A stretch of DNA of 64,000 bases from Terriglobia bacterium (GCA_963695545.1 OY968796.1:2592001-2656000), one strand, 5' to 3'; positions 1 through 64,000 are shown, numbered from the stretch's first letter. The notes: generated from the sequence alone by a model not told the origin. Translations and numbers: made by a program.

Positions 1-849
1 ATGCGGCGCCGTCGGCGCGCTCGTGTCGACTCCAAAGTAATCGGCAAGGCCCGCGAATAATCCGGTAAGGGCGCCGCCCATGCAATCGCTCTTGCTGCCG
101 CCGAGCTCGAGGCACCGCGCTTGCTCTTTGGTTGGAGCAGAATCTTGCGAGCCGCTAAAATTGGACGGATCAAAAATCCCGAGGTCCCCCGCACCGCCAT
201 AACTTCCCGTGCTGCCCGGAGGGCCCGTCGGCGCGCTGTTCCCCGCCTGCGCCGGCGCGCGATTTTGCTTGCCCTGCTGAGCGGGCTGAGCGCCGTTGGC
301 CGAGTGCGGCGGAGAGTTTCGATTGTTATATGCATTGAGAAACGCGCTGGTCAGAAGCTTCCGAAATATTTCGTCGTGCACCGAATTGTCGAGCAGCTCG
401 TATTTGGCGTGCAGCGTATTGAAAGCTTTCAACTCATCGGCGGTGTGAGTTTTTCCGTAGTCCTGCGTGATCTGGTAGGCGGCGGTGCTGTAGCTATTCG
501 CGAGGCTCGTTTCCGCCGGGGTCGTGTCGCCGTATTGGCGTGCCGGAGCTTCGCCCATCACCTCGATCAGTTGGACAAGGATGTTGAACGCGGCCACCTG
601 CCGCGCCAGCGTGTTCGTGGGATCGCTTCCCTGAATCGTGCTCTTCACCTGATCCACGGTTGGCATTCCGGATAAATAGGACGTGTCGGGTGGCGGGCCT
701 GTCGGAGCTGGCGGACGATTTTGCCGAGGCTGACCGGTCCCTGTCGATGCCGCAAGGACCCATGAGACCGCAGCCAGCAAAAACGTCGCTGCCAGCGCGC
801 ACGATAAGATGGAAAGCATTCGGTGACGGCGCATCCTTTGCTCCTTCAT
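1..849 (-). CDS. Secreted hypothetical protein, partial (runs off the left edge)
   Basis: Translated by hand; absent from the ORF track because there is no stop in the window. Open from ATG 849 (GGAGG RBS; alternative ATG 834) to base 1. MKEQRMRRHRMLSILSCALAATFLLAAVSWVLA signal peptide, later ARCLELGGSKSDC. Confidence 0.75.
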   Translation of the reverse strand, partial: MKEQRMRRHRMLSILSCALAATFLLAAVSWVLAASTGTGQPRQNRPPAPTGPPPDTSYLSGMPTVDQVKSTIQGSDPTNTLARQVAAFNILVQLIEVMGEAPARQYGDTTPAETSLANSYSTAAYQITQDYGKTHTADELKAFNTLHAKYELLDNSVHDEIFRKLLTSAFLNAYNNRNSPPHSANGAQPAQQGKQNRAPAQAGNSAPTGPPGSTGSYGGAGDLGIFDPSNFSGSQDSAPTKEQARCLELGGSKSDCMGGALTGLFAGLADYFGVDTSAPTAPH

Positions 850-942
850 GACGGCGACCTCCACAGCTATCGCTGACCGTGGGTTTCTCGAAGCGCACTG
901 CGCCAGCTTGTCGCCATGTGGCGCGTTTCCATCGAGTCCCAA

Positions 943-1704
943 CTAGAACCCCGGTTTGTTCTGATTGGCCTGGTTCAGCTGATCCTGTTTGGCTTTGGCG
1001 GCCGCGGCGTTCTTGGCCGCCACGGTGTTCATCGCCGCCTGGTAGGCGTACGGCAGGTTCACCAGCTGGACGGTGTAGCTGCCGAGCAGCTGTGGATCGG
1101 TGGTGTGATTGAGCGTGGCTTTCAGCGCAAAGTAGGAAGCGTAGCAAGTCTTTTGAAAGTTGTTCAGCGTCTGCGGCGGTCCTAACGAAATATAGGAAAG
1201 ATAATCGCCTCCGTCGCAGATTTGCAGCGCCGGATTCGGCGTGGTGATTTGTTTGCCGCTCGAATCGTACAGCCACCAGTAAATGCTGGTGATGCCGCGA
1301 TCCACGGACATCGTCTCCGTGCCGTATTTGTCGTGCAGCGCGCTAAGCACGGCGGACGCGGAGAGGGGCGCGCCGGGCGCCGAGGGGTAGTCAAGCTGGC
1401 TTCGTGTGACCATCCACACGGCGGAGTCGTTCGGCGGTTGCGTCAATAAAACAGTGATTTGATCCTGATTCTTGGGATCCGGGACGATCATCGAAAACCC
1501 AATTGAAGCCGGCGAGCTGTTGGTAATCGGAGCGGACGCGTGTTTCTGAAGCTGCGCCCTGGCCGCAGCCATGGGCATACCAATATAAATGCCCAAGAGA
1601 TCCGGAGTCGTCGGCGCGGGTGATGTGTTCTGCGCCGGCGTTGAAGCGGCGACAAGCGAGAGAGCGCCGAGAATGAACAGTAGCCATATCGATCTGATCC
1701 GCAT
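943..1704 (-). CDS. Secreted hypothetical protein
   Basis: 253 aa, GGAG RBS, clear signal peptide (MRIRSIWLLFILGALSLVAA), two Cys; co-oriented with the gene at 1-849. Confidence 0.8.
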   Translation of the reverse strand: MRIRSIWLLFILGALSLVAASTPAQNTSPAPTTPDLLGIYIGMPMAAARAQLQKHASAPITNSSPASIGFSMIVPDPKNQDQITVLLTQPPNDSAVWMVTRSQLDYPSAPGAPLSASAVLSALHDKYGTETMSVDRGITSIYWWLYDSSGKQITTPNPALQICDGGDYLSYISLGPPQTLNNFQKTCYASYFALKATLNHTTDPQLLGSYTVQLVNLPYAYQAAMNTVAAKNAAAAKAKQDQLNQANQNKPGF

Positions 1705-1996
1705 AGTCTCTGGTCTCCTAGAGTTCGCCTCCGTTTTCCGACTTGGACGAAAGTCACTGCTCGCAGTTAGCGACGAGAAGGGTCTCGCGCCGCCCGATAC
1801 GGGAAGCGATGCTGTTTGAATCGGGATTTGAAATTTGACCTCCCGAAATCGCCGGTAATCTATATCTGACTGTTTCAGTTTTCAAGCTCCGGCCAAATGT
1901 CCAGTTTCTCCGGAGGCACCAGCCACCACGGGTTGTGCGGGTTTGGGCCAAACCTAAGTCCCGATCTGCGCGCGATCCGGAAACTGACCCACCATC

Positions 1997-2041
1997 GAAC
2001 TTTTCCGTCGCAGCATGCGTATAGACAATTGGAGATATAAT
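1997..2041 (+). promoter_or_regulatory. Candidate ECF-type promoter (GAAC-N17-CGTA) and a TATAAT box upstream of the PspC gene
   Basis: GAACTT at 1997-2002, CGTA at 2018-2021, TATAAT at 2036-2041. Confidence 0.35.
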
Positions 2042-2074
2042 CGGGGCGGGAGTTTGTCCGCACAGGAGGACTTC

Positions 2075-2440
2075 ATGATTTGTCCGAATTGCCAGAGGGA
2101 CATCGCGGGATACTCGAACTTTTGTTATTTCTGCGGGGCGCGACAGGCGCAGGCATCGATTCCCGCCGCTCCGGCCCAGCAGAAGCGCTTGGTGCGCTCG
2201 GCCACGAATTGCCGGCTTGCCGGCGTTTGCGGAGGACTCGCTGAATATCTGGACATCGATCCCACGATTGTTCGGCTGGTATGGGCGCTCTTGACGATAT
2301 TCAGCGGATTCGTCTTCGGCGTGGTGGGTTATTTCATCGCTTGGATCGTCATGCCGGTCGGCCCGCTGCCGGTTCCGGCCGCGGTGCAGTTGCAGTCACA
2401 GGCTCCGCCGGCCGACGCCGGGATTGCCACCGCGCAATAA
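2075..2440 (+). CDS. PspC domain protein with N-terminal zinc ribbon
   Basis: AGGAGG RBS before ATG 2075; CPNC..NFCYFCG ribbon, then RLVRS...LAGVCGGLAEYLDIDPTIVRL...YFIAWIVMP (PspC signature). Confidence 0.9.
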   Translation: MICPNCQRDIAGYSNFCYFCGARQAQASIPAAPAQQKRLVRSATNCRLAGVCGGLAEYLDIDPTIVRLVWALLTIFSGFVFGVVGYFIAWIVMPVGPLPVPAAVQLQSQAPPADAGIATAQ

Positions 2441-2519
2441 GCGCCTCCGCGCGCGGTTCGCACTGGGCCGGTTGCCACGCGCCGTTCATCACGCGCGGTT
2501 CGCAACAAGCGAAGCACGC

Positions 2520-2960
2520 TCACTTTGAAGGTTTGGATTTCTTTGCGCTTTTCGATCCGCCGCCCTCGAACGTAACGCGGTCGAGTGAGATCGCTCCGGC
2601 CCCCACCGTAGCGAGCGCAAATGCCGCTGTGCACAGCACGAGCGGCAATTGATATTTTCCGACCGCGTAGATCCCGGCGCGCGGAATGGCCACGCGCGCG
2701 AGCGCGATTCCCATCTCGATCGCGAGCAGCAGCGCCGCGAGGCGCGTCACCAGTCCCACGACCAGCAGGATTCCTCCGAAAAATTCGAGTGCGCCCGACA
2801 GTGTGGCGAAATAAGACGGAAATCCCATGTGCTCGAAGCCCGCCACTGTCGCGTTGTGATTCGTAAACAGCTCAGGATAACCGTGGTACATAAAAATTCC
2901 GCCCAGCGCCAGCCGCAGCAAGAGCAGCGACAGCGGCTTCAGATTTTCCATAAATCGCAT
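2520..2960 (-). CDS. DoxX family membrane protein
   Basis: LLLRLALGGIFMYHG...LEFFGGILLVVGLVTRLAA...GAGAISLD; start placed at ATG 2960. Confidence 0.9.
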   Translation of the reverse strand: MRFMENLKPLSLLLLRLALGGIFMYHGYPELFTNHNATVAGFEHMGFPSYFATLSGALEFFGGILLVVGLVTRLAALLLAIEMGIALARVAIPRAGIYAVGKYQLPLVLCTAAFALATVGAGAISLDRVTFEGGGSKSAKKSKPSK

Positions 2961-3255
2961 AGAAAAGTTCCCCCGTATGACCTCGCGTTCCGTTGATGAT
3001 TGCGACGCGCGGATTTTATCATCGAATCCTGGCGTGGTAGTTCGCGCGCCTTCGTGCCGTTGCGAATTGTTACTTCTCATTGTCGGCGTCGCCGCGCCGA
3101 TCGCGCACTTGATGCTAGAATCTTATTTGGGTTACGGGAGGAATTTTGCCTGCCTGTAGTTTCACCAGACCACAGAGCGAGTTCGGTGGACATTCGCCCA
3201 ATCGAAACGCAACGACCGCCGCGCTGCGCAGCAGCCGCTACGGGAGACGCGACTG

Positions 3256-4365
3256 ATGGCGGGTCCGGGTCCGCGCATTCGCTGGGCTGCTCCCATTGTT
3301 GTGTTGGCAGTGGTTGCGGTGATTTATTGGTGGACGCATCCGAGGCAGCGTGGCCTCGGCGACGCCTACGTCTCCGAAAAATCGATCACCTTGTGGACCA
3401 GTACCGCCGAAGTCCGGCAACCGGCCGCCACGCTGCATTATGGCGATCGAGTAACCATCCTCGCGCTGCAAGGCATGGTCGATCAGGTGCGCACCGCCGC
3501 CGGCGCGAAGGGGTGGATGGATTCGTCGGGCCTGATGGATCCAGCGATCTGGCAGCGCTCGACGGCTTTACTCGCGAGCGCGCAAAAGATGGAAGTGCAA
3601 GCGCGCGGCTACGCCAAGACCGTCACGAACGTGCACATCGAGCCGGGCCGTGCATCCGATCGCATCTACCAATTTGCTCGCAATGTGCCCGTCGTGATTC
3701 TTGCGCGCGCGGTGGCCGCGCCCGTGCCCACGCCCCCGGAAAATAACGCCGACGAAGCCCCGCCCGCCGCGCCCGATGAATCGAAGCCGAAACTCGAAGA
3801 CTGGCTTCTGGTGATGCGCGATACTTCGGCCGCCGCCGTTCCGCTGGCTGGCGAAAGTGTACCTGTCAGCCCCGTCACGCCGAATCCGGCACTTGCTGCG
3901 GACGACGCGCAGGCGCAGGATTCCGAGTTGCCGATGGCGGGCTGGGTTCTCGCGCGTTTCATTGAGATGACTCCGCCCGGCCCCGTGCGAGACAACGCTC
4001 TCTCGTCCGATCTGCATCTTGTCGCGTGGTTTCAGTTGAACAGCGTGCCCGGAACTTCCGGCGACATGCCGCAGTATTTGGTCGCGGGCTCGCGCGGAGA
4101 AGAAGGACAACCCTGCGATTTCACTCTGCTGCGCGTTTACACCTGGGACGATCCGAGGCAGCGCTACGAAACGGCTTTCCTCGAAAGCGATCTCTGCGGC
4201 AAGCTCCCCATCCACGTTTTCGAGAGCGGCGGCGATCCCGAATTCAAATTTGCGGATACCAGCGGCGTGGTCGGCGAGCGCACCTACGTGATGCGCCGCA
4301 CAATGGTGACCCTCGTCGGGGCCGAACAAAAAAGCGCGCGCGCGCCGCGACGCTCGAAGAAATGA
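3256..4365 (+). CDS. Membrane-anchored SH3-domain protein
   Basis: N-terminal TM; ATLHYGDRVTIL...QVRTAAGAKGWMD SH3b-like segment; second GWVLARFI segment. Confidence 0.7.
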   Translation: MAGPGPRIRWAAPIVVLAVVAVIYWWTHPRQRGLGDAYVSEKSITLWTSTAEVRQPAATLHYGDRVTILALQGMVDQVRTAAGAKGWMDSSGLMDPAIWQRSTALLASAQKMEVQARGYAKTVTNVHIEPGRASDRIYQFARNVPVVILARAVAAPVPTPPENNADEAPPAAPDESKPKLEDWLLVMRDTSAAAVPLAGESVPVSPVTPNPALAADDAQAQDSELPMAGWVLARFIEMTPPGPVRDNALSSDLHLVAWFQLNSVPGTSGDMPQYLVAGSRGEEGQPCDFTLLRVYTWDDPRQRYETAFLESDLCGKLPIHVFESGGDPEFKFADTSGVVGERTYVMRRTMVTLVGAEQKSARAPRRSKK

Positions 4366-5366
4366 TCTGCACGCTCAATCGCAACTTATTCGCGACGCTC
4401 GCGCGTTCTCGCCGCCTGGTCTCGATCGTCGCCGCGCTCGGCGTCGCGCTCGCCTCGGCTGGATGTGCGCGCGGGCCGAGCCCGGCGGCTGCGGCGCCTG
4501 CGCAGCCTCCGCCGCTCGAATTTGTCGGCGCGTGGGGCACTCGCGGAACGGATCCGGGGCAACTGGATGTGCCGATCGGCGTCGCAACCGACGCGCTCGG
4601 CCGCGTTTACGTCGCCGACGCTGGAACGAGTTCGATCGAGAAATTCACGGCCACAGGCGGACCGCTGCTTTCTTTCGGAGACGCTTGGCTAGAAAAAGCC
4701 CAGGGAATTGCCGTGGATCGCGGCGGCGGAATTTATGTGGCGGAAGGAAACCGTGTCCAGGTTTTCTGGCCTGAAGGCGATCGGCTTCATGTGACCTACG
4801 GCGGATTGCTGGGAGCGACGGGCGTTGCAGTCGATTCCGATGGCACGTATTACGTGAGTGACAGCAAGGTGTGCCGCGTGACGGCTTTCACCGCGCGCGG
4901 ACGGATGCTGCGCACGTGGGGCCGGCGCGGAACCGCTGACGGTGAATTCACAGATCCTTCCGGCGTGGCGATTGGTCCCGATGGATTCGTATACGTGGCC
5001 GACGATGGTGGCGCGCGCGTCCAGAAATTCACGACTGATGGCGTGTTCGTCTCGTCGTTCGGCCAGGTCGATACAAGCGGTAACGCTCTCGGCAGCCGAG
5101 ACGCCGTCGGCCTTGCGGTTTCCGCTCGCGATATTTTTTTAGTGGGTGGCGGTGTCGATCCGTTGCGAGTCTGGTCGCTCGATGGACACGAAGTGCAAAT
5201 TGATCCGGCCGCGCTCACCGCGGCTGCGGCCCCCGCATCGGGCGCGGATGCCGCGCAAGCGCCGGCCAAACTTCGCGCTGTGGCCGTGAATATTGATCCA
5301 GGCGGTGATCTGTTATTGCTCGACGCCGCAAGCGACCGTGTGCTGCGCTTTCATCTTCATTTGTAA
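4362..5366 (+). CDS. NHL-repeat beta-propeller lipoprotein
   Basis: ATGA overlap with the previous stop; lipobox LASAGC; repeats PIGVATDALGRVYVAD and PSGVAIGPDGFVYVAD. Confidence 0.85.
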   Translation: MICTLNRNLFATLARSRRLVSIVAALGVALASAGCARGPSPAAAAPAQPPPLEFVGAWGTRGTDPGQLDVPIGVATDALGRVYVADAGTSSIEKFTATGGPLLSFGDAWLEKAQGIAVDRGGGIYVAEGNRVQVFWPEGDRLHVTYGGLLGATGVAVDSDGTYYVSDSKVCRVTAFTARGRMLRTWGRRGTADGEFTDPSGVAIGPDGFVYVADDGGARVQKFTTDGVFVSSFGQVDTSGNALGSRDAVGLAVSARDIFLVGGGVDPLRVWSLDGHEVQIDPAALTAAAAPASGADAAQAPAKLRAVAVNIDPGGDLLLLDAASDRVLRFHLHL

Positions 5367-5399
5367 TTCGGCGCGTCCGCTCGCGTTCAACGGAGGTGC

Positions 5400-6359
5400 G
5401 TGTTGACGCTGCATATCAGCGAACAGGACGTTCGAGCGTTGTTGCCAATGTCGCTTGCGCTGGAAGCCGTCGAGGAATCTTTCCGCCGGCAAGCTGCGGG
5501 AGAAATCGCGTTGCAACCGCGCCGGCGACTGCAATTCGGCGAGCGCGCCTACCTGAACAATATGGCCGCAGCCGATCGCGCAAGCGGATATTTCGGAATG
5601 AAACTCTACGCCGTTGGACGCGGCGCGCCGCGATTTCTTGTGCCGCTTTACAGCGCCGCGAGTGCAGAGCTTTTGGCGCTGATCGAAGCCGAAGCGCTGG
5701 GACAAATGCGCACGGGCGCGGCCACGGGCGTCGCCACGAAATATCTTGCGCGGAGCGATGCGCGGAGGGCGGCCATCATCGGCACGGGTTTCCAGGCGCG
5801 AACGCAACTTGAAGCCGTCGCGGCTATGCGGCATCTCGAGATCGCGTGGGCCTACGGCCGCGACGCCGAGCGGCGACGAACTTTCTGCAGCGAAATGAGC
5901 GCGAAATTGAGTTTGCCTGTCGCGCCCGCCGCTTCGGCCGAAGAAGCAGTGCGCAGTGCGGACATTGTCGTGACGATGACAAGCTCCGTGCAACCCGTGC
6001 TTGACGGTGCGTGGATCGCTTCGGGGACGCACGTGAACGCGGCCGGCTCTAATTACGCGCAGAAACGCGAGCTTGATTCTGAAGCAGTGGCGCGCGCGGC
6101 GTTGATCGCTGTGGATTCGATCGAGCAATGCAAAATAGAAGCGGGTGATTTGATTCAGGCGTTCGCCGGCGACGAATCGCGCTGGAATGGAGTTCTGGAG
6201 ATGGCGGAAATTGTTGCGGGGAAACGCGCGGGGCGGGAAAATCCGGAGCAGATCACGTTATTTAAATCGACGGGTCTTGCGGCGTGGGATGTTGCGGTTG
6301 CGGCTCGCGTATACGAGCGCGCTGTTGCTGAAGGACGCGGCACGCCGATCGCGCTGTGA
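5400..6359 (+). CDS. Ornithine cyclodeaminase / mu-crystallin family protein
   Basis: LGQMRTGAATGVATKYLAR, IIGTGFQARTQ, GTHVNAAGSN, ITLFKSTGLA. Confidence 0.92.
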   Translation: MLTLHISEQDVRALLPMSLALEAVEESFRRQAAGEIALQPRRRLQFGERAYLNNMAAADRASGYFGMKLYAVGRGAPRFLVPLYSAASAELLALIEAEALGQMRTGAATGVATKYLARSDARRAAIIGTGFQARTQLEAVAAMRHLEIAWAYGRDAERRRTFCSEMSAKLSLPVAPAASAEEAVRSADIVVTMTSSVQPVLDGAWIASGTHVNAAGSNYAQKRELDSEAVARAALIAVDSIEQCKIEAGDLIQAFAGDESRWNGVLEMAEIVAGKRAGRENPEQITLFKSTGLAAWDVAVAARVYERAVAEGRGTPIAL

Positions 6360-6411
6360 CGCGGGCGGAGCGGCATTGCGAACCGATACCGCGCGCGAGA
6401 GCGCTGCGGCG

Positions 6412-6648
6412 TCAGCGCGCGTGGCCGAGCCGCTCGAAGAGAGCCTTGTGCAGCCGCTCTTTCACTTCGGCGGGCAGAGGCACCGGCTCGGCATTGCAGT
6501 AGATCTCGATGGTCTTTCGCGTAGTGTCCACGATCAGCCGGCATTTCTTGCAGCCGTTGAGGTGACGTTCGAGATCGGCCGCGGCCACCGCGTCCAGGGC
6601 CTCGTCCAAATAGCTGGTTAGTTCTGCGAGCACTCCACGACAATTCAC
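6412..6648 (-). CDS. Zinc-finger (zf-HC2) anti-sigma factor
   Basis: MNC...LTSYLD...ERHLNGCKKC (HxxxCxxC); overlaps the sigma gene stop. Confidence 0.88.
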   Translation of the reverse strand: MNCRGVLAELTSYLDEALDAVAAADLERHLNGCKKCRLIVDTTRKTIEIYCNAEPVPLPAEVKERLHKALFERLGHAR

Positions 6649-7292
6649 GACGGTTTACTCCGGAAATAAGGATCAAGTTTTTGGCGCAACTTCAAGCGGG
6701 CCCGAAGCAAGCGCGATTTCACAGCGGGGACGGAAATGCCGAGCGCCTCGGCGGTTTCTTCGGTGGAAAGTTCGCTGACGTCACGCAGGACGAAAGCCAT
6801 GCGGTAGGGCGACTCCAGTTCTTCGATGGCGTAGGTGAGGATTTGGTTGAGCTCGGTGCGCTCGTATTTCTGCTCGGGCGAAGGACCCCAGTCCTGCAGG
6901 TCGCGCGGCATCAGATCGTCTCCATCGGTGACGACGGGCTCATCGAGCGAAACTTGATTGGGGCGGCGCTTGCGCAGCTTCATCAGCGCTTCGTTTACGG
7001 CGATGCGCACAAGCCAGGTGTAAAAGCGCGAGCCGCCCTCGAAGCCGTCGAGATGCTGGAAGGCTTTGAGGAAGGCGTCCTGCATGGAGTCTTCGGCGTC
7101 TTCTTTGTTGCGCGTGATGTTCCAGGAGAGGCGATAAATTTTGTCTTCGTAGCGGTTTACCAGCTCTTGAAACGCGTCGAGGTCGCCGCCTTTGGCGGCG
7201 GCGACAAGGAGGCCTTCGTCGTCGCGGACGACCGTGGAAGGCAGCGGTTTGGCGTTGGGAGTGCTCACGTCGCGAATGGGTGCCGGGTTCAC
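6645..7292 (-). CDS. ECF sigma-70 factor (start uncertain)
   Basis: GDLDAFQELVNRY, DAEDSMQDAFLKAF, FYTWLVRIAVN, ETAEALGISVPAVKSRLLRAR. Confidence 0.92.
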   Translation of the reverse strand: MNPAPIRDVSTPNAKPLPSTVVRDDEGLLVAAAKGGDLDAFQELVNRYEDKIYRLSWNITRNKEDAEDSMQDAFLKAFQHLDGFEGGSRFYTWLVRIAVNEALMKLRKRRPNQVSLDEPVVTDGDDLMPRDLQDWGPSPEQKYERTELNQILTYAIEELESPYRMAFVLRDVSELSTEETAEALGISVPAVKSRLLRARLKLRQKLDPYFRSKPS

Positions 7293-7398
7293 TTTAACAT
7301 TAGATGCGCCGAGGCGCGACTCGATGCGCGAAATGGAACCTGGGGCGGCGGTAGGTTCCACGCACGGGCCCGAATCGGTTAAACTGCAGTGTACCCTC

Positions 7399-7908
7399 AT
7401 GCGCACCTTGCCCGACCAATTACGCCCCGGAATGAAAATGATCATCGTCGGATGCAATCCCGGCGAGCGATCGGCCCGCGTGGGCCATTATTACGCGGGG
7501 CGCGGCAACATGTTCTGGCCGCTGCTCTATGAATCGGGGATCATACCGGAGCTTTTGGAGTACAAGAACGATAGGCGCCTCTTGGAATTCGGCATCGGCT
7601 TGACGGATTTGGTGAAGCGTCCTACGCGAGGCGTGGAAGACCTGGAGCGGCAGGAATTCGCCGAGGGGCGCGTGCTGCTCTCGCAAAAACTTCAGGAGTT
7701 TGCGCCGCGCGTGGTGGCTTTTAACGGCAAGATCGTCTTCGAGAAATTCTCGCAGCGGGTGTGCAAGCTCGGCGCGCAGAAGGATTTGCTCTACGGCGCG
7801 CGCGTGTTCGTGCTGCCTTCGAGCAGCGGGTTGAACGCCCTGGGCAGCGGCGTGAAGATGCGCTACTTCCGGCAACTTGCCAAACTGCTCGCGCGACTGG
7901 ACGCCTGA
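7399..7908 (+). CDS. mug: Mismatch-specific uracil/thymine DNA glycosylase (Mug/TDG family)
   Basis: VGCNPG..SARVGHYYAGRGNMFWPLL, GIGLTDLVKRPT, VLPSSSG. Confidence 0.88.
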   Translation: MRTLPDQLRPGMKMIIVGCNPGERSARVGHYYAGRGNMFWPLLYESGIIPELLEYKNDRRLLEFGIGLTDLVKRPTRGVEDLERQEFAEGRVLLSQKLQEFAPRVVAFNGKIVFEKFSQRVCKLGAQKDLLYGARVFVLPSSSGLNALGSGVKMRYFRQLAKLLARLDA

Positions 7909-7920
7909 GAGATTCCCGCA

Positions 7921-8274
7921 ATGGCCAAGACCAACGCGAAATTCCTGCACAAGCCCAACTGCACAACTTGTCGCAAGGCGCGCGCCGTGCTCGAAGGCTG
8001 CGGGTGTACGCTCGAGCTGCGCGATCTGGGCAAGGATCGCCTGACGGCAACTGAGCTTGAGAAGTTGATTGGCGATCGTGATCACCGCGCGTTTCTGAAT
8101 CCGCGAAACGAGCTGTACCGCAAACACAAGATGGGGAAGAATCCGCCGTCGCGCGCGGAAGCAATTCGCATGATGGCGCGCGAGCCCAACCTGATTCGGC
8201 GGCCGGTGGTGATTTTGGGGCGCAAGATGGTGGTGGGATTCGACCACGCTGCGCTGGAAGCTCTCGCCGATTGA
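7921..8274 (+). CDS. ArsC/Spx family protein
   Basis: PNCTTCRKAR and EPNLIRRPVV...VGFD. Confidence 0.88.
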   Translation: MAKTNAKFLHKPNCTTCRKARAVLEGCGCTLELRDLGKDRLTATELEKLIGDRDHRAFLNPRNELYRKHKMGKNPPSRAEAIRMMAREPNLIRRPVVILGRKMVVGFDHAALEALAD

Positions 8275-8855
8275 TTTTGCCCGCAACGGAAACCATGACA
8301 AATCGATTTGAGCTGGGTACGGTCGCCGTGCTCGGGGCGAGCGCTCTGGGTTGCCGCTTTGCCAGCGCCGCGTTGCGCGCGGGCTATCGCACGATTCTCG
8401 AGGACTTTCGCGCCGATGTACTCGAACGGGCGGTTCGCGAAGTTGGCAAATCATTCGTCGCTCCCGAAGATCACGCGCTGCTCAGCGTCGCGCGCACTGT
8501 GGAAGACGGATGCCGCGAAGCGAATCTGGTGATCGACACCACGTTGGATGACGCCGAATTGAAACTTGAGATCTTCACGCTGCTCGATAAGTTCGCGCGG
8601 CCGGGCGCGGTCTGCGCGACGATCGCGGCTTCGATTGCGATCGCCGAACTGGGCAAGATCACGTATCGACCCGAGCTCTGTGTGGGGCTGCGCATCGGAA
8701 ACCATAGTTCGCATGCGGAAATCCTGACGATCATTCGCGCTGCGCAAACTTCGGAGGCCGCGGTGAGCGCGTGCCTTGAATTCGCACGCCGCGTCGGTTG
8801 GCAAAGCACGGTCGAGCTCGAAGCCATTCCCTCCGGCACAGAATCTGGCTCCTAA
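8271..8855 (+). CDS. Stand-alone, degenerate 3-hydroxyacyl-CoA dehydrogenase NAD-binding domain
   Basis: VAVLGASALG, ANLVID, ELKLEIFTLLDK, RPELCVGL; lacks the catalytic His and the C-terminal domain. Confidence 0.7.
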   Translation: MILPATETMTNRFELGTVAVLGASALGCRFASAALRAGYRTILEDFRADVLERAVREVGKSFVAPEDHALLSVARTVEDGCREANLVIDTTLDDAELKLEIFTLLDKFARPGAVCATIAASIAIAELGKITYRPELCVGLRIGNHSSHAEILTIIRAAQTSEAAVSACLEFARRVGWQSTVELEAIPSGTESGS

Positions 8856-8945
8856 TCTCTCCTGCTCCAGGCGCTGCCACGGCGCGCCCCGCGGTTTGGG
8901 GGTATCATAGGCGCACGCAGGGCATCCGCCTGGGGGTCGCCAGCC

Positions 8946-9515
8946 ATGGGAATAGCCGACCGCATTGTTATCCAGCAGGGCGACATCGCCGATATGGACG
9001 TGGACGCGATCGTCAACGCCGCGAACAACGATTTGCAGCTCGGCGGCGGCGTGGCCGGGGCGATCCGGCGCAAGGGCGGCGAATCGATCCAGCGTGAATG
9101 CAACGAGATCGGCGCGATCCCGATCGGCGGCGCGGCGATCACCGGCGCGGGGAAATTGAAAGCGCGCTTCGTGATTCACGCCGCGAGCATGCCGCTGGGC
9201 GGGCAGACGACGTCGCGCTCGCTGCGAAATTCCACGGCGCGTTCGCTGCGCATCGCGACGGAGCGCGAGCTTGGCACGATCGCGTTTCCCGCGGTGGGCA
9301 CGGGCATCGCGGGGTTTCCGCTTTCCGAATGCGCGGAGATCATGCTGCGAGAAACGGTGCAGCATTTGCGCTCCGCGAATTCGCCGCGTACTGTGCATTT
9401 CGTGCTCTTTGACGAGCGCGCGCTGCGCGCGTTTCAAAACACCTGGGAGGCGATCAAGGCGCGCGGCGAACTCGACGAAGAGTCTTCTTCGCCGGCTGCG
9501 GCGAGTCCTGCGTGA
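8946..9515 (+). CDS. Macro domain protein (ADP-ribose binding / O-acetyl-ADP-ribose deacetylase-like)
   Basis: QGDI..DVDAIVNAANNDLQLGGGVAGAI, FVIHAA, IAFPAVGTGIAG. Confidence 0.93.
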   Translation: MGIADRIVIQQGDIADMDVDAIVNAANNDLQLGGGVAGAIRRKGGESIQRECNEIGAIPIGGAAITGAGKLKARFVIHAASMPLGGQTTSRSLRNSTARSLRIATERELGTIAFPAVGTGIAGFPLSECAEIMLRETVQHLRSANSPRTVHFVLFDERALRAFQNTWEAIKARGELDEESSSPAAASPA

Positions 9516-9531
9516 TGCCGCGCCAAGCGCC

Positions 9532-9801
9532 GTGAGCGATCTGGCCGAAAAAGTTCGCGCGGAGCTCGAGCGGTATGAGCATCCGTTGTTTTCCTTCGAG
9601 GCGCGGCCGGCCGCGCAAGGCGTTGAAGTCGAGATTCGGTTTCGTCCCGCAGAGCCTCCGGTGCACACCTACGTGCTTTTGCTGCGTCCGCGCGAAATCG
9701 AGCAGGCGCAATTTCCCTGGATTTTGCAAAAACAACTTTACGACTGCCTGCACGATTACGTGATCGAGATGTTCACGCGAAATCCGCAGGAGCAGGAATG
9801 A
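9532..9801 (+). CDS. Small hypothetical protein
   Basis: GTG 9532 (MSDLAEKVRAELERYEHPLFSFE...); fills the gap in the operon and has an ATGA overlap with the next gene. Confidence 0.7.
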   Translation: MSDLAEKVRAELERYEHPLFSFEARPAAQGVEVEIRFRPAEPPVHTYVLLLRPREIEQAQFPWILQKQLYDCLHDYVIEMFTRNPQEQE

Positions 9802-10979
9802 TGGAAATCGCGCGACCCACGCCGCGGACTGGAATCGCGCGGCCCGCATCAGCGCCCACTCCGCTTGCGGAATTGCTCGCGCAAGAGATTGCCGCGCACG
9901 GCCCCATCACATTCGCGGAATTCATGCGCGCGTGCCTTTATCATCCCGAACATGGGTATTACACGCGGCCGGACGCGACGCGTTTGGCGCAGGCCGATTA
10001 CGCGACGAGCGTGGATCTGCATCCGATTTTCGGGCGTTTGCTCGCGCGGCAACTCGCCGAGATGTGGCGCGCGATGGGCGCGCCTGCGGAATTCTGGTTG
10101 GTGGAAGGCGGCGCGGGAACGGGGCGCCTCGCGGCGCACATTCTGGATTTCGCGATGCGCGATTTGCCGGATTTTTATGGAGCGGTGCGCTACTGCGCGG
10201 TGGAACTTTCGGCGGCGCGGCGTGCGGAACATCGCGCGGCGATTGGCCGGCATATCGAGGCGGGGCGCGCGGAATCCTGCGCGGAACTTCCGGAGACAAT
10301 TCCCGCGGGCGTGATTTTCTCGAACGAATTGCTGGATGCGCTGCCGGTGCATCGCGTCGCGCGGAGCGGTGGCGAGCTGCGCGAAATTTATGTGGCACTC
10401 GATGGGGACGGGCGATTGAAGGAATCGGCGGGGCCGGTTTCGACGCCGGCCCTCGTGGAATATTTTCGCGAGCAGGGAATCGAGTTGGCGGAAGGGCAGC
10501 AGGCCGAAGCGGGCCTGGAAGCCGCGCGGTGGATTGAAGACGCGGGGCATCGGCTGGCTCGCGGATTCATTTTGACTGTGGACTACGGATATGCGGCGCG
10601 CGAGCTTTACGACGCGGCGCGCGCGGGCGGGACGCTGCTCGGATACGAGCGGCATCGCACGACCGAGGATTGGTTTCGCGCGCCGGGGGAACAGGATTTG
10701 ACGGCGCACGTGAACTTCACGGCGGTTGAAATGGCCGGCCGGCGAGTGGGGCTCGAGCCGGTGGGGTTGGTTTCGCAATCGCATTTCTTGCTGGCGCTGG
10801 CTGGGGCGAACCAGTTGAAGGATTTCGAGGATCCGGGGGCGAGTGAGGTCGAGCGATATCGGACGCGTTTGGCGTTTCAAGAGTTGATTCATCCGGATGG
10901 GATGGGGGAAGCGTTCCGGGTGTTGGTGCAGGAGAAGGGAATTCGCGGGGCGCGGCTCGCGGGGCTTTTGGCGATCTGA
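9798..10979 (+). CDS. SAM-dependent methyltransferase, MidA/NDUFAF7 family
   Basis: GPITFAEFMRACLYHPEHGYY, VEGGAGTGRLA, FSNELLDALPVH, VDYG, PGEQDLTAHVNF, MGEAFRVL. Confidence 0.93.
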   Translation: MMEIARPTPRTGIARPASAPTPLAELLAQEIAAHGPITFAEFMRACLYHPEHGYYTRPDATRLAQADYATSVDLHPIFGRLLARQLAEMWRAMGAPAEFWLVEGGAGTGRLAAHILDFAMRDLPDFYGAVRYCAVELSAARRAEHRAAIGRHIEAGRAESCAELPETIPAGVIFSNELLDALPVHRVARSGGELREIYVALDGDGRLKESAGPVSTPALVEYFREQGIELAEGQQAEAGLEAARWIEDAGHRLARGFILTVDYGYAARELYDAARAGGTLLGYERHRTTEDWFRAPGEQDLTAHVNFTAVEMAGRRVGLEPVGLVSQSHFLLALAGANQLKDFEDPGASEVERYRTRLAFQELIHPDGMGEAFRVLVQEKGIRGARLAGLLAI

Positions 10980-11055
10980 ATGCGAGCGGCTGGCGGCGAG
11001 TGGCGAGTGATGAGAGGCGGCTTCGCCAGTCGAGTGCGGCTCGGGCGGAGGCGAG

Positions 11056-11400
11056 AAGTGTATATACACCCCCGGTATGTTTTGCGAAAGAACGGCAAAC
11101 AAAGGGGATGCAGGGAAAGAGTCCGCATGAGTGTGAAAACACAGGGGCGTAATGTTGCGTGGATTCAATGAGTTGCGCACTCTTTTGGAAGAGTGTGAAA
11201 ACAAACGGGTTGGAGAGGCGGTTTTGACGGGATTTGCGCGAAATGCGGTGCGTTTGAAGGCAGCAGTTTGGGGAACGCGCAGGAATTCGAGCGCGGGGCG
11301 GGGAGACGCGAGGAGTTGTTGCGTCTTCATACCATCTTTTAGCATGGAATTCTACACACGTCAATAGTATTTTATGAGTATAGTATTCGAATAGAGTTTT
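11056..11400 (-). repeat. Dispersed element copy A (promoter plus 159-bp core with four 25-bp units); inverted homolog of 37505-37982
   Basis: Reverse complement of 11056-11214 aligns without gaps to 37824-37982 (115/159 identical, counted by hand); TTGACG-17-TAAAAG promoter at 11364-11336. Confidence 0.85.
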
Positions 11401-11441
11401 CGAAGGCCGGTCGAGGACGCTCGTTGGTGCCATTCGAAAAG

Positions 11442-11573
11442 AATGTGTCGCCCCTACGGGGCTTAAAACAAATGATGAAAATATAAAATTGGGCTGCGTA
11501 CCTATTGAAGCGACGCGCTCCGCGCGTTCCGAGGCTTCCGCCCTGGGCTAAAATGTGCCGCCCCTACGGGGCT
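11442..11573. repeat. Two REP-like direct repeats AATGTG(T/C)CGCCCCTACGGGGCT
   Basis: Copies at 11442-11463 and 11552-11573; palindromic GCCCCTACGGGGC core containing GTAG on the minus strand. Confidence 0.8.
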
Positions 11574-11642
11574 GATTGGCGGGCGGTGGCGATTTGTCGA
11601 ACGATATCTGCGCCGGCAACTTCTCCCGCGCGAAGGCAAGAT

Positions 11643-11665
11643 GGAGGCCTGAAGGCCTCCGCTAC
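11643..11665 (-). repeat. GTAG-type REP palindrome
   Basis: Minus strand reads GTAG-C-GGAGGCC-TTCA-GGCCTCC. Confidence 0.7.
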
Positions 11666-11797
11666 ATAAACCTGCGTGATGGGCGGCGGCGGTTGTCTGC
11701 CGATGGCTGGCGAGGGCGTGCGGCTTAGTTGCGTCGGCGATGCGGACTGGGATGAGGTTGTGGTGCTGAAACATATGCGCTGTGTTGGGAGATTGGA

Positions 11798-12202
11798 ATG
11801 ACAGAGTTCGGGACTAAGCGACTTCCGGCGAGGGCGAGTGGGACGGCGCCGGATGGGACGGCGGTGCGCACGCTGCTCGGGCTTGCGGGCGGGAGTCTGG
11901 CGCATTTTGAGCTGGCTGCGGGGAAGACTTCGGGGGCGGTGGCGCATCGGACGGTCGAGGAGATTTGGTTTTTCCTGAGTGGGCGTGGCGAGATGTGGCG
12001 CAAGCAGGGGGATCGGGAAGAGGTTGTGGCGGTCGATGCGGGGGTGTGTCTGACAATTCCGGTTGGGACTCGGTTTCAATTCCGAAGCTTCGGGGATGAG
12101 GCGCTCGCCATGGTGGTGATCACGATGCCTCCGTGGCCTGGGAGCGATGAAGCATACGAGGTGGAGGGGAAGTGGGAGGCGACGGTGGGGAATCGCGATT
12201 AA
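11798..12202 (+). CDS. Cupin domain protein
   Basis: AVAHRTVEEIWFFLSGRG...LTIPVGTRFQFRS cupin motifs. Confidence 0.88.
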   Translation: MTEFGTKRLPARASGTAPDGTAVRTLLGLAGGSLAHFELAAGKTSGAVAHRTVEEIWFFLSGRGEMWRKQGDREEVVAVDAGVCLTIPVGTRFQFRSFGDEALAMVVITMPPWPGSDEAYEVEGKWEATVGNRD

Positions 12203-12223
12203 ATGTGCCGACGCTACGGGGCT
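12202..12223. repeat. Third copy of the REP-like repeat, at the cupin stop codon
   Basis: AATGTGCCGACGCTACGGGGCT, two mismatches to the copy at 11552. Confidence 0.75.
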
Positions 12224-12306
12224 GTGAGGGCCGTACATCGTGGCGGGGCAAGTTGAGGCAGCGTGTCAGTTTCCCAGTAGCCCGTTAATCAAGAGTTGGA
12301 CCAACT

Positions 12307-12636
12307 TTATTGCTGGCCGCGACGGTATTGTTGGGAAATCCGCCAAATCTCACGCGAAATTTCCGCGTACCGCTCTCGGGGACCAGCAATCACACTGTCG
12401 AACCAACGGACGAATTCTTCATGGACAACTTGCAAGACGTCATCCGCAGACCGACAACCGCTCAGTCTTGGCAGGATGGTTTCAGTCTCGACTTCGTATT
12501 CGTCAGTGTTGTGGCCATAATTGATGCCGATCGGGTCGTATTGAAATAGCAGCTCAGCTATCTCGTCAAATAGTTCACCATATTCCGCTCTCAGGCGGCG
12601 ACGGCTTTCAGCAATCTCTTCTCGCCTTCTGTCCAT
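12307..12636 (-). CDS. Small helical hypothetical protein (weak DUF1871-like)
   Basis: YDPIGINYGHNTDEYEVETETILPRL motif; lower GC than its neighbours; AGGGA RBS before ATG 12636. Confidence 0.7.
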   Translation of the reverse strand: MDRRREEIAESRRRLRAEYGELFDEIAELLFQYDPIGINYGHNTDEYEVETETILPRLSGCRSADDVLQVVHEEFVRWFDSVIAGPRERYAEISREIWRISQQYRRGQQ

Positions 12637-12748
12637 AGTGTCCCTGCAATTGCTGCCCATTCTATCGATTTTCTCCAACTCCTGGTAAGTCGGATTTTCG
12701 GAGGCTGACGCGCTGCTGACCGTACGCGCGGATCGAAGCGGCGGGGCG

Positions 12749-15136
12749 CTAATTTTGGGACATGTGCTGGGGATCGGTTTTGTTGTTTAGTGTGGGCGCG
12801 CCTGACGGACTTGCGGGAGCGGGGGCGGCGGGGGCGGCTGCGGGAGTGGTTGCGGCGTTAGCGGAGGCGGAGGCGGGGGCGGAGCCAGAGCCGGGGCCGA
12901 GGTCCTGATAGGGCTGCTTGAGATATTTTTGGGCTTCGGCTTGGGCGCCGCTGGTGTCGTCGTTGGTGTGGCGGGCCTTGTCGTATTCGTTGACGGCTCG
13001 GGTGCGGTCTCCGCTGAGGTCGTAAATCTTTCCAAGATAAATGTGCGCCCAGACGTCGACCCACTTGGTGGTGGAATCGGTTTCGCCGTCGAGCGAATTG
13101 CGGAAGGCTTGCGCGGAGGCGGCGAAATTTTTCTGGTAGAAGAAAGCCTCGCCCATGCGGAAGCTCGCGAGGGCGTTATCGGCCTGGAGATTGAGCGCGT
13201 CTTCGTATTCCTTCACGGCGTCGTAGAAGCGGCCTTGCTCGGCGAGGTCTTCGCCGGTGGCGATGATGGCGCGGACGCGCAGCGCGGGACTCGATTTCAA
13301 GATGTCGTTGTGCGGATCGAGGCGCACGCCGTCGGGGGTGGGGCGGCCGAAAGTTTCGATGACGAAGTCGGTGGAGGTGCCGTTGACGTCGATCATTTTG
13401 TATTCGGGATTGCCTTCGGTGAGGACCTCGACTTCCACGGGCATGTTGAAGAAATCGAGAGCCTGCGTGATCTTGCCGACGATTTTAAATCCCTTGGGAA
13501 TGCGGTAGACGATGTACTGGAGGCCGAATTCTGGGACGCCGGTGGAATGCAGCCATTGCGAAAAGAACGGGCGCAGGTTGAGAGGACCGCTGGGCGGCGC
13601 GCCGGCGCGCGAAGAGCTGCCGGCGGAAAGGACCAGGCTGCCAGTGCCGGTGGCGGGCGGCTTGGTGACGGGCAGAGCCGCGGCGCGGGCAATGGCCATG
13701 TTTTCAAAATCCGCGATGCTGGCTGAGCCGCCCTGATATTTCGCGTAGAAATCGCGCAGCAGAGAATGAAAGGCGTCGTCGCCGATTTGCGCGCGGAGCA
13801 TGTGGAAGACCATGGCTCCTTTGTTCACCACGACGGAGCGGTAAGGATCGGAATAGGGCGTGAGGCGGGCGGCTTCGGCGATGGGCGCGGCGTCTTCAAA
13901 CATGAGCGAGCCAACGGCGAAATCGGTGACGGCGCGATCCATGGCGTCAACGCCGCTGGTTTCTTCGGCGTAGAGCGCGCCGGCGTAACGCGCAAGGCCG
14001 TCGGTGACCCAGACATCATTGGGCGTGGCGGCCATCACTTGCACGCCCCACCATTGCGAGGCGATCAGATTGGCGAGCAGCACGGGATTCGGCGTGGGCG
14101 ACCAGAGTCGATGGGAGATCAGCACGAGGCCGGGCGCGGTGAAGCTGGGAAGCGAGCCATCGGGAAGTTGCGCGACGGAAATCGTGGTGTCGGGAAGCTG
14201 GCCCCACTGGTCGGTGAAATAATTCGCGATGCTCGCGGCCATTTGGCCGTAGGGCTGTGCTGTGGCCGCGGCCGGCACCGGAACGTACGCGAGGACGTCC
14301 AGGCCTTCGGCTTTCACCGGATTTAATTGCAGCGCGCCGGCGACGAACGTGCCCGCGGCTTCGGGATGATCCACGCGGAACGTGTAGATCAGATGCGGCG
14401 GAGGCGGGGGCGGCGGCGGCTTGGATGTGTCGATGACCGGGCCGGGCGCGGCGTTGGGGTTGATGACCGGAACGGGCGCGGGCGCTTTCGATTTTCCGCG
14501 ACCGGTGGACGGCGCGGACGCCGGAATTTCCGCAACTGTAGTGGGGGCTTGCGCCGCGCCTGTGCCGACGACGGCGAAATCGCCGGGGACGTTGATGTTG
14601 AATACGGCGGTGAAGCGATTCGATGGGTAATCGGTGAGCGGGAACCAGCGCGCGGGAAGCAGGAGATACGCGCCCTGCGACGTGATCGACGCGAGAGTGA
14701 TGTTGCGAACGGGGCTGTTTTCTTCGTTGACCAGCGGGCCGGAATATTGGAAGTCGATGGTGACTTTCGAGCCGGTGGTGATGAGATCGGCGAGGGTGAT
14801 GCGCAGGATGAGCGGATTATCCTGGTCGCGCTCGAAGCCGATGATTTTGCCGGAGGAGCTTTTGAGCGCGGAAACTCTGAGATTGGGATGCAATTCGACC
14901 TGCACAACGTGCGATGGATTGAGCGCGACGAAATCGACTTTGACGTCAGCGATGAGAGATTGGCTTGCGGGATCGATGGAGGCGGTGAGGTCGTAGTTCG
15001 TGGCGCGAAACGCGGGACCTTCCTGGAGGACGGGCGCCGATTGCGGCGCGCCAGGTTCCTGGGCGAATGCCGAGGCGGCCGAGAAGAGAATGGCGATCAG
15101 TAGCGCGGTGCGCAGCTTGAGCATGAAGTCGGGCAC
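12749..15136 (-). CDS. M1 aminopeptidase-fold protein with C-terminal TPR, probably catalytically inactive
   Basis: Signal peptide; ARWFP, QWWG, KGAMVFHMLR, FFSQWL M1 motifs; HEXXH replaced by NLIAS; C-terminal TPRs. Confidence 0.85.
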   Translation of the reverse strand: MPDFMLKLRTALLIAILFSAASAFAQEPGAPQSAPVLQEGPAFRATNYDLTASIDPASQSLIADVKVDFVALNPSHVVQVELHPNLRVSALKSSSGKIIGFERDQDNPLILRITLADLITTGSKVTIDFQYSGPLVNEENSPVRNITLASITSQGAYLLLPARWFPLTDYPSNRFTAVFNINVPGDFAVVGTGAAQAPTTVAEIPASAPSTGRGKSKAPAPVPVINPNAAPGPVIDTSKPPPPPPPPHLIYTFRVDHPEAAGTFVAGALQLNPVKAEGLDVLAYVPVPAAATAQPYGQMAASIANYFTDQWGQLPDTTISVAQLPDGSLPSFTAPGLVLISHRLWSPTPNPVLLANLIASQWWGVQVMAATPNDVWVTDGLARYAGALYAEETSGVDAMDRAVTDFAVGSLMFEDAAPIAEAARLTPYSDPYRSVVVNKGAMVFHMLRAQIGDDAFHSLLRDFYAKYQGGSASIADFENMAIARAAALPVTKPPATGTGSLVLSAGSSSRAGAPPSGPLNLRPFFSQWLHSTGVPEFGLQYIVYRIPKGFKIVGKITQALDFFNMPVEVEVLTEGNPEYKMIDVNGTSTDFVIETFGRPTPDGVRLDPHNDILKSSPALRVRAIIATGEDLAEQGRFYDAVKEYEDALNLQADNALASFRMGEAFFYQKNFAASAQAFRNSLDGETDSTTKWVDVWAHIYLGKIYDLSGDRTRAVNEYDKARHTNDDTSGAQAEAQKYLKQPYQDLGPGSGSAPASASANAATTPAAAPAAPAPASPSGAPTLNNKTDPQHMSQN

Positions 15137-15183
15137 GCCCTTTCGGGCAGTGGTACGTACGGATCGACTGCTCGGATCAACTA

Positions 15184-16380
15184 CTAGGATACCAGAGTCC
15201 GAGGCGAGGGTTGCCCCGCGGGTTCGGGCAAACTCGCGGCCGGGGTTCCGGCTCCGGTCAACATGGCGGCGATGATGTCGGCGGCGCGGTCGATGGCGCC
15301 GGCGGCGCCGAGCTTGGCGCGAACTTCGGCGAGATCGCGGCGCATGAGGTCGCGCTCGGCGGGGGAATCGAGCAGGCGCGCGGTTTCCATCGCGAGGCGT
15401 TCGGGCGTGAGGTCGTCCTGAATCAGCTCGGGCACGATGCGTCGGCCGGCGATTAGATTGACCATGGCGAACATTGGCGTGCGAACCAAGCGGCGCGCGA
15501 CTGCGGCGGTGAACGGCGCGACGCGATAAACCACGATCATCGGCGTGCCTAGAAGCGCGGTTTCGACTGTGGCTGTGCCGCTGGACACGATGGCGAGATC
15601 GGCCGCGGCGACGGCGTCATACGTGGCGCCTTCGACGACTTTCATCACGATGCCGGATTGAAGATAGGGCACGATTTCGCGGGTGGTGAGGCCGGGCGCG
15701 AGCGCGAGGACGAATTGCGCGCCGCGCGACGGTCCGACGGACGCGCACGCAGGGAGAATGTGCGGGAGATGCTGGCGGAATTCGCCGGGACGGCTGCCGG
15801 GGAGAATCGCGACGATGGGACGCGCGGCGTCGAGACCATGGTCGGCGGCGAATTGTTGGCGCGTGCGTGCGGCGCGGACTTCGCCGACGAGCGGATGACC
15901 GATGAAATCGGCGGCAACGCCGCGGGCGCGATACCAATCCTGCTCAAACGGAAAAATGCAGAGGCCGCGAACGAAGCGGCGGCGGACGAGATTCGCGCGC
16001 CACGGTCGCCAGGCCCAGAATTGCGGGCAGATGAAATAGACCGAGGGCACGCCTTGAGATTTCAATTTGCGCGCGAGGCGCAGATGGAAGCCGGGAAAAT
16101 CCGTGAGGATGGCGAGGGCGGGTTTGCGGCGGCGCGCTTCGCGCGAGAGGCGGCCGAGCACGCGCACGATGCTCGGAATCTTGGCGAACACTTCGGTGAT
16201 GCCGAGGACGTGGACTTCGCGATAGTCGGCGACGATTTCAACGCCGGCTTCACGCATGCGCGGACCGCCCATGCCGAATAGTTGAACCGGCAGGCGTTCG
16301 CGCAGGGCGGCGGCGAGGCGGGCCGCGTACATGTCGCCGGAAGCTTCGCCGGCCGAGATCAGGATGGATGTTTCGGGCAT
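15184..16380 (-). CDS. lpxB: Lipid-A-disaccharide synthase
   Basis: ISAGEASGDMYAA, GMGGPRM, DFPGFHLRLA, PQFWAWR, FIGHPL, LPGSR, SGTATVE. Confidence 0.97.
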   Translation of the reverse strand: MPETSILISAGEASGDMYAARLAAALRERLPVQLFGMGGPRMREAGVEIVADYREVHVLGITEVFAKIPSIVRVLGRLSREARRRKPALAILTDFPGFHLRLARKLKSQGVPSVYFICPQFWAWRPWRANLVRRRFVRGLCIFPFEQDWYRARGVAADFIGHPLVGEVRAARTRQQFAADHGLDAARPIVAILPGSRPGEFRQHLPHILPACASVGPSRGAQFVLALAPGLTTREIVPYLQSGIVMKVVEGATYDAVAAADLAIVSSGTATVETALLGTPMIVVYRVAPFTAAVARRLVRTPMFAMVNLIAGRRIVPELIQDDLTPERLAMETARLLDSPAERDLMRRDLAEVRAKLGAAGAIDRAADIIAAMLTGAGTPAASLPEPAGQPSPRTLVS

Positions 16381-16431
16381 GGCGTGATGGCGGCTGTGAT
16401 GGTGACGCGTTGCCGCGCGTGCGGCTGCGGA

Positions 16432-18321
16432 TCAGCCCTCCGAGGGCAGCGGCTCGCGCGCGATCGACGCGGAACCGAGTCCCGCGGAGGTTGCCGGAAC
16501 CGCGAGCTCCTGATCGCGATATTGCAATTGATAGAGCCGGTAATAAATTCCGCGCAGCGCGAGCAATTCCTGATGCGTGCCTTGTTCGCGCAGGCGTCCT
16601 TTATGAAAAACGAGAATGCGATCGGCATGCTGGATGGTGCTGAGCCGATGCGCGATGACGAGCGAAGTGCGTCCTTCGAGCAAGCGATCGAGCGCGGCGC
16701 GGATGAGGAGCTCGGTCTTTGTGTCCACGCTCGAAGTGGCCTCATCGAGAATCAGGAATCGCGGATTGTGCGCGAGGGCGCGGGCAAAGCTGACCAGCTG
16801 GCGCTGGCCGACGGAGAACGTGGCGCCGCGCTCGGTGACCGGCGTTTCGACGCCCTTTGGCAGGGAATCGAGAAGCGGGCCGAGGCCGACTTCGCGCAGC
16901 GCGCGCTCGACGGCGGCGCGATCGATGCCGGGTGTGCCGAGGCGCACGTTAGATTCGAGCGTGCCGGTGAAAAGGAAAGGATCTTGCAGCACGATGCCGA
17001 ACTGGCGGCGCAGATCGCGAACGTCGTATTCGCGAATGTCCACGCCGTCGAGAAGAATTGAGCCGCGCTGAATTTCGTACAGGCGCAGCAGCAATTGAAT
17101 CAGCGTGGTTTTGCCGGCGCCGGTGTGGCCGACGATGGCGAGAGCCTGGCCGGGCGCAATGTGGAAGGACACGTCGCGCAGCACCCAATCGTCATCCTTG
17201 GGCGCGTCGCCGCCGCGATAGGCGTACCAGACGTTGCGGAACTCGATATCGCCGCGTGGATTGACGAGGCGGCGCGCGCCGGCTTGCAACATATTCGGCG
17301 CGGGCTCATCGAGAAGCTTGAAGATGCGTTCCGACGCGGCCATGGCGGATTGCAGGATGTTGAATTTTTCGCTCAAGTCCTGAATGGGCAAAAAGAACCG
17401 TTGGGCGTATTGCATGAAAGCGATCAAGACGCCGACGGTGACGGTGCCGACGAGCGCGCGCAGGCCGCCATACCAGAATGCCGTGGCGATCGCGGCTATG
17501 CTGAACAATTCCACGGCCGGATAGAACAGCGCGAAGGCCAGGATGGTGTCCTTGTAGGCGTCCATGTGCGCCCGGTTGTAGCGCTCGAATTCGGCCTGCG
17601 AATTTTTTTCGCGATTGAAGAGCTGCACGGCGGCCATGCCGCTGATGTGTTCCTGGAGAAAAGCGTTGATGCGGGCGATGGCGGTGCGAATGCGGCGGTT
17701 GGCGTCGCGAACTTTGCCGCGGAAGATCCAGGTGGCGACCAAGATCAACGGCAACACCGCAAACGTCGCGGCGGCCAGGCGCGCGTTCATCCAGAGCATG
17801 ATGGCGGCGATCAAGGCGAGCTGCACGGCGTCGTTCACCATGGCGGCGATACCGGCGGCGAAGAGGTCGTTGAGCGCGTCGACGTCGGTGGTGACGCGCG
17901 TGACCAGGCGGCCGACGGGGCTTTTATCGTAAAAACTCATGGGCAGGATTTGCAGGTGGCTGAAAATTTGCTTACGAAGATCGTAGAGCGCTTTTTGGCC
18001 GACGTTCTGCATGATGCGCGCCTGCAGAAATTGCACGGCGAAGCCGAGAAGCAACGAACTCAGGAACGCGACCGTGACCCAGGCGAGGCCGCGCGAGCCA
18101 ACGGCGAACGAGATTTTGTGATTCACCGTGGGATCGATGTAGCGGTCGACGCCCAACTTGAATAAATACGGGCCGATCACCAGAAGCGGGCCCACAGCGA
18201 TGGTGAGCGCGAGCGCGGCGACGACACTCCAGCCGTACGGACGCAGATAGCCCACCAACCGGCGCGCGAGGCGCGAGTCGTAGACCTTACCGAGCGCTTC
18301 TTCTTCGCGGAAATCGCTCAT
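16432..18321 (-). CDS. ABC exporter ATP-binding/permease subunit (MdlB/YheH-like)
   Basis: TMD plus NBD; Walker A GHTGAGKT, signature FSVGQRQ, Walker B LILDEA, AHR. Confidence 0.95.
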   Translation of the reverse strand: MSDFREEEALGKVYDSRLARRLVGYLRPYGWSVVAALALTIAVGPLLVIGPYLFKLGVDRYIDPTVNHKISFAVGSRGLAWVTVAFLSSLLLGFAVQFLQARIMQNVGQKALYDLRKQIFSHLQILPMSFYDKSPVGRLVTRVTTDVDALNDLFAAGIAAMVNDAVQLALIAAIMLWMNARLAAATFAVLPLILVATWIFRGKVRDANRRIRTAIARINAFLQEHISGMAAVQLFNREKNSQAEFERYNRAHMDAYKDTILAFALFYPAVELFSIAAIATAFWYGGLRALVGTVTVGVLIAFMQYAQRFFLPIQDLSEKFNILQSAMAASERIFKLLDEPAPNMLQAGARRLVNPRGDIEFRNVWYAYRGGDAPKDDDWVLRDVSFHIAPGQALAIVGHTGAGKTTLIQLLLRLYEIQRGSILLDGVDIREYDVRDLRRQFGIVLQDPFLFTGTLESNVRLGTPGIDRAAVERALREVGLGPLLDSLPKGVETPVTERGATFSVGQRQLVSFARALAHNPRFLILDEATSSVDTKTELLIRAALDRLLEGRTSLVIAHRLSTIQHADRILVFHKGRLREQGTHQELLALRGIYYRLYQLQYRDQELAVPATSAGLGSASIAREPLPSEG

Positions 18322-20267
18322 GCGCGCTCGAGCTCCTCTTCGAGCAATTGCTTTTGATACAGATCGGCGTAGTAGCCGTTACGTTCGAGCAATTCTTCGT
18401 GCGTGCCGAGTTCGACCACGCGGCCGAGACGAAGCACGGCGATCTGATCGGCGTGACGAACGGTGGAGCAGCGATGCGAGATCAATATGGTGGTGCGGCC
18501 GCGCATGAATTCGCGCAGGTTGCGGAGGATGCGATCTTCGGTGTCGGTGTCCACGCTGGAGAGTGCGTCGTCGAGGACCAGGATTTTCGGATCGCGGATC
18601 ACGGCGCGCGCCAAGGCGATGCGCTGTTTTTGGCCGCCGGAAACCGTGATGCCGCGCTCGCCGAGCAGCGTCTCAAAGCCTTGCGGAAAATCCTCGATTT
18701 CGGAGGCGATGCCGGCGATTTCCGCGGCTTCGCGGATGCGCTCGGGCGAAGCGTCCTCGACACCGAAGGCGATATTTTCGCCGATCGTCTTGCTGAACAG
18801 AAACGCGTCTTGCGGAACGAAGCCGACGGCGCGACGCAGTTCTTCGAGCGGCCACTGGCGAACGGGACGGCCATCGACAAACAGCGTGCCTTCGGGGGCT
18901 TCCCAGAGCCGCGCGAGCAGCGCCGCCATGGTGGATTTGCCGCTGCCGGTGGGGCCGACAACGGCGAGCGTGGAGCCGGCGGGGACTTCGAGCGTGACGT
19001 CTTCGAGGGCGGCGTCAGTGCGCGCGGCGTGCGCGTCACCGTTTGTGGCCGCAGCGCCGGCAGCTCGATCGCCCGACGGACTCGTGGTGGGATAGCGGAA
19101 ATTCAAATGGCGCAGCTCGATTTCGCCGCGAATTTCCTGGCCGGGCTCGATGCGCGCGGCACGATCGTCGATTCCGGGCTGCGCATCGAGAATGTAATTC
19201 AAGCGCCCCATGGAAGCCGCGCCGCGCTGCCAGATGTTGGTGACGAATCCGAGCGCGATCATCGGGAAAACCAACTGCAGCATGAAATTGTAAAAGACGA
19301 CCAATTCGCCGAGCGAAATGCGATGGAGCATCACGAGGCGGCCGCCCTTCCAAAGCACGAGCAGGAAGGTGAAGCCAATGAGCGTCTGGAGCGCGGGCAT
19401 GAAGAGACTCCAGAAATAAATCAGGCGCAGGTTGCGATCGATGTATTCGCGATTGGGCTCGTCGAAACCTTTGATCTCGGCCTCTTCCTGCGCGTAGGCG
19501 CGAATCACGCGCACGCCGGCCAGATTTTCTTGCGCGCGCGAGGAAAGCGAAGCGAGAGAGGCCTGTATCTGCGCGTAGAGGCCGTGGATTTGGCGGCCGA
19601 AATAGAACACCACGAATGCCACCACCGGCACCGGCAGCAGCACGTAGATGCTTAGCCGAGGCGAAAGCCAGAACATTAAGATCAGCGCGAGCACCATGGT
19701 GGCGAGGGTATTGGCGCTATACATGATGCCGGGACCCAGAATCATGCGCACTGAGTTCAGATCGTTGGTACAGCGCGACATCAGTTCGCCGGTGCGATTG
19801 CGGACGTAATACTCGGGCTCCATTTTCACCAGGTGCTCGAGCAGGTCGTTGCGCAGATCGTATTCAACGTCGCGCGAGAGGCCGATCAGAATCCAGCGCG
19901 TCCAGAATGAGAAAACGCCCTTGAGCGCGACCACCGCCAGCATGGCAACGCAAAACATCACCACGGTGTGCGCGCTGCGCGGGTGATAGGCCGGCAGAAC
20001 GTACAACATCAAGCGGCCCAGGCGGCCAAGCTGCGCCATCGGCTGCGCGGCGCCTTGAATGCAATCGATCACCACGCCGATCACCACCGGCAGAACCGTG
20101 CCGGCGACGCCCATGCCGGCTTGCATCAGCATTCCAACAAGCACCATGCCGGTGTGCCGGCGGACGTAGGGCAGCAGACGCAGCGTGTGGCGCCAGCCGG
20201 ACACGCGCTTGGGCGCGGCGGCGGGCGCGACGACGGCGGCAGGCAGAGTTTGTGCGGCGGCGCTCAT
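18318..20267 (-). CDS. ABC exporter ATP-binding/permease subunit (MdlA/YheI-like)
   Basis: Walker A GPTGSGKS, VSGGQKQR, degenerate Walker B ILVLDD; ATGA-coupled to its partner. Confidence 0.95.
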   Translation of the reverse strand: MSAAAQTLPAAVVAPAAAPKRVSGWRHTLRLLPYVRRHTGMVLVGMLMQAGMGVAGTVLPVVIGVVIDCIQGAAQPMAQLGRLGRLMLYVLPAYHPRSAHTVVMFCVAMLAVVALKGVFSFWTRWILIGLSRDVEYDLRNDLLEHLVKMEPEYYVRNRTGELMSRCTNDLNSVRMILGPGIMYSANTLATMVLALILMFWLSPRLSIYVLLPVPVVAFVVFYFGRQIHGLYAQIQASLASLSSRAQENLAGVRVIRAYAQEEAEIKGFDEPNREYIDRNLRLIYFWSLFMPALQTLIGFTFLLVLWKGGRLVMLHRISLGELVVFYNFMLQLVFPMIALGFVTNIWQRGAASMGRLNYILDAQPGIDDRAARIEPGQEIRGEIELRHLNFRYPTTSPSGDRAAGAAATNGDAHAARTDAALEDVTLEVPAGSTLAVVGPTGSGKSTMAALLARLWEAPEGTLFVDGRPVRQWPLEELRRAVGFVPQDAFLFSKTIGENIAFGVEDASPERIREAAEIAGIASEIEDFPQGFETLLGERGITVSGGQKQRIALARAVIRDPKILVLDDALSSVDTDTEDRILRNLREFMRGRTTILISHRCSTVRHADQIAVLRLGRVVELGTHEELLERNGYYADLYQKQLLEEELERA

Positions 20268-20306
20268 AGTCTTTTGTGTTAGATGTCCTAAACGAAGCGC
20301 GGACTC

Positions 20307-20900
20307 CTATAGACTGGGATACGCCAGCGTGATTTCCATCACGCGGCCGGAGTCTCGTGCGCAGAAAACTTCCATCACCTGGGGCACGCTGGATCCTGCC
20401 CAATCGAATGCGTAATACATCAATTCTAGCTCGTGCTTTCCTTTGACGGAAGGCCCGGACGAATTCGGGTCGCCGTACAACTGTGTGACGCGATCTTCGG
20501 GATCGCCGAGATGCAGGCCGCGGCCGGTTTGCCACTGATCTTCGTGAAGAGTGTCACCATGGCGTCCGGAGCACGCGCCGGCTTCGGAAGCGATGGCGGA
20601 GATGGTGACGCTTTGGATCAGGTTGTTTTTGTCGAGTTCGAGCAGGATGGCGTGGCCGGTGCATGGGTCGCGCCATTGCTTGGTGCCGTCGGAGAGATCG
20701 GAGACGCCTTTAGATCCATAGCGGTGTTGGGCAGCACCTAAAGCGTCGCGGCCGGGGCGCAGTCCGGCCAGAGTGAGTTCGTTCGCGCGCGTCGCCGGCG
20801 CCGAGATTGCATCTTGCGAGCGCGCGGCAGCGGCGGCCGCTCCAGCCAGCAGCAAAATTGCGCTAGCGTACGGCCAGAATCTCGTCGAGCCGGGCTTCAA
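20307..20900 (-). CDS. Secreted hypothetical protein
   Basis: GAAGGAG RBS before TTG 20900; signal peptide FWPYASAILLLAGAAAAA; internal duplication LAGLRPGRD / GRGLHLGD. Confidence 0.75.
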   Translation of the reverse strand: MKPGSTRFWPYASAILLLAGAAAAAARSQDAISAPATRANELTLAGLRPGRDALGAAQHRYGSKGVSDLSDGTKQWRDPCTGHAILLELDKNNLIQSVTISAIASEAGACSGRHGDTLHEDQWQTGRGLHLGDPEDRVTQLYGDPNSSGPSVKGKHELELMYYAFDWAGSSVPQVMEVFCARDSGRVMEITLAYPSL

Positions 20901-21540
20901 AATTTTCTTCTCCTTCAGAGTACAGGCGCATGCGCTCGATGGGCAAGGCGGCTTGCGCGGCGTGCACCCAGCGCAGCAGACGCTGGATGTTCTCGCGCGT
21001 TCGTTCGTAGTAGCCGCGCAAATTTTCCGGGCGCGACATCGCGGTGAGAAATTCCTGTTCGGCCGGATGTTCGGAGGTGACGACGCGCGGGGCGGAATTT
21101 CCGAGCAAGCCCGCGTGCCCGGTAAAGAAGTGCTCGAATCCGGCGTCAATCAGAAAATGTCCGAGATCGGCGGCGGGAATGCCGTCGTCGTATGCGAGGC
21201 CATAGCTGGAAATTTCGACGGGTTGCGGAACGTCGCTCCAGCGGCCGGATTCAGCGTCCCGCGTCCAGAGGTCCGTGAACGCCCCGATCTCGTAGGAGGC
21301 ATCCGCATTCGCGTTTTCGCGTATCAGGGCGACGATTTCCGGCGCGCTCACAGGCGCGGCGCGCAATTCGTATTCCACGATGGGAGGCAGGCTGGGTTCG
21401 ACGGCGCGGATCACCAGCGAGGTGAATCCGGGGCGCGATTTAGAGAGCGGTACGGTCTCGAGCAGGCGTTCAAGGCGCTCGAGGCGCATGGCTTCGTCGA
21501 AGTCGCGGAGCCAGAGACTGGCGAAAGCGTGATTGGCCAT
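20863..21540 (-). CDS. Hypothetical protein
   Basis: 225 aa ORF with typical codon usage; first gene of the ABC-lpxB run. Confidence 0.8.
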   Translation of the reverse strand: MANHAFASLWLRDFDEAMRLERLERLLETVPLSKSRPGFTSLVIRAVEPSLPPIVEYELRAAPVSAPEIVALIRENANADASYEIGAFTDLWTRDAESGRWSDVPQPVEISSYGLAYDDGIPAADLGHFLIDAGFEHFFTGHAGLLGNSAPRVVTSEHPAEQEFLTAMSRPENLRGYYERTRENIQRLLRWVHAAQAALPIERMRLYSEGEENFEARLDEILAVR

Positions 21541-21547
21541 GGCGGAG

Positions 21548-21555
21548 ATTATACA
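21548..21555 (-). promoter_or_regulatory. -10 box for a probably leaderless transcript
   Basis: TGTATAAT followed by 7 nt and then ATG 21540; no RBS. Confidence 0.6.
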
Positions 21556-21618
21556 GGGAGCGAAGGCTTGCGGAATCGTTCCACGTGCAGCGGAAAGGCG
21601 TGGAGCGGCACCGCGCGA

Positions 21619-24507
21619 TTAACTGTTCGGCGATTGCGGGTCGGGCGCTTGCGTTGAGTCGGGCGCAGATTTCGGCTCGGGCTTGGTGTGCGATTCCGGT
21701 TCCGGCGAGCGCAGAATTCTCTGGCGCATCGACACGCCGATCTCCGCGAAAATGCCGGAGCACGCGGCGCGAATGCGATCTTCGGATTCGACAGCCAGTT
21801 GGTCGATCAAATCCTGCGAGTGCTGATTGAGTTTGGTGACGGAGGCGAGTTCCCAGGTATTCGAGTTGTTCTCAAGGCGCTGCTTATAGTCCTCGACCGC
21901 CTGATTGCCCATGCGCGCAAGGTCTTTCTCGATCTCCTGCACGTCGGCGTTTCGCGCCGCGCGCCAGTACTCGGTGACGGCTTCGGCCTGCGCATCGATT
22001 TCGCCCCGCGCGGCGACGATCGACTCGGCGGATTGTTTTTCGATATCGGCGCGGAACTTCTCCGCGGTCAATTGCGCGGCGGCATCGAGCTGAGATTGCG
22101 TCTCGGCGGCCTGCGCGTCAAGGCGCGCCGAAAAATGCTCTTGCGCCGCCGCGCTTTGGGCCACCAGGCGCTGATACTGCTCGGCGGCGATCTTCGCGGC
22201 GCGCTCGCTGAATCCGCCGGCGACGGCGTCGCTGGCTTCCTCGGCGGCTTCGCGCGTGCGCTCGGCTGCCACGCGCGCTTGATCGTCCAATTGTTCCTTG
22301 GCCTGCTCGACGTAGCTGCGGGTGAAATGATCGAGCTCGGCGGCGAATATGCCGGACAGCTCGGCGGCTTTGTCGCGGAGGGCGTCGGCCGCTTGCGCGA
22401 TGCCCTTTTCGAGCGTGGACTGCATTTGCGTTTGGACTTTCTTTTCGTACCAGTCGGCAGATTTGAAAATCGATTCAAACGCGTTGTGCGTGGTATCGGT
22501 CGCACGGGCCTCCAGATCGGCCAGCGAACGCGCCTGGGCTTCGGAGCTGGATTGCTGGAATCGCTCTTCGAGGCGGCGGAAGATTTCTTCGGTGCGCGCC
22601 GCGGCGTCGCTGGCGGAGCGCTCGGAAATTTCGCGCACGCGCTGCTCGTGAGCGGCAAGGGCTTCCTCAGCGCGGGCCGAGCCGGCTTCGAGTTCGCGCA
22701 GCGTGGCGCTGGCGCGATCGAGCTGCGGCGCGAACTGTTGCTCAATTTGTTGCGCGACGCTGGAGAGCAACTCGCGTCCCGCGGCTATCAAGCCCGGTTC
22801 GAGGCGCTCGACGACGGAATTCGCGATGGTCTCGGCGCGCTGGTTCAAAGCGACGCTGTGCGATTCGACGAGAGCCTGGCCGTGTCGCTCGAGTTCCTCG
22901 CTTGCGTTCTGGCGCAGACCGTCGAGCGTGGCGCCGTGGTTTTCGATCTTTGCGGCGGCCTCGTTCAGTTGGCTGACGGCCGCGTTGGCGCGCCCCGTTT
23001 CTTTGCTGAGCGATGCGCGCAGCGTGCCGAGAGCGCTTTCGGCTTCGGCTGTGGCATCGTTGAAGGCTTTAGTAAGCGTTTCGATGCGCTGCGCGATGTG
23101 GCGTTCGAGTTCTTGGGCCGAAGATTCCGAATTGTGCGCGAGGCGCTCGGCAGCCTGGCGCGCTGCGGTCTCGAGCGAAGACTCCATGTGCTCGTGCACG
23201 CGCGCGTTCGCGGTGGCCACGTCCGCTTCGAGCCGCCCACGCCAGACGGACTCGGCTTCGGAAGTCGCGGCAGCCATTCGCTCGGCTACGCGAGCGGCGG
23301 CGGCTTCGAGTTCGGTCATGCGGGCGAGAGCTTGCGCGGAACTTGATTCGGCGATCTCGGTCCAGCGGCGCAGGCTTGCCGTTGCGGTTTCTTCGGATTC
23401 CCGGCGCCACTGTTCAAGACGCGTTTGCGCGGCCGACGATTCGGCTTCGAGCGTGCGTGCCGCGTTTTCGATTTCGGCGCGGGCTTGGTCGAAGCGCGCG
23501 TGAATTTCAGCTTCGAGTTCTTCGCGCCGGCGACGCTCGACCTGATCGATTTCGGAGCTGAGCCGCCCGATTCCGCCGCGCAGATGGCGGTCGGCTTCCT
23601 GTGCCCATCGCGCGCTCAAACGCTCGATCTCGCCTTGCGAGATGTTTTCGAGCGCGGAGCGCAGAACCACTTCGCCGTGCGTGGTGGCGGCGTCGCGCAC
23701 GGATTTTTCGGCGGCGTTCTGAAGCTGATTTTCGATGGAGAGCAGCAAGGAACGAAGCTCGGCCGAGACGGCTTGCGTGGCTTGCGTGTTTACGGTCTCT
23801 TGCAACTGCTGACGGGCCTCGTTCATGAGGCGGCTCATCTGGCGCGCGAGCTGCAGCGATTCATCGGCGGACGCTGGAGACGGCATGACGTGAATGTGTG
23901 CGTCGGCGCGCGATTCCGGTTCGTGCTCAGCCGGGCGCTCCGCGGACTCCACCGAAACCGTCTCAGGCTCGGGCGGGGCCGCCGCCGCGGGCGATTCTTC
24001 CTGCGGCGCGATCGATGACGCTTCAGCTTGCTCGGAAATCGTGGCTTCAAGCGACGTCGCGATGGAAGGCGAGAAGGAACTTGCGATGGAACGCGCAGGA
24101 GTTTCCGGGCGCGCGCCATCCGGGAACGGCGTCCAATCCGACGGCGGAAATGCGACGCCCCAAACATTGCCAGAGGTTTCAAGCTCGGCGCCGATCTGGA
24201 ACAATTCGCGTACAGTGCGCGGGCGCTGCACCCACGTGACGCGCGCGCGTACGGTGCGCGGCGGACGGCCCGTTTCCGGGTGCGGCACCTCGAACGTGAG
24301 CCACATATTTTTAAGGACGTAGTGCTTCGATTGGTAGCGGCAACCCTGGCAATTGATGATCTGCGTGGAGGTGCGCTCCTGAAACGGCCGGCCGAGCGCG
24401 TCTACGCCGGTGACCGTCAGCGGTACAGCTTGCACGATGCGCGTACTGCGCCTGTTTTTGGCGTCCGTATCACGCCGCGGAGAGGTTTCCACGCCCGTAG
24501 CTCCCAA
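21619..24507 (-). CDS. PilZ-like N-terminal domain plus very long Ala/Glu-rich coiled coil
   Basis: RRSTR...VTGVDALGRPFQERTST...VRARVTWV...IGAEL...NVWGVAFPP, then about 700 helical residues. Confidence 0.8.
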   Translation of the reverse strand: MGATGVETSPRRDTDAKNRRSTRIVQAVPLTVTGVDALGRPFQERTSTQIINCQGCRYQSKHYVLKNMWLTFEVPHPETGRPPRTVRARVTWVQRPRTVRELFQIGAELETSGNVWGVAFPPSDWTPFPDGARPETPARSIASSFSPSIATSLEATISEQAEASSIAPQEESPAAAAPPEPETVSVESAERPAEHEPESRADAHIHVMPSPASADESLQLARQMSRLMNEARQQLQETVNTQATQAVSAELRSLLLSIENQLQNAAEKSVRDAATTHGEVVLRSALENISQGEIERLSARWAQEADRHLRGGIGRLSSEIDQVERRRREELEAEIHARFDQARAEIENAARTLEAESSAAQTRLEQWRRESEETATASLRRWTEIAESSSAQALARMTELEAAAARVAERMAAATSEAESVWRGRLEADVATANARVHEHMESSLETAARQAAERLAHNSESSAQELERHIAQRIETLTKAFNDATAEAESALGTLRASLSKETGRANAAVSQLNEAAAKIENHGATLDGLRQNASEELERHGQALVESHSVALNQRAETIANSVVERLEPGLIAAGRELLSSVAQQIEQQFAPQLDRASATLRELEAGSARAEEALAAHEQRVREISERSASDAAARTEEIFRRLEERFQQSSSEAQARSLADLEARATDTTHNAFESIFKSADWYEKKVQTQMQSTLEKGIAQAADALRDKAAELSGIFAAELDHFTRSYVEQAKEQLDDQARVAAERTREAAEEASDAVAGGFSERAAKIAAEQYQRLVAQSAAAQEHFSARLDAQAAETQSQLDAAAQLTAEKFRADIEKQSAESIVAARGEIDAQAEAVTEYWRAARNADVQEIEKDLARMGNQAVEDYKQRLENNSNTWELASVTKLNQHSQDLIDQLAVESEDRIRAACSGIFAEIGVSMRQRILRSPEPESHTKPEPKSAPDSTQAPDPQSPNS

Positions 24508-24642
24508 GGAGTCGAAATCCAGACTAACATCGCGGAAACCGAGCGTCGAGTGTTTCCAGCGGTAGTTGCGAAATCGCTAATGGCTGCCCGGAGGCTCAGG
24601 GGCGGCCCGTCGCCCCGGGGCGGTGGCGGGCAGGGCCCGAGA

Positions 24643-25242
24643 TTACAGCTCCCGCCGGCCTTCCATGGCCTTGAGCATGGTCACTTCGTCGGCGTATTCA
24701 AGGTCCGAGCCGACCGGGATGCCCACGCCAATCCGCGTGACGCGCACGCCCAGCGGCTTGATCAATTTCGAGAGGTAGACGGCGGTGGCTTCGCCCTCCG
24801 CGGTGGGATTGGTGGCTACGATGATTTCTTCCACCGCGCCGCCTTTGAGGCGCTCGATCAGGGTCTTCAGGTGCAATTGCTCTGGGCCGATTCCCTGAAG
24901 CGGCGAAAGCGCGCCGCCGAGCACGTGGTAGAGGCCGCTATACTGCCGCGTTTTCTCGACCGAAGCGATGCTGTTGGGATCTTCGACCACGCAGATGATG
25001 CGGCGGTTTCTCGTGGCGCTTGAGCAATAGAGGCACGGATCGGTGTCGGTGATGTTGTGGCATACCGAGCATTGGTGGACGTTGAGCTTGGCGTCGCGAA
25101 TGGCGTCGGCCAGCGCAAGAGCTTCTTCAGGCCCGACGCGCAGCAGATGAAACGCCAGGCGCTGCGCCGTCTTCTGGCCAATTCCCGGAAGGCGCTTCAA
25201 CTGGTCGACGAGTTTCGAGACGGGTTCGGCGAAGTCGGGCAT
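24643..25242 (-). CDS. recR: Recombination mediator RecR
   Basis: [48 protein letters not shown]. Confidence 0.98.
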
Positions 25243-25340
25243 TAAGGGTTGGTCCGCTCGGAGCGCGTTTGTTCAATCGAAGGAGCGGGGCGCGGCGCGA
25301 TTCGTAATTTCACTAAGATTGGTATTGAACGTCGCGCGCT

Positions 25341-25667
25341 TCAATAAAGTCCGGGGATTTTCAGGCCGGCAATTCCCGGAACACCGCCGGCCAGATTTTT
25401 CATCTGGCTGGCCAGTTCTTCATCCACGCGGCGCGAGGCTTCGTTGACCGCCGCGCGAATCAGGTCCTGAAGCATTTCCTGATCTTTGCTTTTGAAGATT
25501 TCAGGTTCGATGCGCACTTCGGTGATTTGCTTCTGGCCGTTCATCTTCACGAGGACCATGCCGCCGCCGGCCGAAGCCTCGACGTGCACAGTTTCCACCT
25601 GCTTCTGCAGGCTCTCCTGCATCTGCCGGAACTGCGTCAGCATTTGCTGTAGCGCCTTCACTTCCAT
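25341..25667 (-). CDS. ybaB: YbaB/EbfC nucleoid-associated protein
   Basis: VEASAGGGMV.VKMNG, EMLQDLIRAAVNEA; lies between dnaX and recR. Confidence 0.96.
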   Translation of the reverse strand: MEVKALQQMLTQFRQMQESLQKQVETVHVEASAGGGMVLVKMNGQKQITEVRIEPEIFKSKDQEMLQDLIRAAVNEASRRVDEELASQMKNLAGGVPGIAGLKIPGLY

Positions 25668-25670
25668 GAT

Positions 25671-27407
25671 CTAGCCCTCGTCACCGCGCTTGACGTCGGA
25701 TATCTGGCCGCCGAATCGCTCGAGCATCGCGCGCACGATCGGGTCACGCTCAAACTGCGCGCGCAACTCGCGCGAAACTCCGGCTGCCCGAAACTCCGGC
25801 GCAGCCACCGGCGACGCTTCTAGTTTAACACAGACGCGCACACCCTGGCCGACAACGCGTTGCGCGATGTTCCGAAGAGTTTCCATCTGCTCGCGCGATT
25901 GCAACATCTCGGCCAGCGCGCGGCGCTCGGTGGGAAAAAATAAACGGACTTCGGAACCTTCGCGCTCCCAGCGGCTGGCTTGCTCCACGAGCTCGCCCAA
26001 GAATTTTTGCTGTTCGAGCGCGGCAACTTTGATGGCTTCCACTTGCGCGGCTTCAAGGCCTCCGCCGACGCTGACCATGCGCGCGACGGCGCCTTCGGGT
26101 TTTGTCGCGAGAGGAGCGCCGCTAACGCCCGGCTCTGAAACGCTGCGCTCGACGCGCGGCGCAGCGATCGGTGCGGTGCGCGTCGTCGCAGTGGGTTGCG
26201 GCGCGGAAGTATTCGCGGCGCCGTGCGCCGCGGCGGCAGACGAGGCTTTACCCGCGCGCGGCGTCGCGTCCGGGTCCGCGCCACCAAGTTCAGCCAAAAC
26301 TTGTTCGAGCGGCGCGAGGCGTGCGGCATTGACCATGCGCAACAATCCCATCTCCAGATGAAGTCGCTCGTCGGGCTTGCGGCGGAGATCGTCGTACGTC
26401 TCGAGCAGAATCTCGAAGAAGCGAGTGAGATCTTCTTCGCTGAAGGATGCCGCGGCGCGCGCGATGCCGGCGCGTTCGCTGGCCGGCGCGGCCACCAGAT
26501 CGGATTCGGCGCCGCATACTTTCGCGACCAGCAAATTGCGGAAGTGTCCGATCGCTTCGCGGCAGAAGCTCGGCAGATTTTGTCCTTGTGCCAGGAGGCC
26601 GTGCACGAGTTCGAGCGCAAGCGTGGCCGAGCGCTGCTCGATCGCGGTGGTGAGCAGATCGAGGGTTTCCTGCGGAACCACGCCGAGCAATTCGCGCACT
26701 TGCGCGTCGCTGATGGTTTCGCCGCTGTAGGCGCGCGCTTGCTCGAGCAACGAAAGCGCGTCGCGCACGCTGCCCTCTGCTGCGCGGGCCATCACGGCCA
26801 GCGCGCCCGCCTCGACGTTCCATTTTTCCTGTGAAGCGATCTGCGCGAGCGCCGCGGTGATTTCCGCGAACGAAAGCGCGCGAAAATGGAAGTGCTGCGA
26901 GCGCGAGCGAATGGTTTCGGCCAGATCGTCGGGCTCGGTCGTCGCGAGAATAAAGACCACGCGGTCGGGCGGCTCTTCGAGCGTTTTCAGCAGCGCGTTC
27001 GAGGCTTCGTCGGTGAGCATGTGCGCTTCGTCGAGGATCACGACTTTATAGCGCGACGACGCCGGCGCGTAGCGCACCATCTCGCGCAGCTCGCGAATCT
27101 GATCGATGCCGCGATTGGAAGCCGCGTCAATTTCGATCACGTCGAGCGACGAGCCGGTGGAAATCTCGCGGCATGAGTCGCATTCGTTGCAGGGTTCGGC
27201 GGCGGGGCCCTTGGCGCAATTCAGCGCCTTGGCGAGAATGCGCGCGGTAGTGGTTTTGCCGACGCCGCGCGCGCCGCTAAAAATGTACGCGTGCGCCACG
27301 CGACCGCTGACGATGGCGTTCGCGAGCGTGCGCGTGACGTGCTCTTGGCCGATGACCTCCGCAAAGGTCTGCGGCCGCCACTTTCGCGCGATCACTTGGT
27401 AAGCCAT
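25671..27407 (-). CDS. dnaX: DNA polymerase III subunit gamma/tau
   Basis: MAYQVIARKWRPQTF, GARGVGKTT, EIDAASNRG, DEAHML, NALLKTLEEPP. Confidence 0.98.
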   Translation of the reverse strand: MAYQVIARKWRPQTFAEVIGQEHVTRTLANAIVSGRVAHAYIFSGARGVGKTTTARILAKALNCAKGPAAEPCNECDSCREISTGSSLDVIEIDAASNRGIDQIRELREMVRYAPASSRYKVVILDEAHMLTDEASNALLKTLEEPPDRVVFILATTEPDDLAETIRSRSQHFHFRALSFAEITAALAQIASQEKWNVEAGALAVMARAAEGSVRDALSLLEQARAYSGETISDAQVRELLGVVPQETLDLLTTAIEQRSATLALELVHGLLAQGQNLPSFCREAIGHFRNLLVAKVCGAESDLVAAPASERAGIARAAASFSEEDLTRFFEILLETYDDLRRKPDERLHLEMGLLRMVNAARLAPLEQVLAELGGADPDATPRAGKASSAAAAHGAANTSAPQPTATTRTAPIAAPRVERSVSEPGVSGAPLATKPEGAVARMVSVGGGLEAAQVEAIKVAALEQQKFLGELVEQASRWEREGSEVRLFFPTERRALAEMLQSREQMETLRNIAQRVVGQGVRVCVKLEASPVAAPEFRAAGVSRELRAQFERDPIVRAMLERFGGQISDVKRGDEG

Positions 27408-27485
27408 TTTGGGCAATGCGCTCCGGGTAGTTCGGCGAACTTCTTGTGCGCCGCACGCCGCGCGCGGCCGGTGAAAACGATGAGA

Positions 27486-27589
27486 GGAACTTCGGGTACT
27501 CCGCGGCACACGAGGTGATCCCGGTACCGTTGCTCCCTTCCGGGCCTGGCGGGGTTCGCGGGGCCTGGTTGCACAGAGCCCGAAGTTCC
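27486..27589 (-). ncRNA. ffs: Signal recognition particle RNA (small, 4.5S)
   Basis: Terminal stem GGAACTTCGGG/CCCGAAGTTCC; helix-8 motif CCAGGCCCGGAAGGGAGCAAC; usual position upstream of dnaX. Confidence 0.95.
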
Positions 27590-27694
27590 ACGCATCCGCA
27601 GTTTGCGATTTCCGATTCGCTCGAGAATTGCAATCCGCGACGCGAGTCTAGCACAGCGATTCAAGGCGCGGAAGTTTGTGCCGCACGCATCGAT

Positions 27695-27747
27695 TCCTAT
27701 TGACATTCGATAGGAGCGAGATGTATTCCTATCGTCGTTCTATAGGA
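27695..27747 (+). promoter_or_regulatory. Two TCCTAT-N9-ATAGGA operators overlapping the padR promoter and RBS
   Basis: Sites at 27695-27715 and 27727-27747; TTGACA at 27700-27705. Confidence 0.8.
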
Positions 27748-27751
27748 GCCG

Positions 27752-28087
27752 ATGGTGGGGGAACAAAACACGGAGTTGCTGCAAGGCACTCTCGATCTGC
27801 TGATCTTGAAGGCGCTCGCGCTCGGGCCGCGTCACGGGCTGGGCATAGCGCGGCGCATCGAGCAGGTGACGCGCGGAACATTTCAGGTGAAACCCGGCTC
27901 GCTGTTTCCGGCGCTGCATCGCATGGAGGACGAAGGCTGGCTTTCGTCGTCCTGGGGCGAATCGGAAAACAATCGCCGCGCGAAATTTTATCAACTCACC
28001 CGCGCGGGCCGGCGCCAACTCGGCGCCGAAACCGAGCGATGGGCGCGCGTTTCCGCCGCAATCGCGCGTGTGCTGGCGGTCAGCTGA
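27752..28087 (+). CDS. PadR family regulator (acidobacterial type)
   Basis: ELLQGTLDLLILKAL..GPRHGLGI, GSLFPALHR, WGESENNRRAKFY. Confidence 0.95.
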   Translation: MVGEQNTELLQGTLDLLILKALALGPRHGLGIARRIEQVTRGTFQVKPGSLFPALHRMEDEGWLSSSWGESENNRRAKFYQLTRAGRRQLGAETERWARVSAAIARVLAVS

Positions 28088-28099
28088 GGCGAGGAACGC

Positions 28100-30805
28100 A
28101 TGCGTGTGCTCAATCGCATTTGGAGTTTTTTTCGCAGCCTCGCTCATCGCGGTGAGGTCGACCGCGAATTGGATGCCGAGGTGCGCGCGCACGCCGAAAT
28201 GCTGGCGGACGAGAAAGTGCAGCAGGGAATGAGCGCGCAGCAGGCGCAACGCGCGGCGCGGCTTGAGATGGGCGGCATCGAGCAAGTGAAAGAAGAAGTC
28301 CGCAGCGCACGGCCGGGCGTGTGGCTCGAAACGCTGTGGCAAGACGTGCGCTTCAGCGCGCGCATGCTGCGCAAGAATCCCGCCTTCACCGCCGTCGCCG
28401 TTCTGACGCTCGCGCTCGGCATCGGCGCGAACACCGCGATTTTTAGCCTCGTGGATGTCGTGCTGTTTCGGCCGCTGCCTATCGCAAAGCCGAGCGAAGT
28501 CGTGCGCTTCACCACTGGGAGTACGCGCGGAGAATCGAGGTTTGCGTGGCTGTCATTCCCCGCGTACGAAGAGTACCGCGACAATACGGACGCGTTCTCC
28601 GGAATCGTGGCCTATCTTGACCGGCTGCCGGTGAATTTTTCCGCCGCCGGCGCGGGAGCCGAGCGCGTGGATGCGGGGATGGTCACTGGAAATTATTTTC
28701 AAGTGCTTGGAATCAATCCTATGCTGGGCCGCGTGATTCTGCCGGACGACGATCGTGCCGGCGCGGCGCCCGTGGTCATGCTGAGTTACGGCTATTGGCG
28801 GCGGAGTTTTGCCGCGGATCGCGGCGCGATCGGCAGGCAAGTGATCATCGATGGAGCGCCATTTACGATTGTGGGCGTCACGCCGCCCGGATTTGAGGGT
28901 GTGAGCTTTGAAAATTATCCGGGCGTTTGGCTGCCGATGTCCTACGGGTTCCAGATCGATCCGTTGTTGCACAGCCAGATCCCGTTGGGAAGAGAGTCGT
29001 TTCAATCGTTCGCGGTCGTGGCGCGATTGAGGCCGGGTGTCTCCGCTCAACAGGCGCAGGCGCAAGTCGAAACCGTTGCGGAACGTTACGGCGCGGGTCA
29101 GCCCGCCCCGGTCGAGCGCACGTACGTGCGGCTGTGGCCAGTCTTGGTGCCAGCGCTCGAGGAAGCGCAACAATCGGGGAGCCGGCTCTCGCGATTGCTG
29201 ATGGGAATTGTGCTCATCGTATTGCTGATCGCGTGTGCGGACGGGGCGGGATTGCTGCTGGCGCGCGCGGAGAATCGTCAGAAGGAAATTGCGCTGCGGC
29301 TGGCGCTGGGCGCCACGCGAAACCGAACGATCCGATTGCATCTGATCGAAGCGCTGGTCGTCGCGGCGCTGGGTACCGCGGCGGGCGGGTTGCTCGCGTA
29401 CTGCGGCGTGAAATTGCTGACCGCCGAAGCGCCCCCGACGCTGCCGATACCAATCGACCGGGCGGTGTCGATCCTGGATTTGCGCGTGCTCGCATTCACA
29501 TCGCTCGTCGGGATTCTCGCGGGACTCGCGAGCGGAATCGCGCCGGCGTGGCGGCATTCGCGTTCCGACCTGGGACTTTCGTTGAAAGGGACGGCGCGAA
29601 CCGGAAGCACGACTCTTTTTCGACTTCCGTTGCGGAGCGCGCTGGTGATTCTGCAGGTCGGGGCTTGCGTTCCTCTGCTAATCGGCGCGGGGCTGCTCGC
29701 GCGGACCCTGGCCCAGGCGGCCCGCATTCCTCTCGGCTTTGATTCCGACCATCTGGCCTTCGCCTCAACGGATCCGATGCGCCAGGGTTACAGCAAGGCC
29801 GCGGCCGCGAGTTTGCTCGAGCCGCTGCTGGATGCGCTGCGCGCGCAGCCGGGTGTGCAATCTGCGGCGCTGGGCAGCGCGACGCCGCTTCAAGGCGGGC
29901 CCGGCACCGTCATAGTTCCGGAAGGTCGCGAGGCCAACGGCGGGAAGGCCGATTGGGTGCAGCTGGTGATGGCGAGTCCAGGCTATTTCGACACCGTCGG
30001 AATTCCGATGCTCGGCGGCCGCGATTTTGCGTTGTCCGACGGGGAGAGTGCGCCGCGCGCGGCCATAGTGAACGCGTTCGCGGCGCAGGAATATTGGCCG
30101 GGACAGAATCCGATCGGGAAGCACATCGAAGATGTCGGCCCGAAGAACCAAACGTTCGAGGTAGTGGGAGTCGTCGGCAACACAGCGCCTGGAGAACTGG
30201 GGGCGGCGCCTTTTCCCGTCGTCTATGTGCCGTTCGAGCAGGCCTATTTAATGTTCCCGTTTCAGCCGGACGTCGATCTGCTCGCGCGAGGCAGCGGCGA
30301 ATCGAGCGGCCTGCTTCCAGCCATTCGCGCGGCCGTGGCGCGCATGAATCCGAATTTGCCGGTGTTTCGCGCCCACACGATGCGGGAACAAGTTGCGATG
30401 GTGCTGGGTGAGCAGAATTTTCTCGCGCGAGCGCTCATGCTTTTTTCCGTCCTGGCGACGATTTTGTCTGCGACGGGCATCTACGGTTTGCTTTCGTACA
30501 CGACCGCGAACTCAACGCAAGAGCTGGGCATTCGCCTGGCGCTCGGCGCGCAGCCACGCAGCGTTCTGTGGATGGTGATTCGGAAAGGAATGGCGCTGAT
30601 GGTCGTGGGCCTCGTCATCGGCCTGACGGCCGCTGTGGGGCTGACGCACCTGGTCGCCGCCTATCTTTACGGCGTCCGGCCGACCGATCTCTTCACCTTC
30701 GCCGCGGTGGCGTTGCTGATTTTCGTCGTCACGCTGGCAGCCTGCTATTTTCCGGCGCGGACAGCCACGAAAGTCGATCCGATCGTCGCTCTGCGCTACG
30801 AATAG
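28100..30805 (+). CDS. ADOP-type duplicated ABC permease (MacB/FtsX family)
   Basis: QDVRFSARMLRKNPAFTAVAVLTLALGIGANTAIFS; two EI/LGIRLALGA motifs; ends KVDPIVALRYE. Confidence 0.95.
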   Translation: MRVLNRIWSFFRSLAHRGEVDRELDAEVRAHAEMLADEKVQQGMSAQQAQRAARLEMGGIEQVKEEVRSARPGVWLETLWQDVRFSARMLRKNPAFTAVAVLTLALGIGANTAIFSLVDVVLFRPLPIAKPSEVVRFTTGSTRGESRFAWLSFPAYEEYRDNTDAFSGIVAYLDRLPVNFSAAGAGAERVDAGMVTGNYFQVLGINPMLGRVILPDDDRAGAAPVVMLSYGYWRRSFAADRGAIGRQVIIDGAPFTIVGVTPPGFEGVSFENYPGVWLPMSYGFQIDPLLHSQIPLGRESFQSFAVVARLRPGVSAQQAQAQVETVAERYGAGQPAPVERTYVRLWPVLVPALEEAQQSGSRLSRLLMGIVLIVLLIACADGAGLLLARAENRQKEIALRLALGATRNRTIRLHLIEALVVAALGTAAGGLLAYCGVKLLTAEAPPTLPIPIDRAVSILDLRVLAFTSLVGILAGLASGIAPAWRHSRSDLGLSLKGTARTGSTTLFRLPLRSALVILQVGACVPLLIGAGLLARTLAQAARIPLGFDSDHLAFASTDPMRQGYSKAAAASLLEPLLDALRAQPGVQSAALGSATPLQGGPGTVIVPEGREANGGKADWVQLVMASPGYFDTVGIPMLGGRDFALSDGESAPRAAIVNAFAAQEYWPGQNPIGKHIEDVGPKNQTFEVVGVVGNTAPGELGAAPFPVVYVPFEQAYLMFPFQPDVDLLARGSGESSGLLPAIRAAVARMNPNLPVFRAHTMREQVAMVLGEQNFLARALMLFSVLATILSATGIYGLLSYTTANSTQELGIRLALGAQPRSVLWMVIRKGMALMVVGLVIGLTAAVGLTHLVAAYLYGVRPTDLFTFAAVALLIFVVTLAACYFPARTATKVDPIVALRYE

Positions 30806-30847
30806 CCGATCGCGCGCCGGCCGCTTCGTGAGCGACTGTGGAGAATT

Positions 30848-31276
30848 TCACGGATCTTTGAACTGAGATTTTTTCGGAAAATCCACGTGCCAGAGCTTGT
30901 CTTCGGTCAGTTTTAGCGCGCCGACCATCCAGACGCCTTCCTTGTACGCTCTCCAGGCGATCTGAAACATTTGCGGTACGGCGGCCGCCGGGTCGGGATC
31001 CAATTTTCCGAGCAGTTTGATGGAGATCGTGTCGCCGCGCTCGAGGGGTTCTTGCAGCACGGCGCGGCAACCTGTTGCGCTGATATCGGTTGTGAAAGTT
31101 TTCTCGCAGAAAAGCTTTCCCGCGCGGTCGAATCCGGAAATTTCCACCGGATATCGCAGATTCACCCGCTTGGCCATGCGGCGATCGCTGACGATTTCGC
31201 TGACGAGCGTCTCCCAATCCGCGGAGGACATCGCCGTTTTTCCACCTTTGCTGTGGTCGCGCAAGTCGCTCGGCAT
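30848..31276 (-). CDS. PilZ domain protein
   Basis: RMAKR (RxxxR) and DISATG (DxSxxG); start moved downstream of the sigma54 promoter (AGGA RBS). Confidence 0.85.
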   Translation of the reverse strand: MPSDLRDHSKGGKTAMSSADWETLVSEIVSDRRMAKRVNLRYPVEISGFDRAGKLFCEKTFTTDISATGCRAVLQEPLERGDTISIKLLGKLDPDPAAAVPQMFQIAWRAYKEGVWMVGALKLTEDKLWHVDFPKKSQFKDP

Positions 31277-31323
31277 GATTTCTTTCCTGGTCGAATCGCC
31301 GTTCGCCGCTGTTGATAACGTTC

Positions 31324-31338
31324 GCAGTTTCAATGCCA
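31324..31338 (-). promoter_or_regulatory. Sigma54 -24/-12 promoter
   Basis: TGGCAT-TGAAA-CTGC with correct GG-N10-GC spacing. Confidence 0.6.
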
Positions 31339-31449
31339 CGCGAGCGTTGATTGGCCATTGATTCGAAGGCGTTTACAGAAGCGAGCGAACAGGCAGGCGC
31401 CGCAACTGAAACGAATGTTCCTGAGCGGTACAATCGAAACGAGGGAATT

Positions 31450-32868
31450 TCAAGCGGCCGAAGCGCCGGCCTTATGCGTCCGCTGCGCGCGCTTCAGAAA
31501 ACGGTACAAGCTGGTGCGCCCGATCCCCAGAACCTGCGCGGCGCGGACTCGATTGCCCTGGCAGGTTTCGAGCACGCGTTCGATGTGCAACCGGCGAACT
31601 TCTTCAAGCGGCATGGGTCGCCAGGTTTGGCCTGCGCCCACGCCGATGGTGGGTTTCTGCATATGCTCGGGCAAATCGTCAACGTCGATGAAATCGCTGG
31701 CGGTGGTGAGGCAGGCGCTGGAGACCACGTTTTCAAGTTCGCGCACGTTGCCCGGCCAGGAATGCTGCAGCAAGATGGTTTGCGCGCGGCGCGTAAGGCC
31801 GCGCACGGTCTTGGCGTAGGCTTCGTTGTATTTCTTGAGGAAAAATTGGATGAGCAGCGGAATATCTTCCAGGCGCTCGGCCAAACTCGGCACGCGAATT
31901 TGAATCGTGCTCAATCGGTAGTAGAGGTCTTCGCGGAAGTGGCCGGCCAAGACGTCGGCGCGCAGGTCGCGATTGGTGGCCGCGATGAGCCGGACGCTTA
32001 CGGTGCGCACTTCGGGCGAGCCCACGCGCTGGATCTCTCGATTCTGAATCACGCGCAGAAGCTTGGCCTGCATCGCGAGCGAAGTTTCGCCGACTTCATC
32101 GAGGAACACGGTGCCGCCGTTGGCGTACTCGAACAGCCCGGCGCGCGTCTCCGTGGCGCCGGTGAACGCGCCGCGCACGTGACCGAAGAGCTGGCTTTCG
32201 AGGAGCGTGTCCACGATCGCCGAACAATTGCACACGGCGAAGCGTTGCTGCGCCACGGGACTCATGTGATGGAGCGCGTGCGCCACCAGTTCCTTGCCCG
32301 TGCCGGTCGCTCCGGAGATCAGAACGTTCGAATAGTGCCGCGCCACTTTCCGCGCCACCTCGAACACCTCGACCATCGCCGGGCTTCGGCCGACGATTCC
32401 GTGAAATTCCAGGTCGGCCAGTAGCTGTTGCTCGAGTTCGCGGATGCGCTTTCTGCGGCGGAAAGAATCGGCGATTTCGTCGAGCGTGCGTTTAAGGCGC
32501 GTCTTGTCGATGGGCTTCGGAAGATAGTCGTACGCACCGTTCTTGATGGCTTCGATCGCGGAATCGAGCGAGTAGAAGCCGGTCATCAGAATCACGTAGA
32601 CGCCCGGGTCGCGCTCCAGCGCGAGCCTCAGAAACGTCAGCCCGTCCATCGCCGGCATTTTCAAATCCGAGATCACCACGCGGCAACGGCCCTCCGCGAT
32701 CAGGCCGAGCACCTGTTGTGGATCGTTTGTGCCCACCGCTTCGAAGCCCCACTGCGCCGTCATGGCTTCGAGAATTTCGACGACAGCGGGATCGTCGTCC
32801 AAAATGGCGATCGGGAAACCATCGCGGACCGCTGTCGGCGGAATTGCCTTCGCTGTGACCGTGCCCAT
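31450..32868 (-). CDS. Sigma54-dependent response regulator (NtrC family)
   Basis: Receiver domain (DDD, SDLKMP), [31 protein letters not shown], Fis-type HTH. Confidence 0.97.
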
Positions 32869-32882
32869 GGCACATTAACCGG

Positions 32883-32897
32883 GCAATGCCGATGCCA
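32883..32897 (-). promoter_or_regulatory. Sigma54 -24/-12 promoter
   Basis: TGGCAT-CGGCA-TTGC, near-consensus, 15 nt upstream of ATG 32868. Confidence 0.7.
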
Positions 32898-33192
32898 CAC
32901 CGACAAGAGAAATGCTGCGGCCACGAAGAAAAACGAATGGGTTCGCCTGCCGCTGCTTGATACCCTTCCCAAGGGATAGCTACAGCATGGCTTACGCGCT
33001 TTGAGCGCCGTGATTTTGTGGCACACCCGGTGAGGCGAATCGGGAAGGGAGCTGAGTGGCAGCGCGGGATTTCGCTGCGTTCTCCCGATTTGGGAGGGAA
33101 CGCCTTCGAGAAGTTCTAAATGCGGACTCCGGCGGGCCAGCAGGACTCTGTCGATGATATCGCGCGCGGCGTGAGCAACCACGGAGCGCCGT

Positions 33193-33471
33193 TCAATTCG
33201 ACGACGGCTCCCGCTTTTTCGCATCGTCGAGCGCCGCGATGAACTCCAGCTCGAAGAGATGCATCTGCACCCATTCGCCAGTTTCGGCGCGCATCTCGCA
33301 GTAGGTGTCGCCGCGAGCCAGCATTTCGTTCGAAGACTCGAATGAGGCCTCGAGCGACCCATCGAATGAAGCATCAAGTGAAATGATGCGTTGCGCCGCG
33401 CCGGCCTCGCGGATTTCACCGTCGGTGGCGCAGCGGTCCGTGGCCGCGTGCTCAGGCAGATTGCTTTTCAT
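33193..33471 (-). CDS. Hypothetical protein
   Basis: 92 aa from ATG 33471; overlaps the upstream stop; no recognised motif. Confidence 0.45.
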   Translation of the reverse strand: MKSNLPEHAATDRCATDGEIREAGAAQRIISLDASFDGSLEASFESSNEMLARGDTYCEMRAETGEWVQMHLFELEFIAALDDAKKREPSSN

Positions 33472-33799
33472 GGCGTGTGAACTCCACAAAGGAATCCAGC
33501 GAACGATTACTTGGCGCGTTTGTCGAACCGGTTCGCCGGTAAGGCACAAGTCGCACCTTGAATTTTTTCCAATCGCAAGTTTCGTTTTCCACCGCCAGCT
33601 CAGCCTGATAGGCCATCAAGAGCGGCCCGCTCAATCCCAAATGCGAGATCGGCCGCACGGAGAGCAACGAGCCATCGCGCACCGCCGAGCGCAAACTGAC
33701 GAACTTATCCCCGTCTCCATTCCAGAAAAGTTCGGTGCGTTCCACGAAGAATTGCGCGTCGACGTCCCAGCCGGATACCTCAACGGAATACTTAGCCAT
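33452..33799 (-). CDS. Degenerate PilZ-like hypothetical protein
   Basis: YSVEVSGWDVDAQFFVERT resembles YPVEISGFDRAGKLFCEKT of 30848-31276; GAGG RBS; no RxxxR. Confidence 0.6.
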   Translation of the reverse strand: MAKYSVEVSGWDVDAQFFVERTELFWNGDGDKFVSLRSAVRDGSLLSVRPISHLGLSGPLLMAYQAELAVENETCDWKKFKVRLVPYRRTGSTNAPSNRSLDSFVEFTRHEKQSA

Positions 33800-34124
33800 G
33801 GTAGCCTCGGATGGCATCGCAGCGATCTCCTCTCTGGAGTAAGAGCAGGCGCGCTGCCAAAATGGCGTCACCCAAGCTATTGACCGCAAGGCGCTTGTTC
33901 CGTCGCGCCGCCGCCGCTATGTGCCGCGCGCGCCTCAATGCCACACAGGTGTTTGCATCTGAAACACCCGCGCGGCCATGGCCAAGCGCGCCGCTCGGAT
34001 CAATTGCTGCTAAGATCGCGCGCGCGAAGCGAGATGCTGCCCGAATCAGCCGCCCGTTAGGGTTGAAAGGTCTGGAACGCGGTCCGCTTTTGCAACGCAA
34101 CCATTTCTTGCGGAGAGACCGGCG

Positions 34125-35252
34125 ATGAGACGACGGGATTTTCTGAAGAGTGCGGGCGCCCTCGCGGCCGTGGGCGCGGCGGGATCGCCCCTTCGAGCAT
34201 TGGCGCGCGCGGCCGACACCGCCGCGGCGCCGCCCGTTGGGCGCGCGATGTCAGCCGGCTCGCAATTTGATCGCGTTCCCTCCGATGACGATCTGCGCTG
34301 GCTCGCCGCGCTTGGCGTGCGCCACGTTTGCAGCGGTCCGCCGGCCGCGCACTTCGACGGAAGCTGGAGCGCCGCAAGCCTCGATGAAATCAAGTCGCGC
34401 GCCGCGTCTGCGGGCATCGCGCTCGATATGATCGCGCTGCCCATGGCCTCCAGCTACATCGCAAACGCGGATAATCCGAACATCATGCTGGGCAAAAGTC
34501 CCGAGCGCGACCGCGAAATCGACGGCATCTGCGAAATCATCCGCAACGTCGCGAGCGCTGGAATTCCCGCCGTGAAGTACAACCTCACGATCCTCGGCGT
34601 GGTGCGCACCGGCGCCACTCCGGCCCGCGGCAGCGCGCGCTACAGCACCTTCGTCTATGCCAATGCCAAGCAGGATCCGCCGCTCACCGAAGCCGGCGAA
34701 GTGAGCGCCGATGAAATGTGGGAGCGCATCACTTATTTTCTTGAGCGCGTCGTTCCCGTGGCCACGCAAAATAAAGTGCGCCTCGCGTGCCACCCTCACG
34801 ATCCCGCCATGCCCGCGGACACCGGCTTCCGCGGCGTTCATCGCGTGCTCGGCAGCGTCGCCGGTCTCAAGCGCTTCATCGAAATCGAGGCCAGCCCGTA
34901 TCACGGACTCAATTTTTGCCAGGGCACGGTGAGCGAAATGCTCGACGATCCGGGAAGGGAAGTGTTCGACGTGATTCGCTACTTCGGCGCGCGCCGCAAA
35001 ATCTTCAACGTGCATTTCCGCAATATCAAAGGCCGCTTCCTCGATTTCCAGGAAACTTTTCCCGATGACGGCAGCGTGAACATGGTCGAGGCGCTCAAGA
35101 CCTACCGCGAAGTCGGTTACGACGGCATGATCATGCCCGATCACGCGCCCCAGATCGATGGCGATGCGGATCATCGCCAGGCTTTCGCATTCGAGTTCGG
35201 TTACATTCAGGCGCTGCTTCAGGCCTTCCCGCCCGCCGTCGCGAAAACCTGA
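34125..35252 (+). CDS. uxuA: Mannonate dehydratase family protein with Tat signal
   Basis: [46 protein letters not shown]. Confidence 0.88.
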
Positions 35253-35291
35253 GCCTCGAATTCGTAGCGTCTGATCGCCAGGCGATCCGCG

Positions 35292-35990
35292 CTACTTCGT
35301 GATCTCCAGCGCCACTTGCGTGTAGTAGTGTCCCGCCGCGCCCAGCACGCGATACGTGCGATCGAACGCGTAAGAATAATCGCGAAAGGCCTTCCACTCG
35401 TGCAACGGGTTCGCGAACTCGTCAAAAATCAGGATCGATCCCGCCGTAAGAATCGGGTCCACGGTCGAAAGCATAAAAAGCGTTGACGAATAAAGATCCG
35501 AATCGTTGTGAATCACCAGGCGCGCGCGCGGCTCGAAATCCCGCAGGAATGGCCGCAGCGTTTCGCTGAACCACCCGGCGATGAAGCGCACGCGCGGATC
35601 GCGCGTCGCCGGCGCCGACCCCTGCGTTGAGAACGCTCCTTCAGGCCCGTATCCCGTGATGCCCGCCGGCGCCGCGGGCAATCCCTCGAACGAATCGAAA
35701 CCAATAAAGCGGCTGTCGGGGTGCGAATTGATCGCGGCCCACTTCAAGATCGATTCGCCGCGATACACGCCAAACTCCAAATAGTCGATCGGTTCGTTGC
35801 GCAGGATTTTCGCGGCAATCTCCTCGTAAAGCTCGAACCTGTGCGGAAAATATGGAAATGGCCGGTTGGCCTTGATCCACTGGTGCAATTCCGCGTTCGC
35901 GCCCAGCGCCCGCAGGAATTCTCCGTGCTTCCCCACAACGGAAGCAGCCACGCGTTTCCTGAATCGATTCCCACTCAATGAGCCCGCCAT
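35292..35990 (-). CDS. TylF/MycF-like class I O-methyltransferase
   Basis: YLEFGVYRGES, GFDSFEGLP, GWFSETL, HNDSDLYSST, IFDEF. Confidence 0.88.
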   Translation of the reverse strand: MAGSLSGNRFRKRVAASVVGKHGEFLRALGANAELHQWIKANRPFPYFPHRFELYEEIAAKILRNEPIDYLEFGVYRGESILKWAAINSHPDSRFIGFDSFEGLPAAPAGITGYGPEGAFSTQGSAPATRDPRVRFIAGWFSETLRPFLRDFEPRARLVIHNDSDLYSSTLFMLSTVDPILTAGSILIFDEFANPLHEWKAFRDYSYAFDRTYRVLGAAGHYYTQVALEITK

Positions 35991-36126
35991 CGCGTCCGCC
36001 TCGTCCTTATAGACCGCTCCGTACACTCCATAGAGCGCGGAGTATACTCCTCGTCTACATATCCATTATATATGTATCCCAGTGGAAGATTTCGTTGCCC
36101 AGCGGATTTCGGAGACGCTCGAGGTT

Positions 36127-36201
36127 TGGCTCCGGGGCCTGGACTCGAACCAGGATAACCAGCTCCAAAGGCTGGCGTGCTACCGATTGCACTACCCCGG
36201 A
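36127..36201 (-). tRNA. tRNA-Gln(UUG)
   Basis: Acceptor TCCGGGG/CCCCGGA-G-CCA; anticodon arm CCAGC-CTTTGGA-GCTGG; GGTTCGAGTCC T-arm. Confidence 0.97.
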
Positions 36202-36317
36202 GCAGCCCGAAAAGTGTAGCAGACGCGCCGACGCCTGCGCCATGCATCCGCCAGCGGCCTCCCGCCCCAGCTTCTTCTCCCGCGCCGATTCTGCTACCCT
36301 CATTCGAGCGCACTCGT

Positions 36318-36407
<90 letters not shown>

Positions 36408-36511
36408 CATCCTCTAACTCTAAATAGCGGATCGGCCCGCTATCTCATGTCCGCCGGCGCCGTTGGTCGGCGCAAACCCACTTTGTTCGTTGCAGCCGCG
36501 AGGCTTCAGGC

Positions 36512-37144
36512 ATGACTAGATTGCTGATCGCTGGTGCAACCGGCCTCGTCGGAAAGCTTGTCTTGGAGCAGGCGCTTGCGGACCAGCGGGTAAGTCGAGT
36601 GATCGCCCTGACCCGCCGCCCCATCGCATCGAGCGATAAGCTCCAGAACGTCGTGATCGACTTCTCCGACATGCCCGGCCAAGCCGCGTGGTGGTCCGTT
36701 GACGGCGTTGTCAGCGCGCTCGGCACGACGCGCGCCGCGGCCGGCTCGCCTTCCGCCTATCGGGCCGTCGATTACGACTACCCGCTTGCTGTCGCGCGTC
36801 ATGCGCGTGACCATGGCGCGACGCACTTTGCGCTGACCTCGTCGCTCGGAGCAAATCCTCGCTCGCGCTTCGTCTACACACGCACCAAGGGTGAATTGGA
36901 GCTTGAACTGAAGAAGCTCGGCTTCCCGTCCCTCACGATCGTTCGCCCAAGCGTGCTCGACGGGAATCGAGAGCACCAGCGCCTCGGCGAACGCATGGCC
37001 AACATCATCTTCAGAATCCTGGCTCCCGTACTCCCGCGCCGCCTGCGCACAAGTCCCGCAAGCGCCGTCGCAGCCTCTCTAATTGCCGGCGCCATCGACG
37101 CCCCGCCCGGCCTTCATGTCAAGCACAACGAAGAGATGACCTAA
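36512..37144 (+). CDS. NAD(P)H-binding oxidoreductase (YraR/TIP30-like atypical SDR)
   Basis: IAGATGLVG, ALGTT, VDYDYP, SSLGAN, YTRTKGE, IVRPSVLDG. Confidence 0.9.
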   Translation: MTRLLIAGATGLVGKLVLEQALADQRVSRVIALTRRPIASSDKLQNVVIDFSDMPGQAAWWSVDGVVSALGTTRAAAGSPSAYRAVDYDYPLAVARHARDHGATHFALTSSLGANPRSRFVYTRTKGELELELKKLGFPSLTIVRPSVLDGNREHQRLGERMANIIFRILAPVLPRRLRTSPASAVAASLIAGAIDAPPGLHVKHNEEMT

Positions 37145-37221
37145 GCGGCCGAGCTCGCCGAGCGCCCTAAACGCTTTGCAGGCCCGGAGCCTGCCTCCGC
37201 CCGCTTTCCTCCCACGCCTTT

Positions 37222-37353
37222 GCTTTCGCCCGTAACGTTGTCACCGTGCCGTGCCTCAAGACATTCGAGGCACATGAGCGTGAGCGAAGAAGGCTTCGCG
37301 CCGTCGTCAAGGCACGAGGTATTCTTCGCTCGCGTTCGGGTGACACGAAAGGC
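37222..37353 (+). repeat. Composite palindromic element (TGTCACC...GGTGACA ends, nested hairpins); REP/MITE-like or ncRNA
   Basis: Stems TGTCACC/GGTGACA, GTGCCTC/GAGGCAC, GAGCGTGAGCGAAGAA/TTCTTCGCTCGCGTTC. Confidence 0.65.
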
Positions 37354-37412
37354 GGGGCGCTCGCCCACGCACTTGTACACCGGCGTGGCGGGTGGCGCTG
37401 CCTTTGACCTGA

Positions 37413-37450
37413 GGGTGGCCCATTCTTTGCGGAACGCAAAGGGTGGGGCC
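37413..37450 (+). repeat. REP-like hairpin
   Basis: GGGTGG-CCCATTCTTTGCG-GAA-CGCAAAGGGTGGG. Confidence 0.55.
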
Positions 37451-37504
37451 GTTCATCTCCCAGATTCGCTCCGTTCGTCATGCGCCATTCGAAATAATTT
37501 CCAC

Positions 37505-37982
37505 AGTCTTTCGAATAGAATACCCTATCAATTACGTTGACACGTAGATTACCACCGTGCTATCATGCGGCGTGATCTGCAAACGCACATCCGCGCCTGT
37601 CACTCCGAGCGCCGGCACACGCGGCCGGTTCACCCGCCCCCTCTCGCCGCTCGACACGCGCCACTCACCGCTGCTCCACGCGCTCAAAAATACCGCCTCC
37701 AACCGGACCATTCCGCGCGACCTCGAGCATCGGATCAGCGATGCGAATCTTGAGCGAGCCGCGCGTTGGGCGAGTCGCAGGATCTCTCTGCATAGACCCC
37801 ACTTGTTTGCAAGAAACTGCACCTCCAAGCCCTGTATTTCCAATGTCTTGCAAATGAGTGCGCATCTTATTGAACACAAACGTTTTCAAGTGCCTTTATA
37901 TTCACACTCATCCGCACTCTTTCCCTGCAAGCCCTGTGTTTTCAAAATTTTAACAAAATACACCGGGGGTATATATGCACTT
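37505..37982 (+). repeat. Dispersed element copy B (promoter plus 159-bp core with four 25-bp units)
   Basis: TTCGAATA box; TTGACA-18-TATCAT at 37537-37566; core 37824-37982 is homologous to the reverse complement of 11056-11214. Confidence 0.85.
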
Positions 37983-38209
37983 CCCCCACGGCGCCAGGAC
38001 GCTCGACGGAAAACAAAACACTTAACTCGCACAGGCTAAACGCCCGGCCACGGTGCAAGATCGCCGTTTTTTCTAGCGGCAAGCAGGGCGGTGTTCCGGT
38101 TGAATCAACGCTCGCGCAGGACTCTTGCAGTTCAGATACCTGCAGGTCGGCTTCGAGCCGTTGTTGCGTCGATCACGAGCGACAACTGCTTGTCCGGCGC
38201 ACAAAATAC

Positions 38210-38238
38210 TTGACACGCTAAAGTAATCGCTTTATGAA
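38210..38238 (+). promoter_or_regulatory. Sigma70 promoter of the first fucosidase gene, with a palindromic spacer
   Basis: TTGACA-17-TATGAA; TAAAG-TAATCG-CTTTA inverted repeat overlaps the spacer. Confidence 0.55.
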
Positions 38239-38288
38239 AGTCGGCGCAGGTAGAGAGGTTTCACATAGAAAACGAAAAGGGGCAGCCA

Positions 38289-39986
38289 ATGAAATTGACC
38301 AGACGCCAAGCACTGAAGCTACTCGGCTCCGCGGCACCGGCACTTGCACTTCGATCCAGCCTCGCGCGTGCGCAGGCGACCAACAACCTGAGCATTACCC
38401 CGGGCCCCTTCTCCGGTACTCGAGATTCGCTGGCCGCCTATCAAATTCCCGCGTGGTACAAGGACGCGAAGTTCGGCATTTGGGCTCACTGGGGGCCCCA
38501 ATCAGGAATTGAAGATGGCGATTGGTACGCGCGCAACATGTACGTTCAGGGAAGCGACCAATATGAATACGGCGCGGAGACTTTCGGGCACCCGTCGAAG
38601 GTGGGCTATAAAGATCTCATTCCAACTTTCAAGGCCGCGAAGTGGGATCCGGAACACCTGATGGACCTCTACGTCAAGGCCGGAGCCAAATACTTCGTCA
38701 GCATGGGCGTGCATCACGATAATTTCGATATGTGGGACTCGAAGTATCACGAGCGCTGGAATGCCGTGGCCACCGGACCGCATAAAGACATCGTGGGAAT
38801 GTGGGCCAAGGCGGCTCGAGCCCGAGGATTGCGTTTCGGAGTCAGCGAGCACCTGTCAAACAGCTTTGACTGGTTCGCTCCGGCACACGGCAGCGACGCG
38901 ACCGGTGATTTCGCGGGCGTACCCTACGACGGATCCGATCCAGCTTTCGCCGATTTGTACCACAGCTACGCGGATATGCCCGCCGACTTCGCGAAAACGG
39001 CCATGGCCATGGGACGCATCGCGCCCGATTCGTGGAAGCAAGAATATTTCAACCGCATTAAGGACCTGACCGATCAGCACCACCCCGACTTGCTTTACAC
39101 CGATGGCGGCATTCCATTTGAAGAGTATGGCCTCGCCCTCGTGGCGAACGTTTACAACCTGAGCGCCCAGATGCACGGTGGCAACGTCGAGGCCGTGTAC
39201 AACAGCAAGACGATCACCGACTGCACCACCGGAGTCTGCGCGCTCGATCGTGAACGAGGCGTTTCCGACGACATCTGGCCGACGACGTGGCAGACGGATA
39301 CTTGCATCGGGAATTGGCATTACAAACGGGGAGTCCACTACAAGACCGGAAAAAAAGTCGTCGACCTGCTCGTGGACATCGTCAGTAAAAACGGCAACTT
39401 GCTTTTGAATTTCCCGCTTCCCAACAGCGGCGAGCTGGACGTGGAAGAAATGCAGACGCTCAACGACCTTACCAAATGGATGACCGTGAACAGCGAAGGC
39501 ATCTATTCGAGCCGGCCGTGGAAAATCTTCGGCGAAGGCCCGGGTACGAAAATAGCGCCCCCGCCTCCAGGTGGCCCGGGAGGCGGCGGTGGCGGCGGTG
39601 GTTTCGGCGGTGCAGGCGGCGCTCGGCCGGCCGGGCAAGGCGTGCCGCCGGGCGGAGGCGGGCCAGGAATGGCAAGCGGAACCAACCGCGGACGCTTCAA
39701 CGAAAATCAGGTGCCCGAATTGACGTCCGCGGACGTGCGTTTCACAACGAAAGGAAGTCTGCTTTACGCCTTCGTGCAAGGCTGGCCGGACAATAATGCC
39801 GCCGTGGTTCAATCTTTGGGAACAACCAGTCCACAGATGCCCGGAAAAATCACCAATGTTCGGATGCTGGGCTACGACGGAAACTTGCAATTCACACAAG
39901 ACGAGAAAGGGTTGACCGTGACGCTGCCCGGCTCCAAACCCGCTTCGGCCGATATCGGCGTAACGTTGAAAATTACCGGCGCATAG
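38289..39986 (+). CDS. Alpha-L-fucosidase (GH29), Tat-exported
   Basis: TRRQALK; WYKDAKFGIWAHWG, GVHHDNF, LLYTDG, DIVSKNGNLLLN. Confidence 0.93.
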   Translation: MKLTRRQALKLLGSAAPALALRSSLARAQATNNLSITPGPFSGTRDSLAAYQIPAWYKDAKFGIWAHWGPQSGIEDGDWYARNMYVQGSDQYEYGAETFGHPSKVGYKDLIPTFKAAKWDPEHLMDLYVKAGAKYFVSMGVHHDNFDMWDSKYHERWNAVATGPHKDIVGMWAKAARARGLRFGVSEHLSNSFDWFAPAHGSDATGDFAGVPYDGSDPAFADLYHSYADMPADFAKTAMAMGRIAPDSWKQEYFNRIKDLTDQHHPDLLYTDGGIPFEEYGLALVANVYNLSAQMHGGNVEAVYNSKTITDCTTGVCALDRERGVSDDIWPTTWQTDTCIGNWHYKRGVHYKTGKKVVDLLVDIVSKNGNLLLNFPLPNSGELDVEEMQTLNDLTKWMTVNSEGIYSSRPWKIFGEGPGTKIAPPPPGGPGGGGGGGGFGGAGGARPAGQGVPPGGGGPGMASGTNRGRFNENQVPELTSADVRFTTKGSLLYAFVQGWPDNNAAVVQSLGTTSPQMPGKITNVRMLGYDGNLQFTQDEKGLTVTLPGSKPASADIGVTLKITGA

Positions 39987-40119
39987 CGGCCGGGAGCAAT
40001 GTCGCATTGATTGTTCCCGCAATCCTCGCGATCTCAATGCCGGCTTTCGGGAAATAATTCGCCTCTGCGCCGCGAAGCGGTGCAACAGATGTTGCACCGC
40101 TTCGAGGCGGACGCTCGGC

Positions 40120-41535
40120 CTAGCCGTTATAGCCCACGCCGTCGCGCGGTTTTTCCTTGCGCACCATCATGGTGTCCTGCACCGGCTCGCCGTCGCATTC
40201 GATCTCGATGGTCGTGGCGGGATTGTCCGGCGCTTCTTCGGGAAGCCCCGTTAGTTTCAGTTGCCACTTGTCCTGCGTAAACGCCACCGATTCTCCGCTC
40301 ACGTGCAACTTCGCGGATTTCACTCCGACCGTCAGTCCGGAGATGGCCACGTAGTCGCCCGGCCAGTTGTACACGTGCATGTAGAGCGTGTTGCCTTTGC
40401 GCGTGAACGCGGCGTAAGCCGAGCGCCGCACCTGGCACTGATCGGTGTTGATCACCGTGTCGCGATTGCGGCCCAGCCATTGCCCCACCTGCTGGAGCAC
40501 GGCCACCGAGTCCTCGGGAACCACGCCGTCGGCTCGCGGTCCGATGTTCAGCAAGTAATTGCCGGTGTCGCGCGCGCACGTGATCAGGTTGCGGACCACG
40601 GTCTTCGGCGATTTCCAATTGTCGTCGGCGCGCTGGTAACCCCAACTGTCGTTGAGCGTCATGCAGCTTTCCCACGCGCGCCCGCCGCTCTCGGCGCGGA
40701 TAATCTGTTCGGGCGTCGAGAAATCGGCCGCCAGACCATTGCGATTGTTGACGATGATGTCCGGCTGAAGGCCGTAGACCATCTCGTTCATCTTCACGGA
40801 TTGCCAGCCGTCAACATCCAGCGGCCAGTTGACGTCGTACCAAAGCACGTCAATCTTTCCGTAATTGGTCATCAGCTCGCGGATCAGCCCGTGCGTGTAG
40901 GTCACGAAGCGATCGCGCGCCGCCGGATCGGTCAAACAGTTGGCGCCGTCCGGATGGTGCCAATCCATCAGCGAATAGTAAAAGCCCACGCGCATTCCTT
41001 CGGCGCGCGCCGCGGCCACATACTCGGCGACTAAATCGCGGCCCGGGCCCTGCTGCATGGCGTTGTAGTTCGTGAGCTTGGTATCGAAATTGCAAAAGCC
41101 TTCGTGGTGTTTGGTGGTCATCACCATGTATTTCATGCCTGTGTCGCGCGCCACGCGCGCCCATTGGCGCGCCGCGTTGGGCCGCGGCTTGAATGTTTTC
41201 GCCAGCGCCTCGTACTGCTCGATAGGAGGCGCCTCAAACTCAAAATCCCACTCGTGCCGCGCCACCTGGCTGTACAAGCCCCAATGGATGAACATTCCGA
41301 ATTGCGCTTCGTGCCACCACTTCATTCGCTCTTCGCGGTTCAGGTCCTGTGGCGTGGGCGGCCCCGCTGCTGCGGTGGCCTGCGCCGGTGTAGTGGTCTC
41401 TCCGGCCCGGCCCTGCGGCGGACCGCCGTATTGCTGCGCTGCGGCGCTCAGCGCCGGCAACGAAACAGCACCGGCCGCTACGCCCGATGCTGTGCGAATC
41501 ATCCAATCGCGACGCGTCATCTTTTTCGATTTCAT
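40120..41535 (-). CDS. Alpha-L-fucosidase (GH29), Tat-exported
   Basis: AAGGAG RBS; TRRDWM; WWHEAQFGMFIHWG, TTKHHEGF, VLWYD, WESCMT, GNYLLNIGP. Confidence 0.95.
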   Translation of the reverse strand: MKSKKMTRRDWMIRTASGVAAGAVSLPALSAAAQQYGGPPQGRAGETTTPAQATAAAGPPTPQDLNREERMKWWHEAQFGMFIHWGLYSQVARHEWDFEFEAPPIEQYEALAKTFKPRPNAARQWARVARDTGMKYMVMTTKHHEGFCNFDTKLTNYNAMQQGPGRDLVAEYVAAARAEGMRVGFYYSLMDWHHPDGANCLTDPAARDRFVTYTHGLIRELMTNYGKIDVLWYDVNWPLDVDGWQSVKMNEMVYGLQPDIIVNNRNGLAADFSTPEQIIRAESGGRAWESCMTLNDSWGYQRADDNWKSPKTVVRNLITCARDTGNYLLNIGPRADGVVPEDSVAVLQQVGQWLGRNRDTVINTDQCQVRRSAYAAFTRKGNTLYMHVYNWPGDYVAISGLTVGVKSAKLHVSGESVAFTQDKWQLKLTGLPEEAPDNPATTIEIECDGEPVQDTMMVRKEKPRDGVGYNG

Positions 41536-41667
41536 GGCAGTTTTCGCTCCTTGTGGGTGAGTTTCGCGTTCTCCAGATTTTGTGAAGGCCCGGTGGCAAC
41601 GAATGCGCGCCCGAACAAAAACGCTCTGCGCCAAGATCGGAGATTTCCCCGACGTCGAGACCTCTTT

Positions 41668-42510
<843 letters not shown>

Positions 42511-42740
42511 TCAAATTAATGCGTTGCTGAATCCACGGCTCGCTGCGGGCCGCCAGAACTGCGAACCACACTGGAGGCTTCTATCAAGAATTCTCTAAAG
42601 ATTCAATCTAAAGAATTGTCGTTTCAAACCTCAAAATGGGCAAATTCCGGGCCCTTCGCGAAATTTCAGAGCAATGGCCCGCGCAACGATTCAACGGCAA
42701 TCGTGCACGGTCCGTGCGTTGGGGAGCGCATGGCCCGCGA

Positions 42741-44987
42741 TCACGGCGCCGTCTTCCACGCGGCAAGTTGGGTTTTCACCCACAGCGCGTCTTTTTCAGC
42801 GTGGCAAAGCAGGCAGGCGTTCGGGCTGTCGGATTGTCCGAAGCGGAGCGTCATATCGGCGTCGGGGATGTCGTCGATTTGGTGCGTGCGCGCACGAAAC
42901 GCCAGCGCGTCCATGATGCGCGGCATGTGACACGAAACACACTGGCTGCCCTCCGATTCCGGCGTGTGGTGTGTGTGTGCCTGAGCGACCGCCAAGTTCT
43001 GGAATTGCGTATGGCATCCAGTGCACATTTTATCCGGCTCGTTTGGGAATTTCAGTGACGTAAGATTTGACGACTCGTCGTGAGCATGTGGATCGTGGCA
43101 CGTGCCGCAGGTCACGCCGCCCTTTCGGAAGCACTGTGTCCGCTCGAGAGCCTCTACCATGAACGTCGTCTGGCGAAAGCGGCCGTCCCTGAAGAAAGCC
43201 TTGCGCGAAAATTCAAGGTAGGGAGTACGCTCGTAAGTCAGGAAAAAATTCCCTGTGCGCGAATAACTCATCTCTCCCTCTGGCCCGAATTCGCGAATTG
43301 CGGATTGCATGTGGCACTGCGCACAGACGGCCACGAACTGCCTGTTACTGATCTGGCCGAATTGAATCGGCGGATCGTACGGGCCCTTGTCGTAAGCAAT
43401 GCCGTCCTCCATTGCGGCGACGTGCCGCGCCGATGGACCGTGGCACATTTCGCAATTGATTCCCGGTTCCCGATAAACGATGCTCGCCGCATCAAGCGCG
43501 CCCGGTTTCGTATTGCGCACCTGGCTCGTATGGCACACGGCGCAGTTCGTCATGTAGTTCGTCGAGTTGTCGAGCGCTTCCCAAGTCCGGGGATCACTGC
43601 GTTCGCTGCCGGGGTCGTCGATCACTTTCCAATAGTTGAGCCACTGTTTGTAGATCACGTTGTACTGCACGGGAAGAACATGGATTTCGCCGTTCGGCAA
43701 TTTTGTAGCGTAGCCCTGTTGCCATTTCGATCCGATGGTGTAGTCGACCGGATATGTACGCCAAGTGCCGTCCGCTTGACGCATCTCGAAATAATGGCGG
43801 CCGTTGCGAAGCACCATGCGCGCAAACGGCGTGCGGTCGTCGCCGCGAACAATTTTGAGCGTGCCATCGAGATAAACCGGATCGTCGCCTAAAAAAAAAG
43901 TGTTGTTCTTCGTGAAATCACCGATCACATTCTGCGGCGCGTACGGCCGGAACATTCTTTCCATCCCGCTTGCGAGCCACTGCCGATAAATCCCGGCGTG
44001 GCAGGTCTGGCAGGAATCCGATCCGGCGTAGTCGAAAAGCGGCTGGCTGGGCGCGCTCACGGGGGCCGGCTGCGGCTCGGGCTGCGAATTCTGCTGGGCT
44101 TCGGCTCGCGCGAGAAATGCATCGAAATCCGCACCGGGCTGGAGCGCGCTGTAGATTTGGCGCAATTGTTGGAGCGCTTGCGGAGCAAGATTTCCGCCGC
44201 CTCGGTAAACCTTCGCGAGATCTCCTGCGGCTTGCATCGTTTCTCCCGCCGCGGCTTCGGCCAAGCCGAGTGTGTAGACGATTTCGGAATCCGCAGGATC
44301 CAGTCCTTTGGCTCGAGAGAGCGCCGCCTCCGATTCCTTGAGAAGTTCGGAACGCGCCGCACCAGCGGGCGCGTCAAGGCCTTCGGCCAGTTGCGCGCGT
44401 CCCATCGCGAAATTGGCCGAGGCTTGCAATTTGTGTTTGGCGTCGGGCCAGTCCGCCGTAGAAATCGAGGCGGGCCGCGCGAAGAGATCGAGATACTCAA
44501 GAGCGTCGCGCGCAGTTTCGATCGCTGCGTCGTTTTGTTGTTGATACGCTTGAACGTCCGCCATGGCCACAAGGAACATCGGATTTTCAGGCAACAATCG
44601 CAGCGATTGCTTTGCGTAGGCTAAACCATTTGTGTAGTCGCCGAGATCGAAGCTGGCGCGCGCGGCCGCCTCGTACGCTTTCGTCAAGTATGCCGACCGG
44701 GGGAAATTTTCGAGAAACGCTTTTGCGGAAGCCAGGAGTTCCTGAGGACTGGCGTTCTTGCTCAGCGCTTCAAACGCCGCGCGCTCGGCCGGATCGGAGA
44801 TCTGCCCGGCAATGGTAAACGCCTTGCGGTCCTTTGCCGTGACGACGGCGTCGATCACTTGGCTCGCGCAGTTCGCCGCGGCCGCCGAAATCAGGAGCAG
44901 CGCCAACGCAAGGTAACGCGCGCGCGGCAATCGCTGGCGCAAAACGGGCGGCGCCACGCGCGAGAATAAAATTGGGCTTCTCGTCAT
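42741..44987 (-). CDS. TPR plus octaheme c-type cytochrome fusion
   Basis: Signal peptide; N-terminal TPRs; 8 CXXCH (CQTCH, CAVCH, CEMCH, CAQCH, CGTCH, CTGCH, CVSCH, CLLCH). Confidence 0.9.
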   Translation of the reverse strand: MTRSPILFSRVAPPVLRQRLPRARYLALALLLISAAAANCASQVIDAVVTAKDRKAFTIAGQISDPAERAAFEALSKNASPQELLASAKAFLENFPRSAYLTKAYEAAARASFDLGDYTNGLAYAKQSLRLLPENPMFLVAMADVQAYQQQNDAAIETARDALEYLDLFARPASISTADWPDAKHKLQASANFAMGRAQLAEGLDAPAGAARSELLKESEAALSRAKGLDPADSEIVYTLGLAEAAAGETMQAAGDLAKVYRGGGNLAPQALQQLRQIYSALQPGADFDAFLARAEAQQNSQPEPQPAPVSAPSQPLFDYAGSDSCQTCHAGIYRQWLASGMERMFRPYAPQNVIGDFTKNNTFFLGDDPVYLDGTLKIVRGDDRTPFARMVLRNGRHYFEMRQADGTWRTYPVDYTIGSKWQQGYATKLPNGEIHVLPVQYNVIYKQWLNYWKVIDDPGSERSDPRTWEALDNSTNYMTNCAVCHTSQVRNTKPGALDAASIVYREPGINCEMCHGPSARHVAAMEDGIAYDKGPYDPPIQFGQISNRQFVAVCAQCHMQSAIREFGPEGEMSYSRTGNFFLTYERTPYLEFSRKAFFRDGRFRQTTFMVEALERTQCFRKGGVTCGTCHDPHAHDESSNLTSLKFPNEPDKMCTGCHTQFQNLAVAQAHTHHTPESEGSQCVSCHMPRIMDALAFRARTHQIDDIPDADMTLRFGQSDSPNACLLCHAEKDALWVKTQLAAWKTAP

Positions 44988-45346
44988 CGTCTGCGGATCG
45001 AGCCCGGAATATAGTCCCCGGTAGTCCGCGCTTGCAACTTGAAAGCGCGCAATGAAGAATGCGTGCGTTCATTTCGCGAGTCAAAGTTGCGCGCTCGCGC
45101 GAGAAGAATGCCTTAGATGAGCAGCTGGAAACGCTCGTCGGCGTCACGCGGAAAAATAATACTGTGAGAAACGGGCGCACGGAGTTGACGCCTCGCGCGA
45201 GTGCCTGCAATATCTGGCCTCGGAGGCGACCGGGTACTCGGGATTTGCCCGCGGGTTAGTGCGCAGTTTGGCGAGCTTCCTATTTGAGCGATGCGGCATG
45301 CGTGCCACGCCGCTCGGAGCCGCGGAACCCATACGCCATCGAAACC

Positions 45347-47137
45347 GTGCCACGCCTTTCAAACATTTCTCGCGTGAGGCTGTCTCTTCTACTCACCGCT
45401 CTCTGTGCCGGGACGCTTTGCACATTTGCTCAGACGGCGCCGCCGAAAGACCGCACGCAGACAGCGAAACCTGGGGCGGTTCATTTCGAGGACATCGCGG
45501 GTCGCGCCGGAGTCACAACGCTCAACGTTTATGGCGGGGACAAGAAGAAGGCATTCATCATCGAGACGACGGGCAACGGCGCGGTCATCTTCGATTACGA
45601 CAACGATGGTTATCCGGATATTTTTCTGCCGAACGGTTCGACTGTCGAGGGATTCCCGGCGGGACAGGAACCCACGAGCCACCTTTACCACAACAATCAC
45701 GACGGCACGTTCACCGACGTAACCGCCAAAGCGGGCCTTGCGCGTCCGGGTTGGGCGCAGGGCGCGTGCGTGGGCGATTACGACAACGATGGATACCTCG
45801 ATTTGGCGGTCACCTACTGGGGACAAACAGTTCTGTATCACAACAACGGTGATGGGACTTTTACCGACGTGACGGAGAAGGCTGGCCTAAAAACGCCGCG
45901 CGATGAATGGAGCACGGGTTGCAGCTTCGTCGACTACGACCGCGACGGCAAGGTGGATCTCTTCATTTCGCGCTACGTGGATTTCAGTTATGACTCGGTG
46001 CCGCGCCCGGGCCAGGGCGAATGGTGCAAATGGAAGGGGCTGGACGTGATGTGCGGCCCGCGCGGCCTCAAAACGGGGGTCAACGCGCTCTATCATAATA
46101 ACGGCGATGGCACGTTCACCGACGTGTCCGAAAAATCCGGGATCACGGCGGCGCCGGGCTGCTATGGCTTTACTTCGCTCACGGCGGATTACGATCTCAG
46201 TGGATGGCCCGATATTTATGTTGCGTGTGATTCTACGGCGAATTTGCTTTACCGCAACAATCACGACGGCACGTTCACAGAAATCGCGAACCAGGCAGGG
46301 GTGGCATATAACGAAGATGGATCGATGCAAGCGGGAATGGGTCTGTCGGCTGCCGATTACACGCACGACGGTCTTCAGGACATCGTGAAGACGAACTTCA
46401 GCGACGATTCACCCACTTTGTACCTCAATCGCGGAGACATGAATTTCGACGACGTCACTTTTACATCGGGATTGGGAAAAATCCGGAACTGGCTCGGCTG
46501 GGGAGTGCAATTCTACGATTTCGATAACAGCGGCTGGCCGGGAATCCTGATCGTCAACGGCCACGTTTATCCCGAAGTTGACGGCCAGGGATTGGGAACA
46601 AGCTACCGCGAGCCGCGGGTTCTGTATCGCAATCTGCGCGACGGAACGTTTGCCAACATCACTGCCGAAGCGGGGCCGGTGCTCAGCGAAATGCACTCGG
46701 GCCGTGGACTTGCGCTGGGAGATTTATTCAACGATGGGCACGAAGAGGCGCTGGTGAACAATATGAACGAGGCGCCTTCGCTCTATTTCAACACAGCGCC
46801 GGAGGGAAATTTTATCAGTCTGCAGCTTGTGGGAGTGAAATCGAATCGCGCGGCGATCGGCGCGGTGGTGACGCTTGAATCCGGGAAGGATCGTTACGCG
46901 GAAGAAGTTCGCAGCGGCGGCGGATTCATTTCGCAAAGCGACCTGCGACTCCATTTCGGTTTGGGCAAGGCCGCGTCAGCGGAGAAAATTGTGATTCGGT
47001 GGCCCAGCGGCCTGGTCGAGACGCTGCAAAATCTGCCTGCGAATCACTATTACGTGGTGCGCGAGGGAAGCGGGATCGATGCGAGCATGACGCACGGCGT
47101 CCGAAGCACTCCGGCCTACATCGCCGCACCCAAATGA
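45347..47137 (+). CDS. CRTAC1 family protein (FG-GAP repeats plus ASPIC/UnbV); start uncertain
   Basis: Repeated DYDNDG and LYHNNGDGTFTDV; C-terminal GVKSNRAAIGA...SQSDLRLHFGLG. Confidence 0.93.
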   Translation: MPRLSNISRVRLSLLLTALCAGTLCTFAQTAPPKDRTQTAKPGAVHFEDIAGRAGVTTLNVYGGDKKKAFIIETTGNGAVIFDYDNDGYPDIFLPNGSTVEGFPAGQEPTSHLYHNNHDGTFTDVTAKAGLARPGWAQGACVGDYDNDGYLDLAVTYWGQTVLYHNNGDGTFTDVTEKAGLKTPRDEWSTGCSFVDYDRDGKVDLFISRYVDFSYDSVPRPGQGEWCKWKGLDVMCGPRGLKTGVNALYHNNGDGTFTDVSEKSGITAAPGCYGFTSLTADYDLSGWPDIYVACDSTANLLYRNNHDGTFTEIANQAGVAYNEDGSMQAGMGLSAADYTHDGLQDIVKTNFSDDSPTLYLNRGDMNFDDVTFTSGLGKIRNWLGWGVQFYDFDNSGWPGILIVNGHVYPEVDGQGLGTSYREPRVLYRNLRDGTFANITAEAGPVLSEMHSGRGLALGDLFNDGHEEALVNNMNEAPSLYFNTAPEGNFISLQLVGVKSNRAAIGAVVTLESGKDRYAEEVRSGGGFISQSDLRLHFGLGKAASAEKIVIRWPSGLVETLQNLPANHYYVVREGSGIDASMTHGVRSTPAYIAAPK

Positions 47138-48942
47138 ATCGCGCATCCCGCCGCCCGCGGTGGCTTCCGTTCGCGATGTGCGTGACACTTTTCGGCGCGC
47201 TCGCGTCTCTCGCTGCCGCGTCGGGACAAGTCGACCAACGTTCCACGCCAGCCAAGGCGCGATCCGCCGCGGGCCCGGCCGGGCCTGCCGCTGCGGGTTT
47301 CGTCGGCTCGGATGTGTGCGCGCGATGTCACCGCGGCATTTTCAATTCTTACTCGCAGACGGATATGGGGCGCTCGATGACCACGGTTGACGCGACCTTT
47401 CTCGCGAAGTTCCAGACGACAGCATCGATTTTCAACGCGCGCCAGAACCGACATTTCGAGGTATTCGCGCGAGATGGCAAGCTCTATCAAAGCGAATACG
47501 CTGTTGGCACGGACGGCAAAGACGTTTTCCGCAACACGCAGCAAATCGAGTACCTCATCGGCGCCGGCGAAAACGGAGTGGGCGGGATCGTGCGCGAGGG
47601 CGATTATTTGTACGAGGCTCCGCTCACCTACTACGCGAAGATCCACGGATGGGATTTGTCGCCGGGCTATGAATACGGGGACTACGGTTTCAACCGGCCC
47701 ATTCTTCCCGGATGCGTGGACTGCCACAGCGGGCGCCCTCAAACCATACTCGACGGTAACGGCCGGTTCGGGCGGCCGCCTTTTTACGAATTGGCGGTGG
47801 GCTGCGAGAAGTGTCACGGGCCAGGAAAAGCCCATGTAGAGGAACAGGAAGGCGTCTCCACCGCCAGCGGTGCAATGGTGAATCCGTCGAAGCTTTCGCC
47901 GTGGCTGGCGGACAACGTTTGCATGGCGTGTCATCAAACCGGAGACGCGCGCGTGCTGCAACCCGGGAAAAACTATAGTGATATCCGGCCCGGCGATCCG
48001 TTGGACACTACGCTCAGTATCTTCATGGTTCCGTTCGACCGCTCTTCTCCGCCGCAGGATGATTTGCTCGAACACTATCTTTCGATGCGGTTGAGCAAGT
48101 GCTATCGAAATAGCGGCGGCCGCATGAGCTGCATCACGTGTCACGATCCGCACGTGCAGCCCACGAAGGAGGAGGCGCCCGCGTATTACAAGACCACATG
48201 TCTCACGTGCCACACGCTCAAAAGCTGCACGGCTGCGCCCGAGGTTCGTCAGGCCACTATTCCGCCGGACAACTGTATTGGCTGCCACATGCCGAAGCGG
48301 AACCTCCAGGTGATCTCGCACTCCGCGCTCACAAATCACCGCATTGTTGCGACGCTCGATGAGCCGTTCCCGGACGCCGCGTTTCAGATGACTTCTTCCG
48401 CGCTGCCTGATTTGGTTCAATTGAGCGCCGCGCCCGGTAGCGATGCCGCGCCGCCACCGCTCGTCCTACTTGATGCCTACCGCCAAGTCATGACGAAGCA
48501 GCCCGAGTACAGAGCGCGGTACTGGGCTATCGCGAAGCAGTTGGAAAGCACGCAGCCCACGAACATTAGCGTCCTCGAAGCCCTGGCCGATTCAGCCATG
48601 CACGACGGCGGCGACGCGGGGAGTGCCGCGGCGATTCGGGATCTCGATCTCGCGCGAAGCCTCGGCAGCAAAGTTCCCGCCGACTACGAACAACTTGCCG
48701 CGCTACTGATCGCGACGGGCCAAAGGCCGGAGGCCGTCAAAGTTCTTCGGCAAGGAATCAGTGTAATTCCGGGCGACAATCAATTGTATCGAATGCTGGC
48801 AAGCACCTATTCGTACTTGGCCGATAGGCGAGACGCTTGCGAATTGCTTGGCACCGCGATCGAGCGCTTCCCTCAAGACGACGACTTCCGCGCCCAGCTG
48901 AGCCACTGTGAAGATAATCGGGCCGCGCCGCCCAAGCAGTGA
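47134..48942 (+). CDS. Heptaheme c-type cytochrome plus TPR fusion
   Basis: ATGA overlap with CRTAC1; signal peptide; 7 CXXCH (CARCH, CVDCH, CEKCH, CMACH, CITCH, CLTCH, CIGCH); C-terminal TPR-like helices. Confidence 0.9.
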   Translation: MNRASRRPRWLPFAMCVTLFGALASLAAASGQVDQRSTPAKARSAAGPAGPAAAGFVGSDVCARCHRGIFNSYSQTDMGRSMTTVDATFLAKFQTTASIFNARQNRHFEVFARDGKLYQSEYAVGTDGKDVFRNTQQIEYLIGAGENGVGGIVREGDYLYEAPLTYYAKIHGWDLSPGYEYGDYGFNRPILPGCVDCHSGRPQTILDGNGRFGRPPFYELAVGCEKCHGPGKAHVEEQEGVSTASGAMVNPSKLSPWLADNVCMACHQTGDARVLQPGKNYSDIRPGDPLDTTLSIFMVPFDRSSPPQDDLLEHYLSMRLSKCYRNSGGRMSCITCHDPHVQPTKEEAPAYYKTTCLTCHTLKSCTAAPEVRQATIPPDNCIGCHMPKRNLQVISHSALTNHRIVATLDEPFPDAAFQMTSSALPDLVQLSAAPGSDAAPPPLVLLDAYRQVMTKQPEYRARYWAIAKQLESTQPTNISVLEALADSAMHDGGDAGSAAAIRDLDLARSLGSKVPADYEQLAALLIATGQRPEAVKVLRQGISVIPGDNQLYRMLASTYSYLADRRDACELLGTAIERFPQDDDFRAQLSHCEDNRAAPPKQ

Positions 48943-48986
48943 CGCTCGCGCCGAAAAGGCGCCAGAGCATAGATCAACCGGAGTTC

Positions 48987-50003
48987 TCAGCGTTTTGTCG
49001 AAGTGCGTACGATGAGCTTTGCCGGCAGCAGCACGGTTTTGGGCGCCGCGCCGGACTTCTTCTTGTTCTTGATGATCGTCAGAGCCAATTTCGCCGCGCT
49101 CGCGCCGAGCCCTTCGCTGTCTTGATCCACGCTGCTCAGCGGCACGCGGAGCATGTCGTCATAATGCAGATTGCCGCACCCGACGATTGCGATTTCTTCC
49201 GGGATCTTCAGGTCAGCTCCCAGGATCGCTCTCATCGCTCCAATCGCGATCGGATCGTTGAAGCAAAACACTCCGTCCGGCCGCGGAGTCAGGCGCAGAA
49301 GCTTCTTCATACTGTCGTAACCTATGGCATCGCCGGAGACGTCTCCTCGTCCCTGCTTAAGGATGTAGTCCATCGGCAGACTAAGCCGGTGCTTTGCCAT
49401 GGTCATCGAATAGCCCACTTCGCGGTCATGCGCGGTGCTCACTTCTCGTCCGCCGATATGCGCGATGGTTTTGCATCCGATCTCGATTAAGTGCGTCGTG
49501 GCAATCTTTCCGGCCATCACGTCGTCAATGCCGACAAAATTTGCCGTGAAGCCCGGGACTTTGCGATCAAGAAGCACGAAGGGAATGCCATCTTCCCTGA
49601 GCCTCTGGATACTGCCGAGATCCGATTGAACCGTCGCCAGGATCAAGGCATCCACGCGGCGCGCCATCATTTGATCGATCTCGCGCTTCTCCAGAGCAGG
49701 ATTCTCCTCCGAGGACGAAATCATCAGACTATATCCCTGCCCGCTCAATTTTGTGGAAAGGCCTTGAGCAACTTGTGCGAAAAATGGATGAACTAGGTCG
49801 GGAACGATCAGCCCGATCAAATCGGTGCGGCCGGTCGCCAGCGCTCGGGCCGCCAGATTCGGCTGGTAATTCAGTTCTTTCGCGCGCTGCAAAACACGCT
49901 TGCGCGTGGCCGGGCTGATATCGGGGTGATTCCGCAAAACCTTCGATACCGTGACCACGGAAAGTGCCAGGTCACGGGCGATGTCCTTCATAGTGGTTGG
50001 CAT
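48987..50003 (-). CDS. LacI family transcriptional regulator
   Basis: TMKDIARDLALSVVTVSKVL, YQPNLAARAL, FCFNDPIAIG, LIVRTST. Confidence 0.96.
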   Translation of the reverse strand: MPTTMKDIARDLALSVVTVSKVLRNHPDISPATRKRVLQRAKELNYQPNLAARALATGRTDLIGLIVPDLVHPFFAQVAQGLSTKLSGQGYSLMISSSEENPALEKREIDQMMARRVDALILATVQSDLGSIQRLREDGIPFVLLDRKVPGFTANFVGIDDVMAGKIATTHLIEIGCKTIAHIGGREVSTAHDREVGYSMTMAKHRLSLPMDYILKQGRGDVSGDAIGYDSMKKLLRLTPRPDGVFCFNDPIAIGAMRAILGADLKIPEEIAIVGCGNLHYDDMLRVPLSSVDQDSEGLGASAAKLALTIIKNKKKSGAAPKTVLLPAKLIVRTSTKR

Positions 50004-50516
50004 GGTGTCGTCGTTACGAACGTCGCGACCGAAATGCGTTTCAGCGGACCCCCAAAACCTCCGTTTGATCGGCGACTCAGCGCTGAGCCGCCGGAATCTT
50101 GACCGGACCGAACGCCGCGGCCCGGCGAGTCATCTTTGTGAGACGTGAGAAGCGAATGCCTTCTTATAGTGCACGGTTCCGAACGGCGCAAGAGTTACTG
50201 CGGTTCGCGTGCGGTTCTTTTCGCCTCTCGAAATTGCGAATCGCTTGGTATTCCGACAAGCCGTTTCCCTAATGAAGTTGATATCGGCGCTCGGCCGAAC
50301 CTGGAGTAGCGCCTCAACCGGCGCCGTCAAGGTCGTCAGCTCTCGCGGAGTGAATGGAGCCGCTGCGCTCGACGTGCTGCACATGTCGAATTCTCCAGCC
50401 GATCCCACGGATTCGTCGCGCGGGCGCTTCGCGGTTTGCGCTTTTTAGGGGCGGGCATAACGCGTGTTTCATTATGTGAAATTGTCGTTTCCAATTGAAA
50501 ATTTTGAATATTTGTG

Positions 50517-50545
50517 TTGACACGAATTATGTCTGGTGTTAAAAA
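50517..50545 (+). promoter_or_regulatory. Sigma70 promoter upstream of the TonB receptor
   Basis: TTGACA-17-TAAAAA with TGn extension in an AT-rich tract; palindromes downstream (TACGTT..AACGTG, AAGCGCTT). Confidence 0.55.
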
Positions 50546-50724
50546 CGCCGCCATAGTATGAAGCTACTAGCAGGTGCGCTTTCCCAACGCTCTTTATATA
50601 CGTTAACTGCAACGTGTAAGGCAAGCGTTGACTAAGCGCTTTTTTAAAGCTCGACGAAGAGCTAGGGCTCCGGGGTTGTGCCGTAAAAATCTAATTTTGA
50701 GCTGGTGCAAAAGGGGGAACTACC

Positions 50725-53700
50725 ATGTCCTGTAGCTTCTCGCTGCGCGCATGCACGCGAACGACTCTGACTGTTTTGCTGGTGTTCGGATCGCTCGCGT
50801 TCGTACTGGGGCCACGACCGGCCCTGGCCCAGGTTTCGACTGCAACCATCGCTGGAACCGTTAAGGATACTTCAGGCGCCGTGGTGCCGGACGCGGCGGT
50901 CGATCTGACTAACGTGGCCACGAGCGTCGAACAATCTACGACCACGAATGACACCGGCGAATATGTGCTCGTAAAAATCGTACCTGGCAGCTACACACTG
51001 CGGATAAGCAAGACGGGTTTCGAGTCTGAACTAAGCCCACAGTTGGATCTGCAGGTCAACCAGTCACTCACGCTCGACTTCACTCTCAAAGTGGGGGCCT
51101 CCGCCGAAGTTGTTACCGTACAAGGCCAGGCCACCGGCCTCCAGACGGCCAGCGCCGAACTCGGGACAGTGATCAGCAAACAGGCGGTGGATAGCCTGCC
51201 CCTGAACGGCAGAAACTTCACGCAGTTGCTTGACCTGACTCCCGGCGTCAGCACCGTGAACGTATCGCAAAATTCCGGAAATCAACAGTTCGACGGAAAT
51301 CCAGTCGGCCAATTTTCATTTCCCGCCATCAACGGACAGACCAACCGCAGCAACCTCTTCTTGCTCGACGGCCTAAACGACCAGGAGAGCTTTGAAAGCA
51401 CCTATTCCGTTCCTCCGATTATTGACACCATTCAGGAATTCAAGGTCGATACGCACAACGATCAGGCGGCTTTCGGTGGAGTGCTGGGCGGCGTGGTCAA
51501 CGTCGTCACCAAATCGGGCGGCAACGCCTTCCACGGGGAAGGCTGGGAATTTCTCCGCAATAGTTTTTTTGACGCCAAGAGCCCGCTGGCGACCACCAAC
51601 GTGCTGCACCAAAATCAGTTTGGAGGCAGCGTCGGCGGACCGGTGATCCTTCCGAAATACAACGGGCGCAACAAGACGTTCTTCTATGCTGCCTATGAAG
51701 GCGCGCGCATCCATCCTCTCAACACGGCTACTGACGAGATTCCCACCAGCGCGGAGTTGAACAATTACAATTTCAATTCTGAGGAAAGTACGATTCAAAT
51801 CTACAACCCGTGGAGTACGGCCGCCAGTGGCGCGCGAACACCGTTCGAGTGCGTGGGCGGCGTGCCGGTGAACCCGGCGGCCAACGGCACACAATCGGCG
51901 GCGGGCCAAACGCCGTGCAACATCCTGCCCTCGATCGCCACGAACCCCACGGCGTGCGCGCAGACTGTCAGCACCGGACCGAACGTTCCGGGCTGCGTCG
52001 ATGCGAACATGGTCAAGGTGACCTCGGCGATGTATGGCGGATTGCTGACGTCGTCAGGGGCAACGGTTGCTGGGTGCAATGCGTCGGTCCCCAAAGTCGA
52101 CAACTTCTGCCCAAGCCCACTGACAGTTCAAGACCCCAACTCATTCACCGCACGTATTGACGAACAGCTGGGCGAAAAGGATGCGATTTGGATCCGCTAC
52201 AGCTACACAAACATTCCTCGCAACGTCCAGGGGCCGTTCTACGCGAACCTGCAGGAAGCTAACCTCAACAGCTACGACGCGAAACAGTTGGGGGCTAGCT
52301 GGCAACACACGTTTGGAGCCTCGTCCGTCCTCACCATGCAGTTCGGACGAAACTATGCGTTCTCCAAGCAGCCCACGCTGCTTCCTCAGTCGGAAGCCAC
52401 GGCTCTGAACGCGGACGGCGCTTACGTTCCCAGCTGGGATTGTGCGTTCGTCGGAGGCGGGCGGCCCTGCTACTTCAATAGCGTTGACACCTCAACCTAT
52501 ACGTCTTTCCAGGAAGGTGAGGCACCTGCTCTTCTCTCCAATATTTGGGAAGGAAGGTCGGACTTCAGCTTCACTCACGGTCGGCACACGTTCAGCATGG
52601 GAGTAGACATCAATACGAATGGTTTCCAGCAGACGTTCAACGCAGCCGACGAAACCGAAGCTCCCCAGCAAACCGCGAGTTCGAGCGCGGGCGGCGCTGG
52701 CGGAGACGCCTTCGCGTCGCTGCTCCTCGGTATTCCCAGCGGCACGACCTACCGAAATGAATATGAGACGGAAAATGACGGCTGGGAATACGGACTTTAC
52801 TTCATGGATCAGTGGCGACCCACGGACAAACTCACGCTAAACCTGGGTGCGCGCTACGATGTGAGCACGGTTCCCAAGTACGGCGGCCTGCATGCTAACT
52901 CGCCAGTCGGGGACATGGACGCCGACAATGGAACCTACATAATTCAGAGCGCGGCACCCAATTGCGGGTCGACCGGCGGCGCAGCTCCTTGCATCCCTCA
53001 AAACCCGCCCGCTTGCACCTACACCTCCGCCTCACTGCAACCCAGCAACCTGCCGTGTCTTCCAGCGGGTCTAACTTCCTCCGCGGGATTGATCCCAAAT
53101 TTCGTGGATATTTCGAACGACGGGTATTTCTGGCATACCCAGTACGACAACATCCAACCCCGGATTGGGCTGGCTTATCGCATCGGGGATAAGACGGTCA
53201 TTCGCGCTTCTGTGGGCCGGTTCTTCGACAATTGGGCGTCCGTCCTCCAAACGGCGCAGAACCAACAAGGCGGCTGGCCGCAGGAGGGTCAGTTCATCAC
53301 CTCTACCAACCAGGGCGCGGCGCCTCCCAACGTTTTCGTCGAGAACCCGCTTCTCGGTGCGAACAGTTCGCCCGCGGCCGTCCCTTTTGCTCAGAACAAC
53401 TGGTATGTTGACCCGAACTTGAAGAACCCAGAGTCCTGGCAATGGAACTTCGGCATTCAGCAGGCCGTGACTTCGTCCACCACGCTCACCGTCAACTACG
53501 TCGGGTCGCATGATGTCCGGCTTGACGTCGGAACAGTCGGCAACGAGGGTCTCACGCCGGATGCCACCGGCGTGGGCATCGCCGCGACTTGCTATTACGA
53601 AGCTCCGACAACAGCCGGGTCTTGCGATCCGCAAGTTGTCCAGGCGCAGGGCACCTACGCATACCCGTACCTACAAACGTTCCATTACGACAAAAGCATC

Positions 53701-54501
53701 GGCGAGGGCTGGTACGACGCCTTGCAGGTCACTTTAAATTCACGGATGTCTCATGGATTGCAGTACCTGATTGCCTATACCTGGTCGAGGTCCGAAAGCA
53801 TTTGCGCAGACGAATGGTATGGCAACGGGTCCAACGGCACTTCGTGCGAAGACTCCGCTAATAATCCTGATGGCTTCGGGAATAAGGCCGTTTCAAGCTT
53901 TGACGTGCCCCAAATCCTGAGGGTCAGCTTCGTTTATCAGTTGCCCTTTGGCGAGGGGAGTATGCGAACGGGCAGCGGCATCGTCAACCACCTCGTCGGT
54001 GGCTGGCAACTTAACGGGATTGTGAGTTTCGCATCTGGCACGCCCTTTACGATCACGGCAAACAGCAGCGTGCTCGGCGACGGTACCGCGAACGTTTCGA
54101 GTGGTACCTCTTCTGTTTTCGAGCGAGCCAACGCTATCGCGGGACAAAATCCCGTTTTGACCAATCCCACGGTAGCGGAGTGGTTTAACACTTTGGCCTT
54201 TTCGCAGCCGACGTGTTCTACCTCTCAAGTGGGATATCCGAATTCGTGTTTCGGAGATATCGGCCGGAACACGCTTCGAGCTGATGGGAACAACGACATC
54301 GACCTCTCGGTTTTCCGTGATTTCAAGCTCTCCGAGAATAAGTTCTTCGAGTTCCGAGCTGAGGCGTTTAATTTGTTCAACTCGCCCATTTACGGACTCC
54401 CGAACGCCGGTGTCGGCTCGTCAACTTTCGGCACGGTCACTTCCATGGCTAACACTTACACCGCGCGGCAGATGCAGTTCGCCTTGAAGTTCTATTACTG
54501 A
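50725..54501 (+). CDS. TonB-dependent receptor (Oar-like, carboxypeptidase-regulatory N-domain)
   Basis: GTVKDTSGAVVPDA, LPLNGRNF, VTKSGGNAFHG, NQFGGSVGGP, QPRIGLAY, FRAEAFNLFN, RQMQFALKFYY. Confidence 0.96.
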   Translation: MSCSFSLRACTRTTLTVLLVFGSLAFVLGPRPALAQVSTATIAGTVKDTSGAVVPDAAVDLTNVATSVEQSTTTNDTGEYVLVKIVPGSYTLRISKTGFESELSPQLDLQVNQSLTLDFTLKVGASAEVVTVQGQATGLQTASAELGTVISKQAVDSLPLNGRNFTQLLDLTPGVSTVNVSQNSGNQQFDGNPVGQFSFPAINGQTNRSNLFLLDGLNDQESFESTYSVPPIIDTIQEFKVDTHNDQAAFGGVLGGVVNVVTKSGGNAFHGEGWEFLRNSFFDAKSPLATTNVLHQNQFGGSVGGPVILPKYNGRNKTFFYAAYEGARIHPLNTATDEIPTSAELNNYNFNSEESTIQIYNPWSTAASGARTPFECVGGVPVNPAANGTQSAAGQTPCNILPSIATNPTACAQTVSTGPNVPGCVDANMVKVTSAMYGGLLTSSGATVAGCNASVPKVDNFCPSPLTVQDPNSFTARIDEQLGEKDAIWIRYSYTNIPRNVQGPFYANLQEANLNSYDAKQLGASWQHTFGASSVLTMQFGRNYAFSKQPTLLPQSEATALNADGAYVPSWDCAFVGGGRPCYFNSVDTSTYTSFQEGEAPALLSNIWEGRSDFSFTHGRHTFSMGVDINTNGFQQTFNAADETEAPQQTASSSAGGAGGDAFASLLLGIPSGTTYRNEYETENDGWEYGLYFMDQWRPTDKLTLNLGARYDVSTVPKYGGLHANSPVGDMDADNGTYIIQSAAPNCGSTGGAAPCIPQNPPACTYTSASLQPSNLPCLPAGLTSSAGLIPNFVDISNDGYFWHTQYDNIQPRIGLAYRIGDKTVIRASVGRFFDNWASVLQTAQNQQGGWPQEGQFITSTNQGAAPPNVFVENPLLGANSSPAAVPFAQNNWYVDPNLKNPESWQWNFGIQQAVTSSTTLTVNYVGSHDVRLDVGTVGNEGLTPDATGVGIAATCYYEAPTTAGSCDPQVVQAQGTYAYPYLQTFHYDKSIGEGWYDALQVTLNSRMSHGLQYLIAYTWSRSESICADEWYGNGSNGTSCEDSANNPDGFGNKAVSSFDVPQILRVSFVYQLPFGEGSMRTGSGIVNHLVGGWQLNGIVSFASGTPFTITANSSVLGDGTANVSSGTSSVFERANAIAGQNPVLTNPTVAEWFNTLAFSQPTCSTSQVGYPNSCFGDIGRNTLRADGNNDIDLSVFRDFKLSENKFFEFRAEAFNLFNSPIYGLPNAGVGSSTFGTVTSMANTYTARQMQFALKFYY

Positions 54502-54531
54502 CGCGGACTCGATCGGTTGTTTGTTATGACG

Positions 54532-54565
54532 AAGGCACCGCTCGCAAGAGCGGTGCCTTTGTTTT
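54532..54565 (+). terminator. Intrinsic terminator or stabilising hairpin after the TonB receptor
   Basis: AAGGCACCGCTC-GCAA-GAGCGGTGCCTT followed by TGTTTT. Confidence 0.8.
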
Positions 54566-54709
54566 GGGAGCCATTCCGTCAAGCGTGTCGGCGCCGAAAC
54601 GCCGCGGCGCGGCGCCGCGAGCAATTCGCCAGCCTCCATCGCCGAAAGCCGATGCGTTATAATTCGCGTCGAACGGGCCGGCCAATCGCGCGGAGCGCAG
54701 ACACACGCC

Positions 54710-57382
54710 ATGTCGAATCAGCGGAAGTTCATAGTCGCCCGAGTCGGATCGCTGGGTCTGGCGCTGGCTCTCAGCACCGCCGCTGTCGCTCAGTCCCAGG
54801 CGAATCCACCGGCGGACCCGCCGTCGCAACCGTCTTCACAACTTCCCGCCGAATGTACCGCTCCCAGAGGATCGTCTGACCCGCTCGAACCTTCCATCCA
54901 AGCGCTCGGACCGAATCCAAGCGCCGCGGCGCTCGCAAAGCTTGGGAATGAATTTGGGCGCGCCGCGGATTTCAAGTGCGCCGAAGCGGCTTTTGAGGCC
55001 GCTCTCGTTCTTGATCCAACCGAATGGCAAACCCGGTACGATCTCGCTCTCGCGCTGATTGAAAATCACGAGTCCAGCCGGGCGGTTGGCGAGCTCAACA
55101 CGCTCATCGCCCAGCAGCCGAATTCCTCAGTTGCTCATAACGCGCTAGGGCTGGCGCTGCAGGCTGCAGGCCAATTGGACGCCGCCGCCGCCGAGTTCAA
55201 GGCCGCGCTCAGAATCGATCCGCACTTTGATCTGGCGTCCTACAACCTTGCGCAACTCCTGGCCTCTCAAAAGGAATTTTCGGCGGCGATTCACTATCTC
55301 AAATCGGCGCTTTCGGATTCTCCCGCGCCCGCGCCCGAACTCGCATTCAGTATCAAACTGGCGCTCGCCGCCGCCTATTCGCAGACTGGAGACTACAAAG
55401 ACTCAATTCCGATTCTTCAGCAGGCCGTCGCTGCTCACCCGGATTCGCGCGACCTCCACTACGATCTGGCCACCGACTATGCCGATAATCAAAGCTACGC
55501 AAAAGCCGCGGACGAATTTAAAGAGGCTTTGCGCTTGCAACCGCACGACGGCGCGGCGGAACTCTCCCTGGCCAAAGCCCAGTTGAACATGAGTGCCGTG
55601 GAAGAATCCATCCCTTATCTCGAAGATTACAACCAGCAAAATCCCGGCGATCCGGAGGGCACGGAAATCCTGGGCGACGCGCTGAAGGATTCTGCGCACC
55701 AGGACGAAGCGCTCCGGGTTCTCGCTCGCGCCGTGCAATTGAATCCGTCCAGTTACAAGTCGCACTACGACTTTGCCGTAGTTCTCAATCGCGCCGGACG
55801 CGACGACGACGCTATCCGCGAACTGCAAGCGGCCATCGGATTGAAACCCGATGGCGCCGAGGCTCGCTATCTGCTCGGCCGTATCCTCTCAAAGCGCAAC
55901 GATTCCGCGGCCGCAAATCAGCAATTTCAAGTCTTCGAGCAATTGAAGCAGAGCGACACTCACGGCGCCCAGGCGGCGCTCCTGAACAGCCAAGCGAACG
56001 AATTGCTGCAACAGGGAAAAACTCAAGCGGCCGTCGATGCCTACCAGAAGGCTCTGCTTCTCGATCCCAACGACGCGAGTATTCATTTCAATCTCGCGCT
56101 CGCGCTCGAAAAACTGGACGATTCTGCCGGCGCGGAGCGCGAGCTCAAAAAGGCCATTGAGCTCAATCCGAAATTCGATCAGGCACACACTGAACTCGGA
56201 TCCACATTCATGCTTGAGGGCCGAATGCCCGAGGCCGAGCGCGAGTTCCAGGCCGTAATTGACGACGACCCGCAATCGGCGCAAGCGCTCAACAATCTCG
56301 GAACGCTCTACGGCCGCGAGGGAAGGAACGCCGAAGCTGTCGCGCTGCTTCAGAAGGCTGTTTCACTCGATCCCCAATTTCTTCAGGCCTACGTAAATCT
56401 GGGATTGACGCTCGCAGCCGAGGGCGACTTTGCGAACGCTGAAGAACAATTTCAAGCCGCGCTGCGCCTCGATCCCAATAATCCGAATGCCTTGACAGCT
56501 CTCGGCATGCTTCAGGGAAAGACCGGGAAAGATCCGGATTCAGTCCAGACCTTCCGAAAACTTACCGCGCTCTATCCCGCGTCGGCCACGGCCCACGTGA
56601 ATCTCGGCATTGCCCTGGTAAACGTCTACGATCTGCGCGGAGCGCTCGCCGAATTTCAACAAGCCGCGCGCCTCGATCCCAATCTTCCCATCGCGCACTT
56701 CAGCACCGGCCGCGCACTCTATGCGTTGAACGAAATGGACCAGGCCGAGCAGGAACTCAGAATCGCGATTCGCCTCGCGCCAACTTATATCGACGCGATG
56801 TTTCTTCTCGGCGTAATCGAGCACTCATCCCCGGATGCCACCGACCTATTTCGTAAAATCGTCGAGCTACAGCCGAACAATTCCGAGGCGCGTTTCTATC
56901 TCGGGCGAGATCTTCTAGACGAGGGAAAACGGGACGAGGCGGTCGCGCAGTGGGAAAAGGCCGTCGAAGCCGATCCCGATAATCTTTCGGCTCTCTCGAG
57001 TCTCGCGCGAACGCTCAATCAAATGAAGAGTCCGGACGCCCCGAAATACACGGCGCAACTCGACGCCGTGCAAAAGCATTTGGAACTGACGGACCGCGTC
57101 CAGCGGCTGAGCAATTTCGCGCTGCAATCCGCGGACGACAACGACTGGCCGCAGGCCATCAGCCAGATGCAGCAAGCCATCGATCTGTGCAACGGTTGCG
57201 CGCAGCTCGGAATTCTGCGCAAGAACTTGGGCATCATTTACGCGCGGCGTGGCGATACCGATGATGCCAAGCAGCAACTCGAACTCGCTCTGAAGCTCCT
57301 GCCCGAGGGCGCAGACTCCGTCGCGACCTCCGAGGCGCTTCGTCGCTTGAGTCCCGAGACCACAACTCCAAATCAAAATTAG
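54710..57382 (+). CDS. Large periplasmic TPR protein
   Basis: Signal peptide; many 34-aa repeats (AHNALGLAL, ALNNLGTLY, AYVNLGLTL). Confidence 0.93.
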   Translation: MSNQRKFIVARVGSLGLALALSTAAVAQSQANPPADPPSQPSSQLPAECTAPRGSSDPLEPSIQALGPNPSAAALAKLGNEFGRAADFKCAEAAFEAALVLDPTEWQTRYDLALALIENHESSRAVGELNTLIAQQPNSSVAHNALGLALQAAGQLDAAAAEFKAALRIDPHFDLASYNLAQLLASQKEFSAAIHYLKSALSDSPAPAPELAFSIKLALAAAYSQTGDYKDSIPILQQAVAAHPDSRDLHYDLATDYADNQSYAKAADEFKEALRLQPHDGAAELSLAKAQLNMSAVEESIPYLEDYNQQNPGDPEGTEILGDALKDSAHQDEALRVLARAVQLNPSSYKSHYDFAVVLNRAGRDDDAIRELQAAIGLKPDGAEARYLLGRILSKRNDSAAANQQFQVFEQLKQSDTHGAQAALLNSQANELLQQGKTQAAVDAYQKALLLDPNDASIHFNLALALEKLDDSAGAERELKKAIELNPKFDQAHTELGSTFMLEGRMPEAEREFQAVIDDDPQSAQALNNLGTLYGREGRNAEAVALLQKAVSLDPQFLQAYVNLGLTLAAEGDFANAEEQFQAALRLDPNNPNALTALGMLQGKTGKDPDSVQTFRKLTALYPASATAHVNLGIALVNVYDLRGALAEFQQAARLDPNLPIAHFSTGRALYALNEMDQAEQELRIAIRLAPTYIDAMFLLGVIEHSSPDATDLFRKIVELQPNNSEARFYLGRDLLDEGKRDEAVAQWEKAVEADPDNLSALSSLARTLNQMKSPDAPKYTAQLDAVQKHLELTDRVQRLSNFALQSADDNDWPQAISQMQQAIDLCNGCAQLGILRKNLGIIYARRGDTDDAKQQLELALKLLPEGADSVATSEALRRLSPETTTPNQN

Positions 57383-57434
57383 CGAGCTCGGAAGTCGAAT
57401 TCGATTTTTTCTGCAGGAAATTCGCGCGCGCTCT

Positions 57435-59159
57435 TCATCTCGTCGGAGCTTTATCGCCCGTTCCCGCCGAAGGCTCCGTGACGTGCAGAAACTGATCGCA
57501 GTGAACATTCTGAAGGGTCTGCACGATTCCGCTCGGCCACCGAATCTCCACCGATTGCACGATGGATTCAGTTCCCAAACCGAAATGAACTCGCTTATCG
57601 CTGGCCGAGAGATAACTGCCAGTCGTGCTGACCATCGCGTATTGCGAGCCCTTGGCGGTCACGATTTTCACTTCCGCTCCGATCGCGTCGCGATTGCTCT
57701 TCGTTCCCTGGAGTTCAATAGTGATCCAATGATTTTTGGTCTCGGTTCTGTTCATCAAAATGTGAAGCGATCCGTCGTTCGTCGTCACCACGGCGTCGAT
57801 GCGGCCATCGTTGTCGATATCGCCGATGGCCAGTCCCCGGCCCACCCACGGTTTTTGAAACACGCTCCCGGATTCCGCGAAGCCGTGGCCGGTGTTGCGC
57901 AGCAGCATCATGGGCTCGCGATAACGCATACTCGGATTGGTCAGCTCGATCGTGTCCAAATCGTGTCCCTGCGCAATCAGCAGATCCTTCCAGCCGTCGT
58001 TGTCGTAGTCGATGAATCGAACTCCCCATCCGGAGTGAGCCATGGTCATGCGCGCGATGCCGGAGTTGTAACTGGCGTAAGCGAATGTGCCGTCGCCGTT
58101 GTTCTGATACAGCGCGTAGCGTTGACTTGCGAGATCCGTGACCACGAGATCCGGCCATCCGTCGTTGTTGTAATCCGCGAAATCCACTCCCATCCCCGCG
58201 TAGGTCCCCCCGTCGCCGTCGACGGCTGCTCCGGAGGGCAATCCGACTTCCTCGAACGTTCCGTCGCCCCGATTGTGATAAAGGAATTCCACCATCGAAT
58301 CGTTGGCCACAAACAGGTCGACGTGCCCATCGCGGTCATAATCCCCAATCGCGATTCCGAGTCCTTTTCCCGGTTTCGAGATGCCGATACTCTGCGAGAT
58401 CTCTTTGAAGTGTCCGTTGCCTTCGTTGTGGTAGACCAGCGGCGCGATCGCGGGAAACACGTCGGGTTGGCAGTATGCGCGATAGCCCTCTTTGTGCTCG
58501 CCGCACCAGATGTCGTCGAAGTCCCAATCGACGTATCGAAGTACAACCAGATCGAGCAGCCCATCGTTGTCCAGATCAACCCACGCGGCGCTCGTTGACC
58601 ATCCGCTGCCGCCGACACCGGCCTCCGCCGTGACATCGGTGAAGGTTCCGTTTCCATTGTTGTGATAAAGATGGTTCCCGCCATAACCCGTCACATATAA
58701 ATCCTCGTAGCCGTCGTTATCGTAATCGCCCACGGCCACTCCCATGCCGTATCCCGCGCCCGCGAGACCGGCCTTCTCCGTCACGTCCTCGAATGTGCCG
58801 TCCGGCTTCTGGTGATAAAGCCGATTCCAATATCGAGGCCCGTCCTTCTGCGGGATCGTGCCTTTCGGCGTAGGGTCACTCAGCGGCGCGCCGTTAACCA
58901 CAAAAATATCGAGGCGCCCGTCGTTGTCGTAATCAAAAAGCGCCACGCCCGCTCCCATCGTCTCGAGCAAATATTTCTTCGAGGTGTGCGAGGCGAGATA
59001 CTCGAAATGAATGCCGCTCGAGGACGTAACGTCTACGAAATTCCCGGGTATGTCAGCGTCCGTTTGAGGCCGCGCTTCCTGCTGAGACTGTTGCGCCGGC
59101 ACGCCCGCCACGGCCGCTACACAAAGCACGAAAGCCGATAAAACCGATTTTTGCATCAT
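57435..59159 (-). CDS. CRTAC1 family protein (FG-GAP plus ASPIC/UnbV); start uncertain (59159 or 59222)
   Basis: FDYDNDGRLD, GDYDNDG, GTKSNRDAIGA...YLSASDKRVHFGLG. Confidence 0.93.
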   Translation of the reverse strand: MMQKSVLSAFVLCVAAVAGVPAQQSQQEARPQTDADIPGNFVDVTSSSGIHFEYLASHTSKKYLLETMGAGVALFDYDNDGRLDIFVVNGAPLSDPTPKGTIPQKDGPRYWNRLYHQKPDGTFEDVTEKAGLAGAGYGMGVAVGDYDNDGYEDLYVTGYGGNHLYHNNGNGTFTDVTAEAGVGGSGWSTSAAWVDLDNDGLLDLVVLRYVDWDFDDIWCGEHKEGYRAYCQPDVFPAIAPLVYHNEGNGHFKEISQSIGISKPGKGLGIAIGDYDRDGHVDLFVANDSMVEFLYHNRGDGTFEEVGLPSGAAVDGDGGTYAGMGVDFADYNNDGWPDLVVTDLASQRYALYQNNGDGTFAYASYNSGIARMTMAHSGWGVRFIDYDNDGWKDLLIAQGHDLDTIELTNPSMRYREPMMLLRNTGHGFAESGSVFQKPWVGRGLAIGDIDNDGRIDAVVTTNDGSLHILMNRTETKNHWITIELQGTKSNRDAIGAEVKIVTAKGSQYAMVSTTGSYLSASDKRVHFGLGTESIVQSVEIRWPSGIVQTLQNVHCDQFLHVTEPSAGTGDKAPTR

Positions 59160-59420
59160 TGCCTGGGCGCCACGCGCCAATCCGCGAGGTGAGGCAGCCG
59201 AAAATAATTTGACCAACTTCATCACGCCGAACTTTATCTCTTTCGCGGGCCCGATACAACCTAAGTGCTTGAACATCAGTAGTCTACAACCAATCGAGAG
59301 ATCCGGGCCGGCGCGCTTCGAGGCTTGTTTTTGTGTTATTGTGTGGTGCTTGTCAGCCTCCAAAGGTTCCTCGCTCGGCTCGATGGGGAGAGGATTATTT
59401 TGGTCCGCTGCGTGAATAAT

Positions 59421-62093
59421 ATGCGCACAAAGTCCGCAGCCATTTGCGGTTTGCTCGTTTTCATCGGCCTAGCTGCCTTCTGTTCGCCTCTGTTCTCTCA
59501 AAATTCCCAAACCACGCAGGACGCCGGCTCGGTCGAGGTGCCCTTGCAAGTGATCGTGGTGCGCACTCCGGAGGAAGCGCAAGCCATCCTCGAGCGCCTG
59601 AAAAATGGCGAAGACTTTGGCGCCCTCGCCAAAGAAAATTCCATCGATCCAACGGCGAGTTCCGGCGGCTTCATGGGTTTTCTCGCGCCCGATTCGCTGC
59701 GGCCAGAATTGAGAGACGCCCTGAAAGGACTGGCCGCCGGTCAAATCACCGGCGTCATAGACGTCCCTAGCGGCTACGCCATCCTGAAAGTCATGGCCAA
59801 TGGAAGCAACGTCAATAGGTACAGACCCAGCGGCATGGGCGACGTCTCGCCGGATCTCGCACGAAGTTTTGATTTGGCTGCCACGGGCGCTGTGAAATAC
59901 GCGCCTCCTGTTGACGGTCTTGGCGAGATGGAAATCGTCCTTAGCCAGTTTCCGAAACCTCGCGGATGGAATGCCGATCCAGACACCGCCTGCGCGATCC
60001 GCAAGCAGTCCGTCGTTGAGATGATCGCCAAGCTCAGCAGCGCGCTGGCGCCGGAAAATCAGGCCGCTCTTTCAGGCCGCGCGCCCATTGACGTTATGCA
60101 GCTTCACGTTGGCCTTGCTCAACTTTATGCCTTTCAGGGCGACATGACGCCCTCGATTGAGCACTACGAGGCCGCGTACCGAATCGCGTTGTCCGACGTT
60201 CCGGCGGCGGTGCCTCAGGAGGAAGAGTCGTTGGGAATCGTGTATCTCCATAAGTCGGAAATGGACAATGACGTGTACAGTAAGCCTGGCCAGAAGTGTA
60301 TTTTTCCGATGCGCCCAGGGACCGCGTATGAGCACACCGATGATTCCCAAAAGGCTGTCGATTACTTCCTGAAATATCTCGAAACGAAGCCGGACGAATT
60401 GGAAGTTAAGTGGCTGCTTAATCTTGCTTATATGACGATGGGAAAATATCCTGGCGCGGTCCCTCAGAAATACTTGATTCCGCTCTCCGCATTTGAATCC
60501 AAGGAAGATATCGGGCGGTTTCTGGACGTGGCGTCGGCGGCGGGCCTCAATTCCTTCTCCGAGGCCGGCGGCGTGATCGTCGACGATTTTGAAAATAACG
60601 GCCGGTTCGACGTAGTGACTTCCAGCTTCGACAGTTGCAGCTCGCTGCGCTATTTCCACAACAATGGCGATGGCACCTTCACGGACCAGACGGAAAAATC
60701 CGGATTGTCCAAGGTGCTTGGCGGCCTCAACATCATTCAAACCGATTACAACAACGACGGCTGCCTGGATATTTTAGTTCTTCGTGGCGCTTGGGAATTT
60801 GCGCAACGCACCAGCTTGCTCCGGGGCAATTGCGACGGCACGTTCACCGACGTCACCGAGCAAAGCGGCCTGGGCAACGTGACGACAACGTCGCAAGCCG
60901 GCGTCTGGGCGGACATCAACAACGACGGATGGCTCGACCTGTTCATCGCCAACGAAAACGGCCCGAACGAACTTTTTCTCAACATGAAGAACGGTACATT
61001 CAAAGACATCGCGCTATCCGCGGGAGTCGCCGGCGACGGCACGGCGTATTCCAAGGGCGTTGCCGCAGCGGACTACGACAACGACGGATATGTGGATTTC
61101 TACGTCTCGAATTTAGCCGGCCCCAACTCTCTGTATCACAATAATCACGACAATACGTTTACCGAAGCCGCCGAGAAGGCCGGGGTGCGTGGCAACGGCA
61201 AAAGTTTCGCCACGTGGTTTTTCGATTACGACAACGATGGCCTCCCAGATATTTTCGTGACCAGCTATTTTGTTTCGGTCGACGAAACTCTCCGCACGTA
61301 TCTGGATCTTCCCCACAACGCCACGACCCTCAAGCTATATAAGAATCTCGGAGATGGCACTTTTCGCGATGTCACCAAGGAAGTCGGCCTCGACAAGGTG
61401 TTCATGCCCATGGGAGCAAATTTCGGCGACGTCGATAATGACGGCTATCCGGACATCTACCTCGGTACCGGAGGTCCGTCTTACGGCGCGCTCGTGCCCA
61501 ACGTCCTGCTTCGCAACGATGAGGGCAAACATTTCACCGACATCACCGCTTCGTCCGGCACGGGCGAGCTTCACAAAGGCCATGGCATCGCCTTTGCCGA
61601 CCTTACGAACACCGGAAATGAGGACATCATTGCGGAGATTGGCGGAGCCACGCCGGGCGATCGCCATGCGCTGCGCCTTTTTGAAAATCCAGGCCATGAC
61701 AACGATTGGATCGCCTTGAAGCTTGTGGGGGTTAAGACCAATCGCGCGGCCATCGGCGCGCGCATCAAAGTTACCGTGGAGAACAAAGGCCAGGTCGTGC
61801 GCTCGATCTACAGCACCGTGGGCAGCGGCGGATCGTTCGGCGCATCGCCGCTTGAGCAGCACATCGGCTTGGGAAAATCGGCCACGATCCGCAGAATCGA
61901 GATTTTCTGGCCGGTCAGTGGTACGCACCAAATTTTCACCAACGTGGCCAAGAATCAATTCCTCCAAATTACGGAACTGGCGGACAGCTACACGAAGCTA
62001 GACCGCAAGCCCGTACGCCTGGGCGGCCCGCTAAATACCGCGGCAGCCGTTTCAGCGTTGGCGACGGAAAGCCCCGCGTCACATCAGCAATGA
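59421..62093 (+). CDS. Parvulin-type PPIase + TPR + CRTAC1/ASPIC-UnbV fusion
   Basis: EEAQAILERLKNGEDFGALAKENSIDPTASSGGFMG rotamase segment; helical repeats; DYNNDG repeats; GVKTNRAAIGA...EQHIGLG. Confidence 0.9.
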   Translation: MRTKSAAICGLLVFIGLAAFCSPLFSQNSQTTQDAGSVEVPLQVIVVRTPEEAQAILERLKNGEDFGALAKENSIDPTASSGGFMGFLAPDSLRPELRDALKGLAAGQITGVIDVPSGYAILKVMANGSNVNRYRPSGMGDVSPDLARSFDLAATGAVKYAPPVDGLGEMEIVLSQFPKPRGWNADPDTACAIRKQSVVEMIAKLSSALAPENQAALSGRAPIDVMQLHVGLAQLYAFQGDMTPSIEHYEAAYRIALSDVPAAVPQEEESLGIVYLHKSEMDNDVYSKPGQKCIFPMRPGTAYEHTDDSQKAVDYFLKYLETKPDELEVKWLLNLAYMTMGKYPGAVPQKYLIPLSAFESKEDIGRFLDVASAAGLNSFSEAGGVIVDDFENNGRFDVVTSSFDSCSSLRYFHNNGDGTFTDQTEKSGLSKVLGGLNIIQTDYNNDGCLDILVLRGAWEFAQRTSLLRGNCDGTFTDVTEQSGLGNVTTTSQAGVWADINNDGWLDLFIANENGPNELFLNMKNGTFKDIALSAGVAGDGTAYSKGVAAADYDNDGYVDFYVSNLAGPNSLYHNNHDNTFTEAAEKAGVRGNGKSFATWFFDYDNDGLPDIFVTSYFVSVDETLRTYLDLPHNATTLKLYKNLGDGTFRDVTKEVGLDKVFMPMGANFGDVDNDGYPDIYLGTGGPSYGALVPNVLLRNDEGKHFTDITASSGTGELHKGHGIAFADLTNTGNEDIIAEIGGATPGDRHALRLFENPGHDNDWIALKLVGVKTNRAAIGARIKVTVENKGQVVRSIYSTVGSGGSFGASPLEQHIGLGKSATIRRIEIFWPVSGTHQIFTNVAKNQFLQITELADSYTKLDRKPVRLGGPLNTAAAVSALATESPASHQQ

Positions 62094-63028
62094 GCGGAAC
62101 AAAATCGCGCCCGGCGCCCGTGTATCTCAATCGAGCGATGTTCCTCGCTGTCGCGCTTGTCTGCTTTGTAGATGCCGCATCGGCTGCACAGAATTACACC
62201 GTGCGCGGACTCGTGTTGAAGGTCGACAAGCCGAACCGATCCCTGGTTGTTTCTTGCGAAAGAATCCCCAACGTCATGAACGCCATGGTCATGCCGTTCA
62301 CCGTGCGCAGCGCCTCTGAACTCGATGGTTTGGATGCCGGAACCATGATCCAATTCACTCTCGTCGTCGACGGCGAGTCTTCCTACATCACCGCAATTCG
62401 CATTCAAAAATACGAAAGCGTCGAGGCGGATCCGTTAGGCGCCCGGCGCTTGAGCCTCATGGAGGAGGTGGCGAATCCCTCGTCGGCGCCGGCGCAGCTG
62501 AAGACCGGTGACGCCGTGCCCGATTTCTCGCTCATCGACCAGAATAGCCAGCGCGTGGCGCTCTCGCAATTCAAGGGCAAGATTGTGGTCATGACTTTCA
62601 TGTACACGCACTGTGTGCTTCCCAATTTCTGTTTTCGCACCGCCAATAATTTCCGCCTATTGCAGAAGCGCTTTGCCGATCAGTTGGGGAGCAACTTGAT
62701 ATTCATAAGCATCACCTTCGATCCCGAGCACGACACGCCCGCAGCCTTGGCCCAGTACGGCAAGACATGGAACGCGGATCCGAAGAGCTGGAAGCTTCTT
62801 ACGGGGCCTCAGGCCGAAATCGATAAGGTCAGCGGCCAATTCGGGGTGACCTACTTCGCCGACATGGGACTCATAACCCACTCTCTGCATACCGTCATTA
62901 TTACGCGAGACGGAACTTTGGCGGCCAATCTCGAAGGGAACGAATTTAACGCCGATCAGCTCGGCGACCTTGTGCAAACCGTGCTGGCTGGCGCGCGAAA
63001 TCCAAGCACCGCAAGCGCCGCGCAGTAG
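62090..63028 (+). CDS. CusF-like + SCO/SenC copper-binding protein
   Basis: ATGA overlap; RGLVLKVD...CERIPNVMNAMVMPF; PDFSLIDQN, TFMYTHCVLPNFC, SITFDPEHDTP, THS. Confidence 0.88.
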   Translation: MSGTKSRPAPVYLNRAMFLAVALVCFVDAASAAQNYTVRGLVLKVDKPNRSLVVSCERIPNVMNAMVMPFTVRSASELDGLDAGTMIQFTLVVDGESSYITAIRIQKYESVEADPLGARRLSLMEEVANPSSAPAQLKTGDAVPDFSLIDQNSQRVALSQFKGKIVVMTFMYTHCVLPNFCFRTANNFRLLQKRFADQLGSNLIFISITFDPEHDTPAALAQYGKTWNADPKSWKLLTGPQAEIDKVSGQFGVTYFADMGLITHSLHTVIITRDGTLAANLEGNEFNADQLGDLVQTVLAGARNPSTASAAQ

Positions 63029-63085
63029 AGCCAGAGTCGGCGGACGGTCAATTGCCGAATCGAATTTAATCGCAAGGGAGAGCCG

Positions 63086-64000
63086 ATGGATGCGCGCGCC
63101 GAGCACCGGCTTGGACGCAGAAGATTTTTGGCGGGCTTGGCGGCCTGCGGCGCCACGGCAATCGTTCCGAAACAAATTGACGGCGCGTTTCTTCGAGAGC
63201 GGACCGAAAGTGTGTCGGAGACAAAAGAAGTCGCCGAAATTTTCCTGGACATCAACCGGATCTACAAATGGGACACGTCGAATGGAGACACCTGGGATCC
63301 GTTCTGGGCGGACGACGGCAATCTCTACGCATTCAATTGCGATGGCCGTGGTTTTGGCGCGCAAAACAAAATGAATCTGGCCTTCAATCGGCTCGCGGGA
63401 GAAAGTCCGTCGAGCCTCGTCGGCACGCAAGTCAATGAGATGGATGAATACGGCAAGGGCGGCCAAAAGGGCCCCGACAACGCCACGTGGAAAGCTTGCG
63501 GACAGGAATGCATCGACGGCGTTTTCTACGCCTTCGTCTCGAGAAACGTCTACGGCCGCGACAGCAAAGATCCACTTCTCCGCCAATTGGCGAGCAATTC
63601 GAGCCTCATCAAATCAAGCAATCGCGGCCTCAGTTGGACGCGCAGCGCCGGCGAGAACTATGACCATCCGATGTGGCCGGGGAATCGTTTCGGAGCGCCG
63701 TTCTTTATTCACTACGGAATGAATGGCGGCCAGGTCTCGCGAGACGGTGCGAGTGAGTACGTCTACGCGGTTTCCACCAACGGTTTCTGGAATGACGGCG
63801 ACAATCTGATTTTGGGCAGAGTGAAACGCGTAGAGCTTCCCAACCTGAACAGCGCGGATTGGCAATATTTCACCGGCGGAGATGGCGGCGTCGCGACAAA
63901 TTGGTCGCCGCATATCGAAAGTGCTGTCGCGATCATCGATCGCTCCGCCAAGTGTAGACAGACGCCCGCTTGTTACGTGCCCGCGCTGGGAATCTATCTG
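63086..64000 (+). CDS. Tat-exported DUF4185-like beta-propeller protein, partial (runs off the right edge)
   Basis: Translated by hand: GGGAG RBS, MDARAEHRLGRRRFLAG..., GDTWDPFWADDGNLY, SSLIKSSNRGLSW Asp-box; absent from the ORF track. Confidence 0.75.
   Translation, partial: MDARAEHRLGRRRFLAGLAACGATAIVPKQIDGAFLRERTESVSETKEVAEIFLDINRIYKWDTSNGDTWDPFWADDGNLYAFNCDGRGFGAQNKMNLAFNRLAGESPSSLVGTQVNEMDEYGKGGQKGPDNATWKACGQECIDGVFYAFVSRNVYGRDSKDPLLRQLASNSSLIKSSNRGLSWTRSAGENYDHPMWPGNRFGAPFFIHYGMNGGQVSRDGASEYVYAVSTNGFWNDGDNLILGRVKRVELPNLNSADWQYFTGGDGGVATNWSPHIESAVAIIDRSAKCRQTPACYVPALGIYL

Follow-up and report, generated by a model that had tools for sequence, protein, structure and literature searches.

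SusC/SusD PULs of Bacteroidota and the SusD-free TonB loci of the Xanthomonas type hold together a receptor, glycoside hydrolases, a sugar catabolic enzyme and a regulator, and TonB glycoside transporters are known outside Bacteroidota as well (excerpt of PMC13543919). Periplasmic, cytochrome c-linked oxidation of glycosides before their cleavage is described for the 3-keto-glycoside pathway (LacABC, ThuAB; excerpt of PMC8121099), and OcwA, OmhA, MccA and cytochrome c554 are placed in clade 3 of the multi-heme cytochromes (excerpt of PMC9250108). In the literature searched we found neither a function for bacterial ASPIC/UnbV (CRTAC1) proteins nor a locus with fucose, cytochrome, propeller and copper-chaperone parts. 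Here we describe a region (positions 38,289-64,000) of a 64,000-nt stretch of DNA, analysed whole and called the window below, from a Terriglobia bacterium (GCA_963695545.1 OY968796.1:2592001-2656000). Its features are:

38224..38233, no strand: candidate LacI-type operator 5' of GH29a (same 10-mer pattern at 50633, 5' of the receptor)
38289..39986, +: GH29 alpha-L-fucosidase a, twin-arginine N-terminus (PF01120 E 1.4e-84, PF16757)
40120..41634, -: GH29 alpha-L-fucosidase b, twin-arginine N-terminus (PF01120 E 1.7e-84); true start probably ~100 nt inside the ORF
41668..42465, -: L-fucose dehydrogenase (SDR) without export signal, passing the NCBIfam equivalog cut-off of NF052481 (394.8 vs 300 bits)
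42741..44987, -: TPR-octaheme cytochrome c, 748 aa (8 CxxCH; model pLDDT 94.9)
45284..47137, +: CRTAC1 propeller 1, FG-GAP + ASPIC/UnbV (PF13517, PF07593)
47134..48942, +: heptaheme cytochrome c, C-terminal TPR (7 CxxCH; conserved M123, H359, C368, C410)
48987..50003, -: LacI-family regulator (PF00356, PF13377)
50725..54501, +: TonB-dependent receptor, carboxypeptidase-regulatory-like N-terminal domain (PF25183 E 4e-170, PF13620)
54710..57382, +: large exported TPR protein, 890 aa (many TPR families; orthologs in 45/80 octaheme loci)
57435..59363, -: CRTAC1 propeller 2 (PF13517, PF07593); true start probably near 59159
59325..62093, +: parvulin-like + TPR + CRTAC1 propeller 3 (PF00639, PF13517, PF07593; model pTM 0.94); probably starts at ATG 59421
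62090..63028, +: CusF-SCO fusion (PF02630, PF11604; Sco structures E 1e-16 to 1e-17)
63086..64000, +: twin-arginine protein, DUF4185-like (lead); passes the window end, frame changes ~200 nt beyond

Every ORF named in an earlier note on this DNA is present at its position (window sequence, Pfam/NCBIfam searches), and the inventory given there, i.e., two GH29 enzymes, an L-fucose dehydrogenase SDR, a LacI regulator, a TonB receptor, a TPR protein, three CRTAC1 proteins and a CusF-SCO protein, was borne out. FG-GAP and ASPIC/UnbV were found in all three proteins said to carry them, the CxxCH motifs of the two cytochromes number 8 and 7 as had been counted, and the reported ATGA overlaps lie at 47134-47137 and 62090-62093. 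Export signals, likewise reported, were recognized by eye as signal-peptide-like or twin-arginine N-termini on all products except the SDR and LacI, and the parvulin-like domain and TPR helices of the 59325 protein had been overlooked. The DUF4185-like label of the 63086 protein stands as a lead only, as Pfam gives no match but a full-length homolog groups with an Atlas cluster, 13% of whose members carry DUF4185; a homolog is present in 3/80 octaheme loci. Both strands are used, in several units, and the region is not one operon but a mosaic of cassettes. Past the window the locus continues for ~10 kb and encodes a second receptor, a third GH29 and two further proteins, one fucosidase/fucoidanase-like and one GH95-like, and all four ASPIC clusters of the genome lie in or near glycoside-hydrolase regions.

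As shown by homology, the GH29 enzymes are exported and the L-fucose dehydrogenase is cytoplasmic; since a cytoplasmic NAD-type dehydrogenase is already present, free fucose need not be oxidised in the periplasm. With our own profiles, the genome (93.8% complete) yielded no ortholog of fuconate dehydratase, lactonase, mutarotase or the PQQ-cytochrome. The operator pattern was derived from the very two sites at 38224 and 50633 and is a lead only. Co-located CAZymes and a regulator are found (two GH29 and LacI in the window, GH29 and GH95-like beyond), but there is no tandem susC-susD pair. Receptor, hydrolases and regulator come without an inner-membrane transporter in the window locus. The SusD-independence that the earlier note had proposed holds insofar as SusD (PF07980) is missing here; it is not special to the locus, because the whole genome, with 27 receptors, gave 0 matches at the same completeness (a control search gave matches in Bacteroides), and 5/5 other carrier genomes gave 0 too.

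How far these genes belong together was assessed in the loci of the 80 closest relatives of the octaheme, with 40 distant octaheme loci (mostly from other classes, perhaps poorer in sugar genes) and 38 ASPIC-centred stretches of close relatives as controls; marker profiles were built from the same octaheme loci and the cut-offs were our own. CRTAC1 accompanied 64 of the 80 (3 of the 40 distant loci), the receptor 51 (4), the heptaheme 40 (1), a RhaT-type transporter 35 (0), GH29 20 (0), a fuconate-dehydratase-like gene 15 (0), any fucose marker 30 (0) and a fucose/RhaT/sugar-acid marker 68 (0), while a fucose marker occurred in 0/38 ASPIC stretches. A fuconate dehydratase homolog (E 3e-98 to 2HXT) lies within 20 kb of the octaheme in 15/30 genomes having one, with ~0.3 expected, and in 14/29, again with ~0.3 expected, when the query's own genome is left out. 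The link to fucose is seen in at least three gene orders and entails 11 changes on the tree, eight of them forced by well-supported branches. The recurrence across genomes that the earlier note had foreseen is far above controls and linked with genes for fucose and sugar acids, in whose company the TPR-octaheme, heptaheme, TPR and CRTAC1 genes occur as a set. The counts are inflated by kinship, since 25/31 fucose-marked loci (window included) share one clade; in 50/80 loci no fucose marker lies within 10 kb of the octaheme, and across the 5114 clusters of the wider octaheme family no link to sugar is seen. Of the 13 SDR neighbours in octaheme loci that were tested, only 1 is a true L-fucose dehydrogenase, and 4/27 receptors of this genome have a nearby fucose gene (baseline ~15%). 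A ThuA-domain protein occurs in 16/80 octaheme loci, and a PQQ-type dehydrogenase-cytochrome fusion in 21/80.

We consider that the cassettes of the fucose locus may well make up redox enzymes of the periplasm whose substrates are imported sugars, fucose-containing or related, a reading held with slightly less than even confidence. The cassettes might instead be independent cell-envelope modules without a role in sugar chemistry, gathered at TonB-receptor islands and co-inherited. They do occur in many combinations and orders, the octaheme is found in 2/21 close relatives, and CRTAC1 genes are also reported between hydrazine-synthase-like genes (excerpt of PMC12758564). For the locus as a whole we nevertheless find this unlikely, as the proximity of fuconate dehydratase is ~50x chance and survives gene-order shuffling, and the fucose link recurs without the octaheme in loci with CRTAC1, TPR, parvulin-CRTAC1 and SCO (probably one lineage).

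The heme domain of the octaheme (42744-44039) has the OcwA/OmhA/MccA fold, its model matching OcwA (6I5B) with Z 20.7 and rmsd 3.1 over 337 residues (Foldseek E 2e-12, TM 0.61; profile match E 1e-39), OmhA (6QVM) with Z 13.2, MccA (4RKM) with Z 9.3 and cytochrome c554 with Z 4.8. The heptaheme is homologous to it (24% identity, E 3e-19), with the TPR at the C-terminus rather than the N-terminus; its conserved residues come from a 35-sequence alignment and are numbered from the ORF starting at 46999. M342, H522, C619, H634, H671, H674, M688 and H702 of the octaheme are kept in 80-81 of 81 aligned sequences, M342 aligning with the OcwA His after heme 1 and C619 with an OcwA His, both of them heme ligands in OcwA. 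Hemes 1-4 have three conserved ligand positions, the same as OcwA; by ligand count and alignment to OcwA, heme 2 is probably open, as it is in OcwA, c554 and MccA (excerpt of PMC6703420). OcwA proper has nine hemes, with one His-His pair over heme 2 and another over heme 5, whereas the octaheme has 8 CxxCH and places R605/T607/T608/F609-region residues, with no His, where OcwA has the heme-2 pair.

Proteins of this fold with solved structures serve in catalysis or electron transfer. Heme ligation by Cys is typical of cytochromes that handle sulfur, e.g., SoxA and TsdA. On such grounds, and with the fold of OcwA and MccA, the cytochromes could reduce nitrite, hydroxylamine, sulfur compounds or extracellular acceptors and so provide an outlet, for respiration or detoxification, while sugar is used, and OcwA is described as reducing nitrite and hydroxylamine slowly (excerpt of PMC6703420). 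We judge this quite improbable, given the replaced His-His pair, the absence of one OcwA heme and of the C-terminal helical bundle, and the lack of nitrogen- or sulfur-cycle genes among the annotated recurrent neighbours of the octaheme. In MccA, two Cys bind copper. Its active site is described as holding copper (excerpt of PMC6703420), and at the common fold (Z 9.3) one might picture CusF-SCO delivering copper to a comparable heme-copper site in the octaheme and not to a propeller. That seems very improbable: CusF-SCO is found in 0/80 octaheme loci, and the conserved catalytic set of MccA comprises two Cys, with a CX15CH heme motif (excerpt of PMC9250108), against one conserved non-motif Cys in the octaheme, which aligns with an OcwA His, and no long-spaced motif among its conserved Cys.

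Bacterial ASPIC/UnbV proteins are abundant, with 10 copies in this genome and presence in 17/21 relatives, and which CRTAC1 adjoins the heptaheme varies with gene order. The propellers have conserved loops of the DxDxDG type, and the earlier note had given them, as calcium-binding propellers, a part in glycan chemistry; the conserved pocket is on the opposite, top face, so the calcium is probably structural. In propeller 1 that top face carries conserved D316, M352, H427 and R474 (127 sequences). The Foldseek matches include propeller lectins of the integrin type (2BWR, 4TQJ; E 1e-8), and in 38 ASPIC stretches of relatives a receptor occurs in 17, a pentaheme in 8 only and the heptaheme in none. 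These data would suit propellers and TPR proteins that work with the receptor as glycan binders or scaffolds, without catalysis, as a periplasmic counterpart of SusD, with the cytochromes as redox sensors or serving another enzyme such as the PQQ dehydrogenase found in 21/80 octaheme loci. We think it improbable all the same. CRTAC1 lies near only 4/27 receptors of the genome and so does not replace SusD in general, the matches to lectins fall far below that to CRTAC1 itself (E 2e-28), and a dedicated copper chaperone with a His3/Met cluster suits an enzyme better than a lectin.

That cluster belongs to the 59325 protein, in which TPR and propeller are fused and predicted to fold as one rigid unit. 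Its model matches mouse CRTAC1 (9ETN) with Z 39.7, rmsd 2.3 over 454 residues and 21% identity. M696, H750, H753 and H781 (codons at 61410, 61572, 61581 and 61665) sit on one face of the model, in blades 6 and 7, either where strand A starts or in the B-C loop, and are kept in 20/20 SCO-coupled proteins; among 26 proteins without SCO, H750 is found in 2 and H781 in 2. Motif and partner may simply be co-inherited, since the SCO-coupled set is one clade and the His triad is kept in 14/15 loci without a nearby SCO, as also in the genome's second copy. We regard this clade-specific cluster as a candidate copper site. Copper radical oxidases (galactose oxidase, AA5) combine a propeller with a Tyr-Cys cofactor and His/Tyr copper ligands; they are not among the fold matches listed for the propeller, in which no Tyr-Cys pair was identified and the ligand set is His3/Met. 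Parvulin prolyl isomerases have two conserved histidines, and at neither motif is His among the common residues of 81 aligned proteins. In the partner, the SCO part (PF02630 77 bits, cut-off 22.8) has C-x5-C, in place of CxxxC, and a distal His, and the CusF part Cys/His and three Met, all invariant in 61 sequences. CusF-SCO lies directly downstream of parvulin-CRTAC1 in 56/72 metagenome loci, and parvulin-CRTAC1 is upstream in 14/14 close SCO homologs fetched. The two are a separate pair, not fucose-specific, with GH29 within 6 kb in 2/80 loci only and sugar-free contexts in two same-genus genomes; for this pair alone, an independent module is the somewhat more probable account. The single complex proposed in the earlier note gives way to separable cassettes, CusF-SCO travelling with parvulin-CRTAC1.

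For the periplasmic redox enzymes that we favour, the following scheme can be drawn. The locus, a TonB-receptor region associated with LacI and with genes for fucosidases and L-fucose dehydrogenase, carries TPR, CRTAC1-propeller, multi-heme and copper-chaperone cassettes. TPR arms would dock the cytochromes and the scaffold onto the propellers, in the region of the top face away from the calcium loops. The propeller pocket (Asp/Met/His/Arg), the open heme 2 or both would host the chemistry, and electrons would run along the heme chain, in which the Met- and Cys-ligated hemes could cover a broad span of potentials. CusF-SCO, a cassette separable from the rest, would load copper into the His3/Met site of the third propeller, which would thereby be a copper protein whose substrate need not be fucose. 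In its most extended form, which we offer as tentative and rather doubtful, bacterial CRTAC1 propellers would be the catalytic heads of unrecognised periplasmic carbohydrate oxidoreductases, one branch a His3/Met copper enzyme loaded by CusF-SCO and the others TPR-docked on open-heme OcwA-fold cytochromes with His/Cys and His/Met hemes, by which soil Acidobacteriota would process fucose-containing glycans. The locus makes ASPIC/UnbV function testable by offering a candidate substrate class (fucose-containing glycans), named residues and a metal. If true, copper bound by an integrin-type propeller would be novel chemistry, and so would an OcwA-fold cytochrome with Cys and Met heme ligands that works in sugar use. 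Because Acidobacteriota rank among the major bacteria of soils, a redox route in the way they use glycans would matter for carbon turnover there, and a function for the bacterial members would give a lead for vertebrate CRTAC1, given the common fold.

Set against SusC/SusD and Xanthomonas-type loci, this one has a PF25183-type receptor in a genome without SusD, together with multi-heme cytochromes, CRTAC1, TPR scaffolds and a copper chaperone. With the 3-keto-glycoside pathway the likeness lies in ThuA-domain and AP_endonuc_2 genes in one octaheme gene order and partial sets in related loci, but Pfam finds no LacABC/ThuAB set and no Gfo/Idh/MocA dehydrogenase with lyase and hydratase in the window locus, which is without flavoprotein dehydrogenase, ThuA and Gfo/Idh/MocA and has a 7-8 heme protein as electron carrier. 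The octaheme has the fold of OcwA, OmhA, MccA and c554, down to the beta-sheet domain that lies between hemes 1 and 2, and, by ligand count, a heme 2 that is probably open; it and the heptaheme differ from OcwA in having 8 or 7 hemes and not 9, with Met and Cys at two His positions, and the octaheme also in lacking the heme-2 His-His pair, in a TPR arm that replaces the C-terminal helical bundle and in its sugar-gene context. Like Sco1/SenC and CusF, the CusF-SCO protein has both domains over the Pfam cut-off, two Cys and a His, and a Met-rich CusF site; unlike Sco1/SenC, its Cys are spaced C-x5-C, its domains are fused and its neighbour is a propeller rather than a heme-copper oxidase gene. 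Propeller 3 shares with mouse CRTAC1 the seven-blade FG-GAP propeller and the ASPIC/UnbV domain, to which are added here fused parvulin-like and TPR domains and the His3/Met cluster, and the CRTAC1 proteins here are paired with cytochromes or CusF-SCO.

The genes named in the earlier note were all present in ORF calls and family-profile searches, their families matched as stated, and both ATGA overlaps that it described are real in the sequence. The main features are as follows (window coordinates):

38289..39986, GH29 fucosidase (GH29a)
42741..44987, minus strand, TPR-octaheme cytochrome of 748 aa (octaheme)
45284, CRTAC1 propeller 1 (FG-GAP plus ASPIC/UnbV)
47134..48942, plus strand, heptaheme cytochrome with C-terminal TPR (heptaheme)
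50725, TonB-dependent receptor of the PF25183 type
57435, CRTAC1 propeller 2
59325..62093, plus strand, parvulin-like, TPR and CRTAC1 propeller 3 parts, a fusion according to family search and model
62090..63028, plus strand, CusF-SCO
63086 onward, DUF4185-like gene

The octaheme and heptaheme carry the eight and seven CxxCH motifs previously counted and are homologous (24% identity, 417 columns, E 3e-19), and three PF01578 matches place cytochrome c assembly genes in the same genome. The locus runs on past the window end, where it encodes a third GH29, proteins resembling fucosidase/fucoidanase and GH95, and another receptor; with this part included, its GC content is 0.586, compared with 0.606 genome-wide. 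Scans for promoters (5 found, 7.0 in shuffles) and terminators (31 found, 23.5 in shuffles) stayed near shuffle level. A 10-mer that may be a LacI-type operator lies upstream of both GH29a (window 38224) and the receptor (50633); these are two of its eight intergenic matches genome-wide, the pattern being drawn from those same two sites, looser patterns exceed expectation 1.7- to 5-fold, and no strict match precedes the cytochrome or CRTAC1 genes. In another genome (G312), a related perfect palindrome sharing 11 bases with this candidate precedes a homologous LacI gene (L188:9000-9020). The DUF4185-like gene (L001:1087-2700, G000:C1:2655086-2656700) changes frame about 200 nt beyond the window end, a frameshift that seems real in the organism because contigs from two other runs cross the site without an indel. 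Between its catalytic and C-terminal domains, GH29a carries a long low-complexity insert rich in Gly and Pro (residues about 425-470), and a twin-arginine UxuA/AP_endonuc_2-fold protein is encoded 3 kb upstream of the locus (window 34125-35252).

Judged by its sequence, this is a real and recurrent variant of the TonB-receptor carbohydrate locus, equipped with redox and copper cassettes, and apparently one undescribed so far. Among the papers listed in searches of open-access full texts, none described the gene set. The enediyne cassette includes UnbV, and no open-access full text was found that mentions UnbV together with enediyne. In the literature, that cassette is said only to have three conserved genes of unknown function (PMC9992847), ASPIC/UnbV proteins of Solibacter are named only as an expanded paralog family (PMC3174227), another ASPIC/UnbV text concerns the human protein (PMC10477339), CRTAC1 genes are placed between hydrazine-synthase-like genes (PMC12758564), and the function of bacterial integrin-type propellers was called unknown in 2011 (PMC3192720).

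The recurrence anticipated by the earlier note was borne out across genomes. A scan of species-representative genomes gave 391 octaheme relatives, located with a closer alignment, as conservation in the broad one was too low throughout for this purpose. Among the best 80 of these 391 loci, i.e., the closest fifth and not a random sample, six-frame counts with our own profiles, built from the same loci that they score, placed CRTAC1 in 64, a receptor in 51, the heptaheme in 40 and a RhaT-type transporter in 35, followed by FAA-hydrolase (23), two enolase-superfamily dehydratases (23 and 18), PQQ dehydrogenase-cytochrome (21), GH29 (20), RraA aldolase (17), UxaA-type (16), ThuA fusion (16), L-fuconate dehydratase-like (15), mutarotase (14), fuconolactonase-like (6) and GH95 (4) genes. 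At least one fucose marker was seen in 30 of the 80, and a fucose, RhaT or sugar-acid marker in 68; CusF-SCO and parvulin-CRTAC1 were found in none of them. The contrast with 40 distant octaheme loci (of 55 non-self matches in a random draw of 250 phylum genomes) is strong, as these had CRTAC1 in three, a receptor in four and every fucose and sugar-acid marker in none. The same 250 genomes yielded no full-length TPR-octaheme and only distant relatives, in 47 (four candidates scored per genome). A second control, 38 partly overlapping stretches around ASPIC genes from 11 of 16 close relatives with matches, gave a receptor in 17 and fucose in none.

A fucose link peculiar to the window locus was overturned by its recurrence in related octaheme loci and genomes. 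Among the 50 genomes that stand for 50 of the 80 loci (mostly long contigs, one per genome), 30 have a fuconate dehydratase homolog, which lies within 20 kb of the octaheme in 15 of those 30 (14 of 29 excluding the query's genome, with ~0.3 expected by chance). The fucose label must change 11 times along the octaheme tree, eight of these changes being forced, but 25 of the 31 labelled rows fall in one clade. The neighbouring SDRs were considered as fucose dehydrogenases and rejected in 12 of 13 cases, only one of those tested being an L-fucose dehydrogenase (NF052481). With our own profiles, the window's genome gave no ortholog of fuconate dehydratase, lactonase, mutarotase or the PQQ protein. 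Both results weigh against the fucose reading of the neighbourhood, as does the building of the profiles from the scored loci. We consider a role in fucose-glycan use very probable for this locus. At least three gene orders recur: one window-like (CRTAC1, RhaT, dehydratase, octaheme, heptaheme, regulator, receptor, TPR), another in which GH29s accompany several CRTAC1-TPR pairs, and a third with PQQ dehydrogenase, ThuA fusion, pentaheme and sugar-acid enzymes in which a fucose marker is absent. Loci such as L075, L076, L079 and L082 combine a PQQ-type dehydrogenase-cytochrome fusion, a ThuA-domain fusion, octaheme, CRTAC1, a soluble pentaheme, a VOC protein, a dehydratase and a 164-aa protein without Pfam match, and are a candidate second oxidative sugar pathway.

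The earlier note had also stressed that no SusD accompanies the receptor, and none is present; this is not locus-specific, since profile searches found no SusD anywhere in the genome, which has 27 receptor loci of the PF25183 type, nor in five other carrier genomes, and its absence is therefore uninformative about the window locus. CRTAC1 lies within 12 kb of four of these 27 receptors and a fucose gene near four, two being the window locus in either case. The genome has ten ASPIC/UnbV genes in four clusters, the other three adjoining GH1/GH30 genes, GH2 genes (together with a pentaheme-TPR), and an arabinose/GH127/GH43/GH51 region in which the heptaheme has a nine-heme paralog. This paralog (L007:6181-8937, G000:C1:4049178-4051937), beside the arabinose locus, joins a heptaheme-type domain, 40% identical to the window 47134 protein, to TPR and a reaction-centre-type diheme domain, which is a stand-alone gene in 9/80 octaheme loci. 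Of 21 close genomes, 17 have ASPIC genes, two the octaheme and three the heptaheme type. Most close relatives keep a trio of membrane pentaheme-TPR, CRTAC1 and TPR-CRTAC1 (L006:8842-16948, G000:C1:2739842-2747951), whose pentaheme belongs to another cytochrome family than the window's cytochromes. CRTAC1 genes of close relatives also adjoin hydrazine-synthase-alpha-like, propeller-peroxidase and periplasmic binding protein genes (L028:1889-3280, L014:10146-12062, L043:3890-5314; compare PMC12758564). In one family (G103, G160, G180, G207, G260), 103-125 first-look candidates per genome for the CRTAC1 query suggest very large expansions.

The parvulin-CRTAC1/CusF-SCO pair has a distribution of its own. 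The 50 genomes gave 32 SCO matches, and in each of the 14 closest parvulin-CRTAC1 is the gene immediately upstream (one in pieces), likewise in two same-genus genomes; CusF-SCO directly follows parvulin-CRTAC1 in 56 of 72 metagenome loci with at least 500 nt downstream (from the best 80 of at least 571, eight being too short to score). With GH29 within 6 kb in only 2/80 loci, the pair is not fucose-specific; in five of the 50 genomes, the distance between it and a fuconate dehydratase homolog is 8-19 kb, and the four cases checked, probably one lineage, place it inside a window-like locus without octaheme. In the random phylum draw, the propeller subfamily occurs in 50 of 250 genomes with SCO next in four of the best 29 non-self loci, and in a quick tree these four proteins join all other SCO-coupled proteins in a single clade. 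H750, H753, H781 and M696 are present in 20/20 proteins of that clade; 26 non-SCO proteins keep H753 and M696 and mostly have H748, with H750 and H781 present in two each. The secondary structure of the model puts the four residues on a single face of blades 6 and 7, and the chaperone conserves two Cys, one His and the CusF Met residues. We infer that the four may form a copper site, but the His triad is kept in 14 of 15 loci without SCO nearby and the SCO-coupled clade is a single event, both of which count against this reading; copper in propeller 3 nonetheless seems moderately probable. The genome's second parvulin-TPR-CRTAC1 (L008:13218-15953, G000:C1:4072218-4074956), 79% identical to window 59325, has the triad and no SCO gene downstream, and might also be served by the chaperone encoded in the window. 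About 48 kb upstream of the locus, and thus slightly beyond the window, there is another CusF-SCO-type gene (G000:C1:2582135-2583115).

Residues 190-900 of the 59325 protein were modelled at pLDDT 95.9 and pTM 0.94, with mouse CRTAC1 as best match (Z 39.7; E 2e-28), followed by integrins and fungal lectins; the fold matches listed do not include galactose oxidase. In an alignment meant to place the pocket residues on mouse CRTAC1, the repeats fell out of register. The high pTM indicates rigid packing of the TPR against the propeller and so lends support, though by analogy only, to similar docking in the split forms. Most CRTAC1 subfamilies have a fixed gene partner (TPR protein, cytochrome-TPR or fused TPR), and the parvulin domain of the 59325 family lacks its histidines. 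Non-glycine positions kept in at least 93% of 127 CRTAC1 sequences include calcium-loop Asp residues (loop position from PMC3192720) and D316, M352, H427 and R474, which by blade order lie at strand-A starts or B-C loops, on the face opposite the A-B calcium loops.

By homology, the locus encodes a predicted receptor, exported fucosidases, a cytoplasmic fucose dehydrogenase and LacI, and comparison across genomes shows its cassettes to co-occur. We postulate that TPR arms would dock the cytochromes and scaffold on the propellers, that the reaction site would be the propeller pocket and/or an open heme 2, that electrons would move along the hemes and that copper would be loaded into propeller 3. 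As free fucose has its own dehydrogenase, modified or linked sugars are likelier substrates, e.g., methylated fucose, or glycosides oxidised before cleavage as in the 3-keto route (PMC8121099 and 10.1101/2024.03.25.586180). This periplasmic redox mechanism as a whole is tentative, its chances being slightly short of even.

The octaheme domain family comprises 5114 clusters at 50% identity, and a model from 85 sequences (pLDDT 94.9) matches the multi-heme cytochrome OcwA (6I5B; Foldseek E 2e-12, TM 0.61; Z 20.7, rmsd 3.1, 337 residues), then OmhA (Z 13.2) and MccA (Z 9.3). Within the TPR-octaheme subfamily, position 342 is Met in 80/81, 522 His in 81/81 and 619 Cys in 81/81, and in the wider alignment of 85 sequences the first position has 61 His and 21 Met, the third 65 Cys, 11 Met and eight His; since His, Met and Cys interchange as at metal-ligand positions, we read both as ligands. 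The heptaheme (35 sequences) keeps M123 and C368, and also conserves another Cys (C410) and a His (H359) close to the heme-2 pocket. A TPR-less heptaheme of the same fold family (389 aa; L124:7783-8949, L083, L092, L107) has two conserved non-motif Cys and directly adjoins the octaheme in seven loci, and in L092 (G298:C12) a single frame of 1365 codons encodes both octaheme and heptaheme, with 15 heme motifs, a lone case and possibly an assembly effect. For both cytochromes the ligands were assigned from alignment; on this basis, one heme of the octaheme would be His/Met and one His/Cys, with heme 2 open in a probably non-His pocket in which T608, F609 and E612 are invariant. OcwA has bis-His ligation at hemes 1, 3 and 4 and an open heme 2 beneath a His-His pair, heme 2 being the active site in c554 and MccA, too (PMC6703420); in the profile alignment, three OcwA histidines of the first half align instead with M342, H522 and C619 of the window octaheme, and the His-His pair with a non-His stretch.
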